Assembly: GCA_905178155.1 (NCBI GenBank)
Contig: CAJINV010000011.1
Coordinates: 767,982 to 831,981 of the forward strand
DNA from: Amoebophrya sp. A120
Taxonomy: Eukaryota; Protista; Dinoflagellata
Reading direction: 5' to 3'
DNA length: 64,000 nt
Shown: piece after piece, positions 1-64,000 of the stretch
How positions within the stretch are numbered: position 1 is the first letter of the stretch
Layout of the letters: the number at the start of each line of letters is the position of its first letter
The notes under the pieces: model-generated
Told to the model about the DNA's origin: nothing
What the model saw: only the letters and a program-made list of their open reading frames with translations
Database searches by the model: none
Position numbers and translations under genes: made by a program

Positions 1-2053
1 CCCTTCATCGACGGTCCGCACCCGCTGCATTGTCCGGAAAAGTTCGAAGAGCTCTATGAGGCGGTGCAGATGGGCGCCAATCTGTACAACCAGAACGAGA
101 TCCGCCAGGCTAAGCAGGTTTTGACCACCTACATCCAGAAGTGGGCGAACACCGACCCGTTAGTGGGGATGGAGTGCGCTTTGGGTATGGCGTCTGCGTA
201 CCGAACGCTCACCTTCAGCTACTGTGCAAACCCGAGGACGAACAATAGGCGCGCGTACCAGATAGGACTGAGGATACTCCACCAGGCGATGAACTGGATC
301 ACGCACGTGTTTGTGAAGTCGCAACACGACGCCGACATGATTGACGGGAGTAAGTGGCCGATAACCATCCAGCAGATCAACGACGAACTGACGATCATAC
401 AAAATGTGTTGAAGCAGGACGGTATTCAGAACGGGCACCAGATCCATCCGCGGTTCGCGCCAGGGTTGATCCCGCTCTCGTTTCAGCCGAAGAGCGACGC
501 GGGCTGGGTGTCAGCGGGGAGCACGCCGAAGCACAACATCAGAATCGTCAGCCTTTGCGCCTACCCGGACGACCACGTGTTGCCAAGGTATAGGATTGGT
601 TTATTGATGAAATCTGAACGTTGGTGAACAAAAAGCTCGAGGTGAAGGTCGTGAAGAAAGCTGCGTCGATCGATCAATCGCGCAAGGACCACAGGTTATG
701 CTCATTCAAGATCGCCTTCGCCGCACAACGCGTTGCATCATGCAGCGCGTTTTTGTGCATGTGCGTCTTTGCATGAAGCTTAGACACAAGAACCAAGACC
801 ACCAAATTACATCAGGTACGCCACGTCAAATCACCAGATCTATGCGAAGAAGCACGGCTACAGCTACTACGTCGAGAAAAACCGCTTAGACCCCAACCGG
901 CCGCACGCGTGGGGCAAGATCAAACTCGTCGAGCAACAACTTTTAGAGCCGAACGGCCCGGAGTGGGTGATGTGGTTCGATTGCGACACCTATTTCATGA
1001 ACATGACTGTCACCATCGAGTCCGTCCTGTACCGCTACGCCGGGATACCGAAGGACGAGCTCAATCAGGTGAAATCCAACCAGCCGCGATTCGAAACGAA
1101 AGCAAAGATCCACAACACCAACGACATCATCCTCGACCCGAGTGTGCACATGATCATTGCGGAAGACAATGCGATGCTGAATTCCGGGACCTTTTTCATC
1201 CGCAAGTCCGAGTGGAGCATCAATCTGATGCGGACGGTGTGGGGGGACGCAAAGACCAGTCCCTGGGTAGACCACCCCTGGTGGGAAAACGCGGCGTTGA
1301 CATGGTACGTATGAAGGGTTATGTTGTTTATTTCGAAAAATGCATCCTAACCTCCCCGCCTCTCATTTGCGGAAATTTTTCTTGACAAAATCAAACCGAA
1401 AGTTCAGTGAGGCCTAAACACGCATTGAACATTCAAAAACAAAAACAGGAACTTCCTCAAAGACGTGCCCGTCACGTTCGTAGAGGACGAATCACTGGAA
1501 ACGTGGCCCACCCTGTCCTCCGGTGGAGCAGCGGGAATCCAACTGGGCGGCGCGATGAACAACGCGCCGCAACAAAGAAGCTTCTCCTCCCTTCCCGAAG
1601 AGGAACGAAACTACTGGATATCCAAGGAGATGGAGAACATTTACACGCCGGAAGTCCGCATAGCCCCCCAGCACATCTTCAACAGCTACCACCCAGTAAC
1701 CAGCAGGTTTCAGCACGACACCTGGGAGGCGGGAAAGTACTTTTCGGGTTGTGTGGTTTTATTGCATGAGAGATTTTTGCGCCATGGGAGTTTAGCATGA
1801 CAAAGACAAGTTTTTACAACCTCTCAAACACAACTGTATCAGGTACGTGCTTGCGTTCAACGGTGTTCTGAGCTCCACCAGCCCCACCGTGATCCGTATC
1901 CTGTACGGAAACTATTACCGGGAGGCCTGTAAGCTCAACAATGTAGAATCCGAATGCATACCGGTGGTCGAGACCCTCCCCTGGCTGCAGAGTCACGAGT
2001 CGTTGAAGAAGGAGCTCTTCAAGGACGAAGATTTGAAGAAGGCTGAGTTATAA
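1..2053 (+). CDS. GT34 (GMA12/MNN10-like galactosyl/xylosyl/mannosyltransferase) family protein, 5'-truncated by window edge; exons <1-587, 816-1304, 1449-1736, 1843-2053
   Basis: Three canonical GT-AG introns (588-815, 1305-1448, 1737-1842) join frames to give NHQIYAKKHGY, PHAWGKIKL, WVMWFDCD (DxD), LNSGTFFIRKSEWS and WWENAAL, which are GT34-type motifs. Stop TAA ends at 2053. Confidence 0.85.
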
Positions 2054-3410
2054 GCAGGTCAACACTGGAACTTGACTTTTAAGTCTAATGTCGAAAATGT
2101 CGCTCTCTCATCTTCCGTCAGCGCTATGTGTCAAGATGTCACTGATGTCATCTGCAGCCAAAAGAAAAAGATTACATCAGAAATGCAACTCACAGTGCCT
2201 AGAGGAGATCGATTTACACCTTGTTGACTGATAGCGAAGCACCATTCTGATAGATAAGCAAAAAGAAGAGATTCCATGAGCAAGTACATCCAAGTTGCGA
2301 TATTCATCGGTCCATGCAACTTGGAGACGAGAATGAAACATTTACTCTCCTGCTCCACAGGCAATGTGGTGCTTTGCTGTTCTAGTTGCTGGGTTTCGCG
2401 TTACCTTTGTTTCTGCAGCTGTACGTAGTGCTTGAAACTCTTCTAGTTTGCATTTTCATCTGTTCGTTCAACTTTTCATCAGCGCTTTTTGCCTTTTTAT
2501 CCTGAACTTCTACTTCATCGGACGATACTACGCAAAAGAAACTGAGATCTTTTGAACTTGAACCTTCATAGCATTATTCTGATCCGTGAAAAACAAAAAG
2601 TGGAAGACAAAATAAATGCAGCAAAACCTCCGAAACAACAAGCGAAGCCAAACAAGCGCAAGAGGATCGTACAAGCAAATTTTTCTAGTAGCTAGCTACC
2701 TCTGTAGTTGATATCATGCACATTGATCCTACTTCTGATAGTACCCATGCTAACCGTTTTTTTTTCGATCAAAGATCAAGATTGCGATATTAAAGTTCGC
2801 CGTAGCCATTTTTTTTCGAATTTTTGGTTGCAGAGCTCGCACAAAAGTACGGAAAGTGTTACTGAATCAATTAGGGAGCCTGTGGTCGTGCAACTCTATA
2901 GATTTTAGGGATTGCTCTAGCAGGCAGTGTATCAGTATCTTTCGACGACCTTGAAGTCATCAAGCTATAATTATTCCGTGGTGCACGTGCATAAGTACGA
3001 CCTGCACTACAGAATCTGATCTCTTCACAGGGAACTTTTACCCTGCAGTTTTAACTTTAGCATTCACCTCTAACACCTCTATGACCAAATCTAGTTGAAG
3101 TTTCGTCGGCTGCACTTTCCTGCCTTGGGAACAAGCACACTAAGTAGCGGAGGAGACGATTACGCAAAGAACGACTACACTGTGGCTATTCGGGTGGCAA
3201 ACTCTGAACTGAGTTTTCCTTTTCTGCAAGCGAGGTAGAGATGAAACGTTTTATTTTCATTTCCATCAATGTGATAAACATAAATGCTTTCTACAATTGC
3301 CGTCCTGATGCCTGATTTGCCTGCATAACGGTTGCCGTCTGTAGTTCATCGGCAATAATCAAACTGCAGGTACACACTTCAGATTTCCCGAATCGCTACA
3401 AGCAACCGGA

Positions 3411-6400
3411 ATGTCTTTTTCGAAAGCGATCCCGAAATTCGGGGCGATCCCGAAATCGGCCGGGATCAATGCGGCGGTAAAAACGAACGAGCTTTTGAAC
3501 GCCGCCCCCTCCCAACCCGACATCACGGGCGCCTGGGGCTACGACGAGAATGCGCCGATCAACACCGAGATAAAGATCGGGTACCGCGGCGTCGCCTACA
3601 CGTTACCGAAAAAGAAAAATTATCAAGACGGTACTAGTGCGAACGATAATACCAGTCCGAAGAAGGAGGATCATGATGCGCAAGAACCACCCCAGCCGGA
3701 ACAACCCGGTCCTTCGGGGGAGCAAGCTGGCGAACAGGGCGAGGGGCAGTCCCCGGTGGCAGTAGGCGCCGACGGGGGTGCGGACGCGGAATCTCCGAAT
3801 GGTGCGAATGCCGCCGTGGTTCCCCCGGCGCAACTATCAAATGCAAATGTGTCTGGGTCTGGGAGGATGCGAGGTTTGCCATGCTTGTCTGGCATGACTG
3901 AAGAGTTTGTGATGCGTGCCCCAGAAGAGACCCTTTTGCTTCTTACGCAAAAACGTTGTTTGTCATGCGGAAAGCGTAACACTAAGCAGCGCAGATATTT
4001 CTCATGCTTGGCTGTGCATTACAGAGCACTGACTATTCCCAACCCAGCATTACAAGTTTCCAGACCCAGACATATTTGCAGTTGATAGCAACCGGCGACC
4101 GACAACAGTTTCGCGGGGCGGTTCGGCGCCGCGCGCTTCCTGCAGCCGTTGCCCAGTGCGGGAAGCATTCCGCCACCGGGTGCGTCGTCGGGCACTGCTG
4201 CGATTCCCGGCTTGGGGATCAAGCCGGCGGGACAGGGGTTGGGACCCCCGGCGGTGGAAATGGACCACTGGAATCACCTGTACAACGACGATTTCCGGCC
4301 CGAGATGAAGGGAAAGAAGGGCAAGGGCAAGAAGGGGAAAAAGGACGGCGACAAGTCCTGGGTGCCCTTTCACGAACAGGATCATCAAGACGGGTCGTGG
4401 GTCTGGGTCGGCGGCCTCCCGCACGCGGTCACGGACGAGCAGCTGTGGACGTTGTTCAACACGGTTGGGGAAGTGACGGAAGTGGATGTGAAGCGCAACC
4501 GCGCCCCGCGGGACCCCACGTGGACCAACAACCCGCCCTACGCTTTCGTCAAGTTCGCCACGAAAGAGGAGGCGGAGTGTGCGATTACGGAGTTGAGCGG
4601 CGATACCTCCCTGGGAAACGAGATCAAAGTCAACCCCTCCGTAGCCTCGGCAAACATAGTATCGTATCCGTAGACCACTATTTGTACTAAAGCGAGGATC
4701 ATGATGCAGTAGTTTGTTGTGCTGTGCAACGTGTGAGTAAAAGTTCGTGTACGACACAAGTAGTGTGGTCGTTTCAAAGAAATCGGAAGATCAGCATCAT
4801 CCTCACAGCCCTGTCGTGAAGATGTGAAAATTCACACAAGAAAAACCACGTATACGATACCACCACCCAAATTTTCGCAATTCATAGGCCGCCCACGGAA
4901 AGCTGGAGACCAAGAACGATTTCTCCACTGTGAAGGGCGCAGGGAAAGAAGGAAAGGCGCACTTCCGGAAGGGCGCGGGGGCGCTGTTTGTCTGGAACAG
5001 CGGCCGGAGCGGGTACGACGAGCAGACTGCGACGGTGAATACGAACTCTCGGGACAAGGTGAGAAGCATCGCGGACCTCGGTCGGGACATCGGCACGCGG
5101 GACAAGGTATCCTGTGCAAAAGTATCGTACTCGTAGTAATTGCGTTTATGCATGATTAATATCTTTCTCAGGGTGAATCAGCATCACAAATTTAATTTGT
5201 AATGCTGGGCTAATTTGTAATGCAATTTATACTACTTTTGCAATGCATACAAGGATGGCGGAGGCAGGTTGGATAAAGACCGGAGCCGGGACCGGCGGGA
5301 CCGCGACCGTGACCGCGACCGTGACTACGGTCGGGACCGCGACCGCGATCGCCGCGGCGGCGGTGACCGAGACCGATACCGGGACGACAAATACGGCCGC
5401 GGCCGGGACCGGTCGCGCGATCGCGACCGGGGTGCAGCTGCTCGAAAGGCCGACTCGCGGGGGAGAAAGGACGACAAGAGGAAGCCGACTGTAGTATCCA
5501 AGGCCGCGGGGGGTGACGCCTCCGACAGCGGCTCCGAAGTGATCATTGCCCGCCCGGGGGCCGCCGCCGCGGCAGCCGCCGCTACGAAGTTCGAGAAAAA
5601 CGAGTGGGGCGGTGAGAAGGAGGATAATAAGATGGATGTGGAAGACGGAAACGAAGAAAATAAACCCGCTGCGGGTGGTGCTGGTGCTCCTACAACCGAA
5701 GCTGATGGTGATGCTGCGATGAAAGATGTTGGAGATGAAGATGGCGGCGCTGCGGGTCCTCCTGGTCCTCCTCCTCCTGCCGCCGGCGCATCCGGTCCGA
5801 AGGAACAAGAAGAAACCGATAGTAACGAGAAGCAGGAGAAAAATCTCGACGAGGCGGCGATGGCCGTTGCGGCTTTGATGGCAGCCCGCGATAACAAGAA
5901 GGATCAGTCGAAAGACTATAGCGAAGAACAGCAGGTAAAGGTATCGGATAAAAAACCAGCAGCTTCTTCCGCTGAAAAAGTTGTAGACAAATTTGATGAT
6001 AAGAAAGCTCCTCGTGATCGTTCGCGGTCCCGCGATCGGAAGCAAGACATGATGAAGAAGGACGATTCCCGCGGGCGCGATGCGGGTAAGATGAAACCAG
6101 CGGCTAAGAGGGACGATTCCCGCGGGCGTAATGCAGCGAAGAATAAACCAGCGGCCAAGAAAGGCGATTCGCGTGGGCGCGGCGGTGCAAAAGTACCCGC
6201 GAGGAAGGAAGACAAAGACTCCCGCGAGCGTCGCGGTGGACCGGCTTCTAAGCCTGCTCCAAAAAAGAACGATTCCCGTGGACGCACGACCGCCCCGAAA
6301 GAACCGGCTCCTACTTCCAAAAAGAACAATTCTCGCGCACGGTACACCGCGAAAATTCCCGTCAAGAAGGACGATTCTCGCGGACGCGCGCCTGCTGCGG

Positions 6401-7155
6401 CCAAAGCGAAGAAAGATTCCCGCGGACGCGGTGCTGCACTTCCTAGCAAATCCATGGCGAACGGAAATCGTGCCGACAGCTATCGTGCGGAAAGCTACAA
6501 CAAAACTAGCACGGTGAACAATAAACGCACGGACAGTAAAGCCCGCGCAGCTCCTGCTGCTTCTACCCGGAATGCGCTGGACGTTGATAGCAAGTACAAA
6601 AAACGAGACGACGACTACAAGAAGTCTTCCCGGCGCGGTGACTATGATTACAAAGACGACTACAGCAAAAAACCAACAACTCGGGGTTCGGATCGGGATA
6701 AAGATTTTTACGATGATTACAAGAAAGACGATTACAACAAAAAATCAGCTCGCGGCACAACTACCGGCAGGGGTGATTCCAAGCCGAAGCGTCTGGCGGA
6801 TGATGACTACGACAAACCGCGGGGGGGTGGACGTGGTGACCACTACGATGACTACAAGAAGTCGGATGATAAGTACACATCGACCAAGAACAAGCGCGAT
6901 GACGACTACAAGGGACGGGGAGGTGATTCGGGATACAACGATAAGTACAACGATTCTAAGTACGATTCCAAGTACGATTCGAAGTACAACGACTCCAAGT
7001 ACACCGGTTCCAAGTACAACGATTCGAAGCATGATTCGAAATACGACGACCGGGAACGGGCCCGGGACACGACCCGCACGCGGTATCGCGACAGCTACGA
7101 GGGAAATCACCGGGCCGAGGAAGCCGACCGTTATGATACCAGGAACTGCAGATAG
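3411..7155 (+). CDS. RRM-containing RNA-binding protein with long RD/RS- and DSRGR/YDDYKK-repeat low-complexity region; exons ~3411-3834, 4093-4640, 4888-5107, 5255-7155
   Basis: RNP2 VWVGGLP and RNP1 PYAFVKF are present. Frames join after removing elements 3835-4087 and 5108-5249 (each plus one TSD) and an intron ~4641-4887 (GT...AG; donor position not certain). Confidence 0.8.
3835..4087. mobile_element. Introner-like TIR element, family A
   Basis: TIR TATCAAATGCAAATGTGTCTGGGTCTGG / CCAGACCCAGACATATTTGCAGTTGATA; TSD GCAAC; removal of 258 nt keeps frame. Confidence 0.93.
5108..5249. mobile_element. Introner-like TIR element, family B
   Basis: TATCCTGTGCAAAAGTAT...TACTTTTGCAATGCATA; TSD CAAGG; the TSD allows a canonical GT-AG register (5107-5253). 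Confidence 0.92.
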
Positions 7156-7700
7156 CAGTGATGAACCACATTGTATCCGTAGCACTTTTAACTACCTGAA
7201 AATTAATAAACCACGTAAGTGTATAAGACTAAAAACGCTTTAGAATTACCCCTCCCACACAAATAACATAACTACCCAGCCCATGCCTTGCTTATGAACG
7301 CAAGAAGATCTAAAATTTGAAGCTGCGCCGCCTGCTGCTCGCCCCAGTTGTGTAGATAGACAACTTTTTTGAAAGTGTAACTACGAATTGGAAATGAATC
7401 ATAATGAGGAACAGCCGTTTTATACTTTAACCTGAACAGAAATATAAGGTTTTCAACACGCCCCTGTCGTAAGTACTAGCAGTCTTTAGTTTCCTCGTTT
7501 TGCTTTTGTGTACGAGGAAGATGTGTCATAGAAGAGGTAGAGATACGAGTCAGGTCGGTAGAGAACCCTTTCCCTTCGGTCGCGGGCATGCTGTGTTGAC
7601 AAAACAAAGACCATACTCCAGAGCTGCAGCTCTTGCTCTAACTCTGGATTATCTTCCGCTTAATATTGCATGTGGTTCACCATCGTGTAAGTTTAAGTAG

Positions 7701-8188
7701 CCATTCGCTCCGTGTTGGCACGACGGGAAAAGGCAAGAACACGACGGTCAAGGTCCAGGTCGACAACCTGCCGGCGGACATGAGTGACGGCGAGTTGCGC
7801 ATGCTGGGAGAGAAGGTGATGGTGAGTCCGGAAAAGCTATGCTCTGCAAAAGTATCGTACTCGTATAGTAGTACTACATTGCGGTGATGCATGACAAATG
7901 CCTTCTCCAATCTGAATCAGCATTACAAGTTTCTTGTTGCCGAAATTTGTGATGCTATCTATGCTACAACTACTACTACGATGCTACTTTTGCAATGCAT
8001 AAAAGCTGGTCTCCACGGAAATTTTCCCCGACGACGAAAACGACGACGTAACCTGCGGGTTGCTGATGATCGCGGACGAGGCCGCTGCGGCGGAGGTGGT
8101 GCGCCGCATGAACGGAAAACGATTCCCGAAGTCGACGGACTCCGGATCCGAGCAGAAGCGGTTGCGGGTGTATTTTCCGAAAGCGTGA
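7701..8188 (+). CDS. Divergent RRM-like coding segment (separate gene or terminal exons of the 3411 gene); start unresolved
   Basis: VQVDNLPADMSDGELRMLG...TCGLLMIADEAAAAEVVRRMNGKRF...LRVYFPKA* after removing element 7838-8001 plus TSD. Confidence 0.6.
7838..8001. mobile_element. Introner-like TIR element, family B
   Basis: TATGCTCTGCAAAAGTATCG...CTTTTGCAATGCATA; TSD AAAGC. Confidence 0.9.
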
Positions 8189-9185
8189 CGAGGAGGGTCT
8201 GGAAGGCGAAAGATCATGGTGCTTAGAAGATGATCTGCCAGGGCAAGCAATAGGATTCGGATTGAAACGATGACTAGAAACACTTCTTGGACAACTTCTC
8301 TTCGATATAAACGAAGTAGATTTTGTGGTTATTAGACAACAGCGACAGCCAGACCTACAACCGGGGCTGCACACCACCAAAAGCTGCCCTTAGGTCTTTC
8401 CTTATGGAAGATGATTTTCAAAATTCACATTGCGATCGAAGGAGAAACAGATGACTTTTTGAAGAAGAGCAACGTTTTGCTATACAACAGCGACACTTCT
8501 TTTTCATTCTTTGTACCCGCGTCTGGGAATACAGCAGGCTAGAGTTGCACACGCTGGATTTTAGTACCCCTTTCGGAAAATAAAGTCAAACAACTGGATG
8601 AGACTTCTAATAGACTTCTAGCGAGTTGTCCTTAGTAGCTGTAGACCGAAATTACGGATTTGAGTTAATTTCCGGAAGATGCATTTACTTAGCCGACAAC
8701 CAGAGTCAGAAGCTTGGACAAAGGAGTATCAATTATACATTTCAACCACTTGTCCTCTCAGGTACCGGAAAAAAACTAATCTGAAAAAACACAAAAAAAA
8801 TAGCCGTAAAAACCAAGCGCCTGCTGGCGATCCGAGCTTTCTGCCATTGCCGACACGGGCGCAGTGGCGCTCTGTATTCTTTTGTTTCACCCCGCCCAGC
8901 TCAGTGGAGATGGTTCCGTAATTTCGATCTTACAAATTTTGGACCTGCGATTTTTGCGGACTCTTCAGTTTTCTACTTACTCACCCCCGACGATCAATCA
9001 TGATGAATGCGGTAAAAAATCTTTGAACGGTCGTTTCGTGTCAGTTTTATCGATTTATTGTGTTTTTAACCTCCCCCTTGGCCTTGGGTTCCTCTTCCTG
9101 TTTGAATCCGAGCCACTTGATGTAGGAGTGGCTCTGGTAATTATAGGGTCTACTAACTTGTTGTTCTTTCGAACCATCAAACATA

Positions 9186-10973
9186 ATGAGAACCACGACA
9201 TTGCGCGCGCGGCAGTTTCCGTCGGCGTTGCCCGCCCGTGCCTATACTCTTCGCAGCCTTGCAACTACAGCAGGGGTAGCGCAGTCGACCACTCGTCCCG
9301 GCGCTTCCTCGCAGGGCTCCTCTGCAGAGCGATGGTGGAACGTGGAGCCAGTGACCGCGAATTTCGAGGCAACAAAGAGCGAAGACGAAACACGACAAGG
9401 AACTCTGGATGCGTCTTTTACTTCAACATCCTCCCCCTCAATATCTTCGTTTGTTGTACCCCGCGGCGCAAAGGAGGTGGAGTTGGAAAACAAGAACCCT
9501 GCGCGGACTCATCTGTTCCCCCCCGGTTTCGCAACTTCCACCTCGTCTTGTTCTTCCCGAAGGCCCCGCCTACCGACGAAGGCCGCGTTTGCGAAAATTG
9601 GAAACAGCTTGGTAAATTTTCGCCAGAAGTCTATCGCGACGCCCTATCACGAAGAGGAGAAGAATGAGTTTCTGGTGAAGCTAGCAAAGATCCTCGAGAG
9701 CGTCGTGGGGGACAATGCCAAGGTCGCCCCCTTCGGCTCCGTCGTCAACGGCTTTTGGTCCCCCTCAAGCGACATTGACATCTGCATCCGCGTGCCCGCT
9801 GGGGCGACCACCCGGTCGAGTCAGATAAAGATCTTGAAGCGAGTAGGGAACGAACTGGCGCGAGTCTCCTCCCACTTCATCGAACCGAGATTTGGTGCGA
9901 AAGTCCCGATTGTCCACTGGGCTCCGCGGGCGAAGGGCATGTTGGCTTGCGACATCTCTGTGAACAACGTCTTGGCCGTGGTGAACAGCAAATTAGTGTA
10001 CCAATACGTGCTGGCAGAGCCGAAACTGCACACGTTAGGTATGTGGTTGAAAGCGTGGGCGAGCGCGCGCGGGATAAATGATAGAAGCAGAGGGACTCTA
10101 TCCTCCTTCTCCATTGTCCTGATGCTGATCAACTACCTGCAGACAAAATGCTACCTTCTTCCCTCGATCCAGGACCTGGCCATTGCGCGGTCCTACGCAC
10201 CGGTGTATTTGCAGGGGGTTGATTGCCGGTTTTGTGATAATGTAGAGCAGATAAAAGAGGAAGTTTCATTTCTCCAGGAAAAGAACAAACCGTTTCTGGA
10301 AAACCGGCACAAGGAATTCTACAAATTGGTTTTGGCAAGAGGCAAAGGTCATTGCGCCGTCGATAGCGCCGGCGCCGGGACTTCTACATCAGTCGCAGCA
10401 GGTGCAGAAAATCTCACAGTCGATAGTGTTGCAGAAGAACGCGAACAAGAACTTGCCAGTCTTGGCTACCTACTCTGGGACTTTTTCAACTACTTCGCAT
10501 TTGAATACACGGGGGGCGTGATCGCGGTGCGAGATATTAGCTCCTACAACGTTGGACTTGGAGCAGACAGTAAAAACGGTGTCGGTGCAGCTTTAGCTGC
10601 AACAAATCACCTGCAGTCTGCAAATTCCTCCCGCTATCTCCATGTGGACAACCCCTTCGAGATAGGCAAAGACGTCGCCAACGTCGAGGTTGCGCTCATG
10701 CGGCAGATTCAGCGCGAACTGAAACGGGCGGCCAGGATGCTAGATGGATTTGTGACGTCTTCGAGTGCGCGGGACGATGCCGGGGAACATGGCAAAAATC
10801 ATGATCAGGGTGGCGCCCAGAGTGAAAGTAGTAGTGCTGCTGTTGAGCTGCACTCCTATCAGGAACCACGAGGTGCACCATTCATCAACCCATTCGACGG
10901 AACAGTGGATCCTTTGCACACGTTGTTGCACCCGTGGCAAGACGAAGTTTCGAGTAGAAATGAACCTTTTTGA
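9186..10973 (+). CDS. Non-canonical poly(A)/poly(U) polymerase (Cid1/GLD2/mtPAP/TUTase family, Pol-beta nucleotidyltransferase), intronless
   Basis: PFGSVVNGFWSPSSDIDI (GS...DxD), AKVPIV, CDISVNN, KAWASARGIND...GTLSSFSIVLMLINYLQ and PAP-associated VDNPFE motifs. Confidence 0.9.
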   Translation: MRTTTLRARQFPSALPARAYTLRSLATTAGVAQSTTRPGASSQGSSAERWWNVEPVTANFEATKSEDETRQGTLDASFTSTSSPSISSFVVPRGAKEVELENKNPARTHLFPPGFATSTSSCSSRRPRLPTKAAFAKIGNSLVNFRQKSIATPYHEEEKNEFLVKLAKILESVVGDNAKVAPFGSVVNGFWSPSSDIDICIRVPAGATTRSSQIKILKRVGNELARVSSHFIEPRFGAKVPIVHWAPRAKGMLACDISVNNVLAVVNSKLVYQYVLAEPKLHTLGMWLKAWASARGINDRSRGTLSSFSIVLMLINYLQTKCYLLPSIQDLAIARSYAPVYLQGVDCRFCDNVEQIKEEVSFLQEKNKPFLENRHKEFYKLVLARGKGHCAVDSAGAGTSTSVAAGAENLTVDSVAEEREQELASLGYLLWDFFNYFAFEYTGGVIAVRDISSYNVGLGADSKNGVGAALAATNHLQSANSSRYLHVDNPFEIGKDVANVEVALMRQIQRELKRAARMLDGFVTSSSARDDAGEHGKNHDQGGAQSESSSAAVELHSYQEPRGAPFINPFDGTVDPLHTLLHPWQDEVSSRNEPF

Positions 10974-11783
10974 AGATCATGATATGGTTGCAGCTTGAGG
11001 ACGACCTTCCAGGTGCACATCAGCGACAGCTGTAGTACATAGACAACATCTAACGAAAGCTAAGGAATAAAAAGAAAAAGTGAATAAACACCACGCAGAG
11101 TGGCTGACAGCAAACGAGAGTATGAAAAAGTGCGCACAGTCGGTGTATTTTTTTTCCGAGTTGCACTCACCGAGGTTAAAACAGCACGCAATTAGCGTGC
11201 AAAAATCGGTTTTAGTAAAATCACTTGATAAAGCTAAAGTTTTCTGATGTCAGTGTCGCAAGTCTATATAGCCTTCGGCCCGTTGCTGTGGTATTCTAGT
11301 GATTCTGTCTGCTCCCGTTTAACTCGATGAAACAGGGACCCCCCTCAGTGCGGCGCAAGGATCCCTTGGAGGGAGGAAGGAGTAGTAAATATGCGGTGGG
11401 GGCATTGCTAATGGTAATGCTATATCTTTTCGTTCACTCAACATGATCTCTTGAAAATGAAATTGTAAATTGAGTTGATTGGTACTTAGTCGTAACTCGT
11501 AACAACAGCACTGTGTAGGGGTAGAGCTACTAGTTGGTGGCTTGTAGTACGACCACGTTGCGATTTGTTGAGTTGTTGCGATTTACTTACTTAGCATACG
11601 AACGCGAGTATAGACGTGTAGTCTTTAGCTATAGAAGGCTTGGAGGTTCTTCTTGTCGCTTTCAACATTACTTTTACCACTTTTACGATTTACATCGAAA
11701 TTTGAACGTTTTTTTCCCCCCGTCACTTTTCTTTTGTCATTTTGGTTTTAGCATAAGTTTCGAACTTTTTCACATCATCAAAA

Positions 11784-14700
11784 ATGAGAATCCTATTGAT
11801 CCCGCTGCTCCTGGCGGCGATTTTTTGCCACCTCGGCGCACAGGAACTCTTCGGAGTGCTGGGCTCCGCATCATTTTCCACCCCCTCGAGAAGTACAGAA
11901 GCCGCAGGTAGTGCCGAACAGCAAAGCACAGCACCAACGCCTGACCCCGCCGAGGACACGACGACCAAAAGCGTCTCTGCTCGTCAGCTCTACAGCATGG
12001 ACGCCCCAACTACACAGCAGGCCCACCTCTCCATGGCGACGGACATACCCAGTAGCTCGGGGGAGCTGACAGGGTTCAAGTGCGCTCCTTCGGCGTGTGA
12101 GGAGTTTGTTCCCGGGCAGCGGGACGACGACTGCTGCGCCTTTCCCTGGATGGCGGGGTGCGCGCCCGGACACCTGTACACGGAAGGCCGGCTTGGGTGC
12201 GGCCACGGCTACGATAATGGTGCGTACAGCACCTGCTGCATTCCGAAAGCGCACTACGACCAGAACCAGGGCATGTTTTGCAACAGATTGAAGGAGTGTG
12301 TGTTCAAGGAAAAAGCCGCGGCGGGCGGTGAAACTGTGGATCCGAGTCAGACGTGGAAAGAGGACGGGGATGGTGGGTCCGAGGAACCGGGAGATAATGA
12401 CGTGTCTGCTGAGGAAACTCCCTTCCGGTGGAACGAGAATGACGAGTACGAGCGACAGGGGTACAATCCGCCAGACGACATCGCGGCCAATACAGAGAAG
12501 TGCATCTTGGCTGCCTGCCAGGAGTACGAGCCGGGGCGTTTGGACACGGACTGCTGTGCGCACCCGGAAGTGGCGTTTTGTGGAAACGCACTGACGTACG
12601 CGCCCGGCGCGGAGGGGTGCGGGTGGGACCTGAGGCAGGGGCAGCGGAGCACGTGTTGCTACGACCCAAACATTTGGAGCGAGGGCGACATCACAGCGAC
12701 GCAAGAAGCCCCAGCCGCGAACAACGTGGGCGAAAGACTTCCTAACCACCATTCCCCGCCGGACGACATTACTGCGGACCCGAACTGCCACATCGAAGCG
12801 TGCCAAGAGTACGAAATTGGGACGCCGGATTCGGATTGTTGCGCCTTCGAGGGATTTTGTGCGTCAGGATTCCGGTACGAACCCCGGGCCGCCGGTTGTG
12901 GGTGGGGTCTGGAGGATATGAGAGTTGTGCACAACTTCTCCTCCCACGCATTTGCATGGCATGAGCAGCAATACACAAACACCAACACTACATCACTTGG
13001 AGCCTGTGCATGACAAGTTCACGGGCCGAGTGTAGTATTGTTTCGGGTTGTTCCGAAATTTGTCATGCAAACAGTGCCACAAGGCACCAAGTGATCAATT
13101 GTGGACTTTGCATCACAAATGAGGGGGAGGGGGGGTTGTGCACTCTCATCGTGGAGGGGGCGTTCTCGACGTGCTGCATCAGGGATGAACAAGGTACAGG
13201 CAGCGCTAATACCGGTGCTAGCACTTCTCAGCAGTCCTCTCGTGGCAGTTCTTCTTCCTCGATGACTGCGTCCGTGAGGAGTGGTGATTTCACCGCGAGC
13301 TCCGACAGCGCGGTGCCCATTGCGAGGACCGCTCCGATGCTTTCCAACGCCGAGCTCATGGCGCGGTACAATGCCTGGGCGGCGGCGAACGGTGGCAACA
13401 TCGCGGAGACCGAGACACAGCCGCCAGGCCCGGAGGATCACTTTTACAAAAGGTTATCCGCAGCACCCGGCTCCGCGACGTGGCTTATCAAGGCGGACCG
13501 GGAGGGAGAAAGAGCGGAGACCGAAGTGGTTTGTGAGTTACCAGCGTGCGAGGAATTCGTGAAGGGGAACAGTGATAGCGATTGTTGCGCGATCCCGCGC
13601 ATGGCAAGCTGCGCAATCGGGCATCGGTATTTACCATTGATCCGGAACTGCGGGGGAAAGAACGACATGGGCAGTCGGGTGACGTGTTGTGTGAAAGATG
13701 ATTCCGGCTCTTTCAACACGGAAAAAGACACGGGTAGAAAATGGTTTGATCGTGTGTTCGGGGCCGGAACTGCAGAGCCCGATTTCTGCATCCCGGGGTT
13801 CCCCAGGCCCGCGAATCCGTACACCTGTGCCGCGCAGCCGGCGAGCACAGGTGCTTCTAGTAACAGTGATAACAGCTACGCCTTCTTCGACGCGGAGATA
13901 ATTAAGGCGAATACGACTTCCGAGGAACGGCTGCCAAAAGACGTGACTGGCACTGCCTTGATGACCGACCAAGCGTACAAAAACGGAAAAGAAGCCGGTC
14001 TGCGCAACAGCGTCGCGCTCGCCGCGGATTTGGATGTTTCGATGGTGCAAGTGAAGGCGACAGGGTTTCACGTAGTTGAGAGGGAAATAACGGGAAGCAG
14101 AAGAAAGCTCAGCACTACGACGCCTGCATCTGCGGTGCAGACGGTGCAAACCTCTTTTATAGTGAAGTCCATGGACGCAACCAATGCCCGCGTCGCCGCT
14201 AGTCTGACGGACCGCGCGGCCACAGCGCGGATTCAGGCCATGACCGAGGAAGCCATGCGGACGAACCAGCGAAGCGCGGGATCGGATTCCGTGGTGCGTG
14301 GCGCTTGGCAGATGGAGAGTGTCCGTCCGGTGGATGTGCAGGGGAGCTGCGTTACCCGGGCAAACAAGGACTATTGCGAAGTCTACAGCCGGACCTCGTT
14401 TTCTGATGAACGCGGAAGCCGTTCGCAGGACGAGGACGGGAGTAGTGTGTTGCTGCTCGTTTGTCTGCTGGTCGCAGGTGGGTGCTTATTGGCTGGGTGC
14501 GTTTTTTGCTACGGTGGATATGGTAGTTGTACAAGAGCCTTCCCGTGGTCGCGTTTCGGTTTATTTGGAAACAAGAACCAGGCAAGTAAAGTTGTAAACC
14601 GTTACGCCACGACGATTTCGCCTGGCGATCTTCAGCATGCGGTGAGCAACATCAAGCCTGGAGTAAGCAGACAGCAACAGAAAGAAACCCATGAAAACTT

Positions 14701-15166
14701 ATCAGAAATGCGTTCCTCCCAGGCCGCACTGCCCCTTGCGATCATGGAAATGCCGTCGATCGGGGAGAACGGCAGTGCCGCGGCCGGGGCTGACTATCCG
14801 GTCGGCGGGGAGGTTGCTGTGGAGAAAGTGAGGAAGAAGGGAAGTGGTTCTGCGAAAAAGCAGCAGAGCAGACAGCGGCGGGTAACCAGTGGTGATGCAG
14901 CACTCTCCGATGAGAACTTGGCGTCGCTTCCAAACCGGAGCGGAATTGCTTCCACGTCGAGGCGAACGCGAACAACTACGGGGCCAAGCATGGATACGGT
15001 TTCTGTCTCCACTGTTAACACAGCGACCACCCGGGCTTCGACAACCGCAACTGCCAGCTCGACGGCCTCGCTGGCCATTGGCGCAAGTAGTGGTAGTGCC
15101 ACTTCTTACAACCGTCAAGTAAATTCGAACATGCCGCCTGGAAGAGGACCGGGGCGGCGGTCGTGA
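11784..15166 (+). CDS. Type I membrane protein: signal peptide, four Cys-rich repeats (AC.E[FY]..G..D.DCCA....C..G..Y....CG.....TCC), one TM helix, S/T-rich tail; exons 11784-12915, 13158-15166
   Basis: Hydrophobic N-terminus MRILLIPLLLAAIFC and TM VLLLVCLLVAGGCLLAGCVFC at ~14445-14510. Removing the element restores repeat 3 (GCGWGLEGAFSTCC). Confidence 0.8.
12916..13151. mobile_element. Introner-like TIR element, family C (slightly degenerate ends)
   Basis: ATATGAGAGTTGTGCACAAC...GTTGTGCACTCTCATCG; flanking direct repeat TGGAGG. Confidence 0.82.
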
Positions 15167-16704
15167 AGAGCAATGCGGCGAGGCTACAATAGCAGAGACA
15201 CGTTGATTTATGAATCGGACAAAATTTTTGAAAATTAAGAAAAGCAAGATTGTGCATGGAATAGCACATTAAAACCTTTGACAGGGTACACATTTGGTGG
15301 ATTTCTTCATAGGCGGTGTAATCAAAAAATCTCGAAAACGAGAAAGGGAAGAGTCTATCGATTCGCCTAGAAGACATCAGCGGTCTTTCTTCAGTTCAAA
15401 AGAAATCTTGTAGTTACATCAAAAAAGGTGAAAGCATTTGTTTCAGACCTAGGTAGCGTTATTGCTATTCGTAATGCTAGTTTCGTTTCTATGTGTAACT
15501 CCGAAAAAGAGCTGTCGCTGTAAAACGACGCTATTTTTCCGACACGCACTTTGGAAAGTGTATCGGAATAAAGTCTACGTACTGGAGCACACAGACACAG
15601 ATTTCTATACCTGAGAGAAGATGAACCACGTTAAGTTTAATGTGGAAAAAGTTTGGAAATGTAAAAGTACTTAAATGGTGCGCGTGCGCGACCGTACAAT
15701 CGGAAAAGCCTCGACCACCACCTGACGTGAGGCGAAAAGGAATTCCCTGGACCCAATAGTGGTCGTGTTTCTCGTCTCTTGTGCAGGCACAGAAGATCAC
15801 GATGTCGATAATCGTCAAGAATCTCACCACTGCCAGATTTCAGGCAGTCAATCTTCGTACTTTTTTGTCTTTCGTCAGTAACCTTAACCAATAAATAAGT
15901 AAGTGAGTTTTTCGTGTGCTGAAGCTTTTTGTTTGTAATGCCGTAAAGTACGTCGAGTACGAGATCTAAGTACATCAGAACTGCCTCATTGATAGGTTCA
16001 ACAGATGAAACACTCACAAATTTTGCATCTCGTGCTCGTGGAACTTCGTGAAGAAAATTGGAGTGTGTCATTTGATGTTTCATTCGTTTGTTCCAGGTCC
16101 GGTCGTGTTTTCTTTTTGTGACGCAATTTTTTTTTCATCCTACGTTTTCCTTTCGGTTTTGTGACGAGGGCAATTACAAAGGTGTGGCTCCGATCGGACA
16201 CACAGGTGGGCCAAATTGCAGTGGTTTTGAGGCCTCATCTTGTACATGATCATTTTCATTATCACGCTAAATATCGTAGTGTGCTCCTTGTTTGAAGATT
16301 CGTGATGAGTTAGTAGACACTGCCACTCATCTACTTAAGTGGCAAACAACAATACCGCATCCGCAGCATAGAAAAATAGAACGCAAATTGTTTTTTTTGC
16401 TGCCATGGCTCCTCTGCTCTCTCGTCGTCGCAACGTGAAGACCTGTTGTCTTGTTTCGCGTCTGGCAATTTCGCAAGCGGAACGCGAAAGGGCCCGCTGT
16501 TCCAGCGTGCTGCGAGCGGAGCCAAACGGCGTGCAGCGTAGTGCGGAGCGCTCGACGCACGACGGCGCGACGCATGGACAAGGAATCAGGAGGAGCTACA
16601 ACGGGCCCTTCCTGAGCAGGAATGCGACTACGCATTTCGAACCCTGACTCGGACTTGTACGAGTGCAGCCACGAGCCCGCACTAACAGGACCAACTTGGT
16701 CAAC

Positions 16705-19700
16705 ATGTCGTCGCGAAAACGTAGGAAGAAGCTCCTGGCGCACTGGGCCAGCGTCGCGGCGAGACTGACAAGTTCTTTGTTTTTCCTTCACATCAGTAGG
16801 CCGTTACTGCACATCATGATGATGCTCTACTTTTTTCTGCATGTCCTTCTGAGTAGTCTGTATGACCACCTCCCGCCAGCACCAGCACTCGGAGTTGTAC
16901 ACGCCCTCACCACCGCGGTGGCCGAGGAGACCATGACCTTGGAAACCTACATCCGGAGGAAGGTGGAGTGCGAGTCTTGCCATTTAAGGCACTACGCCCC
17001 CCGGATTTTCAAGTGGAACTTCAAGTACAACAAGTTTTTCGGGCACCACGGCCAGTACAACTACGAGCTGCAGTCCTTGAGTGACACGCTGCAAAAAAAG
17101 CCCTTCGAGTTACCGTTTTCCGAAGTGGCGTTCGAGAAGCTGGTGAAAATTATCGACGACCCGGGATGGTGGGAGTGGGAGCGGATTAAAAACGTGAAAA
17201 AGTCCGTCGCCGACTGGCACCTGTTATCCTGATTAAAAACGTCCCCACACAACCAGAATCTTCAAGATGGGAAATCTGCTAGACAAATCACACAGCAGCT
17301 TTGGTTGTTTGGCACGACAAGTTTCTTGTCCTCGTAGTGTAATCCTGTTTAGCTAGCTCAGAAGCGTCACAGATCTAGCATTTCATGCTGATTTTAGCAT
17401 CACAAATCCCAAAACACGAATAGAGAAGGCTTCTCATAGGGCTCCGCATGAGAAACTTTTTTGGCATGCAATTGCATGACAACTCTGGGGAAGTAGTGGG
17501 GACGTTTTTACTCAGAATACCTGTTCCGAGACACCTACGACGGCATTCACTGGAGCAGGATCGCGTACGAGCTGGAGGTGGACAAAAACTGCGTGCGCGT
17601 GTGGCAGCCCTGGAGCGAGTGCTCGGTGACCTGCGGGCCCGGGGGCCGGGTGCACCGGTGGTGGCGGTACGCCGACCGGGAAGACCAGCCACCGACCGCG
17701 AGAAACTGCGGCCCCGAGCGGGACGCGGACACCCTACGCGGGGAACAGGAGGTGCATTTTGACGAGATCGCGCCGTGCACGAACTTCATGCGGCCGATGC
17801 CCCGGTGCCCGCCAAGGCCGGAGATGCCGGACGAGGGGCCCGACGACCTGGTGCATCCGCACTACAACGCGTTGAACCCCTACTGCGACGGCCAGCAGTT
17901 TGCCTGGCTGCGCTACAACTTCGTGAGCTCTACTGAAAACCCCGGCGCACTGGTCCTCGCGGCGGAGAGGGGTCAGCACAGGCAAAACCAAGACGGACAT
18001 CACGCAGCGCCGTACTTCACGTTCCCCCGGGGGGACTTGTGCGCGATCGACTTGTGGCAAAACGAGGTGTACTTTTACAATAACGTTGACATTCCCTCCT
18101 TGAATCGGAAGGCGTTTACGGACGCGCGCAACTTCAACCCCTCGGAGTATCAATTCTCGGTAAACCAAATTGTCGACCAGGCGGGACAGACGATCCGGGA
18201 GGACGGTTGGCCGATCCACTACCGGGAGACGCAGTACTCCTACTTTCGGTGCAAGCGGGCCCTAGAGTACGTGAACAAATTGGAACAGTACCTTTTCAAA
18301 GACACCGACCACAAAGACGAGGTGAAGCTGGTGCCCGCGCTGCGCCACAAGGCCCCGGTCACCGCCGCGGAGATGCAAACGGCGCTGACAAAAAAGGTCC
18401 AACAAGGCGAAATCGGGGACGGCGACGGGTCCGGCGTGGAGAGCCTGCCGCTGTTCCGGAACTTCCAGGTGCACGGTTATCTCAAGGGGAGGGAGATGAT
18501 GCAGTGGAAGTGCGAGAAGATCTGCGACTACTTACCGGAGTGTGTGTTGTACAGCTACCTGGGTCATCGGCCGGACGATGATCCAGAGCAGAATGATGAT
18601 ACAGGGGCCGACGAGAGGACGACCTCTCCGGACGACACCTCTGGCGAGGCCGGGGCGGCGTCGGAAGTCGAGAGCCAGGACCACTGGTGCTTCCCGAAAT
18701 CGAAGCGCAACGGCGGGAAGCAGGTGGGGCACAAGGAGGTGCGGAACTACCCGACCGGGCGGGGCGGGGAGGTGACAACCGACGTGCCGGTGGACAGTTT
18801 CGGGTCCCTGGGGTTCGGGGTCTGCATGCGCCGCGTGTGCGAGGATGAGCAGGAGCACGACATTGCCGTGGACAAGTACGGGCTGGGCTCTGAGGTCGTT
18901 TTGCGGTCCAAGTGCCAGAAGCCGATCCACTGCGAGCTGACCGAGTGGTACTACCCGAAAACCTGCACGAAAGAGAAGAACGTGGACTACTCGAAGCACT
19001 GGAAACTGAAGCGGCTGAAAAACGACGAGGTGCTGGAGCACAGCCGGGGGCAGGCCACGACGTCGCGGGGCCACCGGCGCAAAGTGCAGCGGTTGGAGGA
19101 GTGTCGCGAGATCTGCCGCCGTTCGGAACTGTGCGATGCGTACGCGTGGTGGAGGTTGGAGGCCGCGGCCGAGGAAGACCAGGGAAGGTGCAAGTTGCTG
19201 GAGCGCCGGGACGCGGACTCGCCGGGCGACTTTTTGGAAATGTGGAATGCGGACGTGATCAGCGGGGTGTGCAGTCAGCCGACCTGCTCGGCCGCTTGCC
19301 GCCGCGACAAGGACACCGCGCACGGCTTCAAGTACCAGGTCCGCGACATTTTGGTGCACCCGCAGTTTGGCGGCACGGAGTGCAGTGAGACGCTGCTGCA
19401 CCGGGACCGGTGCGAGGCCGACCCGGAGAACGACATCTGCCCGCCGCGGGCGCCCCAGGACGGCTGGGGGCTGCCCTGGGACCCGGACGGCACGGAGCCC
19501 TACGACAAGGCGTACTGCCAGGTGGACAGCGAAGTGACCATTCAGGGGAGAAAAAACCGGGACCTGTGCCTGCACGAGTCGCTCGACCGGACCGACGGCG
19601 AACTGGACTGCTGCGTCGACATGTACAAAATTGCGACGATGGGCTACCACCAGCCGGAACAGTGGTGGAAGGGGAAGGAGCAGCTGCCCTACAAGGAGCA

Positions 19701-22700
19701 GTGCGCGGACGGCTACTTCAACCTTTTCGACTGGACGCAGAAGCTGACGCGGCGCAACTGCGTCCACGATGGGAGCAACGACGCGGAGTTCACCACCGCA
19801 AATGCGCAGGCCGCGGTGTGTTGCGTCCCCCTAGGGCACACGTTCACCGACGAGTGCGAACTGTCCGACTGGCGCATGCCGCGCAAGGAGTGCGGTTACG
19901 AGCAGGACTGGGATTACTTCGGGGGAGACTTGCACGAGAACACCGCCTATTACACCATCACGGGGGCCGAGTGCAAGACGCTGTGCGAGTTAAAACCAGA
20001 CTGCACCGCCTACACCTGGGTCCACGATATTGACGACACCTGCCGGCTGAAACAGTTGCGGGGTGTGTCGGGTACTATCGATCCCGTGCAGGCAGTGAAA
20101 GACCCTTTTGATCTGAACTGGGAGACCGGACAGCGGGTCCACAGGGACGTCGGCGGGCAGTGCGCGGAGCAGTGGCCGTTTGCGTACCGGGACTACCAGG
20201 TGGTCACAAAACCGCCCTGCTCCAAGTCCTGCGGCGGGGGTCTCAGGTACTTCACGCGCGAGATCCTCCAGCACCCGCAATCCCTGGTCGACGAGCTGAG
20301 CACCGATTTGTCGCCCTACCGCACTTGTGGTTCTCTCCTAAAAATCGAGATCTGCAACATTCAGGAGTGTCCGACGCCGACCACGCCGACGACCACGCCC
20401 TATGAAATGCAGAAGTATCGTACTAGTATGAATTGCATTTGTACAAATTTGCTCAGCATTTACAAATTAAATTTGTAATGCGGATTTGCCTTAGGAACCT
20501 TGTAAAAATGCATAAATGCAATTAGTACGAGTGCGATACTTTTGCACAGGATACGCTCCGCCCGCCGATCACGACGCCGGCACCCGTGCCGTCGTCCACC
20601 ACCCCGGCGCCTACACCGGAGCCGACCCCTGTGGGGCCCGCGCCGGTGCTGCCGGAGCCCAGCGACGCGATGCGGAAGCTGGCGGCGCGGCCACCATATG
20701 AATTGCAAAAGCATCATAGTCGTACTAGTATAAATTGCATTTCAAATTTTCTCAGCATGAAAAATTGAATTTGTCATGCTGTTTCACCTTGGAAAGAAAA
20801 TTTGTCATGCATGCCTGCAATTTTAGTACGAGTACGATGCTTTTGCACAGGATACTCCGATGGGCTGGGCGAGCTGGAGCGCGTACGGGGAAGAGGTGGA
20901 CGCGGGGAAAATCACCCAGGTGTATCCAAGAAAAAAAGTGTGTAAGTAAGGTTAAGTCTGTGATGCAGGAAATTCTAAACTGTTTACACTTGTCTTTGTC
21001 ATGCTAGAGGTGCGTCATAGGCCACTTTCATAGGTGTTTCCACGTACTAGCTGCGCATGTCGGGTTACTTTCTATATGTAATGCAAAACGAATTTGTGAT
21101 GCTGATCTTCCGTACAAAGTTACACTTACACAGTTTTTTTCCTGGATAAGGTGCTGGAAGAGTTCAAGGAGGGGTCGGATTGGCACGACGCCGGCTACAA
21201 CCTGATCGAGATTAGCGACGGGTACCAGCAGTGCACCCCGAGTGAAAATCTCGCCCGCATGCACCCGGGCCGGTTTCACCAGGAAGCTACCGAATCGCGC
21301 ACCTTCGTTGGCACCACCACCACCAGCAGTACTTCTAGTACCACCACGGTGAGTAGCACGGTGACCACGGTGACCAGCCCGGCGGGGGTCGCCGTGTTCC
21401 CTCAGCCGGATTTGGACCAAATGTTCGACAGCACCGACGAGGGACACCTGAAGTGGCAGGATTTTACGAAGGGCAACGATCCCGGCGTGAACGAGTTTTC
21501 CCTGGACCGGTGGCAGGCGTACTGGTACGAGCGGAACCCACCGAACGACTACTACGGCCCCACGTTTTACCTGATGCAGCGCCGGTATAAATTGAACGCC
21601 CAGAGGACGATCCACCTAAACGCCGACTGGGACAACACGATGAACACATGGCTGAAGGGCACGGGGCAGAAGTTGGATGCTTCTGTATCCTGAGTAAAAA
21701 CGTCCCCACCACAGAGTTGTCATGCAAGTGCACAATGACAGGAACGTTTGTCATGCGTAGCTCCATGAGAGACATTTTCCAATCGTGATTTGGAATTTGT
21801 AATGTTGTAAACTGGATTAGAAAATGGCTTTCTCATGCGGCTTCGGCTTCCCTTGCCAGCGAGTACTACACAGCAGAGGAAAACTTGTCATGCACAGCTC
21901 CCAAAAAAAGGAGATTTGTGTTGCTAGATTCCCAACTTGACTATGGGGTGGGGACGTTTTTACTTTGGATAGTCTAAGAAACCGAAGCTGCTGACCGACG
22001 AGGACGACGACTGGGACGAGGTCATGACCCGGTACTATGCATTGCAAATATGCCTGGGTCTGGAAGGATGCAAACTTGTGATGCGCATTTTAAACGACAC
22101 AAATTACTATCTATTATATTCATGCGAAAAAAGAGGTCTACAGAGGGTAGACGAGAGGTGGCCGAGAGGTCAAAAAGAGGTCAAAAGAGGTCAAAAAGAG
22201 GTCGACAGAGGTGGAGAGGTGGCGCGGGAGGTCATTCGGGAGGGTGGCCGAGAGGTGGCGCGGGTATAGCGAGCCGAGCCGTTCACCCTAAAGCCGCGCC
22301 TATAGGGACCAGAGGGGGCCGAGAGGGTGCCAAGAGGGTAGGCGAGAGGGGGACAGAGGTGCCGAGAGGTTGCGCGAATAAGGGCGAACCTCTCGCGCAC
22401 CCTCCTGGCCACCTCTCGGCCACCTCTGTAGACCTCTACCGGCGAGTATAGCCGGACTATTAGCAAAACCTCTCGGGAGAGGTAAAAAAGAGGGTCTGCG
22501 AGAGGGTACAAACAGCCCGAATCCGCCCGGTATTCGGCCGATCTTCTGGGGATTTTTGCATCGCTTGGGCCCGCACCCTCTCGCGCCACCCTCTCGCGCA
22601 CCCTCTCGCGCCACCCTCTCGCGCCACCCTCTCGCGCACCCTCTCGCGCCACCCTCTCGCGATACCCTCTTGCGCCAGCAGTTCCGTCGGCCGGGAAGCC

Positions 22701-25700
22701 ATTGGGCGGGGGCGGGAGAGTGATCAACACAGGGCAGCGCGGTCCCCCTTGTGCTTCGGCACTTACGCCGAGGCGGCTTCTCTTTGCCCCCAAGCTTCGC
22801 TGCAGCTGCTCCCTGCGCATAGCGCCTAAAGGCGCGGGAAGCGCGCAGGAGACCCTGCGGGTTTGCATGGCGCAAAACGGCGACAGTATGTTCCTCGGGG
22901 GGGGGGCTGTCGCGCTGCGTCCAAAGCTCCTGGCGCGGCGTCCCGATCCGCAAATAGTCCGCCCCGCCACAACAGCCTAGCGCCCCGGCGTCAGCCGGGG
23001 CATGGCTGGTATCTGTCATGCAACATGGACAGCAAAAGTTCCCCACTTCTTATCACTGAAGGCGGGGATTTCTCATGCGGATTAGGCATTAGGAAACCTC
23101 CTCAAAACCTGTGATGCTGGGGCGGGCGTGCCAGACCTGCTTGGTCAGGCAAGAAAAGCATGGCAAACATCTGCACTCGTCCAGACCCAGACATATTTGC
23201 AGTTGATAGGTACGAGTGGGAAACCATTGCGCACAGAAAAGCCTTCTCCGATGCCGGTGTGCCTATTATACCGAAAGACCACTCGCACAGCATTCTCACG
23301 AAGGAGGCGGTAACGGCGCTGTGGGCAGAGTACTACGAGTACAAAAAACAGAACCCGACCGTTCACGTGTTTCCGGAAGACGCCGTGCAGGGCGAAACGG
23401 CGGGCTTCAGTGCGCAAGAAAGCGGACAGGCATCAACTCCCGCCCCGGGAAGTACTTCTAGAGAGCCAGGAGAGCTTCCCCAGGAGCAGGGAGGGACCAC
23501 CGGCGGCCAAGAAGAGCAAGATCCGGACTCGGTCACGCGAACCTACAACCTCCGGCCGGTGGAGTGGGACACAAGAAAATTCCCGGATGTCGCCTCCTTG
23601 GCGCGCACGACCAAGGAGAAGAAGCTGCGGCTGGGGTGGTTCGTGAACAACTGCATGTGCGTCGAGCATCCCGGGTTCATCCAGGACTGGCGGAGTAACT
23701 ACGATGCCGGGGTGGGGCTGGCGGCAGAGCTGCGCGGAGACCTGGCGGAGGTGGTGGATCACGATTTTGCGTCCCTCAAGATTGACACGTGCGGCGCCAT
23801 ATCAAATGCAAATATGTCTGGGTCTGGGACGAGATTGCGAGATTTGTCTTGCTAGTCTGGCAACCCAGATGAACCACGGAAAAACTTGTCATGCTGGGCA
23901 GCGCATTGCAGTGTGGCCATTATTCCCTTCCTTGCATCACAAGTTCCAGACCCAGACATGATCTTTGCATTCCATACGCCAAGGGGCACGTGCGAACCTG
24001 GGTGAAGGAGCTGGACGCGATTGGACAGCAGAGCATATGAGAGTGCACAACGCGTCGTCCCCCTCATTTGTATTGCATGAACAGCGACACTAAGCACCCT
24101 CACCTATGGAGCCTGTGCATGACAAGTTCTTCACGCGTGTATATCTAGTACTGTTTGGGCTCCTTCCCCTTCCGGAATCTGTCATGCGAACAGTACCACA
24201 GAGCAGCACTTGGATTTGGTATTTCGCATGACAAATGAAGCGGGGGACGAGGGAGAGTTGTGCGCTCTCATAGAGCACCATTCTGCAGCACAAGTCGCAC
24301 GGAAACGGGGACCCCAGACGTTTCCCGGCCCAGTTCGCGACCAGTTCGGGCGATTGTGCCTACCACGTCGCATTCACCGCGCGCGACATCCACGCGACCT
24401 TTCGGGACATCTACATGAACCTGCAGTCCGTGCGACTCCCAAGCTACGTGGGGCCCCACTGCTGGGCCAGCCCCGGGGAGTTGCAGATTGGCAACACGGA
24501 GCGGTACGTGTATATGCAAAGAGAAATGTGTTTTGCAGTATACACATTCACATTGTTTTGCAGGACCGGCAAGACAGACCACCTTTGTCATGCAGGAAAT
24601 GCTTTCAAATTCCATCATCGTTTCCTACCTACATTCCCTGGTGATCATTGCATTGCAAGTTTTCCCTATCATGCTGAAATTACAACAAATGTGTAACTGT
24701 CACACTTTTTTCGTGGGATAGTGTTCGATTTGAGCCAAGTGGGCTCGGATGGAGACGACACGCAAACGGAGTTTTCGTCGGTGGAGGACGAGACGCACTT
24801 TTATGAGACGAGTGCACAAGAACTCCCCCTCCCACTCATTCGTCATGCAGAACCCCAAATCCAGGTGCTCGTGCTGCCTTGTGGCACTCTTTGTATGATA
24901 GATTCCGGAAGCCCGCACAGCACTGCACTAGGCGCATGATTTTGCCATGCACAGGCTCCACGTGTGCTCGGGTTTGTATTGCTATTGCTGCTCATGCCGT
25001 ACAAATGAGAGGGAGGGGGAGTTGTGCACACTCATAACTTTGCGCTGTGGTGCATCACCTCCAGTCCGTTGGTACTCAGCTTTCCGCTGATAAAGCGCGG
25101 GGCGGCTGGTGGTAGTACGCCGGCAGCACCACTTCGCCACCAGCAAGTGATCGATTACGTGAAGCGAATCGTGATAAACAAGGTCGCAATTGCGATCGAC
25201 CAAATCCACGTGAACGACGTCGGGCGCCGCGTCTACGCCTGGGACGGCGACTTTGAAACGGAGAAAATCCGCTACGCTTGGGTGCAGCCCTGCCGGGAGG
25301 TCAGCGACGAGCACAAACGGGGTCGTTGGCGTAAAGACCCAACCACCGGGGGCGTCCACTGGGTGGATGGGATTTCGGGGGAGCGGTTTTGCCTGAGCTT
25401 TCAGACGTGGATGGACCACGCGCTGGTACTCGGTAAGAGGTGCAGGCCCACTCGAGACAACATCCGGGTGCGCCTGCCTATTAACTGTAATGAACAGCAA
25501 CCAGTACCACCTGCAGCAGTACCATCCGCACAAGCACAACAAGGAAGTCCGGGCGCGCCGGCGGGCAGCGGCTTTTTGGAGAAGGGTTCTATTGGAGGTT
25601 CTTCATCTTCCCCTATGGATAGTAGGACACCGACAGCGCCGCGAGAAGATGAACAGCAAGAAGCCGAAGCGCTGCTGCAGCTACAGGAAAAAAAAATCCT

Positions 25701-28700
25701 CGCCACAACCGAGGCAGCAAACGCCGCAGCACCCGCGCCGGCACAACCTTTGGGGGTGACCCCCGCGCCGAAGGTTGTCGAGAGAATCCGCTCCCCGCCC
25801 GTCGTGGGGGAGGCACAAAGAACCGTAACCACCACCTGCCCGCCGGGCCCGCTGACCGTCACTGCGGGCACAGGCCTCGCGCGCGACGAGCAAGTGATCA
25901 ATTTTCGGTACGGTCAAACCGCGAGTTGGGAGGAACCGGACGAGCGAAAGTTGACCTACGGACTGAGCGTTTCCCGCATGAACTTCAACCTGCCTAGCGA
26001 AATGTGGAATCTGGAGCGTCCAATGAACGACTGGCGGTTGACGCCCGCTGGACAACTGGAAACGCGCAAACAGTACAACCAGGTTTGCGGGTATGGAGGA
26101 AAAAACTGCTGCTTCACTGTAACAAGCTGCTTGTGATGCATACTAGGAGTAGAATCATGGGACGACACAGTCACAGACGCATTGGTCTTGCTACACATGC
26201 GAGACACCGGGTGGTTTTGAAACGTGTTTTCCCTTACTAGGAACAACGCATAGCAAGTTTTCTTTCTGATGCGTAACGAACTTGCAAAACTTGCTCTTGC
26301 AAAATCCTATAACATAGATACACCAGTGAAACACTTTTTTCTCCCGATAGCGGTAGCGCGCCTCCGGACTTTCATACGAAGGAAACGGAGGACCTAGTTG
26401 GCGACGCGTACGAGCTATCAAATGCAAATATGTCTGGGTCTGGAAGGTGGCAACTTGTGATGCTAACTCTGGAGTCTAAAAAAGTCTGTATTGCATGACC
26501 AGCAACGGGAGTCTAGTTCCTGCTACGCGGGGAGGGCATTTGTCATGCGGAGCAGGCATCAAGAAGCCCTCGAAAAATCTGTGATGCTAGGTCGTGCATT
26601 ACAGACATCCTGGGTCATACACAGTATGCATGACAAACCCGGCAACATTCCAGACCCAGACACATTTGCACTTGATACGAGCGGCGGCTGCGCGGGGAAA
26701 GCGGCAGGGACCCGCAGGACCGCTGTACGACGCAGCAGATCCTCCCGGACTCCGACCTGCCGGCCTGTCTGGTGTTGCGCCGATCCGCGCCGTGGCACCT
26801 GACCAGCCGGCAGATCTGGGCGAAGAAGCTGGGCCCGGCGGGGGTGACGGGACAAGACCTGTGGCTGGATTTGAAGCACCACACCGTCCTCGACGAGCTG
26901 TTCGGGTTCACAGAGGAGCTGAAGAAGACGAAGACGCCGGAGCGCGTCGCCGTGCTGATCGTGAACGCCGAGTTCGACGGGCAGACACTACCAAAACAGC
27001 GGCGCCCGCGAAGCGCGTTCCTGGACCCCGAAGAGACCGGGAACAACGGGGGCCTGTTCGCCTTTGGAAAACAGAACTACGTATCAAATGCAAAAATGTC
27101 TGGGTCTGGGAGATTGCGAGATTTGTCGTGCTAGTCTGGCATGACTCTGAACTCTGTGTTGCATGCCCGCGAAGAGCCCCTCCTCCTTGTCATGCAAAAA
27201 CGCAGGAGTTTCTCATGCGGAATAGCAACCTAGACCCATGAAAAAACCTGTCATGCTTGGCAGCGCATTATAGTGGGTTCACTCTTCCCTTTCTTGCGTT
27301 ACAAGTTTCCAGACCCAGACATATTTGCAATGCATACTACGGCGAGGTGTGGACCACGGGGTCGGGGGAGTTTCCGCAGTATGACCTGCTCAAATCGGTT
27401 ACCATCTCAAACGTTCCAATAGAATCTGGATTTTGTCTTGCATGAACAGCATGAGGGACCACGTGTGTAGAGGTGCGCCTTTCGCAATACAAATTTCGCC
27501 GGATTCTATATAAATCAATGCTGGGGCTTTGGGTGCCGAAACTTGTCATGCGCAAGCCTATGGGACTACTGTAGATCATGCACTTGTTCCTGCATCACAG
27601 ATTTCCATATTCCATTGTAACGTTTGAGATTGTAACACCTGAGCAAGTTATACGCAGCCGACGGAGTTTCAGAACTCCGCCGCCTACAAGTCCCGCGTGT
27701 GCAAAACGCGGGGGTCCTGTGCCGTTTCCATCAAGATCACCCCCTGCATGTGGAGCCGCATTTTCGAGCCGCACGTGCGCCTCGTCGATACCGACGTGGA
27801 CGATGTGGAAGCCGATAAGCCGTCGGTCCGGCAAGAGCGCGGCGAAGCGCCGGACGACGCCGATCTCATCCCGGGTCCTCTGACCGAGTGCACCGTCGAG
27901 CAGGGTGCGCATTTTTTGCGCGACAGTCAGGACTTCAAGGTCTTTTATGTGCGGAGTCGGCGACCGGTTCAGGCGGTCGTTTCAGGTTTGTACGAGGTGT
28001 CGTTGGGCCCCCGGGAGTCGGCCTTTTGGGTAGCGCAGAGGCTGCACCCTGTCGGGATGATCGACCCGATCCCACCGGGGCCAGGGCCCGGCCCGGGCCC
28101 CAACCCGAAGCCGCCACCGAGTGTACGGAAAACCATCCACAGCTTCTTCTGCTGGATCGACTTGACCAAAAACCGCCTGCTCTCCTGGCGCAACGACCCC
28201 CGGACGCACCAGGCGTCCGAAGTGCGGGTGGCGCTGGAACGCGGCACGCCCCCGAGCTGGGGCGACAAGTGGAAGGAGATCGTACGGGAAAAAGAGAAGT
28301 ACGCCATCACCAACCTACCGTGTACGAGCGACGAGGACTGCACCAATCGGTGTCGACAAAACTGGGGCGTGCCCCCACTGTACTACGACGGCAGCGCCTT
28401 CGGCCAAGCGGCCTTCTGCTGGCACGAGAAGGGCGAACCTTTCACGCTGTACAGCAACGCCGCCTACCTGCAGAAGCGGAAGCGGGGAACGTTGACCGCG
28501 GGCCAGGTGGAACAGTCGAAGGTGCATTGTCGGGACGAGTACGATTGCCGGCGGCGCTGCGTCGGCTACAGCGGGTCCGTGGAGGCCCCGGATCCGGACC
28601 TCGAGGCGGCCAAGTTCTCGCAGCTGGAGGCGTTGCGAACCCGGCCGGCCACGGGGCGATTGCGGCACTGCGTTCGGGAGGGAGCGGATGAGGAGAGCGC

Positions 28701-31700
28701 CGGGGAAGCCGTGGCGGACACGAGTTGCTACTGCGTGACCTACTCAGTGACCGGGAACAAATTGCCGCTGTGCAGCGCGGGGCACCGCGCGTTCCGCGAC
28801 CACGGCTACTACTTTGACTCGGAGACCAAACACATCCTGGGTGCCGGCAGCGGTGACTGCCTGATTTTGGGGGAGAAACGCGCCGGCCGGGACGCCTGGC
28901 CGGTTTTGAGTGTGAACTTCCGCGACCGAGAGCGCCGTCCCGAACTCGGCAGCAGGACAAGCACCGAGGCTAGTGCACAAGGAAGCACTTCTTCTAGCGC
29001 GTCCTCCGGGTTTGTGGAGCTCGGAACTACAACAGCCGTCGAGCTCGGAACAGCATCCGCGTTTTTCCAGCAAGGACCACCCTTTAAAAGGGAGGGGCTT
29101 ACTACGCAAGAAAAAAACTGTGTAAGTGTAAATCTGTGATGCAGAAAATGCAAAACAGTAACACTTGTCATGCTGGAAGTGCGTCATAGACTACTATCTG
29201 ATAGTAGTCTATGACGCTTACTAGTATCATACGTGTTTCCACTTACTAGCTGCGCATGACAGGTTTTCCCTGTGATTTAAAACAAATTTGTGAAGATGCT
29301 GCTCTTCCTACAAAGTTACACGTACACAGTTTTTTTCCTGGATACTTACCGTCTGGGGCGTTGACCCCACGGCGGCGGAAAAACTACTGCTTCGAGTAGA
29401 TATACCCCCCGCCGAAACGCAGCAGAAGTTGAAGAGTGGGCATTTGGAGTGCTGGAATGTGTGCGAGGATGTAAGCAGTCGGGACAAACAGCGGGGGTTC
29501 TGCAGCAAGTGCAAAGTGATCAGCGGTCCAGACTTCGCCGACTACACCGGCGCGTGCTGCCGGTACAACAAAAACACCCCGCAAGGCGAGCCACACACCT
29601 GGGACCCGGACGACCCCCGCGAGTGCCGCATCCTTGGCGCGCTGAAAGGCAAGGGGCCAGAAAATTTCCTCTCGAAATTGTATTGGGACTGGATGGACGA
29701 TCCAGACCGCCTTGCAAATTTTATATTTAACGTCGGCACGGTCTACAACAATCTAAAGGGCTACCACAGTTGCGTCGCGGTTCCCAAGTGGGTGCAAGAC
29801 ACCTGCCTGCGCTATGGGACTGCTCTCAAACGTTACCTTCGCAACTGTATACATGATTTTGGATGCAAAATTACCATCAGAACCGACACGATCAAGCTGC
29901 TTTGCGTCGTGACAAATTCTCGATGGGCCGAACAAGGGCTGATAATCTGTGCCAAATCTGTTATGCAAGACGCGCAAGGTGGAATCAGGTCCCCCCTTTC
30001 ACTTTTGCCATTCTTGCATCACAGAGTCATTGGTAACAGTTGTCGAGAATGTAACAGCTGAGAACGCCATATGCGCCCGAGCGAATGTAGTGCGGAGGGT
30101 TTGTGCCCCGTGTGCAAAACGAACATTCTGGGTGATACTGCCCCGCAGTACGCAAACCTCAAAGGGGCATGCTGCAAAAAAGGCAACAATTACGCCAGTG
30201 GCCATATGTGCAACAACGTGGTACCGATTCCCGGTGGTGATGGTCGTGCAAAGTACCGGTTGGCGGACCTAAAGTTCAAAGACGAAAGTGCGGAGAGCAG
30301 GGAGTTCTATGTTGCCGAGTGTGTATCAACTGCAAATATGTCTTGGCCTGGAAGGATGCAAGGTTTGTCATGCTTGTCTGGCATGACAATGATATGACTG
30401 CAGAGTCTGTGATGCGTGTCCAAGAAGCGACCCTTTTTCTTGATATGCAAAAACGCAGTGTGTCTTTGTCATGCGAAAAGGGCAACACTATCACTAAGCC
30501 GCGCAAATATTTGTCATGCTTGGCTTTGCATGAGAGACCAGACGATGACGAGCAGTCATCATTCACAACCTAGCATTGCAAGTTTCCAGTCCAAGACATA
30601 TTTGCAATGCATAGTGTGTGCTGGTCGACCCCGCGCCAGTGCCCGCTCCGGTTAGTAGTACAGCACCGCCAGGTAGCACAACAGCAGCGCCGGTCAGTAG
30701 TACAACAACGCCTCTCCCGGTCCCGGGGGAAGGAGAACAAACGCTCACCTCCAGCACAGAAGCCGCTCCGGTTCCAGCCCCGCCGGACACGAGCACCTCT
30801 CCGCCTCGGGAGCCCGTGCCCCACCATAATCTGGGGACGGGGGGTAGCACCAAGTGTCACCGGTGGCGCCCGCGCCGCGTCGACGAGGAGGCGTCGGACT
30901 CGCGGTTCGGGGTCTGGGCTTTGTACGCTGAAGACCCGAAGGACGCGCCTGCAGCCGTATCATTTGTAAAACTGTCCGCACCCCATAGTTAAGTTGTAGG
31001 CAAGTCTGCAACACAAATCTCGATGTTTTGGGAGTTGCGCATGACAAATTTCCATCTGCAGTGTAGTGCTGGTTAGCAAGTGCAGCCGCATGAGAAACCC
31101 AGCTTCTCATCCTGTTTACAGCATTACGAAGTCCAAAACACGATTGGAAATGCCATTCATGGCGATCATGCGCATTACAAATCGATTCCTGTCATTGCGC
31201 ATTTGCATGACAACTCTGGGGTGGGAACGTTTTTACTCGCAATAAGCCGCAGCAGGAGGTTCTACTTCCGGGGCGGGGCACCACGGTGTGCAGGAGGCGG
31301 ACGTGTTCAATCGATACTGCTTGGTTCTCTCGGTTCCCGACGGCACCGGGCCGGACTCGGAGGCGCAGATGGAGCTCCAGGGCTGTACGACTGCGGACGC
31401 AATCAACAAGAAACGCATGAAGTGGGAGTGGGAAGTGCTGCAGGAGATCACGGGGACGCTCCGCGTCGTGGAGGAGGACTTCTGTGTGGTTCCTTCCGGT
31501 ATCCCTGGCGCGTCGAAAGGCCAGCTGGCTGCCTGCGACGCGGTGGATCACCGCGACAGTGCGATATCAAATGCAAAAATGTCTGGGTCTGGAATGTTGC
31601 CGGGTTAGTCATGCATATTTTGCCTGACCCAAGATGTCTGTAATGCACGACCTAGCATCACAGATTTTTAGAGGGCTTCCTGATGCCCACTCCGCATGAC

Positions 31701-34700
31701 AAATGCCCTCCCCTCGAGAGACTCCTCTTGCTGGTCATGCAATACAGATTTTTTTTAGAGTCCAAAGTCAGCATCACAAGTTCCAACCTTCCAGACCCAG
31801 ACATTTTTGCATTTGATATGCGAAGCGGCGCGTCGAGTGGCACTGGGGCGGGCCGCCGAGCTTCCTGCTGCCGGGGTGGCCGCCCCTCCGGGACAGCCGG
31901 GGGCAGACGATGCCCGATGTGCACGGGGTGCGCTCGCTCGTGGATGTCGTGGAGCACGACGGGAAGATTAAGCATCAGGCCGACGACCACAGCGCCTGGA
32001 CGATTCTAACGCACCACCGGCACATGGAAGTGGACCACCACTTTGAGGCAACGAACGTGAACCCGGATCGGGCGGTCGAGTGTCTCGCCGTGGACTTGAC
32101 CCAGCCGATGACAATCGACATCGGGGCGCCGGTGAAGAGCATTCCGGTGGCGGAGGTAATGGGGGAGCAGCGGCTGTGCCTCGAGTGGGTCCCGGTGCCC
32201 GTGCCCGGGCTGCGCAACACCTACTGGCTGCAGGTGCGCCAGCAGGTGCTGCACCGGGTGCGCGACAAGCGGTGGAAGCAGCCGGCGCGCCTTTGTCTGG
32301 ACCGTCTGCGCCGGACCGGCGTAGACATGGTGTTAGCGCTGTGCGAGCTGTACAGCTACACCCTGCCCCGGGGGTTGCGGGACAACCCCGAAATGCCGCT
32401 GATCCCCCTGCCGATGCGGGAACTCGGTCCAAGCAACGACACGGAAACGGCGGCGCAGGTCCTGCGCCACGAGTTGTTCGACCGGCGGGGGGACCTAGAA
32501 CTCTTCCTCAGCGGCAGATCAGGAACCGAGGACAGCAACTACTACGCTTGGTCTTCGCAGTGGTGGCGGTGGGAGGCGGTGCAAGCGCACTACGAACCGC
32601 TTCTGGAGGTGAAACTGACCACGCCGCCCCCGCCGACCACGTGGACCTTTTCGACGACCCTCAGCTGGCCCGTGCAGGTGTCCGCGCACCGCCGCACCGG
32701 GTGTCGTGATTACACCTGCAAGATCCACCACGGGCAACGGGATTTCCTGTACTTTCTTGACGTGCCGGACATCGCCTGCGTGAGCGAAACGTCCCACGAG
32801 CACTCCTGCGAGCGTCTCTGCTGCGGACTGGTCTACTGCATGACGACCAGGCGAAAGCCCTTTGAGTACGGCAACGCGGCCGATATGCAGTGCAAAAGTA
32901 TCGTAGTCGTACTAATTGCGTTTATGCATTACAAATTTAATGATCTGTAATGCTAAGCCAATTTGTCATGCAATTTATACTAGTGCGCTGCTTTTGCAAT
33001 GCATAGCCGACTACGACTTGCAAAAGGACGTGCACGTGTTCCGGGACGCGCAGCGGGCGGCGGCGGAGCTTTATCAAATGCAAATATGTCTGGGTCTGGA
33101 AGAGTGCAGGAGTTTGTCATGGACAATTTGCGTGACCCATGAGGTCTGTGATGCATGCCCTAGCATCAGAGATTCTGCGAGGGCTTTTTGATGCTCATAC
33201 CGCATGAGAAATGCCATCTCCGCGTAGCACAAACTGCGCCGTCTTTGTTGTTCATGCAATACAGATTTTATGTCGAGTCCAAGGGTAGCATCACAAGTTG
33301 CAACATTCTTCCAGTGCAGACATATTTGCATTTGATAAGCTGCAACAGCACGCCAAGGAGCTCGGGTACGTGCCTATTTTGCCCCCGCACGACCGGTTCG
33401 GGGGGGTTGAGCACTACCGCCCCACGGACGTAGACTGGGACGAAGACTACGTAGGCTACTACACGGTGGACAGCCACCACGTGGTCTCACCGAGAGTTCC
33501 GGGGATGGCGGTGCTGCCCGACTTTTCGGACGACGCCAGCTCGTCCAGCACGGTGTTGATCGACAAATCCGGCTTCACGATGGGAGGACTGGCCATGGAC
33601 GTGGCCGCGGGGTTCCTCGGGGCCAGCGCCGCCCCCGATCTGGCGGAGAGGAGAAGACTGACGGGGCGGAGTCCGGATTTCCAAAACTGCGTCACGAATG
33701 CGGATCTGGAATATCCAAGAAAAAAACTGTGTTATTGTAACTCTCTTTTGTTGACAGCATCACAAATTTGCTCTACATGACAGAGAAAACCTGTCACGCG
33801 TGGCTTGTAGGGGAAAACACACATGAAAAGCGGACTTTGTGGTTAACTGGCATGACAGGCGCAACTCTGTTGCATGTTCTGTATTACAGAGTTACGCTTA
33901 CACTTACACAGTTTTTTTTCTTGCATATGGGAACGGATGGGTGTAAAAGGTCCTCCTACTTCACGGTGGAGGTGTTCGAGAGCTGCGACAAAAGCGAGAT
34001 CGATTTTAACAACGAGACGATCCGGATGAACCTGATCGACGATAGTCATTTGCACTACTGGACAGACGACGTGTGGTATGACGAGAGTACACAACTCCCC
34101 CTCGTCCCCCTCATTTGTATTGCATCGGCAGTAATAGAAACACAAGCGCACATGGAGGCTACGCATGACAAGTTAATGCGCGTAGTGTAGTACTGTTTAG
34201 CTTTAGGCTTCCAGAATCTGTCATGCAAACGGTGCCACAAGGCGCAGCACTTGGATTTGGGATTTTGCATTCCAAATGAGGGGGAGGGGGAGTTGTGCAC
34301 TGTCATATGTGGGTCAAGTACGATCGGGGCCGGTACGTGGACGAAGAAGACATCCGCAAGAACGAGCCTTACGTGCACCAGTGGCAGTGCCAGAAGTACG
34401 TGGGCTTTTTGCACCCGCCTGCCGAGTGGGACGCCGCGGTCGCGACGGAGCGGGCGGCCTTCTTGCGGCTGCAAAACCACAAGACGACCTTGCCGACGGC
34501 GTGGAAGGGTTTGTTCGACAGCCGCGAGTCGGGAGAGAACGCCGAGTGGCGGCTGGTGACGCCGCGCACCAAGATATCATGGGTAAAAACGTCCCCACCA
34601 CGACCCCAGAGTCAAGTTGGGAACTTAGCAACACAAATCCAGAAGTTTTGGGAGCCACGCATGACAAGTTGCCGTCCGCAGTGTAGTGGATGTTAGCAAG

Positions 34701-35371
34701 GGCAACCGCATCACAAATCCATCTGCTTATCCTGTTTACAGCATTACAAATTCCAAAACGCGACTGGAAATGCCTCTCATGGAGATGCGCACTTTTACAA
34801 ATCTTCCTGTAATCGCAAATCTGCATGACAACTATGGGGTGCTGGGGACGTTTTTACATAGGATACAAGACCCCGATCCAGGTGCGGGAAACCGTTCCGG
34901 ACATGTGGAGCAGCAACGAACTCGTGCCCCTGCGGGACTGCTGCGCGCACTATCCGGAGTAAAAACGTCCCCACCTCCCGCCCATAGTCAAGATGGGAAA
35001 TCAGCCTCCCTGCTACACAAATCAGCCAGCTTTGGTTGTTGCGCGTGACAAGTTTGGCCTCGTAGTGTAGTAATCCGGTTCAGCTTGTTCAGCAGCGTCA
35101 CAGATCTAGCCCACCAAGCTGGTTGGAGCATTTTTGCAAAATCCAAAACACGACTAGAAAATACGTGTCATGGGGCTCCGCATGAGAAACAGTTGGAGCA
35201 TGCAGATCTGCATGACGGCTATGGAATGGCGACGTTTTCACATAGGATACGCACGTCGCGCAGTTCATGTCGGACGTCAATCACCGATTCGGCCTGGACA
35301 ACTTTGAGCAGCATGTGGTCGCCAGCAACTGTGTCGTATTCTCCCGCAACCTCTGGGTCGAGCAGGATTAG
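16705..35371 (+). CDS. Giant (~3862 aa) probably secreted multidomain protein: TSP1 repeats, PAN/apple-like domains, GH27 alpha-galactosidase-like domain, ricin-B-like lectin repeats, Cys-rich C-terminus; 26 exons separated by 25 TIR elements
   Basis: Span 18,667 nt minus 7,078 nt (25 elements plus one TSD each) = 11,589 nt = 3863 codons, with each junction checked in frame. Motifs: WQPWSECSVTCGPGG, CSKSCGGG, ECREICRRSELCDAYAW, PPMGWASW, DAGYNLIEISDGY, SLKIDTCG, ARDI, HFALWCITSSPL, QIWAKKL. Start codon uncertain. Confidence 0.85.
17225..17519. mobile_element. Introner-like TIR element, family D
   Basis: TATCCTGATTAAAAACGTCCCCAC...GTGGGGACGTTTTTACTCAGAATA; TSD CCTGT. Confidence 0.92.
20401..20553. 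mobile_element. Introner-like TIR element, family B
   Basis: TATGAAATGCAGAAGTATCG...CGATACTTTTGCACAGGATA; TSD CGCCC/CGCTC. Confidence 0.88.
20697..20854. mobile_element. Introner-like TIR element, family B
   Basis: TATGAATTGCAAAAGCATC...GATGCTTTTGCACAGGATA; TSD CACCA/CTCCG; removal restores PPMGW. Confidence 0.88.
20923..21148. mobile_element. Introner-like TIR element, family E
   Basis: TATCCAAGAAAAAAAGTGTGTAAGT...ACTTACACAGTTTTTTTCCTGGATA; TSD AGGTG (GT-AG register possible). Confidence 0.92.
21686..21971. mobile_element. Introner-like TIR element, family D (opposite orientation to 17225 copy)
   Basis: TATCCTGAGTAAAAACGTCCCCACC...GGTGGGGACGTTTTTACTTTGGATA; TSD TTCTG/GTCTA. Confidence 0.88.
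22036..23208. mobile_element. Introner-like TIR element, family A, expanded by a nested 900-bp insert
   Basis: TATGCATTGCAAATATGCCTGGGTCTGG...CCAGACCCAGACATATTTGCAGTTGATA; TSD GGTAC. Confidence 0.9.
22110..23009 (+). mobile_element. Non-autonomous Helitron-like element nested in introner
   Basis: Inserted between A and T with no TSD. 5' end TCTATTATATT; 3' hairpin GCCCCGGC-GTCA-GCCGGGGC (22982-23001) then CTGG end; internal GAGAGG/CCCTCTCGCGC repeats. Confidence 0.75.
23800..23976. mobile_element. Introner-like TIR element, family A (short)
   Basis: Family A TIRs; TSD CGCCA. Confidence 0.9.
24036..24272. mobile_element. Introner-like TIR element, family C
   Basis: TATGAGAGTGCACAAC...GTTGTGCGCTCTCATA; TSD GAGCA. 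Confidence 0.92.
24513..24720. mobile_element. Introner-like TIR element, family E-like (degenerate)
   Basis: TATGCAAAGAGAAATGTG...CACACTTTTTTCGTGGGATA; TSD GTGTA/GTGTT. Confidence 0.78.
24802..25036. mobile_element. Introner-like TIR element, family C (opposite orientation to 24036 copy)
   Basis: TATGAGACGAGTGCACAAG...GTTGTGCACACTCATA; TSD ACTTT; removal restores THFALWC. Confidence 0.92.
26092..26349. mobile_element. Introner-like TIR element, family E-like
   Basis: TATGGAGGAAAAAACTG...CAGTGAAACACTTTTTCTCCCGATA; TSD GCGGG/GCGGT. Confidence 0.8.
26416..26677. mobile_element. Introner-like TIR element, family A
   Basis: Family A TIRs; TSD CGAGC. Confidence 0.93.
27082..27336. mobile_element. 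Introner-like TIR element, family A
   Basis: Family A TIRs; TSD CTACG. Confidence 0.93.
27380..27652. mobile_element. Introner-like TIR element, family F
   Basis: TATGACCTGCTCAAATCGGTTACCATCTCAAACGTT...AACGTTTGAGATTGTAACACCTGAGCAAGTTATA; TSD CGCAG. Confidence 0.9.
29103..29344. mobile_element. Introner-like TIR element, family E
   Basis: TACGCAAGAAAAAAACTGTGTAAGTGTAA...TACACAGTTTTTTCCTGGATA; TSD CTTAC. Confidence 0.9.
29813..30071. mobile_element. Introner-like TIR element, family F-like (degenerate)
   Basis: TATGGGACTGCTCTCAAACGTTAC...GTAACAGCTGAGAACGCCATA; TSD TGCGC. Confidence 0.8.
30324..30613. mobile_element. Introner-like TIR element, family A
   Basis: Family A TIRs; TSD GTGTG. Confidence 0.92.
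30958..31244. mobile_element. Introner-like TIR element, family D
   Basis: TATCATTTGTAAAACTGTCCGCACCCC...GGGGTGGGAACGTTTTTACTCGCAATA; TSD AGCCG. Confidence 0.88.
31565..31818. mobile_element. Introner-like TIR element, family A (reverse-complement relative of 26416 copy)
   Basis: Family A TIRs; TSD TGCGA. Confidence 0.93.
32884..33005. mobile_element. Introner-like TIR element, family B
   Basis: TATGCAGTGCAAAAGTATCG...CTTTTGCAATGCATA; TSD GCCGA. Confidence 0.9.
33072..33337. mobile_element. Introner-like TIR element, family A
   Basis: Family A TIRs; TSD AGCTT/AGCTG. Confidence 0.9.
33712..33927. mobile_element. Introner-like TIR element, family E
   Basis: TATCCAAGAAAAAAACTGTGT...ACACAGTTTTTTTTCTTGCATA; TSD TGGAA/TGGGA. 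Confidence 0.88.
34077..34307. mobile_element. Introner-like TIR element, family C
   Basis: TATGACGAGAGTACACAACTCCCCC...GGGGGAGTTGTGCACTGTCATA; TSD TGTGG. Confidence 0.9.
34575..34865. mobile_element. Introner-like TIR element, family D
   Basis: TATCATGGGTAAAAACGTCCCCA...TGGGGACGTTTTTACATAGGATA; TSD CAAGA. Confidence 0.92.
34951..35249. mobile_element. Introner-like TIR element, family D
   Basis: TATCCGGAGTAAAAACGTCCCCA...TGGCGACGTTTTCACATAGGATA; TSD CGCAC. Confidence 0.9.
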
Positions 35372-35952
35372 GGCGCCAGTGCTGCTACAACAAAAATGCC
35401 GCGCTTTGAATATCCGATATCTGCACCTCCAGCAATGACGTTGTACACGTAATGAGTAAAAAAAATTGGAATTGGATACTAAAGATAATGCTGAGACTTA
35501 CACTTATTCTACATCTACTGTACAAGAACAAATGAAATAAATGTACCACTAAGCAACTACATCATGATGATGAATACTTCGCTTCTTTCAGAATGAGACC
35601 TTACGCATAGATCGGTGCACACGATCTTGAAATACTGTATTTATACGAAGAAATCGTTCGAAGGGTCGTGTCTAACAGAGGACATGATTGGCGCAATTCA
35701 ATGAAAGTGACAAAACCTCCGAAAGCCGAAACGGATATTTGCTATATAGTTTTGACGCTTATAATTTCGGCTTATGTCGAAGCAAACACTCCCTCGGTGG
35801 ATTGAAAGTCGAACAATTTGTATCGGAACAACGGGACGACGACGACAAGAAAATAAACGTCAGCGTCTAGCGGAGCGGAAATTTCATTCTAGTTCCTCCT
35901 GCACCAGAGTGCCAAGGAAGCTTGTGCTATACTTGTTGTTCTGTTCATCGAC

Positions 35953-37083
35953 GACTCGGAGGCACAAAGCCGAAGCAAGGAAGTGGATGACGTGTCTGCG
36001 CCGCAGTTGCATATGATCTTGTCCAACAAAAGTCGGAGCATTACTCAGGTAATGGGGGGGGAGGGGGGGGATGCATCCATGCTTTTTGGGCATTACTCAA
36101 ACCGGCGACAACTTGCGCCGAGCCGTCCGATCGCCGTCGCTCTCCTCCATCACCGGTCGCCGATCCGCCACCCCGTCTCCGCGTCCCTCCATCAATCGCC
36201 GATCGTCTCCGCGGCCACGCGCGGCCGCGGGCCCGCCCGCCAGCGAGCGCAGGCCTGCGGCCATGTGGCCGGGGGGCAGCCATGATTGGCAATATGTAAT
36301 GCTAATGCAGAAACCAACGAAGGACAACCTGTTGACGTGGCTCTTTCAATTTTCCTCCATCGGAGGAGCGTTGAGGTGGCCACTTCAACTACTTTGACTC
36401 TCTGTTATCCTAGTGGTCCTTCACTTCTGCGCTACATACAATTTTCCAAAGTGGGAGACTTGTGTTGCAGAAATGAGGGACAAGAGAAGCGCGAAGCTGT
36501 TGCAGTGGCCATTTCAACTGTCTTCCATCTGAGGAAAGTTGGCGTGGTTTCTCCTGCATTCCTGCATTACAAATGCAGAAACGAAGGACGAAGGAAGCGC
36601 GACCGTTTTGAGTTTCGAGGCGGGTTTTCTCGGCCCGATCGCTCGCGAAAGATTTTTTCGGCACGGCCCTGCCCCTCCTGCCCCCTCCCGATGAAGATTT
36701 TACTCAGGTCGTCGGACCTGAATAAAAGTTTTACTCAGGCCGCCGGACCTGAATAGAATCTGTATTCAGGTCACAGCGTTTTCGTTCGCCCACGCGCGGG
36801 AGCTGGAACCTTCGAAGGAGAAAGGGGGCGCTTTCCTTTGTCCTTCGTTTCTGCGTGTACAAATTGCCAGCAAGGTTGGCAATTTGCAATGCAGAAATGA
36901 GCGGCACACTGTTGACGATGAAGCGGCCAACTCAACTTTCCTAACTCCGATTGAGGAAAAGTCGAAGTGGGCAACTCAACAGCTTTGGCTTCCTGTGCCC
37001 TTCATTTCTGCTTGACAAGTTGACTCGGAGGCACAAAGCCGAAGCAAGGAAGTGGATGACGTGTCTGCGCCGCAGTTGCATAT
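35953..37083. repeat. Perfect 62-bp direct repeat pair (35953-36014, 37022-37083) flanking a ~1007-bp non-coding insert
   Basis: GACTCGGAGGCACAAAGCCGAAGCAAGGAAGTGGATGACGTGTCTGCGCCGCAGTTGCATAT is present twice. Confidence 0.9.
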
Positions 37084-37840
37084 TATTCTTTTTAGTTTTC
37101 GAAATTGAAGAAAAAAGAAGATTTCGTGTAAGGGAGATCAATATACAAAAATTCTCGTCATGCTCGTGAGTACAATAGTTTGTTAGCACTTCTGGCCTAC
37201 AACTTACTAAAGCAGTCTCTACAACTAGCCCGCTCGTATCGAATTTTGGTGGCACCACCTAGTGCGTCGTGGGACATCAACGAGCAATTACATCGTAATC
37301 GTGGTCTTTCGTCGCCGTATAAAAATCCCTAGTTGCTGCTCTCGTCGCCGTAGCCCTAGTTGTAGATCGATTTTAGTTCCAGAAGTACTAGCTGCTGGTG
37401 CTATATAATTCGTCGTCGTTGTATCTGGATTTCGTCGCTCAAAGAGAAAAAACATCGTCTTGATCTACAAGTTGCAGCAACTTCTTGTCGCTTCAAAACA
37501 ATTTTTACCACTTCATCACCAGACCACTTTTTTTTTTCGCTGGGAAGAATTCATTATAAGGGCGCAGAACAATTTGAATTTCAATAATTTGATGTTGGCC
37601 GACGTCCTTCAAGGAAAAAAAACTACAATATTTTTGCATCTTCTTTCATCTCAATTATAAATACTTCTTGAGCAGAAGCAAGAAGATCTTCAATGTGACA
37701 GACACACAAGCTGCAAGAAAGTAACAGCGAAAAATTACGTTACGTATACGTACCTTCAACGAATCGAAAAAAAGTTTGCACAGTAATTGAAAAAGGTGTG
37801 AGCAAACCTACGATAAAAATTGTCGCAAAAATACAAAACC

Positions 37841-40800
37841 ATGGCGAAGTTTCGTAGAAAGCAGAAGCAGCGGTGGCCGCTCAGGCTCGCCTGCGCGACC
37901 GTGGCCTCCACGTCTGCGGCCCAGTGGCACAAGCGGGGAGGGCTACCGGGGGCTGCGCGCAGGCTTGATCGGGAAGTAGTAGATTTGACAGCGGGAGCGG
38001 TGCGCCGGCGGAGCGGGTGGAGTACTACTAGCACGAGAAGCGGAGCAACCACTTCGCCCCTGCGCGAAGAGCCGCCGTTCAGCACCAGCACCGTGACTAT
38101 GCAGTTCGAAAGTATCGTACTAGTAGTAGAAATCTTCGCATGACAAATTCCCTCAGCATTTTTACAAGGAGAATTTATGAATGCGGACTCGGACTCGCCT
38201 AAAGAAATACAAATAAGAGACTTGTAAAAATGCATGACTGCGATAAGTACGAAACGAGTACGATAGTTTTGCACAGGATAGTGACGTATCAAATGTAAAA
38301 AAGTCTGGGTCTGGAAAATTGGAACTTGTAATGCTAGCTTTACATTCCTGGCAAATCTGTATTGCATAACGGACAAAAGCCGTGCCCATTTTTGTCATGC
38401 AAAAACGCGGTTTCTCATGCGGGCTGCCTATGAGAAAGTGCTCCGGAAATTTGTCATGCTGGTCTGCATTCGGAAGTGTTTCCATCATGCACATTTTAGC
38501 GTCACAAGTTTCCAGACCCAGACACTTTTACATTTGATATGACGTCGTTTAACACCCCACCCGACGTGGTGGATGTGGGGCCCGTATCTAATGCAAATGT
38601 GTCGTCCCGGTGGTCGGGAATCGCAAACTTGTGATGCTGGTCGAGAAAGACGAGTACGCCGCAAAGGACTCGCAAGCATGACACGTTTTGGAGGTGCTAC
38701 AGTGTTGTTCGTTGTCTATTCTGCATGACGAAGGGAGCAGCTCCTGCATGGCAGAAAATTGGGCGGGCAATTGGGTATACTAACGTGCATGACAGACTTG
38801 AGAGTCATGATAGCCAAGCATGACAAACACTGCATCTACTTTATTCCAGACTTCCCAGACAACTATTTGCAATGGATAGGCCGCGGCCAGCAGTTTATCA
38901 AATGTAAAAATGTCTGGGTCTGGAAGAGTCATGGATGCTGTTTCTGCATGACACGGAAGGTCTGGCATGGAAGCTCTAGCATCGCAGGTTTCGAGAAGCT
39001 TCCGCAATGCCGAACCCGCATATCAAATCCCCCATTTTGGTGACAGAAAGTGGGCAGCTTTTGCTACGCATGCATGAGAAGTTTCTGTGTGTTCTGAAAT
39101 GCGCATCACAGGTTACATCCTTCCAGACCCAGACATTTTTGCACTTGATACAGTTACGTCACGGTTGCGGAAAACTCGGAAGTTTTAGAAGATGGCTTAT
39201 GACTTGCTCAAATCGGTTACCATCTCAAACCTTACAATAGAATCTGGCATTTGTGTTGCATGATGAGCATGACAGGCCCGCACAGCGTTCCACCTTTTGC
39301 AATACAAATTTCGCCAGATTTTTGTCGTTGGGTTTTTTAGGGCTCCGGAGCTTGTCATGGGCAATCACCTTTGACACTTGGCTAGATCATACAATCTTGC
39401 ATCACGGAATTCAATATTCTATTGTAACGCTTGAGATTGTAACACCTGAGCGGGTTATATGGCTTCATCCCGATTTCCACCGGTTTCAGCGCATTCTCCT
39501 CGTCGTCGTCCACCTCAACATTCCGCGAAAATCGCCGCGGAGATGGTAAAGGAGTACTACCGGAGCTCGAAGGGGAACCAAGAGCAGAATCACCATTCTC
39601 CTTCACGCCTGCCCCTCTGTCTCTGCTCCAGCGCATGCAACAGCGGATGCAGCTCCGGCTGAGGGCGGACAAACTGAAAAAGGCAAAAAAAATGGTGAGC
39701 CCACCAGAGGCGGAATATCTGCCCACCTACAACGAAATTACGAACCTGTCGCTGGACGTCCATATCAAAGGGGAAAGGAATGTTGCCCGCTACTCACTAC
39801 TTGTACTTGTACACGACCAGCATCGGCGAAAATTTGAATTTCGTTTGTCATAAAGATGAATCATTAGAAAAAGACAAGGACACGTCACGAAGTCAATGCT
39901 ACTTGGCAATCAATTGCTTATGTGTGAGCAGGAACGAAGATGCTGCTGTTGGTAGTTGGCAGACTTTCTACTTTCATAGTGCAAGTCCGAGATTTGGTGG
40001 GCGTTGTGGACCGCCTCAAAGGTAAGTACGCAAAAACAATCTACGATGGAAGATCATGCCCCATGTATCAAATATCGTAGAAGTCGAGATGTGGATCTCT
40101 ATCTCAGCATCAACCAATTTAATATCGAATTCTCAAATTCTGTGCGCATAAGTACCTTTCTTGGCCGGCTAGCACTAGGTTTACTAAATGGCAGATAGGA
40201 CTGATGTATAAAGATGACTTTGAACCAGAACCTATACACTTACACAGATGACGGAACAAATTACGACGGGCCCAATTCCTGCATCAAGCACAACTGCAAT
40301 GTGAGACTTGACAACCGCGACATAACATACCGGTTGGACGTGGATAAGAAGTGCGGTGGAGACAACCCCTCCTGCGACGACGTTTGCTTATCCCATGAAA
40401 AAAGCGTTTCACTGTGATGATTTTGTTGGATCAGCATCACAAGTTTGCTACACATGATACAGAAAATTCGCCATGCGCGGCGCTCCTTTCCAAGCGAATA
40501 AAACACGCTGAGAAATCCATTGTCTTGCTGCAGGTGCAGCAAGACAAACTCGTTTAGATATGTGTTGTTTCATTCATCACATCTCTGCATCACAGGTTCA
40601 CAGTGAAACAGTTTCTTCCTGGGATATCGCTGCCCGTATGTGTACTGCATGGTGGATTTGACGGACGCGTCGATTGACCACATGTACAGTGGCATGTCAA
40701 AACATTTGAAGGTGAAGCGCGACGACGGTTATGCATTGCAAATACGTCGCTCGGGTCTGGAAACAAGGTTGAACCTGTATTGCTTGTCCAGCATTTTTCC

Positions 40801-43780
40801 TGAAAAATCTGTATTGCATAAAAGCAGCGATAAAACCGCCGCAAGTTCGTCATGACGAGTCGCACTTTGTAATGCGCACTAAGCACCATCAGAAAGCTTT
40901 TGAAATATAAGGTTGTCATGCTACACTGCGCTCAAAGGCGCACTCAGTCATGACCATTATAGCATAATTACAGGTTTCCAGACCGAGACATATTTGCACT
41001 CGATAGCGGTAGTAGCGCCGACACCGGGCCGGCGTTCCAGACCATCCAGTTTACCTACTATCCTATGCAAAAGTATCGTACTCGTATTGCAATGACGCAT
41101 CTTTTTCCTAAGGTAAATCAGCATTACAGTTTTGATTTCTCATGCTGAGAAATGCATTTATACGAGTGCGATACTTTTGCAATTCATACCTACTGCAAAG
41201 CTAAAAAAACTGTGACAAAGGTAAGTAACTACTACACTTGTTTCTGTTTTCTTACCTCGTAGTGGACGATCATCTGGATCTTTGCAACACGCAAGCGATA
41301 TTTTCGACTTGCGTCTACTGTAGAAGTACTGACGCACTCTTTCCATTTTTCGTCCAGCCGCAGAAGCGAATCTTTTCTCATACCGCAGTGGCGAATAAAC
41401 ATTGGGGTCCAAATACAAAACGATGGCACTACATTTAGCAATAGACAGAGATCATCAAAAATAAATACTGGCCATTTAAATTTATTTTATCTTCAGATTG
41501 CCGTGCCTACCTGGTACGATGGCAGCAAGGAAATTGCGCCCAACAAGTTTCTGCAAGAGCGGGTGCGGGCGAACGAGTGCTTGGGGCGGACCGGGTTTTT
41601 TCACTGGCCAGCATTGGAAACGTATCCACGAAAAAAATTGTCGCAGGAGTTTCCTTACAAATTTGTTCGAATTTTTTCACCCGCAAGACAACGTTGCTCT
41701 GCATGACCAAGAAAACTTGTAATGAGCAGGAGATTATAAGGAAAAAACGAAAAGGAAAAGAAACACGCACCACAAAATGAGGCTGACAACGTGCAATTCC
41801 GGCATGACAGCTGTTGTCTGTCTTGCTTGCCTTGCCGCACGGTGTGCAGCTCCTGTTTCACTTTTTTCTGTGCATAAAACGCCGGAAGCCAAAAATTACG
41901 TCCGAGAAAAAGTGTACAAGAACGACGAATATGCATTGCAAATATATGTCTGGGTCTGAAAGGTTGGAACTTGTAATGCTGGTCTTGCAATACTGTGAAG
42001 TGAAATCTGTATTGCATGACCTAGAAGCGCCGCAGTGTCTTCTGTCACACAAAAACGAGGAGGTTTCTCATGCAGACCGAGTAGGAAAAAGAAAAGCAAA
42101 AAAGAAAAACCGTTGGGCAAATTTGTCATGCACAGTTCAGCATCACATTTATCTTCATGACCTTCCAGACCCAGACATCACATGTTTGCATTTGATAGCC
42201 AACGAGTTCCCCTGGCCCGAGGGTACCCACTGAGCAAGCTCCTCCTCAAAGTGGACAATGCGCCCGATACCAGCGATAAGCTCAACGGCGGCGAGGACGT
42301 CAAGGAAGGCGACGAAGTGATGATGCGCGGGCAGTTATACTGAGCAAAAACCTCCCCACCCCGGAGTCAAAATGCGAATTGTGCAATACAAATCCAGACG
42401 TTTTGGAAGGCACACATGACAAGTTGCAGGAGTCCGTAGGGCGGTAGTGGAGGTTATTAATAGATGAAGCATGGACAGTTGCATGACAAATCCACCTGCT
42501 CATCCTGTTTACAGCATCACAAATTCCAAAACACGACTGAAAATGCCGCCCATGGGCTTTTGCGCGTCACAGATGCTCCTGTCATTGCAATTCTGCATGA
42601 AAGCTCTAGGGTGGGGACGTTTTCACGCAGGATAGCAGTACAAGTATACTTCGGTTGGCGTTGCGTGGGACAACCCCCTGGATTCGATCCAGGAAATCGG
42701 CGGCAAATATCAATTGCAAAAATATGTCTGGGTCTGCAAAAGCTGTTGAACCTGTATTCGTGTGTCTTGCATTCCTGACTAAAAATCTGTATTGCATACG
42801 CAGCAAAAGCGGCATAGGTACTTTCGTCATGCAAAAAAGTTGCAGTTTGTTATGCGTGCTGCGCATGAGAAAGCGAGTGAAAAACTTGTCATGCTTCACT
42901 GCACCTAAAGGCGCACTCAATCATGAGCATTCAGCATTACAAGTTTCCAGATTTCCAGACATATCTGCAGTCCATACACGCACGGACACCCCCAAGGCGT
43001 ACACCAAAGGTGAAGGTGCGGATAGCAAATTGCCGCTCCGTCTCATCTATGGATTGCAAAAGTATCGTACTCGTACGTGACAAATTTCCTTAGCATGAGA
43101 AATGAAATTTGTAAATGCAGATTGACCTTAAGAAAAAGATTTCTAATGCATAATTGCGATTACCACGAGTGCGATACTTTTGCAGTGCATATCATCATCT
43201 CCGATTCCCGGGCGCGGGACTACCCCCGCCTGGATCTATCCCCTGCAAATATGTCTGGGTCTGGAAATTTGTCATGCAAGTCAGTGAAGACTTAAACTTC
43301 CTACGGACATGAGAAACTGCGTTTTTGCATGTCATGCAAGTGGAGCTGCTCCGATGGGGATGGCCGCCCTACGCAGCACAGAGCCCAGAGTCGTGGCAGA
43401 CAAGCATCACAAATCTCGCACTCTTCCAGCCCCAGACATATTTGCAGTTGATACGATCTGAACTACATCGATGTGGCCCCGACCTGGCATCTTCCCTACG
43501 TTCGATCGGTATATTCTTTCAATTTGCTCCCTGCTCTTTATTTGAAAATGTAGTTAGGAATGACAATGAACGTACAGGAGGTCATGGCTTTCTATGTTCA
43601 GGCTTATCCACCTTCAGAAAAATAATCGATACACCCCAGGCTGCTTCGGTGGGTGGGTCGCAGGGAAACGAACACTTCGTGCCCTTGGAGGACTGCTGTC
43701 AGTACGTAATTCAGATGATGCGCGACGAAAATTACCTCACCGTCGACGGTCGAGTCTCCAACACCGAAATGTATAAATAG
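37841..43780 (+). CDS. Cys-rich protein, paralogous to the C-terminal part of the 16705-35371 protein; interrupted by 14 TIR elements and several conventional introns (exon structure 39770-40250 unresolved)
   Basis: Frames join after element removal. Canonical intron 41221-41496 and a probable one at 43509-43639. Motifs SCDDVCCPYVYCM and NEHFVPLEDCCQYVIQMM resemble the giant protein. Confidence 0.72.
38098..38280. mobile_element. Introner-like TIR element, family B
   Basis: TATGCAGTTCGAAAGTATCGTAC...GTACGATAGTTTTGCACAGGATA; TSD GTGAC. Confidence 0.9.
38287..38539. mobile_element. Introner-like TIR element, family A
   Basis: TATCAAATGTAAAAAAGTCTGGGTCTGG...CCAGACCCAGACACTTTTACATTTGATA; TSD TGACG. 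Confidence 0.92.
38585..38878. mobile_element. Introner-like TIR element, family A (degenerate)
   Basis: TATCTAATGCAAATGTGTC...GACAACTATTTGCAATGGATA; TSD GCCCG/GGCCG. Confidence 0.8.
38896..39150. mobile_element. Introner-like TIR element, family A
   Basis: Family A TIRs; TSD CAGTT. Confidence 0.92.
39198..39459. mobile_element. Introner-like TIR element, family F
   Basis: TATGACTTGCTCAAATCGGTTACCATCTCAA...TTGAGATTGTAACACCTGAGCGGGTTATA; TSD TGGCT; homologous to 27380 copy. Confidence 0.92.
40389..40626. mobile_element. Introner-like TIR element, family E-like
   Basis: TATCCCATGAAAAAAGCGTTTCACTGTGA...TCACAGTGAAACAGTTTCTTCCTGGGATA; TSD TTGCT/TCGCT. Confidence 0.88.
40730..41005. mobile_element. 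Introner-like TIR element, family A
   Basis: TATGCATTGCAAATACGTC...GACATATTTGCACTCGATA; TSD ACGGT/GCGGT. Confidence 0.88.
41059..41188. mobile_element. Introner-like TIR element, family B
   Basis: TATCCTATGCAAAAGTATCGTACTCGTA...TACGAGTGCGATACTTTTGCAATTCATA; TSD CCTAC. Confidence 0.92.
41623..41876. mobile_element. Introner-like TIR element, family E-like (degenerate)
   Basis: TATCCACGAAAAAAATTG...CACTTTTTTCTGTGCATA; TSD AAACG. Confidence 0.82.
41930..42197. mobile_element. Introner-like TIR element, family A
   Basis: Family A TIRs; diverged TSD ACGAA/GCCAA. Confidence 0.85.
42336..42634. mobile_element. Introner-like TIR element, family D
   Basis: TATACTGAGCAAAAACCTCCCCACCC...GGGTGGGGACGTTTTCACGCAGGATA; TSD GCAGT. 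Confidence 0.9.
42708..42976. mobile_element. Introner-like TIR element, family A, TSD no longer recognisable
   Basis: TATCAATTGCAAAAATATGTCTGG...CCAGACATATCTGCAGTCCATA; removing the element plus 5 nt still keeps frame. Confidence 0.8.
43048..43191. mobile_element. Introner-like TIR element, family B
   Basis: TATGGATTGCAAAAGTATCGTACTCGT...ACGAGTGCGATACTTTTGCAGTGCATA; TSD TCATC. Confidence 0.92.
43237..43453. mobile_element. Introner-like TIR element, family A
   Basis: TATCCCCTGCAAATATGTCTGGG...CCCAGACATATTTGCAGTTGATA; TSD GGATC/CGATC. Confidence 0.9.
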
Positions 43781-45815
43781 CGCCGTGCTTGTTCTGCTTG
43801 TTCTTGTTGCTAATTCGAGAACTGGACTCTTCATTTGTGTAGTCGTGCATGGCATATTAATGGCCAATGCCGGAAAAGTGTAAATAAATCACGTTTTCCT
43901 TTCTAATTCTCCCCTGCGACCACGTACTAGGCGTTTCTTGGAACCTGGTTCAACATCATCGACAATTGATTCAAAAGCCATTCTATATTATCCACAGGCT
44001 CGCCGTGACCAACTGCGTGGTGTTTGCCTACTCCATGCATGACCATTTTTATGCCATGAAAAGAATCGAGAAATAAAGCGGAAGACAACTCAATTGAAAC
44101 TGGTGTCCTGCACGTCGTGTCCTCTGGTATGGGCGGTACTTCTACGCTCTGATTTGTAGTTAAGCTTTTCATGAATGATGATGAACACATGCGGTGATCT
44201 CGTCGTCGTGACACCTTCAACCAGGTATTCTTGAAGCTTTCTGCCACATCAAAATAAGATAAAGCAAACATAGAAGACAGGGTCTCGTCCCTTCCGCTTT
44301 TTTGTTTCTGCATACCCGAGAAGGCAAACCGAACACCAGGGAGAACTCCGGGTCCTCTGGCGGTTCGGGAGGAGGTGGAGCGCAGGGAACCGCAACCGGG
44401 TCGCAGTAAAACGATGAGAAAGAAAGGAGTCATGTAAGTTGTTGTGGGCTCGTTTAATATCAAACGCGAGCAATTTTCTCAGCTTTTATTAAGTTTTCTT
44501 ATGAGATGTTGACTCCAATTGATTCTCTTTCTCACACATGAGGAGAAAGCGGACTTCTCGAAGAACAAGCATATTATTGTTTTTGCAGAATCGTCGATGT
44601 TGTCATTCCACGCTGGAACGAGGAGCAAAGCGTTATTTTTCGATTTCAACTTTTCAAGTCTTACTCTTAGCAACAAACAACTCAGATTTTCATTTTTTTT
44701 TGTTTTTCACTTTCACAAATCATGCTGTAAATTTTTTGTTTTGCCGATTTTTACAGATAGTACCTAACTTTTGTTTTTAGCTTACATTGTTAACATTTCT
44801 TCAAAACCTTTCCTTTTACTGTAACCAAAAATATTTGATCCTAGATGTTTTGTTTGCGCCGTTTCAGAAAAATGTACAACTACAAATTTTTTCGGTCTGC
44901 CTTTATTACACTTGCAATTTTATGATTGGATATTGGAATAATTCTGTACCTTAAACGTTATCTTGACTGCTATCAGAATCAGATTCAGAATGTTCATGGG
45001 TGATATTGAATATGGAGTATAAAAAGACCATTGCACCAATCATTTCTCTGGCGCCAGTTCTTGCATGAGTCTGTGGTGTGACGTCCGGTGTGAGAAACTT
45101 TTCCTCTGGTGATTACCAAACACAAGAAAAGCTTATCATTTTGGGATTGTGAAATAAACTTTGCACCCCCGGTTTACAGCGCAAGAGGGCAACAAGAGTG
45201 TGATGGTCTTTTTTTACTGAATACAGAATGCCTAAAGCCGCCTACTTACACTGTACACTATGGACAGCCGATGTTTCGCTGTTATGTTTGATTTGTATCT
45301 ACCGCATCTTTTATTTCTAACAAAGAATGCTGCAACAAGCCAATCTCCATCGATGACTCAAACAAACTGTACACTAAAAAAGGAGATCCTGAAAAAAGTT
45401 GGAACCAGGCGACTGCAATAGCACCAGGCTACGGTGGACTGACGCAAAAAGCAGGATTGACGCAAAAAGCAGGGGTTCGCTCGGTTACTTAAGTGCTTTC
45501 TCTCTGAAAACGTTCTAAGCCTGCCGGCGAAGCCGGTAGGTACAGGAATATCACAGACCGAGTGCTAATATGCTAGTGAGTGCCTTCTACGCAGCTGGCA
45601 AAATAAATCCCGCTTGGAGCTCCTGCCAGAGGTAGAAAGCGATTTTCTACAGAACGCATAGTGTATTCTTGTTTGAAAAAATAAAAATCGGACAAGGTCG
45701 TCAAGGTTCTTGAAATAAATCGAAACAAGATCTGCACCACAACTTCCGTAAAAGGATGTCCCTCGGATCCGTGTCGCTTTCGGACGACAATCAGCTAAAG
45801 ACGACCACCACGAAT

Positions 45816-47669
45816 ATGGCAGTGCTGGCGAAAAATGAGGAAGAGCAGGAGTGGAAGCCGGCCTACATGCGGGACGACAACTATGTCTCCGAGTTAGACA
45901 TGCGCCCGGTCCCTTCTCTTCGCGACACCCTGACCCAGATTGGGGCCGAGTTTCGGGACCAGCTTTACAACTCTGTATGAGAGTTTGTTGTGAAGAACTT
46001 CTCGTCCCGCCCTTCATTCAAGTAAAAAGTGTATTTTAAGGAGCTGCAACGGAAGCGTCGTGCTACAAATGACGCTTTCGCATGACAAATCACGAGACGG
46101 ATTGCACTAAGCCAGTAGTGCTTGCTTTTGGGATTTGTCCAGCAAAACGTGTCTACTTCCAAGGAGTGCCACCTCCAAGCAAGAAGTGAAAATGACTTTG
46201 GTGTTCTTGTTTTACTTAACACATGAAAAAAGTAGGGAGGGCGAGTTGGTCTACTTGCTTCACTGTGTCATACATAAATTCCACCAATAGAGCTACTGCT
46301 GCAACAAGATCATCTTCTTGGCTCTTCGACTCCTGCGTGAATATCGAAACCGCAACGGCAGGCGAGGGAGCATCTTCAACGTCAGGCGGAGCTGGAGTAA
46401 TAAATGGACGAGAAATAAATAACGAGCAACCCTTTGAGCCGCTTTTCGACTCGGAGCAGTTGTTTCTGGGCGCGTTCGAGTTCCGGCGGGCTTCCTTTGC
46501 GGATTTGATGCTCCTGGTAAAAATGCAGTGGGTGGAAGGCTATCAAGTGTAAAAGTGTCTGGGTCTGGAAGATTCTGAGACTTGTCATGCACGTTTTGCA
46601 TGGGCCATGATCATGATGTCTGTGATGCATGCCCTAGCATCACAGACTTGTTGAGGGCTCTGCGATGCCTATTCCGCATGGCAAATGCCCTCTCCCTGTA
46701 GCCAAAATTGCATTCCCTTTGCTGCTTATGCAATACAGATTTTTTTGGAATCCAAATGCAGCATCACAAGTTCGGATTCTTCCAGACCCAGACATTTTTA
46801 CATTTGATAAAGGCCGGGACCCGGCGTTCTTCGGTTCGGCTCCTGCATCCTCCTCGAAGATAACTATTCGCGTTCAGGACCGAAAGCTCCTCCACATGCA
46901 GCACAATGCGATCGCGGCGACCGAGACACTCACCTTTGAAACCGTGACACGGAATTTCTTCGGAAGTGAAAATGACTTGTCCACCTGTAGTCGTGTGGAC
47001 AACAGCAGGAGGAATTATGCCGGTGTACAAGAAGAACATGCGCGGCGCACAGGGGGCAGCACGACGAGCGCTAGTGGTAGTGGTAGTGCCGCTGTTGATC
47101 AAGTCGTACTAAAGAATCATCCTGCCGCCACCACAGAAGGAACGACAGAGGAATTAACAGGTGCAGTGGTTTCGTCAAACCGCGATGTCCTGCTGTGGGA
47201 GGAAACCTGGGAGGTGGACTGGAAGGGCGAAAAGTGTCGGATCGTTCTGGAAAATTTGAATTTCCTCTACGCTTTCCGCGTGCGCATCGAGTTGGAGCTC
47301 TTGGGAAGAACTACGCAGAGCACGATGACGCAGCTTCGGGTGAACACCGTGCAGTATTTGATCACAAAAGACATCGGCGCCCAGATTTTTTCAAAGGAGC
47401 TATTGGAAGAGAAATTGGCGGAGGAAGCGAAGAACTGGGCGAAATTTTTCCACGACCAGGTCGAGATGAAGGGTAAGAACAGTGGCGGCCAGCACATGAT
47501 GAGCAGTGTTGGGGACAGCAACAAGGCCAAGGACCCGCGCGGCGGCGGCCCTGGTGTCGTAGCTGCGAATTATGGAGCAGGAGGTAGTAGTAGTGCAACA
47601 GGTGGTAAGAAGAAGCAGCAAAAAATTGATACAGCCATGCTGATGTCCATGGCTGATGATTTGGGATAG
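45816..47669 (+). CDS. Hypothetical protein; exons ~45816-45975, ~46278-46540, 46815-47669
   Basis: GC3-rich coding-like frames join after removing two TIR elements. No family recognised. Confidence 0.65.
45976..46272. mobile_element. Degenerate introner-like element, family C
   Basis: TATGAGAGTTTGTTGTGAAG...CTTCACTGTGTCATA; TSD eroded; removing the element plus 5 nt keeps frame. Confidence 0.6.
46541..46809. mobile_element. Introner-like TIR element, family A
   Basis: TATCAAGTGTAAAAGTGTCTGGGTCTGG...CCAGACCCAGACATTTTTACATTTGATA; TSD AAGGC. Confidence 0.92.
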
Positions 47670-49789
47670 TTGTACTTAAACCAGAAGTAGCGAAGGACGA
47701 ACATGTGGCTGAAGAACAGCTGCACTAGCAATCGTTCATCGTTGCTGATGAAATAGTTTTTAAACATCAAACTCTACACACTAGCTGAGTTCATACAGCA
47801 TAATGAATCGTCGTGTTCAACATAGGGGGCCGCCGCTGTTGCTGTCCACTAAACACAGCGTATGTAAGTAATCCTTTCCGCACGCCTAAAAGCCGAAGCT
47901 CGCCGATATGCAGGTCGATGAGTCCGAATCCGAAAAGAGTAATGAAGAGAGTTCAGCCTTACTTTAGGTGTCGTGACGGAGGGCTCCTTCCAAATTCTGT
48001 GTCGAGGTGGAGGGATCCACGACAAAGCAAAGTGTGTCTGGTGTCGTGTGGTATCTCTCTAGACTGCTTTTGAAAAGCTTGTGATTCCACCTGATTTTGA
48101 CGATTGGTTTCTTTCACGCGCAGGTTTCCCAACGACCCCAAAGACAAGAGACGCAAAAGAAAAGTCAAGACGAATTTGAACACTACTAGGAATCAAAGTA
48201 GTATCCAATCTGTAATGCACGCCGGTGCTTCTCGTGTGTAGTTTAGGTTTTTCCTTTCCTTCCAAAATAAGCTTTGCCGCTTGTGCCCGTATTAGGGTGT
48301 TTAGAGGTAAGCTAGAATAATTTGTAATGCTGAAAAGCATACAAGCCCTAATAGTTTCCCGTGGAGAAACTAATGCATCTGTAGTGAAGGTTGACAAACA
48401 AAGCATGAATTTGTAATGCTGGCGGCCGTTCTGCTCGGAAATGCCCGACAGCAATCTGTCATGCATATTTCGACCATTTGGCGACGATGCTTCTTCTCCT
48501 CTTTCCCTTTTGTGATCGCGCTCACCATTTAGTGAGCGGCAGTGTGGTCTACGGTTCTTGTACGAGCTAGATCAGTGCTACAATTTATGACGAAGGGATT
48601 TCCGGAACCTTTGATCGTGCTGGTGCTTTGATCTTCAGGTTGATCCTTTGGCCAATTTGTAATGCTGTTTTTCTTGATCTGCGGTAAATCTGGGGCTTTC
48701 GGAATCTAACATGTATTTGTCTTGCTAATCACGACCGAATTCTTGATTTGGGTGGACCTCACACAAAGGTCCACCTCGACAGCAAAACGAAAGAAAGCTA
48801 TGAAGTTGCTCCACGCCCACCGATCTGGGGGTGGTCGGGACAAGAAGCAAGACGGCCTAAAAACAGCAAAATGGAAGATTTACCCAAATAAGCGATTGGC
48901 TCCGACTAGCAGCACCCAATCGAATACGAAAACTCCCACTGTAAACCCATTGTCTTTCCTTTTGTTCCGAGCTGTATCTGGTTACTGCTCCGTTAGACTA
49001 GTAACATTCTTATCTTTGCACTGCCCTCGGTTTTAGTAGAGATCTCATCTAGACTATAGCTTGAAAATCATACAAAAGAATAAATAAAACAGACTATAAT
49101 CCTAAACATCCAGTAAACAATAAAAGAAAATCCATCGTACATGTAGAAAGTGGGGAACGGGGGAAGAGAAACACGTCTTCCCCCTCCCTCCTATTCTAGA
49201 AAAGCGGTTTCTCGTCCTGAGGATTCAAGATCCCAGGACTTTTGCCGAAAGTCCGGGAATCCTGACGAGACCCGCATTACAAACCAATAAATTAGTTGTG
49301 CAAAACCTATCCAACTGTCATCATACAATGTAGAACTACCATGCGAAGCCAAAAAATAAATGAACGTCTTTTAATTTTCCAAAACTTGCTATGCGTGAAT
49401 CTGGTCGAAACTGCAAGAGAAACTTGAGCCAAGAAAATCCTCTTCGGCCCAACTCCCTCGTTCACGACTTTAGCCCCACGATAAGCGATATCCATAGCAC
49501 GTTAGTAATTACGACCCTTCTCGAAGAACGATTTCCCCAATTTGTAACGCTAGAAACGATTTGTCTTCAAAACGATGTAAACGATAGCGAAGACCCGAGA
49601 TATGAAGTACGATTTTCAGTGCTGCGTAAACCAAAATCAAATCTTAGAAAGCGCGATGAGTAGGCGTGTACCAGCATCGGTGGCTCTAAATCTAACATCT
49701 TCATCTTACAAGTATCATACTGCCGGGCGGGCTGGGGTAAAGCACAATTTTTGAATTTACCCAAATGCCCCCGCTTTACACCAGGACGC

Positions 49790-52700
49790 CTACTGCACTG
49801 GCATACTGGATATCGGTATGACTTCATTATCTAAAAACCATTTCCGGTAGCGGACTTCCATCGGAGCCGCCTCCGCTAGCGTGACAGTAGCGGAATCCTT
49901 CCAAACGCAAATATTCCGAACCCAGCCGCATCCGTTCCGAGCTTTGAAAGCGTAGTCGTCCCTTCGGTATTCGGCGATATTTCCAATCACGGTTACTCTG
50001 TCCAAGCTGACTGGATTCTTCATCGGGATATCGGCCGAGCCATTGCGGTCAGCCAGGTATACTGCACGGTCTAAAACTCCAGTCACCTCGTAGATCGGCT
50101 TTCCGTAAACCCCAGCGAGCTCTTGCTTCCCACGAACCTGAGCCGGTGGCAACTCCACCTGAACTAGATCCCCCACAATGACATCAGGAAACCGGCTACC
50201 CCTCTTTGCGATCAGTTTCTTTCGAGTACGTTCCGCCGCCAAAGCCTTATCCTCGAGGCAGTCGACCGCCAGTTCCCGTCGTTTCCGTTCGACCTGGTCC
50301 AACGCGTCACCGACCGATAGCTCAACAGCCCTACTGGGTTCTGGCACGGCAGCCCGTAATTGTGGAAACAACTGCCCCCGAACCTCAAACCCCAAAACGT
50401 CTAATGCGGATCGACCATTCCTGCCTTCGAGCGGCATTCGGTTCAGCGCCAGCTCAAGATCTTCAACCCTGTCAGACCACTCCAAATGCGTGCCCGGGCC
50501 TGGGGACGTTCTGAAGAAGTGGGTGCAGAATTTGTGAACATACTCCGCCGCATGTTGGCCCGCCGGGTGGTAGCTGGTCCCTGGCACAAACTTCACGGCC
50601 GGGTAGTTGCGACGCATCCAAGCCCGAAGCTTGCCATAGCCCTTGTTTTTGAAATGTTCGAAGCCATTGTCTGCCCGCAATTTCCTCGGCGCCCCGAAGC
50701 GCTTAAAAATTTTCTCCAGGCACTCGGCCGCTTTCTCGACGGTTTTGCTTCCTGTGCTGAATATCCAATTGTAGCCACTGAACACATCGCAGGCCGTAAA
50801 GATGTATTTTTGTTCAGTGCCAGTAGTGGTCTTGTAAGGTCCGGCATAATCGAACGCGATGCAATCCAAGAGCTGTCCATATTCCAGCACCTCCGCCCGC
50901 GATGAGATCAACTGCTGTTCCCGCACGTTGGTGTTGCACGCCGGGCATCTTGCGATGAAGGCTGCAACATCTTTCCGCATGTTGTTCCACAAGAATCCGC
51001 ACCGCAAAATCTCAACAAAAGTTGCATACTCACCCGCGTGAGCAGCCCCCACGGCCGAACGGTGGATGGCCCAGATCAAGTATTCGCGAAGCGAAATCGA
51101 ACCCGAGGGAAACAGGTGCGTAAGCTCTTCTTCTTCGAACCCAGGAACCCCATCCACAAATTCCCCCGGTGGAACCACCACCCTGAAAACGTGGTCGCGA
51201 TCTAACCGGATCAGAACATCGTCTGCATCTCGACAAAACTGCATCTCTTCACATCGTCGATAGCAGTCTTTGCCCGTTTCACACCCCAACGACGCGCCGC
51301 GCGTTGAAGTAGTTCTTCCAACGAAAACCGGCCTACATTGTCCAGGACCCAAAAATGTTCTGGCCAGGCCTTTTGCTGCATTTGCGCAATTCTTTCTTTG
51401 GTAACGTCCACCGGGACTGCTGTTTCTTCTTCCACTCCAGGAGGCGGAGCTTGTGCGCCAAAAGCCAGCATTCCCTTGTATCCGCTTTTCCAAAATCGTC
51501 GCAGCGGCAACTGCGACCCTACTGCCCCCAACCCTGCTCCTGTTCCTGCCGAAACCTTCGACGGAGCAGAGAAAATGAATTTCTTGTAGTTCCACTGCTC
51601 CTGGATCTTGTAGTACGCTTGAGGAGGTCGCACTACTTCCACAAATTCCGGAACGAACCGTTTCGCCGTAGCAGTGCTGGTAGAGAAGTAAAACACCATC
51701 TAACGGCTCCAAATCCGCAATCGGAGTCGCTTTTGTCGGAACCGCCCCCGGCCGGTACAGGCTTTGCAGTCGAAAAACAGTAGGTCCATCGTGAAGAAAA
51801 ATTCCCTGGGCCTTCTTAAAGATAGCATTTACCCAAATAGCTTCTGGATCGGCTTCTTCCGGTGCTGGATCCAAGTCTTCGTCTTCGTCTGCCAGCTGGT
51901 CCGGAGGTGGGTTTGCAGGAAAATTTGCAATCGCCAGCAACGGCTCTGCGTTTTCATCTCTGTTGCCCCCCTGCAAATTCTTCTCATCCTCCTCTTCGAC
52001 GTCCGAATTACTGAAATTAACACTATTCCCTTCATCAACACCCGCATGAGCATCCTGTTTGTCATGCGACGACGACGAATTGTTATGCGGAATTCCCAAA
52101 GGGGGAGCGGCCTGATGCTCCGCTTGTTCGTCTAAAATCGGTAGAAGGCCAGCCTGATTCCGCTGTTCCTGAAGCGCGTCAAACTGCTCTACTAATTCGG
52201 CCAGGCGAGTACTCCGCTGCCTGGTGTTCCGTTTCTTCAAAAGTTCTTCCGTTTCCGCAACTATTAAATCCTCTTGATCTTCGATGGGGAGGCAAAACCG
52301 CAAACCATCACCCGGATCCTGGATAATCCGCTGTCGCACCGGGGCCACGCCACAATTGCACTTGCACCGCCTACCGGGCGCCCGTAGAAGTGCTTCCCCG
52401 GTGTGTTTCGGACAAATTAGTAGTGGCGACTCAACTGTTTCTCGACCGGGATTCCACTGCGCTTTGAATAGCTTAACCTCCTGCACCCCATCAGTGCATT
52501 GCAAATCCCGCAGTGGCTTCGCTATTGCTTCCAAATCGTGAGCGACAAATTCCTTCGGATGGTTGGAATGGGACAAATCGGAGCGGAACCGGTCTGGCAG
52601 CCCCTTGGCCGCAGCTTCTTTTGCCTCGGCGAAGTTGCGATATAACTTCCTCGGCCCCCAAGAGTACTCCACTTTATTCCCATTTTGCACCACTACGACT

Positions 52701-53692
52701 TTCTTCTTTTTCCCATCGGCAGTCGCAGAAACGTGAAGCGCTTGATTTTGTTCTGCCACCCCGAGAGGCTGCGTTTCTCCTTGACCCACGTTCGGGTCTT
52801 CGTCCTTCTTCGATCCAAATAGCCACTTGATACAATCCCGAACTCCATTCGGCATTTGACCTAGTACCCGCTGTAGGTCGGCCCGTACTCCTTCGCGGTC
52901 TTTGCCTTCTGCTGGGAATCTGGAAACGATGTCCGCCAAAATATTGCATTCGCCACTAATGTGCACCCGGTGAATCAGTGGAGATCGTAACTTCGGAAGC
53001 CTACCTTCGACCCAACGCTGAGCCTTGGCTGACTTCACCTGTGACCTTGCAATCTCTTCCAGCTCCGACTCCCCCAAGTTCTTGTGATCGAAAAGTAGGA
53101 AAATTTCGCTGCCCTCCACAAGGTTCAACCCAAAATCGCAGAACATCTTGACCCCCGCCAACTCGCGTTCAAAAGTTCCCAGGTTTGCATCGCCAGCTGC
53201 AAAACTCCTTGACTTCGCCATAATCGGACGCAGGGGCCCGAACTTCTTCGCTGGCTGAGCAATGGCAAAACCCCTTCCGTAAATGCTTGCGTCGAGCAAA
53301 ACACAAATTGGCCGCCCGGTAGTGCGCCAATTCTGTCCCGCTGCAAGGTCTAGAGCCTTCAATGGAACATCCGAGCGGAGAGAGGTGCGCAACCGTTTAA
53401 ACGCATCCATTGCTGCTGGGTCGCCTTGAAATTTCTTGAAATCCGATTTCTGACGGAGGTAGGGGCGGAGCGGATGACAAATCTCCGTGAAATCCGGGAT
53501 GTATTCACGACTGAAATTTGCAAAAGCAACCGCCGACAACAGCTCCGCGCGCGATTTCGGTGTTGGCCAGTTCCGTAACTGGTCGCAGCGTTTCCTCGTT
53601 GGTTTCCGTCCTTCTTCCGAAAATTCGTAGCCTAGAATCTCCAGAGACTTGCACCCGAAACAACTCTTCCGCAGGCTCAACGCAAAACCAAT
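49790..53692 (-). mobile_element. Ty3/Gypsy-type LTR retrotransposon pol, 5'-truncated inside RT (RT C-term, RNase H, long insert, H2C2 + DDE integrase)
   Basis: LSLRKSCFG..LEILGY; LLDAS...ERELAG...FDHKNL...HISGECNILADIVSR; H...AHAG...LWNNMRKDVAAFIARCPAC; AFDYAGP, CDVFSGY, RADNG, HPAGQHAAE. Order RT-RH-IN. Candidate PPT on - strand at ~49176-49192. Confidence 0.9.
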
Positions 53693-54276
53693 TTACCGTA
53701 AAGTATGACTCCTACACGAGTTTTGAGGTGTAGACATCTCACCGGCTGCGCCATCATTAGCGTCTTACTGTGTGAGTATGTAGTCTCCACCATCCCGTAG
53801 CCATCGTGGATTTCATCCGCCGGGCACCTAAAGGTGCCACGCGCGTCACCTGGTCTAAGTGGTACGCTTTACGGTCGACCAGGCTGTATTACACTGTCCC
53901 CAACTCCGATAGACGCTCTGTCTACCGCCACCGACCCACGCCGGGACATGCCTTATCCTTGGACCACAATTGTGGTTCGTGTCACCAAGGAGTTTGCACT
54001 GCTGGTTCTTGTTTTTTACGGAAGGCGGACGCCTCAGAAGGCCCTTCCAACATGACGAGTCAGACAGCGCGTAAAAATACAGCCACGATTAGATGTAAGA
54101 TGCTTCCCATGCTACTAGGACGGCAGTCGCGCACTGCTCGGTCTATATATCCTAGTTCACCATCAGGTTTGGTAAACCCTCAGCGGGAAGATTTCCTTGA
54201 GCAAGTCGTGATACTTGGGAGGTCGTTTGAATAGCCGCACCTGATTTTGACGCAAGCTTTTTATCTCTCTGATCTT

Positions 54277-56638
54277 TGAAAATCTCCGCTTTTGCCACGT
54301 ACAGCTACCTTTTTCACGTAAATTCAACAAAGTAGGCTCTATTTTAGCTCAAATTCAGGTCAAAAATGGCATATTTTAGGTCCAGAACGCATGGAAAATG
54401 GATCAAAAGGCGCAAAATGGCGCCCCAGTTTCCACTGGTAGGGTCGGAACTCCGATGTAAGGTTCAGAAAATGAAGCGCAGACGAAGCTGCTGCATGATC
54501 TAGGTTCTTGCACTGACTAAATGCGCGCCGCTTTTGTCTTTACCACATCAGGAACGTCCACACCACGGGAAACATTAGGAGCTTATGTGATGCTTTAGTA
54601 TGAAGCACAAAGAGCCTTTAGCTTTACTACGCTTGGGCTGGACTAGGTCCAGCCAGAACACATTGATGGATATTGTGCCTATTTTGGACTACATTTCCCC
54701 TAGAATTACTTCTGTTTGCGCCTAAAGAGCACTATTGGCTTGTGGGTAGTGTTCGAGCCCTCGGTTGACTTGGTTGTAGATTCTTATTCGTTTGCTCGGT
54801 GCGCGTTTCGGAAGTCTGCTCGTGAAAGCCAAGACAACCTGGAAAATACAGGCGATTTCACAAGTGGTGGACCCGAGCGGCAACGAAGCCGGAGCTTTTT
54901 CTGGGAAAATGTATAGCGTGGGCATTAGCTCGGGGCACATTTACGCTTCTCTCATTTTGGACGTATAGGACAGTCTATATCTATTTCCCGTGGTGGTGGT
55001 GTAGCGCTAGGTCTGTTTTCCTTAGGATGCTAGTAGCGGATACAGCGCATCGCTAAGCGCAATAGATAGACAAAAGCCATGTTCCTTGGGCGGCGGGCTA
55101 CGTACACGAAAATCGGCGCACAGACTAGCTTCGATTGCGGAGGGCTGGGGGCAGTAAGTAGTAGCAGCGTTTGCAAGGTACGCACGGAGCGACCTTGTCC
55201 AGAAATTCCGAGACGGCGTAATAGCTAGCCGGCCGGAGCCGGAGTAGTAGCAGGCGGAACGTTTTGGGCTGCAGATTCCTCATGGGAGGTAGCTGCGTTG
55301 ATAGCAGCGACGGGCCCCAGCCACGGATCGGGCAAAAAAGTTGTCTGTCGCGGGATGTAGAATTGCAGCTGTGGATTTGGGGGCAGCAGGAGTCTCCTAG
55401 ACAAAAGTAATAGTCTTTGAGGCAGTTCGCAGTTTTTTGGGGGAGATCATTTTTTTTTCGGGGTCCGATATTGGAAGCGCGCATTAGCAGTTGTCGGGAT
55501 TGCCGCAATAGCTTTGATGCCGGAGCAGCAAAGCTTGCGCTCGACTTTCGATTTTCAGTAGCACAGCGATCCGCTGAAGCATGGGGGCAGTTGTTTAGGC
55601 CGGAGCCGTCAACAGGCCTCGAGTGCTTTATCGGGAAAAAGGCACTGATGGTAGATTGCAGCAGATTGGCGAGTGTTCGCGTAAAGTAATCAGGGGGCTT
55701 CTGGGAAAATTGCCTGGCTGTGATTACTTGACGCGAAGTGAAGAACGAGGTCTGCTTATTTGTTCTATTGAGGTAGTTAGACGCATCCAGCCGCACAGCG
55801 CGACTAGGGTCGTCGTTTCTTTATTTTAGGACTTTTTTTTATTTGAAACGAACCGCGGCTGCGTCTGGAGTCGATGCGCGGTTTCGCATCACTTCACGCA
55901 GGAGCTGGGTTCGGGGCTATATTTATTTGCTTTTCGCATTACAGATTTACATTGGGGTAGCCTTGCTGGTATGGTTTGGCTTTACAGTTTTCACGTTACT
56001 ATATTGGCTACAAAGCTCGTCGTCTTCGACTTCGACCTTTGCAGCTCTTCTGGGAAAATCTCCGCTTTTGCCACGTACAGCTACCTTTTTCACGTAAATT
56101 CAACAAAGTAGGCTCTATTTTAGCTCAAATTCAGGTCAAAAATGGCATATTTTAGGTCCAGAACGCATGGAAAATGGATCAAAAGGCGCAAAATGGCGCC
56201 CCAGTTTCCACTGGTAGGGTCGGAACTCCGATGTAAGGTTCAGAAAATGAAGCGCAGACGAAGCTGCTGCATGATCTAGGTTCTTGCACTGACTAAATGC
56301 GCGCCGCTTTTGTCTTTACCACATCAGGAACGTCCACACCACGGGAAACATTAGGAGCTTATGTGATGCTTTAGTATGAAGCACAAAGAGCCTTTAGCTT
56401 TACTACGCTTGGGCTGGACTAGGTCCAGCCAGAACACATTGATGGATATTGTGCCTATTTTGGACTACATTTCCCCTAGAATTACTTCTGTTTGCGCCTA
56501 AAGAGCACTATTGGCTTGTGGGTAGTGTTCGAGCCCTCGGTTGACTTGGTTGTAGATTCTTATTCGTTTGCTCGGTGCGCGTTTCGGAAGTCTGCTCGTG
56601 AAAGCCAAGACAACCTGGAAAATACAGGCGATTTCACA
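54277..56638 (+). mobile_element. Non-coding LTR element: twin 585-bp direct repeats (54278-54862, 56054-56638) with PBS-like site
   Basis: Repeats look identical by eye and end in ...TTTCACA. The first copy is followed by AG-TGGTGGACCC (tRNA-3'-end-like PBS). No ORF, clear PPT or TSD seen. Confidence 0.7.
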
Positions 56639-56783
56639 GCAGGGCCGTGGTGTGGCGGCGCATCAGCCTGATCTTGTTCAGGATTGCATCTTACAAACAA
56701 GTAGTTCTTCACGTCGGTTAAAAAAAAGCGGATGCCGTGATACTAGCACGACAGAGCTATAGTAACGGACCACATGGAAGATC

Positions 56784-58521
56784 ATGTCTTCGGCTTCGAG
56801 CAAGAATTTCTTACCAATCGCGCCTACCGGCGCTCCGCCTCGAAAAGATGCTCCACCACCGCATAGTACTAGCGCCCTACGCGGGCGCGGAGGACCAACA
56901 CCCTCGAACAATGAAAGGCCGCACAAGATGAATCCGAGGAAAAAAAACTTCGTGCCCTTAGTTTCACCTCCGGCACGTCCTCCGGAAAGCGCACCGTTGC
57001 TGCTGCACGATGAGGACGGGAGAAGAGGAGACGAAAAACAAGTGACAGGGAACAAAGGGCATTATGATCCGAAGCAAGAACTGAGGGCCGCTACTCCCTG
57101 CTCCGGTGGAGGTAGTAGATCTGATCTCTTACATCAAGCTGAGAAGCCCCTGCCCTCCGAGTCAACGCTTGTGCCTGAAAACTTCGAGTGGGGCAGTTGT
57201 GGTAGTTCTGCTGGTGGTGCTGGTGGTGGTGGTTCGGAAACCTTTTCGCAGCAAAATTCTCCTACGTCGCAGCTTTCATCCCCAAGAGGCACTGCTGCAC
57301 AAGCTGCGAATTCTAATTCATCTTCCGACGTGACCACCCTGCACGTCGGAAAGAACCGCCGGGACCACGATCGCGCCCCGCGGCTTTCTTTCCTGTTCCC
57401 CAAATCCCCGGGTACTTACCAGCTGCAGGACCTGAATTTGCACGCCCTGGGGCTGCGGGTGAAACCGCTGGCGGAAGTGAAGCTGCTACAGTCGGTCGTG
57501 TTGGAGATGGTGCTGCCCGGGGACTTCGCGCAACCGGTTCTCCTGGCGCAGCAACAACAGTTTGGATTTGGAAATTATAGCAGCGCCGTCGGAGCTGGTG
57601 CTGGCGGTGGATCCAGCGCGACGAGCATGGGCGCTGCAGCTGCGGGGGGAACGAGTACAGCTTCCGCACAAGGAGGTACCACCGCAGTCATGTTGCCGCA
57701 GTCGCTGCAAAAATTGGCATCACAGGGTACTGCCACAACACAGCATTCGTCTTTACTACCGGCTGCCTCTTCTACCGCAAAAACCTTCTGGTCCAGCAGC
57801 TCGAATTATCAGAAAAAATACCGCACGGTCGACGTTCACTACATTGGCTGGTACGTGTCATCTATGTATTGCAAAAGTATCTTCGTATTTCTAGTGGTCA
57901 TTGCATTACAAACTTGCTCAGCATGACGATCGGAATTTCTCATGCTGTTTTACCTTAAGAGGATGATTTCGATTTGTCATACACAATTGCAACTAGTACG
58001 ACCACACGAGTGCGATACTTTTGCAATGCATATCATCTGGAACGACGACGACAACCACAGGAGCTGGAAGTACCTTTACAAATCCGACGTTGATCTACAA
58101 GGCGTTCCAATTCGATACCACGTACAACCGCCACAAACCGCTCCGGATGGACAAGTTGGGAAAAAACGCGTATTTTCCCGGCTTGGAGGAAGCCGTAGTG
58201 CAGTTGTGCGTCGGCTCCAAAGCACTCGCGTACATCCCCCCGGGCAAGGCGTTCGGCAGTCGCGGCTTCAAGGCTCTCATCCCGCCGAGTGCGCACCTGA
58301 TCCTGTGGTTGTGCGTCGAGAAACCCGGAGGAGCGACGGGGAGTTTGTCGAGCGGTGGGGGAGGGGGGGGAGGAGGAACGGGAAGCCGTGGAGGTCCTGC
58401 TCCGGGCAATAGTTTTGCGGGCAAAAACAAAGCTGCTGGGACAACAGGTCGAGGAGCGAAAAACAAAAATCAAGATGGTTTGCCACCGCCGCGGATGATG
58501 AAAAATCATTCGCCTGTATGA
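56784..58521 (+). CDS. FKBP-type peptidyl-prolyl isomerase domain protein with low-complexity insertions; exons 56784-57862, 58038-58521
   Basis: VLEMVLPGD...TVDVHYIGW...FDTTYNRHKPL..LGKNAYFPGLEEAVVQLCVGSKALAYIPPGKAFGSRG..LIPPSAHL matches the FKBP fold consensus. Confidence 0.82.
57863..58032. mobile_element. Introner-like TIR element, family B
   Basis: TATGTATTGCAAAAGTATC...GATACTTTTGCAATGCATA; TSD TCATC. Confidence 0.92.
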
Positions 58522-58729
58522 ATTCGATTTCGCAAAAAAAAAAAAAGTAAGATGCAACGCTTGGAAAAAGTAAGATACAACTCCAACTCATGCAGCTGTG
58601 GAAAGAGTGAGCAAGAGATTGTTGTGCAAGTGATCATGAACAAAAGAAAAAATTTCGTTCTGTCTTTGTCGTCCGTGAGTGTCCTTTGTATTCATCACTT
58701 CTTTGCAGGGCTGTTGCATCACCACGAGC

Positions 58730-60083
58730 CATGCGACTGTCACTGAAACAGAACCTGAACTGTGTTCTTCCACCGTGCCCTGGCCACAGAGGCTTGGCCT
58801 GTGTGTCGGTGCTCGTCCTGCTGATCAAAAGATAAAGAACGACCGGCGACGTCGTACAGTATTTGTCGGTCGAATCGTCTAGCCGGAAACGGTCAGGTCG
58901 GTAATCGTGCTTATGATATGATTTGTCATCTTGAGAGACACCGGCAGCGCATTGCCACGTTCGTGCGTCGTGCCAAGCAGCGGTGGAACTTTCGTGAATT
59001 TAAATTTTTCGTCCAGCTAGAGCTTCTGTTGATTTTCAGAACGTGGTCGTGAAAGTTCAGATGTAGATTCTCAGAAGATATACTTATGCAGCACAAATAC
59101 GACAACGACTTCTCAGCCACTCCAAGTGCCGCCCGGACGGTCCCCCTATAATTTCGTCTCTCCTTAGACCTATTTCTCACATTCAATCATTCTGAAGAAA
59201 TTGTTGTATTTTGGTTCTTCTGGCCAATTTCTCGAGGAGAGTTGCTGGGTCGCCTGACACCTCCTCTGCTGTTAGTCGAGGAAGCGTGCTCCACATTGTA
59301 ATTGTTTTGCTGGCCAAACAAAATTCTTGCTGTTCTGACCACAAAGATTTTGAGCTTGCCTACCAGACTTTATCTGTTTAGTTTTGCACTCTGTGCGAAA
59401 TCATGGCTGCCAAGGTAGAGCCGCTCGCGTGGGCCGCGTTGTTCATTGGCATCGTCGTGGTTATCTTCTTGTGGGTTACCATGGACTCGCGACGGGCGAA
59501 GTACCACCACCACGGGGACTCTGCGGCGGCAAAAATGCGGAAGTGGATGTATGAAGGTACGGCCACACCGCATCCGTTTGCCAATTACTAGGCGATCGCT
59601 TCGTCGTTCTTGTTACGACAAACTTCGACGACGCAGCAGTAAGCAAGCGGAGAGGGGGCTGCCACAGTCGCTACTTCGGGAGAGTTTGAGGACGTAGTTC
59701 GAGAACACCAACGGCTGGTGCGACGCGTTAGGACCTTCAAAAGTCGTCCTAACGCGCCAGGATCAGAATTAGCTACCTGCGCGCGGTTCCATTCTGCTTG
59801 ATGGGGAAATGTCAGAGAAACAATTTAGCCCAGCAACAAGAACCCCAGAAGTAAATCACTATTGTAGACAAACAAGAGAACAGCTTTTGAGACAGCGCGG
59901 GGCAGCGTGCTCGTGTCTGATGAGTTTTTTTCTCCTGTTGTGACAGCCACCCTTTCAGATGTGTCGATGTAGTGGTCATCCGTGCGTGCTTCTGTTTGCA
60001 TTCACTATTTCTGTCTTGCACAGCTGTTGCAGCATCACATGCGACTGTCACTGAAACAGAACTTGAATTGTGTTCGTCCACCG
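58730..60083. repeat. Diverged ~46-bp direct repeat pair (58730-58775, 60038-60083)
   Basis: CATGCGACTGTCACTGAAACAGAAC(C/T)TGAA(C/T)TGTGTTC(T/G)TCCACCG. Confidence 0.75.
59403..59591 (+). CDS. Small single-pass membrane protein (62 aa), unknown function
   Basis: AAATCATGG start context, TM LAWAALFIGIVVVIFLWV followed by basic residues, coding-like GC3. Confidence 0.5.
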   Translation: MAAKVEPLAWAALFIGIVVVIFLWVTMDSRRAKYHHHGDSAAAKMRKWMYEGTATPHPFANY

Positions 60084-60557
60084 CTTCACCGGAACCCTTT
60101 CTTCGACGATATTGAAGACCGAGTTTCAAATATCAAAAGAGTAAGAGAATGAATGCACTTCTACATATACACATAGCTGCATTAGAACTTGAGCTGCTGT
60201 TTTTTCCCATCCAATCCTCTGTGATGGTTACTCGAGATTGTTGTCGTGCGCGGCTTCGAAGAAGGAAGGTTGTCATAAATTTTTTCGTGCGCTGAATAAA
60301 TCCTCTTACTTTGTCATTGTCCCCCAATCACTTAAGTACAAGACCCCTTCTCGTCTTCCGCTCTTTCTTCATTCACCGATATCGTACTCCCTGAAAAAGA
60401 AAATAAATGCCCACGTTTGACTACAAAAAGGCACAACTTTCAACAATTAATAGCACGACAAGTAGAGCGCAGAAGTAAGCTGTAGGTATTAATCTTCTGC
60501 TTGTCACTCGGAAAAGGTATAGTCTATTTTCGCGAGTAGTACCTACACTACTAGAAA

Positions 60558-60944
60558 ATGGCGTCCCTCGAGCAGACCATTGACGAGCAGCACCAGGATC
60601 TGACCCTGTTTGTGCAGAACCTGCTGAAAGAGATGCAGAGCAGGTTCCAGACCATGTCTGACGGCATTGTCAACCGTATTGACGACATGGGAGGGCGGAT
60701 CGACGATTTGGAAAAGTATATTCGTTTACACACTCCAGTTCCTCTTGATCTCTCATCGAGCAGGAGGATAGAAGTGCCTGTTGGTGTCTTTGAAATGCAC
60801 GAAGGTAGATCCGTATCTAGAAATTGTGATGCATGACGCTACTGAACTACAACAAACGAAACTAACAGGTCTATCGGCGAGCTTATGACGGAGGCCGGCG
60901 TAAGCGAGGATGTCGCCGCCGCACCTGCTAGTGGAGAAAAATGA
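60558..60944 (+). CDS. HSBP1: Heat shock factor-binding protein 1; exons 60558-60715, 60869-60944
   Basis: [40 protein letters not shown]|SIGELM; canonical intron 60716-60868 ending ACTAACAG. Confidence 0.93.
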
Positions 60945-61929
60945 ATTCCGGAAGACGTCTTGTCGCAGCTCTGTCGTAACAGTAGATCAAGCATTATTTC
61001 CAAGATAACAAAGTTTATTTTTGGATGCGGTTCATTCATCGTGCTGGAGAGCAAAAGAAAAGCGCATGGAGCTACAGCATTCTCACTAACCACCCGGAAC
61101 GAAACGAAAAAATAGCACGAGTCGCTAAGTGGAAGTGCTACTTGGTTACAGAGGTAAAGACGTAAAATTAAGAAAGCTTCAAGTGCTAAAAATCCGCTGC
61201 CTTCAAGCTGCGTGTACACAGCGGTGTAAAATTTGTTCTTCTGGTGAGCAGTTACAATCATTATTCAAAAAAGTCAAAAGCGCGAAGATTTGGCGCCATT
61301 CGGTGGTCACTGGGATGTAGTAGCACTTTACAAATAAAGTGGGCTACTTTGTGCAACTTGAACTTCTAGAAAGGGATGGGGAAATGAAACAACAGCAAAA
61401 CGGAATCCATTGAGTGACCCTGATTTTTTTTCTCTGCGCCCATCGGTCGTGAGTCGGTCCTTGCTTGAAGTCCTACCAAATGTTAATGTAAATGTTGTCC
61501 ACCCGTAGGTATGATAAATAATAATTCTGGAAGAAGACCTCATCTTCAAGCACGTTGGGCCACATACAAAAGTTTGTTGAAAGAGTTAGAGTGCTTTATT
61601 GGGTCCACCTGTTTATCACATCGGTCTACTTACAGAATCCATGTGCTGTCTGTCACTGTCTGTCACCCCGTCGTGCTGTGCTTCATTGTTCTTTTTTTCG
61701 AGTTTGACCCGCACTTCTAGGTACTGGCCTATGCCGTGTGAAGAAACCATACTATTTTGACTCAAGACCAAAATCGTGACCGTGAGAGTTTACAGGGGAA
61801 AAAAAAACAGCACATAAAGAAAACAATTCATTATACATTCTTTTTCAGTACAATAATCACGACATCTGGTGTTTGCATAGAAAGCACAGAGCTTGATAGA
61901 TTGAAACACGAAGAAGCTCCACTGCAAGT

Positions 61930-63150
61930 ATGGCTATGGTAAACAACCTTCCTACTTTCCACAGTGGTGGGTCGATGCCGTCCTCCACCCGGCGCGGGCC
62001 CGCGGGCGTGAAGCGGGGTCTGCAGACTGTCGAGGAATTTCAGCCTACCTCAGACCCAAACCTGCTAAAGGATGAGTACGGAAACACGCACGAACGCGAA
62101 GATGTCCCCGTGTCGCCCACGGAGAGTGAGGCCGTGCAGTCGGAGCACAGCAGCGACAGTCCGAGTGAGGACAAATCTGGCAGCACCTCCGGGGAGGGCG
62201 AGGGCGCGAACTATCAAAGTGAAAAAAGCCCCCACCCCATATCGGAAACGGAAGATGCGCGAATTTGTGATGCTGCATTTGAGTACACAAATCGACTTGT
62301 ATTGCTAGAAGGCCAAGAGACGAAGCTGCGGCCTAAATTGCGGGCAGTCTGTCATGCTGTTTCCCACTTCCAGTTGCCTCCTGTCATCCTGGAGCTGCAA
62401 GGCTTGCCCACGCTAGGCAGCATTACAGTCCGCATCTTTTGCCTTCTAGCATCACAAAGCTGATTTGTGGCCACAAATCTGCATCGCAGATTTCCGCTTT
62501 GATATGGGGAGGGGGCATTTTCATTGTAATACGAACTTTGCGAAAAAAGTCTACACCGCGATCCCCATCCCCTTTGACTTCTTCGGCTATCCACAGGAAA
62601 TTTCCCGTACACGTCCAAATGTGGCTTCCGCATTACAAACTTTTCCTTCGAACCTCTTCAGCATGACAAGTTGCTTCTTCTAAGTTGGTGAAATTTGTGA
62701 TGCATTTTGTACGCGTGCGGGAATTATTTGTATTGCATATCAGCATCGGAAAAAGGACGGCCAGCGCGGCGGACACGTATCTCCTTAATCCCATCGTCGG
62801 GGCCGCGGTAACGGGGGCGAGGCAAACGCTGTATCAGAGTCAGTTTCTTTTTGTCGTTACGTTTTGATTTATTTTCACACAGTCAGATCCAGACGTGATG
62901 TCAAAAGATGTTTTCTGGTACGAAGTACAACGGAATTATTCGCATTGGAATGCAAAAGTAGAAGAAAAAAAACGCAGGATAGATGATGATGATGATGATG
63001 ATGAAACCAGGTTGCCGCAGCTGGAAAAGTGGGCTGGTGTCGACACGGAGAAGGCACAAGCGAAGGAAGCCAGAAACCGGAAGCGCATGCGTGCCAAGGG
63101 CGGAAACAGCAAAAAGCGCACCAAATCGGCCGAGAGACAGATGAACGAGA
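61930..63150 (+). CDS. Hypothetical protein, multi-exon, probably continuing downstream (3' structure unresolved)
   Basis: Frames join across elements 62212 and 62588 (GAN|FAKKVY...FFG|IGKR), then probable conventional introns at ~62839-62886 and from ~63151. Confidence 0.55.
62212..62531. mobile_element. Introner-like TIR element, singleton family G
   Basis: TATCAAAGTGAAAAAAGCCCCCACCCCATATC...GATATGGGGAGGGGGCATTTTCATTGTAATA; TSD CGAAC. Confidence 0.85.
62588..62739. mobile_element. Introner-like TIR element, singleton family H
   Basis: TATCCACAGGAAATTTCCCGTACACGT...ACGCGTGCGGGAATTATTTGTATTGCATA; TSD TCGGC/TCAGC. Confidence 0.8.
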
Positions 63151-64000
63151 GGTACTGTTTTTAGTTTTACTTAAGGATCATGAGTAGAAGAATGCTCATG
63201 CTGTTTCTTGCTGTTGCGTGAGAACAAAGAGGATCTTTACGGTTGTCGTTGCTCGCTACACAACTTTCCTGGACATCAAGAAATACAACCCTTATTTCTT
63301 GATGCACAAATAAACGAATCATCCAACAGTGAGCTTCAACAGCAGCTTTTGAACGAATCGGCCATGCAAGGCGAGCCGGAGACCGAACCGCACACGAACA
63401 ACTCGACCGTCATGAACACGCCGCGGGGCGTGATGACGAGGCCATCGCAATCCTACATGCAGCCCATGCTGACACCCCGAGGGATATGGAGATGAAAAAG
63501 GTTTTTTTCTTGCTCGTTGCGGAGGAACAAACACAAAGTAAAGGTTGGAGCCAGGTGCTGCTGCACGCAGTACATCTGTGTCTCGAAATGCATGTTGACA
63601 GAAATAACCGTCATAGATGAGCAGCCTTTAGCTGCACGGCGTTCCAAGCTGCTGCAACTTACTCGAGTACTCGTACTGAAAGATCCCCAGCAACAAGAGC
63701 GTCAAGGGACTTTTTCATCCCGATACCCCCAGATGGTCCGACCGTCGGCGCAATCCTACATGGACGATGTCGACCCCAGCGGAATGGGATCCATTGTCGC
63801 CTCCGAGGCCAGTATTGTACGTTTTTTTGTCGTCATGCATAGAACAACGTCTCCTACTCCTACAGCTGCAACTGCTGCTTTATTTCTCATGCGCATAATT
63901 GTCAACTCCAAAAAATGGAAGTTGAAACCGAAACGTTTAAAAACTCATTTAGATGGCACGCTTTCAGAGCGGGAGAGGAAGAAAATGGAACTGCTCGGCA

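What the first reader, a model, noticed from the sequence alone, without database searches (positions are those of the whole stretch)
3835..62739. About 48 TIR/5-bp-TSD elements act as precisely removed non-canonical introns
Seen: 48 elements (A x16, B x9, C x5, D x6, E x7, F x3, 2 singletons) with TAT...ATA ends and 5-bp direct repeats (32 perfect by my count). Deleting the element plus one repeat copy restores the frame and conserved motifs, for example THFALWC, PPMGW and the FKBP domain. For TSDs such as CCTGT, CGCAC, CCTAC and CGCCA, no register ends in AG, so a standard spliceosomal 3' site is absent. Known: inverted-repeat/direct-repeat introners with non-canonical splice sites have been reported in Amoebophrya, and to my knowledge the removal machinery is unresolved. 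Inference: removal is guided by structure (TIR stem plus flanking repeat) rather than by GT-AG.
Basis: partly seen in the sequence, partly recalled or inferred. Interest (0 to 1): 0.92.

Follow-up and report, generated by a model that had tools for sequence, protein, structure and literature searches.

The report
Transposon introns cut at fixed offsets
About 50 small hairpin-ended transposons sit inside this marine parasite's genes and are absent from transcript-based records, joined one base before and four bases after their ends even where the flanking repeat has decayed, which likely reflects a relaxed spliceosome and gives a testable rule for a published intron class whose removal is unexplained.

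Summary
Observation confirmed. There are 51 TAT…ATA elements; 32 of the first 49 have a perfect 5-bp repeat. Removing element+5 nt opens one 3,881-aa frame across 25 junctions. Window exons are 100% identical to deposited Amoebophrya sp. A120 proteins, so these are the published A120 introner elements (Farhat 2021), where the border is called unknown or variable.

New here is the border: all 13 informative junctions fit one register, intron = 1 nt + TAT…ATA + 4 nt. Two junctions allow only that register. The intron therefore starts N-U-A-U. In 320 oriented elements U+2, A+3 and A-7 carry 3 substitutions and their pairing partners 21 (p=3e-4). There is no AG or orientation preference.

Best reading (0.55): a relaxed spliceosome reading U+2/A+3 and likely branching at A-7, with the hairpin bridging the ends. 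Main rival (0.33): a Euglena-like nuclease/ligase. No lariat or raw junction reads were seen. The scan noted similar single introns in two other genomes, not this register.

The parts
16648..35368 (+). Host gene: 3,881-aa stop-to-stop frame after removing 25 elements (TSP1 and PAN domains in one exon). All element rows below give TAT…ATA coordinates; the intron is start-1 to end+4.
   Evidence: P0001 and P0004 cover parts
3835..4087 (+). Element, family 0, repeat 5/5
   Evidence: frame only
5108..5249 (+). Element, family 1, repeat 5/5; the only one that is GT-AG at the 1+4 register
7838..8001 (+). Element, family 1, repeat 5/5
12917..13150 (+). Element, family 3, repeat 4/5, ends ATC
17225..17519 (+). 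Element, family 2, repeat 5/5
20401..20553 (+). Element, family 1, repeat 4/5
20697..20854 (+). Element, family 1, repeat 3/5; joining gives PPMGW
20923..21148 (+). Element, family 4, repeat 5/5
21686..21971 (+). Element, family 2, repeat 3/5; register at most 4
   Evidence: P0004
22036..23208 (+). Longest element (1,173 bp), family 0, with a repeat-rich interior; joined in P0004
23800..23976 (+). Element, family 0, repeat 5/5; joined in P0001
24036..24272 (+). Element, family 3, repeat 5/5; joined in P0001
24513..24720 (+). Element, singleton, repeat 4/5; register at most 4
24802..25036 (+). Element, family 3, repeat 5/5; THFALWC junction
26092..26349 (+). Element, singleton, repeat 4/5; register at most 4 (weak: only the upstream contig piece was shown)
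   Evidence: record 9
26416..26677 (+). Element, family 0, repeat 5/5
27082..27336 (+). Element, family 0, repeat 5/5
27380..27652 (+). Element, family 5, repeat 5/5; a contig piece starts at its 3' flank
   Evidence: record 15
29103..29344 (+). Element, family 4, starts TAC, repeat 5/5; skipped exactly in a contig
   Evidence: record 11
29813..30071 (+). Element, singleton, repeat 5/5; skipped (by record arithmetic)
   Evidence: records 11, 16
30324..30613 (+). Element, family 0, repeat 5/5; skipped (by record arithmetic)
   Evidence: records 11, 16
30958..31244 (+). Element, family 2, repeat 5/5; skipped exactly in a contig
   Evidence: record 16
31565..31818 (+). Element, family 0, perfect 30-nt TIR; contig pieces stop at each flank in separate records
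32884..33005 (+). Element, family 1, repeat 5/5; skipped (by record arithmetic)
   Evidence: records 13, 18
33072..33337 (+). Element, family 0, repeat 4/5; register at most 4
   Evidence: records 13, 18
33712..33927 (+). Element, family 4, repeat 4/5; register at least 4
   Evidence: records 13, 18 end at 33710
34077..34307 (+). Element, family 3, repeat 5/5
34575..34865 (+). Element, family 2, repeat 5/5
34951..35249 (+). Element, family 2, repeat 5/5
38098..38280 (+). Element, family 1, repeat 5/5; absent from P0002 together with the next element
38285..38285 (+). Predicted 1-nt exon between two tandem elements under the 1+4 rule (a single joint removal fits the protein equally)
   Evidence: inference
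38287..38539 (+). Element, family 0, repeat 5/5, inserted in the right repeat of the previous element
38585..38878 (+). Element, singleton, repeat 4/5; register at least 2
38896..39150 (+). Element, family 0, repeat 5/5; joined in P0002
39198..39459 (+). Element, family 5, repeat 5/5; joined in P0002
39763..39978 (+). Decayed element found from P0002, repeat 4/5
40389..40626 (+). Element, family 4, repeat 4/5; register at least 2
40730..41005 (+). Element, family 0, repeat 4/5; register at least 1
41059..41188 (+). Element, family 1, repeat 5/5; joined in P0002
41623..41876 (+). Element, singleton, repeat 5/5; joined in P0002
41930..42197 (+). Element, family 0, repeat 3/5; register at least 3
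42336..42634 (+). Element, family 2, repeat 5/5; joined in P0002
42708..42976 (+). Element, family 0, repeat 0/5; only one placement fits P0002, 42707-42980 = 1+4
43048..43191 (+). Element, family 1, repeat 5/5; joined in P0002
43237..43453 (+). Element, family 0, repeat 4/5; joined in P0002
44050..44314 (+). Decayed element found blind from P0002, repeat 0/5; only placement 44049-44318 = 1+4
45011..45223 (+). Element, singleton, repeat 3/5; no reading-frame evidence
45976..46272 (+). Candidate decayed element predicted by the 1+4 rule; it restores the frame, but GT-AG placements do too (not counted in the 51)
46541..46809 (+). Element, family 0, repeat 5/5
57863..58032 (+). Element, family 1, repeat 5/5, upstream of the FKBP_C exon
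62212..62531 (+). Element, singleton in the window, repeat 5/5; joined in P0003
62588..62739 (+). Element, singleton, repeat 4/5; register at least 3
63485..63725 (+).
40022..40247 (+). Canonical GT-AG intron, the first of six mapped (also 41221-41496, 43509-43639, 43771-43997, 62831-63010, 63152-63329); all six start GTA and end CAG

Best explanation
These are non-coding, hairpin-ended transposon copies that transcript-based records lack from one base before the TAT end to four bases after the ATA end, and they are likely removed by a relaxed standard spliceosome that reads U+2 and A+3 and would branch at the A seven bases from the 3' end. Shown: the elements, the 5-bp repeats, frame restoration, one register at 13 of 13 informative junctions, joining without a repeat, insertion in both orientations, and excess conservation of +2, +3 and -7. 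Inferred: a transposase with a 5-bp staggered cut makes the repeat. Because 1+4 equals 5, splicing cancels the duplication at any target and in either orientation, since both ends carry the same signal. The terminal stem likely brings the ends together in place of U1/AG recognition and is then unwound. The 3' cut would be set by distance from the stem or branch, not by AG. My odds: fixed 1+4 register about 0.9; repeat not needed about 0.9; spliceosome as catalyst about 0.55; branch at A-7 about 0.35.
For: Register, contigs: 33072 and 26092 allow at most 4 and 33712 at least 4. I wrote the hypothesis down from these before fetching proteins. Register, proteins: ten further junctions in deposited proteins all include 4. 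42708 and 44050 allow only 4, 63485 allows 3-4, and all three have 0/5 repeats. By my arithmetic the chance of this under freely varying registers is about 6e-4. The models were built from BLAT/EST2GENOME-aligned transcripts (PMC7789003 section 25). Donor likeness: 6 of 6 mapped canonical introns start GTA, and the elements start N-T-A. Substitutions: +2/+3/-7 carry 3, partners -5/-6/+4 carry 21, in 320 oriented elements (p=2.8e-4). Without wobble-preserving changes the count is 1 vs 16; outside the seed family 1 vs 12. The A-run and T-run controls are symmetric. All 18 predominant non-canonical classes in Farhat Table S4 have T at +2, in both strains, and U1-70K, U1A and U1C are listed for both. 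In the yeast P complex U+2 pairs with U6 A51 while G+1 pairs with G-1 (10.1101/212811), so losing G+1 and AG together while keeping U+2 is coherent. Precedents: Giardia [G|C]TATGT donors with a fused branch/acceptor (PMC10711314) and spliceosomal removal in Fritillaria (via review PMC11282704).
Against: No lariat, branch or raw junction read was seen. The contigs are RNA only by guess and come from one sample, and the proteins are gene models. No trace of canonical second-step signals remains: AG ends 28 vs 28.5 expected, G+1/G-1 30 vs 32.2, +1/-1 association p=0.054. A-7 lacks a U2-type context (T at -9 in 154 of 320) and lies one base nearer the 3' end than the presumed Giardia branch A (my count from the motif). 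The predicted stem buries U+2, A+3 and A-7 (mean pairing 0.66-0.75). A 1-nt exon is implied at 38285. U1 snRNA was not detected in A120. A protein nuclease could also read these bases. In Table S4, 8 of 9 A120 classes have A at -2, which suggests mixed aligner registers and weakens that support. The 269 outside elements were oriented by a codon model and were not shown to be spliced.
Confidence: 0.55

Rival explanations
1. A spliceosome-independent endonuclease plus ligase recognises the end of the TIR stem and a few bases in it, cuts 1 nt outside on the 5' strand and 4 nt outside on the 3' strand (3-nt 3' overhang), and ligates the exons, as suspected for Euglena nonconventional introns.
For: Fixed geometry relative to the stem. 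No AG or +1/-1 signal. Both orientations are about equally common (family 0 46:52, family 1 21:15, family 2 14:13). Stable folds, z<-2 in 45 of 50. A 1-nt exon is implied. Euglena has a fixed-offset paired code, 5'-N3CDG…CH'GN5-6|R-3', and distinct factors are proposed there (PMC12501133); excised introns are reported as non-lariat circles (via PMC11282704).
Against: The most conserved bases are those a spliceosome would contact (U+2, A+3, an A near the 3' end), not symmetric pairs. 44050 is joined at 1+4 although its ends are predicted unpaired. T+2 is shared with strain A25, whose repeats begin TTA. No candidate enzyme was found in the window.
Confidence: 0.33
2. The flanking direct repeat guides the join, either in the cell or as a reverse-transcriptase template-switch artefact across the hairpin.
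For: 32 of 49 elements have perfect repeats and strong hairpins, the setting in which template switching is known (recalled, no call).
Against: Three junctions with 0/5 repeats are joined at the same offsets. Imperfect repeats give one register, not a spread. The 3,881-aa frame needs all 25 removals.
Confidence: 0.04
3. The elements are cut out of the DNA in part of the life cycle, like ciliate internal eliminated sequences, so the element-free records are not spliced RNA.
For: Runs X3 and X4 are RNA only by guess. TIR+repeat elements are transposase substrates.
Against: DNA-like run X1 has contigs running from exon into element at flat depth 41-46, whereas X3/X4 exon depth rises from about 0-4 to 18-23 along the gene, as transcripts do. 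Gene-strand asymmetry of the terminal bases points to an RNA-level reader.
Confidence: 0.03
4. The elements self-splice as small ribozymes.
For: They are strongly structured.
Against: Unrelated interiors of 122-1,173 nt work in both orientations. No Rfam family reaches its gathering score in the window.
Confidence: 0.03

Closest known systems
Introner elements / non-canonical introns of Amoebophrya sp. A120 (Farhat et al. 2021, PMC7789003)
   Same: Same strain by 100% protein identity. IR starting TAT, seven variable bases, then AAA; direct repeats of 3-5 nt; about 240 nt long; many families.
   Different: The text calls splice sites variable relative to the hairpin, the border unknown, and reports no clear terminal signature. 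Here one register (1+4), independence from the repeat, and a U+2/A+3/A-7 signature are found. The figures were not viewable.
Euglena nonconventional introns (PMC12501133; review PMC11282704)
   Same: Paired ends at a fixed offset from the splice sites, free terminal bases, ambiguous borders from direct repeats, likely MITE origin, unknown machinery.
   Different: Euglena: 3 free nt at the 5' end, 5-6 at the 3' end, CDG/CHG pair, purine at the exon start. Here: 1 and 4 nt, TAT/ATA, no exon-start rule seen.
Fritillaria borealis non-GT/AG introns (review PMC11282704; PMC13326754 passages)
   Same: MITE-derived TIR/TSD introns removed precisely; U2-type spliceosome conserved.
   Different: Preferred ends AG-AC/AG-AT and a preferred target; here there is no target preference and both terminal dinucleotides are free except T+2.
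Giardia CT-AG intron with fused branch/acceptor (PMC10711314)
   Same: +1 relaxed, TAT at +2 to +4, 3' site at a short fixed distance from an upstream A.
   Different: Giardia keeps AG and a U2-type branch motif; not transposon-derived, no TIR.
TIR introners of algae and dinoflagellates (Gozashti 2022 PMC9860276; 2025 PMC12130899)
   Same: Non-autonomous TIR/TSD elements creating introns; A120 is named there as rich in diverse introners.
   Different: The figure examples read carry or co-opt splice sites from the element or target; these elements need neither G+1 nor AG.

Membership tests
A120 introner elements (Farhat 2021) | Occurs in Amoebophrya sp. A120 | tested here: met
   P0001 and P0002, named A120 by NCBI, are 100% identical to window exons
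A120 introner elements (Farhat 2021) | Terminal IR starting TAT, 7 variable nt, then at least 3 A | tested here: met
   TAT start in 48 of 49; A at TIR positions 11-13 in about 39-45 of 49
A120 introner elements (Farhat 2021) | 3-5 nt direct repeat at the borders | tested here: met
   5 nt; 47 of 49 at 3/5 or better; 340 of 379 at 4/5 or better in outside loci
A120 introner elements (Farhat 2021) | Removed from transcripts | tested here: met
   25 elements absent from deposited proteins; 6 more bracketed in RNA-guess contigs; no raw junction reads
A120 introner elements (Farhat 2021) | Repeated genome-wide | tested here: met
   30,633 contigs of run X1 laid on a 19-kb stretch; 47 window elements hit outside loci
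Canonical U2 introns | GT…AG ends | tested here: not met
   1 of 51 at the 1+4 register
Canonical U2 introns | U+2 and A+3 of the donor | tested here: met
   0 and 1 substitutions in 320; canonical donors GTA in 6 of 6
Canonical U2 introns | Branch A in a U2-complementary context | tested here: inconclusive
   A-7 conserved in 318 of 320, but T at -9 in only 154 of 320
Canonical U2 introns | Lariat intermediate | not testable with these tools
   needs raw or enriched RNA of this strain
Euglena nonconventional introns | N3CDG…CH'GN5-6|R code | tested here: not met
   ends are N-TAT…ATA-N4; first exon base is a purine in 189 of 320
Euglena nonconventional introns | Excised as non-lariat circles | not testable with these tools
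   no excised-RNA data
MITE / non-autonomous TIR DNA transposon | TIR, fixed-length TSD, short, non-coding, many copies | tested here: met
   median 261 bp in 379 outside elements
MITE / non-autonomous TIR DNA transposon | Cognate autonomous element with transposase | tested here: inconclusive
   none seen; longest paired copies 1,173 bp (window) and 972 bp (149 loci, pairing limited to 1,500 bp); no whole genome was available

The most novel reading that the evidence does not exclude
A120 has a second, spliceosome-independent mRNA splicing machine (a stem-end endonuclease plus ligase, possibly recruited from the transposition apparatus). Its 1+4 cut exactly cancels the transposase's 5-bp duplication, so any insertion, at any sequence and in either orientation, is a perfect intron from the moment it lands.
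Probability: 0.3. Interest if true: 0.92.

Novelty: already known. Interest (0 to 1): 0.62.

Why it matters
The elements are in print, but their borders and machinery are not: about 65% of A120 introns are non-canonical, with borders called unknown. A one-line code (N|UAU…AUA-NNNN, no repeat needed) would let those genes be re-annotated. It explains why the transposons could invade coding sequence without cost, and it names the bases to test: branch at A-7, U+2, A+3. Either outcome matters. One is a spliceosome that needs neither G+1 nor AG; the other is a second splicing machine converging on the Euglena solution.

Tried and rejected
No whole genome was held, so there was no genome-wide search for a transposase or snRNAs. 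Sequencing runs: no holder was on record as RNA. Raw-read run X9 laid 88 reads, all partial; 83 of them sat on one element end and there was essentially no exon depth, so it says nothing here. The joint table was swamped by other element copies in X1, so I used the piece table, which showed 24 rows with 20,936 more hidden. Only one stretch (16300-35500) has laid runs; registers elsewhere rest on gene models. A first ATG at 16405 was wrong (80 aa). Pfam gave no hit on the exons with PPMGW or THFALWC, so a glycosidase label for them is recalled, not tested. Homologue searches returned only A120's own proteins, plus two weak repeat-type hits (P0005, P0006), so the register could not be checked by cross-species conservation. 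Rfam: 0 hits. No +1/-1 covariation and no AG enrichment. Repeat mismatches do not cluster by position (window 7,7,4,4,7; loci 11,11,11,19,7). Rows dropped before the asymmetry count: of 379 outside elements 85 could not be oriented, 20 had repeats under 4/5, and 5 were off-register by one base (all TAT…ATA on inspection), leaving 269. The tRNA bulge-helix-bulge geometry (recalled) does not fit, because the 4-nt tail is identical, not complementary, to the exon end. Exon DNA of the outside loci did not overlap the window's, so whether that assembly is the same strain is open.

Full report
Observation. The elements are real. TIR scans and similarity searches gave 49 TAT…ATA elements, and mapping deposited proteins added two decayed ones. 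The flanking repeat is 5 bp: identity is 0.865 at length 5 and 0.21-0.31 at other lengths, and 32 of 49 are perfect. The strict scan finds 36 in the window and 0-1 in each of 20 shuffles. Removing each element plus 5 nt opens a 3,881-aa frame across 25 junctions; every other removal length gives at most 2,486 aa.

Identity. Searches with single exons returned proteins 100% identical to the window, two of them named Amoebophrya sp. A120 by NCBI. Farhat et al. 2021 (PMC7789003) describe A120 introner elements with inverted repeats that start TAT, seven variable bases and at least three A, 3-5 nt direct repeats, and 29,850 copies. These are the same elements. [quoted passage not shown]

Removal. 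On 16300-35500, DNA-like run X1 has contigs that run from exon into element at flat depth. Contigs of X3 and X4 (RNA by guess, one sample) skip exactly element+5: directly at 29103 and 30958, and by record arithmetic at 29813, 30324, 32884 and 33072. Their exon depth rises towards the 3' end. Deposited proteins P0001-P0004 lack 25 further elements. Those models were built from aligned transcripts. So 31 of 51 elements have two-sided support. No raw junction read was seen.

The register. Where the two repeat copies differ, the product shows which copy each base came from. Register k means that k bases of the left copy stay in the exon. Contigs gave k<=4 (33072; weakly 26092) and k>=4 (33712), and I noted k=4 as a hypothesis at that point. 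Ten protein junctions then all allowed k=4: 21686 and 24513 (<=4), 40730 (>=1), 38585 and 40389 (>=2), 41930 and 62588 (>=3), 63485 (3-4), and 42708 and 44050 (only 4). Multiplying the compatible fractions by hand gives about 6e-4 for freely varying registers. 44050 was not in my list and emerged from the protein as T+TAT…ATA+CCCG. 42708, 44050 and 63485 have 0/5 repeat identity. The intron is therefore 1 nt + element + 4 nt, and the repeat is a transposition footprint, not a guide. This also argues against a template-switch artefact.

What is read. At this register the intron starts N-U-A-U and ends A-U-A-N-N-N-N. The six canonical introns mapped start GTA. A pattern scan of metagenome contigs gave 153 stretches; the 80 listed all carry one assembly prefix (JACKZZ01), and 149 loci (559 kb) were in my files. 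They hold 379 distinct elements with the same 5-bp repeat. A codon model oriented 294, and 269 remained after the drops listed under Tried and rejected. With the 51 window elements, substitutions were +2: 0, +3: 1, -7: 2, against their pairing partners -5: 10, -6: 4, +4: 7. That is 3 vs 21, p=2.8e-4; 1 vs 16 without wobble-keeping changes; 1 vs 12 outside the seed family. The A-run and T-run of the TIR vary symmetrically. Elements lie in both orientations about equally, so the signals are in the symmetric ends. Folds are stable (z<-2 in 45 of 50), and the terminal pairs form with mean probability 0.66-0.75. There is no AG enrichment, no G+1/G-1 excess and no U2-type context round A-7. Farhat's Table S4 has T at +2 in all 18 predominant non-canonical classes of both strains, but A at -2 in 8 of 9 A120 classes, which suggests that aligner registers are mixed there.

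Mechanism. Transposition (inferred): a transposase with a 5-bp staggered cut acts on shared ends. A motif GCAT-N-ACA-R occurs 107 times in 12.9 kb of elements and 14 times in 51 kb outside; it is absent from several elements that are still removed, among them 39763, 44050 and 63485, so it more likely serves mobility than splicing. No autonomous copy was seen. Gozashti 2025 reports an A120 TIR family with LTR-integrase-like ORFs, a lead for the enzyme. Splicing (inferred): since 1+4=5, removal cancels the duplication at any target. I favour a relaxed U2-type spliceosome (0.55). The bases kept are the ones that contact U6 (U+2 with A51), and the ones lost together, G+1 and AG, pair with each other or with the branch in the yeast P complex. 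U1 proteins are present. Giardia tolerates C+1 in CTATGT with a fused acceptor, and Fritillaria removes MITE introns with its spliceosome. The serious rival is a nuclease/ligase (0.33): the fixed stagger, the absence of any second-step signal, the buried signals, an implied 1-nt exon at 38285 and the Euglena precedent all fit it. My data show which bases are read, not which machine reads them.

Novelty. The element class is known, in this very strain. I found no paper giving the fixed register, the independence from the repeat or the U+2/A+3/A-7 signature in five searches of an open-access library. Figures 3 and S19-S25 of Farhat and the supplements of Gozashti 2025 were not seen and could show part of it. 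Subscription papers (Henriet 2019, Guminska 2021, Roy 2023) were not read and are known only through a review or reference lists. What I read: PMC7789003 abstract, passages, sections 10, 11, 12, 16 and 25, and supplement parts 2-3 of 5 (text only); PMC11282704 passages and section 6; passages only of PMC12130899, PMC9860276, PMC12005148, PMC10711314, PMC12501133, PMC13326754 and 10.1101/212811. Earlier scan notes describe similar single hairpin-bounded introns in two other genomes; none matched this element by sequence.

Verdict. The class is known, with a newly resolved border rule that makes its open mechanism directly testable. Interest 0.62.

Noticed in passing
window:49793-53692 (-), with a long direct repeat at about 54273 and 56049: LTR-retrotransposon pol remnant: a 1,300-aa frame with RNase H and integrase Pfam hits, next to a near-identical direct repeat of at least 300 nt. 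No TAT…ATA element was found in it.
   Followed up: partly
window:38098-38544: One element inserted into the right repeat of another, leaving a predicted 1-nt exon under the 1+4 rule.
   Followed up: partly
all families; outside hits at 36564, 46080, 48210-48657, 49274: Shared subterminal motif GCAT-N-ACA-R, 107 hits in elements and 14 outside, including a cluster upstream of the LTR remnant; a possible transposase-binding site common to all families.
   Followed up: partly
window:35900-37080: Intergenic, palindrome-rich repeat with several nested inverted repeats and a duplicated flank of about 60 nt; one piece matches an outside locus (L063). It may be a different mobile element.
   Followed up: no
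window:22036-23208: A 1,173-bp family-0 copy with 12-13-nt tandem and inverted repeats inside; a relative covers 568 nt at 90% in L018. It is still absent from the deposited protein.
   Followed up: partly
window:9147-10970: Cid1/TUTase-type nucleotidyltransferase gene without elements (Pfam).
   Followed up: no
window:16648-35368: Very long, probably secreted protein with TSP1 and PAN domains and possible glycosidase-like motifs (recalled); the public records found cover it only in fragments (P0001, P0004).
   Followed up: partly
run X9 on window:31770-31819: 83 raw RNA reads carry a family-0 element end with a different flank, so a related element is present in RNA in a data set that does not cover this gene.
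   Followed up: no
PMC7789003 Table S4: All nine predominant non-canonical classes in strain A25 start TT and its repeats start TTA, which predicts the same T+2/A+3 rule there.
   Followed up: no

Follow-up and report, generated by a model that had tools for sequence, protein, structure and literature searches.

The closest described counterparts of the elements studied here are the introners of Amoebophrya sp. A120 (Farhat et al. 2021, PMC7789003). According to the parts of that paper available to us, they form about 1,950 families, have non-canonical ends and direct repeats of 3 to 5 nt at the exon/intron boundary, and carry, 1 to 5 nt from the splice sites, inverted repeats that start with TAT and continue, after some seven looser bases, with three or more A. 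An internal transposase is absent, no transposase was found, and the mobilizer was left open, as was the handling of tens of thousands of A120 introns without GT-AG ends in an organism whose U1 snRNA went undetected. The available part of another study reports integrase-like frames flanked by inverted repeats among A120 introners (PMC12130899). In its available text, PMC7789003 gives terminal motifs only, with no interior motif, spacing, or presence in GT-AG introns; the words TGTCATGC and CATGC are absent from its main text, and CATGC and GCATGA from the text (not the figures) of its supplement. Nor do the available parts of the preprint by Roy et al. (10.1101/2020.10.14.339549), PMC9860276, PMC11282704, PMC11453091, and PMC13326754 mention an interior motif. 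In the literature searched, none was described and no paper contained two of six exact words.

Two other systems resemble the arrangement reported below. In CACTA/En-Spm elements, as far as covered by the available text of PMC2613891, a short motif is repeated internal to the termini, in both direct and inverted copies, as it is here; a DNA-bound cis-determinant was proposed, and binding can alter host-gene transcripts. CACTA termini and a 3-bp duplication nevertheless set these elements apart from ours, with TAT and 5 bp. In the Emigrant MITE/Lemi1 system, the available text of PMC1636448 describes internal repeated motifs, beyond the terminal repeats, that are bound cooperatively; this concerns one family and a related transposase, with no mention there of intron function or sharing across families. 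In terms of termini, the TA..TA ends of IS3EU/GingerRoot elements (TAY in fungal IS3EU) are also found here, but their duplication is usually 6 bp in the available descriptions (PMC10045372, PMC12730594), compared with 5 bp here by both sequence and skip length. No IS3-like DDE transposase of an autonomous partner was found in 0.56 Mb of loci, a small part of the genome, and we regard kinship with IS3EU/GingerRoot as a lead only.

Our counts cover the window (the whole stretch of 64 kb analyzed here) and 0.56 Mb of non-redundant loci; both represent one organism or two very close ones, so that the loci are independent but the lineages are not. The window contains 49 TAT…ATA elements with 5-bp target duplications, which are perfect in 32 of the 49 and have one mismatch in 10. 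All elements start with TA (99% with TAT), a start that our element finder demanded in the form TA[TC], and share an A-tract at positions 11 to 15. In the end logo of window and locus elements, for which this tract was not demanded, T, A, T (0.99), and S are followed by A at positions 11 to 13 at 0.85 to 0.93. These elements match the published A120 introners, whose traits are all found here: the TAT repeat with its A-tract, the 5-bp duplication, removal without GT-AG ends, and families devoid of an internal transposase. Among 413 elements in all, there were 13 clusters with at least three members each and median lengths of 109 to 322 nt, which is too short to encode a transposase, and seven longer elements contained open frames of chance size only. 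No transposase or autonomous element was found in the window or in the 99 long frames of the 0.56 Mb of loci, and the family A end gave no match in viral contigs.

Six families were named in the window. Family A, with ends TATCAAATGCAAA..TGTCTGGGTCTGG, has 16 copies within 3835..46809 (3835-4087, 22036-23208 with an insertion, 23800-23976, 26416-26677, 27082-27336, 30324-30613, 31565-31818, 33072-33337, 38287-38539, 38585-38878, 38896-39150, 40730-41005, 41930-42197, 42708-42976, 43237-43453, and 46541-46809), and family B, of 122 to 183 nt, has 10 (5108-5249, 7838-8001, 20401-20553, 20697-20854, 32884-33005, 38098-38280, 41059-41188, 43048-43191, 57863-58032, and 62588-62739). Families C (12917-13150, 24036-24272, 24802-25036, and 34077-34307), E (20923-21148, 24513-24720, 26092-26349, 29103-29344, 33712-33927, 40389-40626, and 41623-41876), and F (27380-27652, 29813-30071, and 39198-39459) have 4, 7, and 3 copies, respectively. 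Family D, distinguished by polar motif arrays, is found at 17225-17519, 21686-21971 (opposite orientation), 30958-31244, 34575-34865, 34951-35249, and 42336-42634; an element at 62212-62531 has ends related to family D, yet clusters apart.

All six families share an interior motif, RRYYTGTVATGC(W), of 13 letters on either strand, with about five copies per element, spread over 3835..62739. A weak S-C-A extension at +15 to +17 would bring its predicted footprint to about 24 bp. The two strands of the window together contain 130 copies of TGTVATGC, compared with 6.42 ± 2.68 in 100 dinucleotide shuffles (maximum, 18). The first-pass annotation, which had noticed a common motif in otherwise unrelated families, had named a lack of enrichment as grounds for rejecting its reading; the enrichment is about 20-fold. 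Sharing is confirmed, as an exact copy is present in 44 of the 49 window elements and in each of families A to F; the families themselves are not wholly unrelated, since one terminus type is common to all. The most frequent 8-mer of the window is TGTCATGC (59 copies), which ranks in the top 7 together with TGTGATGC (41) and TGTAATGC (30), while TGTTATGC occurs only 3 times. By sequence class, exact copies in the window number 112 in elements (8.8/kb), 10 in a retroelement region, 4 in intergenic DNA, 3 in GT-AG introns, and 1 in 27.9 kb of coding sequence, in agreement with the earlier claim of scarcity in exons. Two unassigned elements, 45011-45223 and 63485-63725, had zero sites even by weight matrix. 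Beyond the window, 363 of 365 further elements in the loci carried the motif (mean, 5.3), and its logo was the same in every family. The mixed orientation originally noted applies overall (115 plus-strand and 113 minus-strand weight-matrix sites in the window) but not to family D, with 131 sites on one strand versus 4 on the other.

Within the elements, the motif core is mismatched at 566 of 10721 positions (5.3%) versus 4306 of 28663 (15.0%) elsewhere, an effect seen in 14 of 14 subfamilies and separately for AT and GC bases; the degenerate fourth position has 15.3% mismatch. Motif positions were thus found to diverge at about one-third of the rate of their neighbors, rather than as fast, as would have spoken against a functional site. 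Selection after insertion inside introners was probed by singletons, target-duplication age, and divergence bins. Across the bins, core divergence climbs at 0.24 of the background rate. Target-duplication differences amount to 4.4% of sites, close to the core divergence of 5.4%, so that neutral decay after insertion fits. Taken alone, the introner data fit conservation that may reflect selection in jumping lineages, with neutral decay once an element is inserted.

The first-pass annotation had further suggested a cis-code for non-canonical splicing. At the RNA level, the motif could be a branch site, a protein-bound splicing enhancer, or a set of inverted copies whose stems fold the intron. 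GCATNACA is loosely similar to the branch consensus, a sense copy lies 30 to 50 nt from the 3' splice site in 168 of 279 strand-called elements, and the interiors of the elements form more stable folds than shuffled sequences do (mean z of -1.3 to -5.5 in 8 clusters). Against this, sense and antisense sites differ neither in number (837 versus 796, p=0.32) nor in core mismatch (4.9% versus 5.4%, p=0.37), and insertion orientation is unbiased in family A (66 versus 79, p=0.32) and in polar family D (11 versus 5, p=0.21), copies of which lie in both orientations within one open frame (see below). A sense GCAUNACA-type site is absent from 18 of the 279 elements and in 93 the nearest one is further than 50 nt from the 3' splice site. 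This distance is not fixed, and the branch-site model was rejected. We also rejected the stem model, as the inverted copies do not covary: the variable base agrees in 33% of inverted pairs, below the 41% of direct pairs, and core-to-core pairing in family D is 0.07. RNA-level action of the motif is largely refuted, and we consider it very improbable.

The spacing of the sites follows rules of its own. A same-strand pair at 31 to 33 bp is present in at least half of the members in 15 of 27 sequence groups, versus 4.8 in the null (maximum, 10), and the smallest elements (109 to 119 nt) consist of two ends and one same-strand pair, usually spaced by 32 bp. Phasing at 10.5 bp is seen for head-to-head pairs (R=0.40, 0/300 nulls); phasing is weaker for direct pairs (10/300 nulls, best period 15.5) and not significant for tail-to-tail pairs (45/300 nulls). 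A helical periodicity of element length was rejected at the family level (202 and 411 of 500 nulls). The absence of strand preference and of covariation, together with the 31–33 bp spacing, argues for a protein site on double-stranded DNA and not for an RNA code.

How the elements are removed can be followed in a host gene on the plus strand (16648..35371) that contains 25 introners, which belong to six families and are inserted in either orientation; excising each element plus 5 bases (25 removals) gives a single open frame of 3882 codons. In the X1 contigs (presumed RNA), the element and 5 further bases are skipped at 12 of the 15 joints listed. Junctions were taken from these contigs, with the raw-read runs X7-X9 (3, 4, and 368 reads, all partial) excluded, and for 19.6 to 26.5 kb removal is read from the open frame only. 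That interval includes the oppositely oriented family D copy at 21686..21971 (+), whose six of six sites are TGTNATGC on the transcribed strand and whose removal is required to keep the frame; the copy at 30958..31244 (+) has six of six sites in the opposite orientation and is skipped in the X1 contigs. In every case, what is removed consists of the element and 5 more bases, without GT-AG ends, so that the cut seems to be dictated by the element ends. These ends, rather than the motif, likely determine the splice points, and the intron would run from the final base of the left duplication through TAT...ATA to the fourth base of the right duplication.

The motif also occurs outside introners. 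Predicted GT-AG introns without element similarity have 31 sites in 14.5 kb versus 2.4 when shuffled (∼13-fold), and the class of 100 to 140 nt has 21 versus 0.7 expected. These introns are our own predictions made without RNA; Pfam matches continue on both sides of one of them (L020, a DNA methylase) and cover one side of three more. Their motif logo is that of the introners, but their ends are not: they have no residual terminal repeat (7.1 versus 7.0 of 25; introners, 20.3), no target duplication was found in them, and the identity of their flanks to any element is near chance (0.489 versus 0.471; introners, 0.73). The motif-bearing short introns are alike only in the motif, and a separate repeat family was rejected as their source. 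Across the 83 introns there are 25 exact copies, 53 introns have no site, and two or more sites are found in 9 of 16 short introns versus 3 of 57 others (p=2e-5), a contrast noticed post hoc. For example, a predicted GT-AG intron of the HSBP1 gene (60716..60868, +) has a weak site at 60791 and a strong one at 60825, separated by 34 bp, and no terminal repeat. In the same comparison, coding sequence, with 17 sites versus 18 shuffled, is at background and not depleted. Intergenic DNA has 36 versus 13.7, located in 23 of 91 regions at variable distance from the start codon, and a promoter role was rejected. Finally, the non-coding 3' region (47961..49790) of a Ty3/Gypsy-type retroelement, whose pol frame of 1300 codons on the minus strand (49790..53692) encodes RNase H, an integrase zinc finger, and rve, has 9 strong sites (7 plus, 2 minus) versus 0.2 expected, with the 31- to 33-bp spacing absent.

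Because the motif also lies in a retroelement and in introns that do not move, a host factor is a better fit than a protein encoded solely by the elements. Host DNA-binding factors such as IHF in bacterial transposition bind inside element ends and aid the assembly of the transposition complex, while having a chromosomal role of their own. To our knowledge, there is no known case of host-factor sites that are concentrated in introns and fill non-canonical introners. We propose, with about an even chance of being right, that the motif is the double-stranded-DNA site of one host-encoded protein, likely co-opted by introners. This protein would bind phased arrays of about one site per 50 bp, starting 30 to 60 bp inside each end, and would keep short stretches of the element open or bent, which may help a putative transposase to join the ends of an element of only 110 to 330 bp. 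Such help would place the arrays under selection in jumping lineages, and use of the same protein by the host in short introns would keep sites where no terminal repeat remains. Of the two candidates named in the first-pass annotation, a transposase site or a host factor, the latter is thus favored. Its idea of a binding site for one protein is strengthened by the conservation, the degenerate fourth position, the single logo across families, and the spacing rules, with no binding protein found.

The sites could instead be bound only by a transposase or a TnpA-like helper, with one machinery mobilizing all families and the sites in ordinary introns being introner relics. One terminus type and a 5-bp duplication common to all families agree with this, as do the composition of the smallest elements, the adequacy of selection in jumping lineages for the introner data, and the precedents of TnpA binding to the subterminal repeats of Spm (PMC2613891) and of Lemi1 binding to Emigrant (PMC1636448), each as far as its text was available. 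A possible relic is the predicted GT-AG intron of 106 nt at 1737..1842 (+), whose two sites (1771 and 1802) lie on the same strand at a distance of 31 bp: its interior shows a weak alignment to family A (71% over 56 nt, partly motif-driven), its ends retain a shifted inverted match, and it may be a converted introner remnant. However, the 25 exact copies in introns without ancestry in ends or flanks speak against relics, as neutral decay to about 50% divergence would, by our own estimate, leave only few copies. The retroelement, which uses other enzymes, also has its site cluster, and the 99 long frames, from a small genome sample, contain no transposase. In the available account of CACTA elements, moreover, the motifs are read by element-encoded proteins and diverge between subfamilies (PMC2613891), unlike the present motif, which is common to all families, fills the whole element, and extends to immobile introns and a retroelement. 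We consider a purely element-encoded binding protein unlikely.

A bolder reading, to which we give a small but appreciable chance, is that A120 introns are marked on the DNA. Here, a protein coating phased arrays would slow the polymerase or recruit the spliceosome to nascent RNA, directing co-transcriptional splicing in place of the U1 snRNA, which was not detected in A25 or A120 according to the available text of PMC7789003. Whatever its orientation, any array-bearing insert, DNA element or retroelement, would then be tolerated as an intron. The motif is restricted to intronic and mobile DNA, with background levels in exons, and introns with the least usual ends are richest in sites (20/kb versus 2.1/kb). 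One site or none is found in 7 of 272 elements in coding DNA versus 3 of 11 intergenic ones (p=0.005), although the intergenic group has few members, and of the three with low site counts one may not be a true element. Similarly, the old intergenic TAT..ATA element at 45011..45223 kept its ends (19/24 terminal matches) and lost all sites, with 3 to 6 sites in each of its closest relatives. On the other hand, the predicted GT-AG introns without a site and the seven low-site elements in coding context do not agree with a required mark, the core decay in older copies is compatible with neutrality after insertion, and exons are not depleted, as they might be if the mark triggered removal.

An interior motif common to introner families and short ordinary introns is not described in the literature searched, as far as its text was available. 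As a likely protein-docking site, it would give a handle on how the unusual introns of A120 spread and are tolerated, and it can serve as a family-independent marker for annotating them. A single conserved 13-bp word whose copies follow a spacing rule provides a defined bait for the protein and a defined mutation for reporters. If the protein is a host factor, the motif would be a rare case of a defined sequence-specific DNA site in a genome of the dinoflagellate lineage, and if it promotes splicing, it would represent a new mode of intron definition.

The motif that recurs in the introner interiors is real and conserved. In the window, TGTVATGC has 130 matches on the two strands, compared with 6.42 ± 2.68 (maximum, 18) in 100 dinucleotide shuffles, an enrichment over background that bears out the recurrence claimed by the first-pass annotation; the word TGTTATGC occurs just 3 times. 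The elements hold 112 of the 130 matches, and 44 of the 49 window elements carry at least one exact copy. The remaining matches lie in the retroelement region (10), intergenic DNA (4), GT-AG introns (3), and coding DNA, where a single match in 27.9 kb agrees with the annotated scarcity in exons. Expectation-maximization over element interiors, seeded with the word from that annotation, gave a wider motif, RRYYTGTVATGC(W), of 12.4 bits that tolerates the variants TCTCATGC and TGTNTTGC. A weak S-C-A at +15 to +17 lengthens it further.

The elements themselves are already known. The bounds of the 49 window elements were set by hand after an inverted-repeat scan; except for a single decayed end, all start with TA[T/C] and finish with [A/G]TA, and the 5-bp flanking duplication is perfect in 32 and has one mismatch in 10. 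These ends match the Amoebophrya A120 introners as described in the sections of PMC7789003 consulted (TAT, seven looser bases, and at least three A's, with direct repeats of 3 to 5 nt); on this basis, the window would come from A120 or a near relative of it. Removing every element plus 5 bases from the host gene at 16648-35371 (+) leaves a single open frame of 3,882 codons across 25 junctions. Of the 15 joints listed for contigs of X1, a sequencing run matched to the window and taken as RNA by guess, 12 skip the element plus 5 bases and 3 link paralogous copies. These contigs are likely spliced transcript, since in the long pieces listed the exons are identical to those of the window while old, diverged inserts are absent. 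Assuming a single rule, three joints with unequal duplication copies (26087-26354, 33067-33342, and 33707-33932) jointly put the cut after position 4 of the duplication and before position 5, so that the intron would read N-TAT...ATA-NNNN, in agreement with a legend in PMC7789003 that puts introner repeats 1 to 5 nt from splice sites. One family A element of 1,173 nt (22036-23208) contains ∼850 nt of GC-rich DNA with short tandem repeats and lacks motif sites from position 42 to 979. It is nevertheless among the elements whose removal leaves the frame open; a stretch related to its insert (90% over 568 nt) occurs in a metagenome locus, L023. The end variant TATGCATTGCAAA (22036-22050; also at other ends of families A and B) includes a near motif copy, GCATTGCA, at positions 4 to 11, and, judging from this resemblance, the terminal repeat may derive from an interior site or be bound likewise. 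An inverted-repeat element at 63485-63725, a candidate intron in a predicted gene, has neither motif sites nor a matching duplication. More than 300 RNA reads of another run, X9, match only the family D end (17496-17519 and 34982-35002) and continue into other sequence; they come from a related element within a transcript encoded outside the window.

Scanning a metagenome collection with the family A end retrieved 166 loci from one assembly (0.56 Mb once merged), a sample enriched for family A, while the same scan of viral contigs gave no match. The organism is that of the window or a very close one, since families of the window recur in it. A strict element finder, which recovers 30 of the 49 window elements and none in 3 shuffles, identified 365 elements in the loci, and a looser one identified 440 (two shuffles gave 0 and 1). 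Scored by the window-trained matrix, 363 of the 365 carry at least one site (mean, 5.3). A further introner family of ∼305 to 315 nt with ends TATGGAAGCGTCAG..., not found in the window (L018 13126-13433, L024, L026, L027, L061, L062, and L086), carries the motif and a 32-bp pair. In the window and L001 to L066, insertions strongly prefer coding DNA (coding flanks, 272; mixed, 42; intergenic, 11; intronic, 10), intergenic DNA being about half the coding length in the segmented set and the loci being biased by retrieval via family A.

The motif core diverges more slowly than its neighbors, the comparison set as a check on the first-pass annotation: in 14 subfamily alignments, mismatch to the consensus is 5.3% in the core (566/10,721) and 15.0% elsewhere in the elements (4,306/28,663), with 15.3% at the degenerate position, 10.9% in RRYY, and 8.7% in the terminal repeats. 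The core lies below background in all 14 subfamilies, for AT and GC bases alike. Over 505 copies, its divergence rises with a slope of 0.24 of background, reaching 10% at a background of 36%. This shows that the core is, or has been, constrained. Selection acting solely while lineages jump, with neutral decay afterward, fits the duplication ages: the target duplications show differences at 4.4% of their sites, compared with a core divergence of 5.4%.

The annotation had also proposed a cis-code for splicing, which at the RNA level finds no backing here. With gene strand assigned to 279 elements by the coding model, family A inserts in either orientation (66 versus 79, P = 0.32), as does family D (11 versus 5, P = 0.21), which the 3,882-codon gene contains in both orientations. 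Sites per strand number 837 versus 796 in 413 elements (sense-set where strand was called) and 291 versus 298 in the first 108 strand-called elements only. The annotated mixed orientation holds overall but not for family D, whose sites nearly all share one strand (131 versus 4). Core mismatch is similar by RNA orientation (4.9% versus 5.4%, P = 0.37), and 18 of the 279 elements lack a sense GCAUNACA-type site. Inverted copies show no covariation for pairing, since inverted pairs share the variable base less often (579/1,732, 33%) than direct pairs (854/2,066, 41%); for family D, the core-to-core pairing value is 0.07. Given this strand-blind behavior, the elements without a sense site, and the absent covariation, an RNA code is unlikely, and we regard any RNA signal as very improbable.

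Spacing is compatible with binding of a protein to a single face of B-DNA. The distances within same-strand pairs have a sharp peak at 31 to 33 bp, approximately three helical turns, which in the window takes in 37 of 224 pairs and recurs in 10 clusters of the loci. Against a null in which sites were moved by shared offsets, with the loose group as unit, 15 of 27 groups have such a pair in at least half of their members (null, 4.8; maximum, 10). Head-to-head distances (13, 22 to 23, 44, 54 to 55, 65, and 75) follow a 10.5-bp phase (R = 0.40, 0/300 nulls); direct pairs do so weakly (10/300), and tail-to-tail pairs do not (45/300). The smallest elements (109 to 119 nt) consist of two ends and one same-strand pair; element length shows no periodicity at the family level.

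By analogy with the portions of the literature covered, the motif may work similarly to the subterminal repeats of En/Spm and the interior motif of Emigrant, although the elements here are not CACTA; in the same material, IS3EU has similar ends and a different duplication length. In the paper texts searched, among them PMC7789003 and the preprint of Roy et al., we found no published description of the interior motif, which is probably unreported so far.

The motif also occurs outside introners. To segment the window together with 42 long loci, we used a gene model with a second-order, motif-blind noncoding part. Of the introns that it predicts, we retained 83 of GTA...YAG form (60 to 350 nt, each flanked on either side by an exon of at least 60 nt and without similarity to elements by BLAST) and set apart 213 others. 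At 12 bits, sites per kilobase number 20.3 in introners (0.24 shuffled), 2.14 in the retained introns (0.17), 0.34 in intergenic DNA (0.13), and 0.08 in coding sequence (0.08). The logo equals that of introners, orientation is balanced (14 versus 17), and 8 of 18 direct pairs lie 31 to 35 bp apart; predicted introns of 100 to 140 nt have 21 sites versus 0.74 expected, and longer ones 18 versus 3.1. Terminal-repeat and duplication signal in the 30 motif-bearing predicted introns is not above that in the 53 motif-free ones, and the flank match of the former to elements (0.489) is little above that of shuffles (0.471). Pfam supports one predicted intron on two flanking sides and three on a single side. 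A C5 cytosine DNA methylase gene (L020 2635-6090) is interrupted by a predicted GT-AG intron with one site, and 39 of the 83 begin with GTAT, the register of introner N-TAT with G at +1. The 1.8-kb 3' region (47961-49790) of the Ty3/Gypsy-type retroelement has 9 strong sites versus 0.2 expected, retained in a related copy in L030, where a deleted piece (2710-3745), in which the 3' noncoding region is fused to the integrase end, has a ∼35-nt direct repeat on its flanks. Near-identical direct repeats of ∼590 nt (54273-54869 and 56049-56637) lie 1,776 nt apart, the first followed by a primer-site-like TGG; they are probably a small nonautonomous LTR element beside the pol frame, which is on the other strand. 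Intergenic 35955-37079, possibly another mobile element, has a ∼57-nt flanking direct repeat and 4 strong sites versus 0.07 expected.

No candidate binding protein or transposase was found among 99 long frames, and a binder encoded by the elements only is unlikely. Provided that the predicted introns exist, the host must have a use for the sites in them, since an immobile intron is beyond selection for transposition. The putative motif-binding factor is, in our judgment, probably a host DNA-binding protein. Such a protein might mark introns for cotranscriptional splicing, a rather unlikely role: one site or none occurs in only 7 of 272 coding-context elements versus 3 of 11 intergenic ones, and one old intergenic copy has kept its ends and lost its sites, but the majority of longer GT-AG introns have no site. 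With about an even chance, the host protein would instead act on chromatin or DNA shape and would have been co-opted for transposition.

What the first reader, a model, noticed from the sequence alone, without database searches (positions are those of the whole stretch)
17225..31818. Same element families sit in both orientations within one intact gene
Seen: the internal sequence of A-copy 31565-31818 is a near reverse complement of A-copy 26416-26677. The same holds for D 17225 vs 21686 and C 24036 vs 24802. All restore the frame of the same + strand ORF. Known: spliceosomal signals (donor, branch point, acceptor) are strand-polar. Inference: the removal signal is symmetric and lies in the TIR hairpin or dual-strand motifs.
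Basis: partly seen in the sequence, partly recalled or inferred. Interest (0 to 1): 0.8.

Follow-up and report, generated by a model that had tools for sequence, protein, structure and literature searches.

The report
Introns that splice in either direction
A long gene, likely from the marine parasite Amoebophrya, is interrupted by 25 small transposon-like inserts that sit in either orientation and are missing from likely RNA; the same three end letters are likely read as a splice donor at the upstream end and as a branch point at the downstream end, which would explain how such inserts become harmless introns without the usual GT-AG signals.

Summary
Observation confirmed. The three named pairs align better reverse-complemented (87.5 vs 65.8%, 68.8 vs 59.9%, 69.0 vs 59.6%). 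Removing 25 TAT...ATA elements plus one 5-bp target duplication each opens a 3,881-codon frame. Contigs of a run guessed to be RNA skip exactly element+5 at 11 elements, including opposite-orientation members of families A and E; copies 21686, 24802 and 26416 were not among the displayed joints. In 96 related loci plus the window, all 12 listed families hold both orientations (family A 86:101), and GT/GC-AG is possible for 26 of 471. The elements match published Amoebophrya A120 introners, so the class is known. Not found in print: the cut falls 1 nt before the element and 4 nt after it, and constraint is polar to the transcript. The third letter varies at 20 of 502 upstream ends but its mirror A at 1 of 502 downstream ends (p=2e-5). 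Best reading (0.5): symmetric DNA ends read as a relaxed donor (N-U-A) and a branch A at -7. No lariat or enzyme was shown.

The parts
16705..35371 (+). Host gene: first ATG to stop; 3,862 codons once 25 elements are removed; TSP1 and PAN domains in the second exon
   Evidence: 3' half matched without substitutions by contig pieces
17225..17519 (.). Family D element, orientation 1, perfect 5-bp duplication
20401..20553 (.). Family B element (short), duplication 4/5
20697..20854 (.). Family B element, same orientation as 20401, duplication 3/5
20923..21148 (.). Family E element, orientation 1
21686..21971 (.). Family D element, opposite to 17225, 30958, 34575, 34951; duplication 3/5
   Evidence: junction not among rows shown
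22036..23208 (.). Family A element, same orientation as 26416, carrying a nested insert of about 900 bp
23800..23976 (.). Family A element (short), orientation of 26416
24036..24272 (.). Family C element
24513..24720 (.). Family E element, orientation 1, duplication 4/5
24802..25036 (.). Family C element, opposite to 24036 and 34077
   Evidence: junction not among rows shown
26092..26349 (.). Family E element, orientation 1, duplication 4/5
   Evidence: a contig piece ends at 26086
26416..26677 (.). Family A element, opposite to 31565
   Evidence: junction not among rows shown
27082..27336 (.). Family A element, orientation of 26416
27380..27652 (.). Element of a small family shared with 39198
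29103..29344 (.). Family E element, orientation 1; upstream end reads TAC, and it is still skipped
   Evidence: joint 29097>29345
29813..30071 (.). Element of a small family; skipped
   Evidence: joint 29807>30072
30324..30613 (.). Family A element, orientation of 26416; skipped
   Evidence: joint 30317>30613
30958..31244 (.). Family D element, orientation 1; skipped
   Evidence: joint 30952>31245
31565..31818 (.). Family A element, opposite to 26416 and 30324; skipped
   Evidence: joint 31559>31819
32884..33005 (.). Short element with B-type ends; skipped
   Evidence: joint 32878>33006
33072..33337 (.). Family A element, orientation of 31565; duplication differs at position 5 and the contig keeps the downstream letter
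   Evidence: joint 33066>33338, 4 letters ambiguous
33712..33927 (.). Family E element, opposite to 29103; duplication differs at position 4 and the contig keeps the upstream letter
   Evidence: joint 33710>33932
34077..34307 (.). Family C element, orientation of 24036; skipped
   Evidence: joint 34071>34308
34575..34865 (.). Family D element, orientation 1; skipped
   Evidence: joint 34569>34866
34951..35249 (.). Family D element, orientation 1; skipped
   Evidence: joint 34945>35250
42708..42976 (.). Element with A-type ends in the next gene with no flanking duplication (0/5); removal of element+5 (or any length equal modulo 3) still opens the frame

Best explanation
These are non-autonomous inverted-repeat elements with 5-bp target duplications that sit in both orientations inside coding sequence and are missing, together with five flanking bases, from likely RNA; a relaxed spliceosome likely reads whichever TAT end lies upstream as the donor and the first A of whichever ATA end lies downstream as the branch point. 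Shown: anatomy, both orientations, exact element+5 skipping in contigs, absence of GT-AG, and transcript-polar constraint on the terminal triplets. Supported by two junctions plus published dinucleotide counts: the intron begins one base before TAT and ends four bases after ATA, so it reads N-U-A-U ... A-U-A-N-N-N-N. Inferred: U at +2 and a purine at +3 are what remains of the 5' splice site; the invariant A at -7 is the branch nucleophile; the 3' junction is set by distance from it, with no AG; the stem from TIR position 9 inward brings the two ends together, standing in for U1 (reported undetected in Amoebophrya) while the poorly paired positions 4-8 let the termini open. The internal motif repeated on both strands is inferred to serve the transposase.
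For: Register: joint 33710>33932 keeps duplication position 4 from the upstream copy and joint 33066>33338 keeps position 5 from the downstream copy; junction stop codons arise for registers 0 and 1 (3 and 1 of 155 mismatched duplications) and for none of registers 2-5; all nine predominant non-canonical pairs listed for A120 have T second (PMC7789003 Table S4). Polarity, n=502: departures from T,A,T at the upstream end 0, 2, 20; at the mirror positions of the downstream end 5, 6, 1 (position 3 p=2.1e-5; position 1 vs 3 Fisher p=9e-5). It holds at stricter strand calls (14:1 of 278), on both contig strands (12 and 8), in 16 loci, among copies at most about 76% alike, and in both family orientations. 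Both upstream +3 changes are A to G. A nearest-neighbour test over 30 positions gives p=1.2e-4 at position 3. Mutational strand bias runs the other way in the internal motif (T>C 42 vs A>G 71 on the sense strand). 12 of 13 resolvable elements with duplication 0-2/5 favour removal of 5 extra bases modulo 3. Precedent: Giardia introns use VTATGTT and a branch point fused at fixed distance to the 3' end (PMC6679479). U2, U4, U5, U6 and 83 of 89 spliceosomal proteins are reported in A120 (PMC7789003).
Against: No lariat, branch point or spliceosome dependence was observed. The letters before the -7 A do not match the U2 branch consensus (position -9 is T 42%, G 42%, C 16%), there is no excess of G at +1 over phase-matched expectation (173 vs 176, p=0.23) and no preference for G at +5 (92 vs 88), and no coupling between +1 and -1 (p=0.13). 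By established spliceosome structure the second step normally needs a +1/-1 pair; how it would work here is unexplained. The downstream T and last A are also conserved at 99%, more than a bare branch A needs. The register rests on two junctions in assembled contigs of one run whose RNA status is a guess; composition and codon-likelihood tests of the register were uninformative. Positions 7 and 30 also show weaker polarity (p=0.015, 0.004) that this model does not explain. A polar protein enzyme would give the same conservation pattern.
Confidence: 0.5

Rival explanations
1. A non-spliceosomal protein endonuclease and ligase recognises the terminal RNA stem and its TAT/ATA letters and cuts 1 nt before and 4 nt after it, as proposed for euglenid nonconventional introns; the polar constraint reflects asymmetric protein contacts.
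For: All 43 folded elements close a terminal stem on either strand (mean z -6.2 against 12 shuffles each; z -7.9 and -10.5). No AG, no pyrimidine tract (0.53 vs 0.54), CTRAY in 3 of 43. Euglena introns have a similar offset code, N3CDG ... CHG N5-6 (PMC12501133 abstract), and are excised as circles (PMC11282704 passage).
Against: The two least variable letters are U at +2 and an A near the 3' end, the two chemical landmarks of spliceosomal introns. Changes at +4 that break the pair with the -7 A are tolerated 20 times, so pairing there is not what is selected. No wobble preference for the transcribed strand (327:306). No candidate enzyme is known to me.
Confidence: 0.3
2. The internal motif (consensus AAWYTGTNATGC, about five copies per element on both strands) is the removal signal, binding a splicing factor whichever way the element lies.
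For: 205 hits in 10,181 element bases vs 4 in 11,748 exon bases, 101 forward and 104 reverse; 693 vs 681 in the large set.
Against: No polarity in position or score relative to the transcript (p=0.91 and 0.57). Same-strand copies are spaced 31-33 bp in 396 pairs, the top spacing in the five largest families, with further peaks near 64 and 93: whole turns of B-DNA, which fits a DNA-binding transposase better than single-stranded RNA (inference). My detection required the motif, so its dispensability was not tested.
Confidence: 0.1
3. The elements are cut out of DNA, as ciliate internal eliminated sequences are, before transcription; symmetry then needs no RNA explanation.
For: TA-bounded inverted ends and helically phased motifs are DNA-type signals. 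Run X1 is only guessed to be RNA and no DNA run was laid.
Against: A DNA enzyme acting on a symmetric element should not constrain letters according to the host's transcription direction. PMC7789003 defines these junctions by RNA-seq against genomic DNA of the same strains (passages). Amoebophrya has no separate somatic nucleus (recalled, not from a call).
Confidence: 0.06
4. Each orientation carries or recruits its own conventional GT-AG signals, as in Polarella and Aureococcus introners.
For: Both-orientation introners with canonical sites are described (10.1101/2020.10.14.339549 passages). Families B, D and E lean to one orientation (30:49, 29:12, 25:10; uncorrected p 0.04, 0.012, 0.017), as Polarella classes do.
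Against: GT-AG or GC-AG is available at any register for 2 of 25 elements in this gene and 26 of 471 overall; none of the 11 skipped elements has it.
Confidence: 0.04

Closest known systems
Amoebophrya A120 introner elements (Farhat et al. 2021, PMC7789003; read: abstract, sections 10, 11, 16, passages, supplement passages incl. Table S4; figures not seen)
   Same: Inverted repeats starting TAT, seven looser letters, then AAA; short direct repeats over the junction; about 240 nt; non-canonical junctions; hairpin proposed to join exon ends; U1 undetected.
   Different: The paper leaves the border position unknown and the mechanism open. Word searches found 'strand' 0 times and 'orientation' only for genes in text and supplement, and 'branch point' 0 times.
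Amoebophrya A120 introner family 38, integrase-like TIR transposon (Gozashti et al. 2025, PMC12130899; read: passages and rows of supplement files 1, 7, 8, 9; files 13-14 not searched)
   Same: [quoted passage not shown]
   Different: About 810 bp with reading frames; the elements here are 120-330 bp without them. Sequence homology to family 38 was not tested. The paper's filter compared introns 5' with 5' only, so it does not address orientation.
Polarella glacialis and Aureococcus both-orientation introners (Roy et al. preprint 10.1101/2020.10.14.339549, passages; Huff et al. 2016 not held, seen only as cited)
   Same: DNA-transposon introners that make introns in either orientation, with a lean to one.
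   Different: Those use GT/GC/GA and AG sites drawn from a constrained duplication or the element; here the duplication is nearly free in sequence and no AG is used.
Euglenid nonconventional introns (PMC12501133 passages; PMC11282704 passages)
   Same: MITE-like origin, terminal pairing, short unequal overhangs outside the stem, no GT-AG.
   Different: Different letters (CAG/CTG), overhangs 3 and 5-6 nt, purine at the next exon start, circular products; 'orientation' does not occur in either text.
Giardia and Trichomonas spliceosomal introns (PMC6679479 passages)
   Same: 5' site VTATGTT with a relaxed first base; branch A at a fixed short distance from the 3' junction; internal pairing that brings the ends together.
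   Different: They keep a full branch consensus and a terminal AG and are not mobile or reversible.

Membership tests
Amoebophrya A120-type introner element | Inverted repeat starting TAT, 7 looser bases, then three A | tested here: met
   of 471 upstream ends T 471, A 471, T 459; A at 11-13 in 414, 431, 437 (positions 1-2 were required by that search); family C ends lack the A run
Amoebophrya A120-type introner element | Direct repeat of 3-5 nt over the junction | tested here: met
   exact 5-bp duplication in 32 of 46 window elements and 332 of 511 in loci; none at 4, 6 or 7 bp
Amoebophrya A120-type introner element | Repeated in families | tested here: met
   505 of 549 cluster into 14 families
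Amoebophrya A120-type introner element | Removed from transcripts at non-canonical junctions | tested here: met
   11 exact element+5 skips among 15 of 36 joints shown, in contigs of a run guessed to be RNA
Amoebophrya A120-type introner element | Host organism is Amoebophrya | tested here: inconclusive
   no genome held, run names coded, no homologous protein found; inferred from the element signature only
Non-autonomous TIR DNA transposon (MITE) | TIRs, fixed-length target duplication, no coding capacity | tested here: met
Non-autonomous TIR DNA transposon (MITE) | Autonomous partner with matching ends | not tested
   none among 9 elements over 420 bp (one was a false call inside a coding region); family 38 is a published candidate
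U2-type spliceosomal intron | GT/GC donor and AG acceptor | tested here: not met
   possible in 26 of 471
U2-type spliceosomal intron | Branch consensus and pyrimidine tract | tested here: not met
   CTRAY 3 of 43 sense vs 6 antisense; pyrimidines 0.53 vs 0.54; only a lone invariant A at -7
U2-type spliceosomal intron | Lariat intermediate and snRNP dependence | not testable with these tools
   no raw reads cover the gene
Euglenid-type nonconventional intron | Terminal stem with CDG/CHG code and purine at next exon start | tested here: not met
   stem present but letters are TAT/ATA and the next exon base is unbiased, A 28 C 23 G 32 T 17%
Ciliate-type internal eliminated sequence | Excision from DNA leaving one TA | tested here: not met
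   both TA are removed with the element and one 5-bp copy remains; DNA-level removal as such was not tested

The most novel reading that the evidence does not exclude
A spliceosome that has given up G+1 and the terminal AG reads one self-complementary code: TAT upstream is the donor, the first A of ATA downstream is the branch point, and the acceptor is counted six bases on. Any element with these ends becomes a seamless intron at any site and in either orientation, which would make it a general way for a transposon family to be neutral in genes.
Probability: 0.45. Interest if true: 0.85.

Novelty: new variant of a known kind. Interest (0 to 1): 0.64.

Why it matters
How tens of thousands of non-canonical Amoebophrya introns are removed was left open in 2021 (PMC7789003) and I found no later paper on it. 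The elements themselves are known. What this adds is a fixed junction, proof that orientation and the duplication sequence hardly matter, and two named nucleotides (U+2, A-7) whose constraint follows the direction of transcription. That turns the open question into direct tests: look for lariats at -7 in existing RNA reads, and mutate the two letters. If spliceosomal, it marks how far splice-site rules can relax; if not, it points to an unknown RNA excision enzyme. The 1+4 rule would also fix gene annotation in this lineage.

Tried and rejected
No whole genome is held, so the genome-wide tally was replaced by loci from one metagenome-collection scan. No listed run is on record as an RNA holder. 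Raw RNA runs X6-X8 cover no exon of this gene, so they say nothing on splicing or efficiency. A second read lay over 20300-27000 gave no result, so the junctions of 21686, 24802 and 26416 and a DNA control remain unseen. A search for a longer annotated protein with the second exon found none at E<=0.001 among 3,600 candidates (weak evidence). G-U wobble test for RNA-level stem selection: null (37:43 in the window, 327:306 overall). Sense vs antisense folding energy: no difference (p=0.6). Strong/weak and codon-likelihood tests of which duplication copy is exonic: uninformative. Predicting canonical introns without RNA gave noise (90 calls, flat logos) and was discarded. Rfam: 0 matches in the window. 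Three look-ups of earlier scan notes returned nothing. Huff et al. 2016 is not held. The diplonemid paper PMC12621601 (passages) has no statement on orientation.
Full report
What is there. Between 16600 and 35400 lie 25 elements of 122-299 bp (one of 1,173 bp with a nested insert) that begin TAT, end ATA, have terminal inverted repeats of about 25-40 bp and are flanked by a 5-bp duplication. Of 46 such elements first listed in the window, 32 have an exact 5-bp duplication and none an exact one of 4, 6 or 7 bp. Removing each element with five extra bases gives one stop-free + strand frame of 3,881 codons, with TSP1 and PAN domains in the second exon (three exons scanned).

Are both orientations removed? 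Contigs of run X1, whose RNA status is a guess, match exons without substitutions in the 8 pieces listed and skip exactly element+5 at 29103, 29813, 30324, 30958, 31565, 32884, 33072, 33712, 34077, 34575 and 34951; these are 11 of the 15 joints displayed out of 36. By core homology 30324 is opposite to 31565 and 33072, and 33712 is opposite to 29103. So both orientations are skipped in two families. Raw RNA runs X6-X8 do not cover the exons, so efficiency was not measured.

More copies. A scan with one family A end found 102 loci; 100 were in the script box. I dropped 4 near-duplicates and trimmed two overlaps, leaving 96 loci of 527 kb with 511 first-pass elements. 33 with a duplication under 3/5 were set aside, a second pass added others, and host strand was called with a codon model trained on this gene: 471 of 559 confident, neighbours agreeing 371 to 15. 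Family A is over-represented by the search, but the search is blind to host strand. 505 of 549 elements clustered into 14 families with no inconsistent orientation edge; all 12 listed families hold both orientations: A 86:101, B 30:49, E 25:10, D 29:12, a fifth 14:18. The leans in B, D and E are weak (uncorrected p 0.012-0.042). The best hit of 159 of 323 elements is in the opposite orientation.

No conventional signals. GT-AG or GC-AG is possible at any register in 2 of 25 elements here and 26 of 471 overall. CTRAY occurs in the last 62 nt of 3 of 43 elements, against 6 on the other strand, and there is no pyrimidine tract.

Where the cut falls. At 33712 the two duplication copies differ at position 4 and the contig keeps the upstream letter; at 33072 they differ at position 5 and it keeps the downstream letter. 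With one register, the intron starts 1 nt before TAT and ends 4 nt after ATA. In agreement, registers 0 and 1 create junction stops in 3 and 1 of 155 mismatched cases and registers 2-5 in none, and the nine commonest non-canonical pairs published for A120 all have T second. Two other tests of the register were uninformative. The duplication is not the guide: of 17 elements with 0-2 matching bases, 13 were resolvable and 12 favoured five extra bases modulo 3.

Symmetric in DNA, polar in use. After a search that left the terminal triplets free and removal of one mis-registered call, 502 confident elements remain. Departures at the upstream T, A, T number 0, 2, 20; at their mirror positions downstream 5, 6, 1. 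The contrast at position 3 (p=2.1e-5) survives stricter strand calls, spans 16 loci, both contig strands and both family orientations, and involves copies at most about 76% alike. Among six less certain elements with departures, five fit the pattern and one has a changed upstream T with an uncertain strand call. Of 30 positions, 3 is the strongest; 7 and 30 show weaker, unexplained polarity. Mutational strand bias does not account for it. In intron numbering the least variable letters are U+2 and A-7, and both changes at +3 are to G.

Hairpin and motifs. All 43 folded elements form a terminal stem on either strand with no energy difference between strands. Positions 9-14 pair in 387-441 of 471 but positions 4-8 in only 190-349, and wobbles do not favour the transcribed strand. 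The internal motif is about 60-fold denser in elements than in exons, equal on both strands and without positional polarity; same-strand copies lie 31-33 bp apart in the five largest families. I read it as transposase binding sites (inference; family members share ancestry, so the pairs are not independent).

Mechanism. The pattern fits a relaxed spliceosomal intron: donor N-U-A, branch A at -7, acceptor by distance, ends joined by the stem (0.5). Giardia's VTATGTT donor and fixed branch-to-acceptor spacing are a precedent. Against it: no branch consensus around the A, no G preference at +1 or +5, no +1/-1 coupling, and no lariat seen. A Euglena-like protein enzyme acting on the stem (0.3), the internal motifs (0.1), DNA excision (0.06) and conventional sites (0.04) are the rivals.

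Known and new. The anatomy matches Amoebophrya A120 introners, and a published A120 family with an integrase-like frame has 5-bp duplications and TA termini. The organism is inferred from this match, not shown. Introners that work in both orientations are known from Polarella, but with canonical sites. In searches and in the passages read I found no orientation tally, fixed register or polar constraint for these elements; figures and some supplements were not visible. The class is known; the reading of its ends is the new part.

Noticed in passing
window about 22100-23010, and L015 about 3917-4788: A repeat-rich insert of about 900 bp sits inside a family A element here and, reversed and 79-86% alike, inside a family D element in L015; no clear duplication or inverted ends. 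A second mobile element that lands in introners.
   Followed up: partly
window 49790-53692 (-): 1,300-codon frame with RNase H, integrase zinc-binding and integrase core domains: an LTR retrotransposon pol. A 300-bp direct repeat at 54273-54572 and 56049-56348 (99%) lies upstream of it.
   Followed up: partly
all 503 confident elements: Junction phases at the 1+4 register are 223, 130, 150 for phases 0, 1, 2; 10, 3, 12 in this gene. The excess of phase 0 centres the duplication on a whole codon; unexplained.
   Followed up: no
reads of X6 and X8 on window 31770-31819, 17496-17519, 21118-21141, 29232-29273, 34982-35002: Raw RNA reads carry element ends joined to sequence from other loci (65-340 reads each), one with an intact downstream end and one lacking its last bases: some copies or fragments stay in transcripts elsewhere.
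   Followed up: no
window 37841-43780 (+): A second gene holds 14 more elements of the same families, both orientations of A and B, beside GT...AG-bounded AT-rich stretches that look like ordinary introns (for example near 41220 and 43510; read).
   Followed up: partly
window 12917-13150: Family C element whose downstream end reads ATC; removal of element+5 opens the frame.
   Followed up: yes
families B, D, E: Weak lean to one orientation (30:49, 29:12, 25:10), which could reflect unequal removal efficiency.
   Followed up: no
window 45011-45223: An AT-rich TAT...ATA inverted repeat without the internal motif and outside an evident coding frame; may be an old or unrelated element.
   Followed up: no
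second letter of the termini, loci L029, L043, L048, L050, L073, L075: 6 of 8 changes at the second letter give TGT or ACA ends, the ends typical of integrase-type transposons (recalled); also simply the commonest kind of substitution.
   Followed up: no
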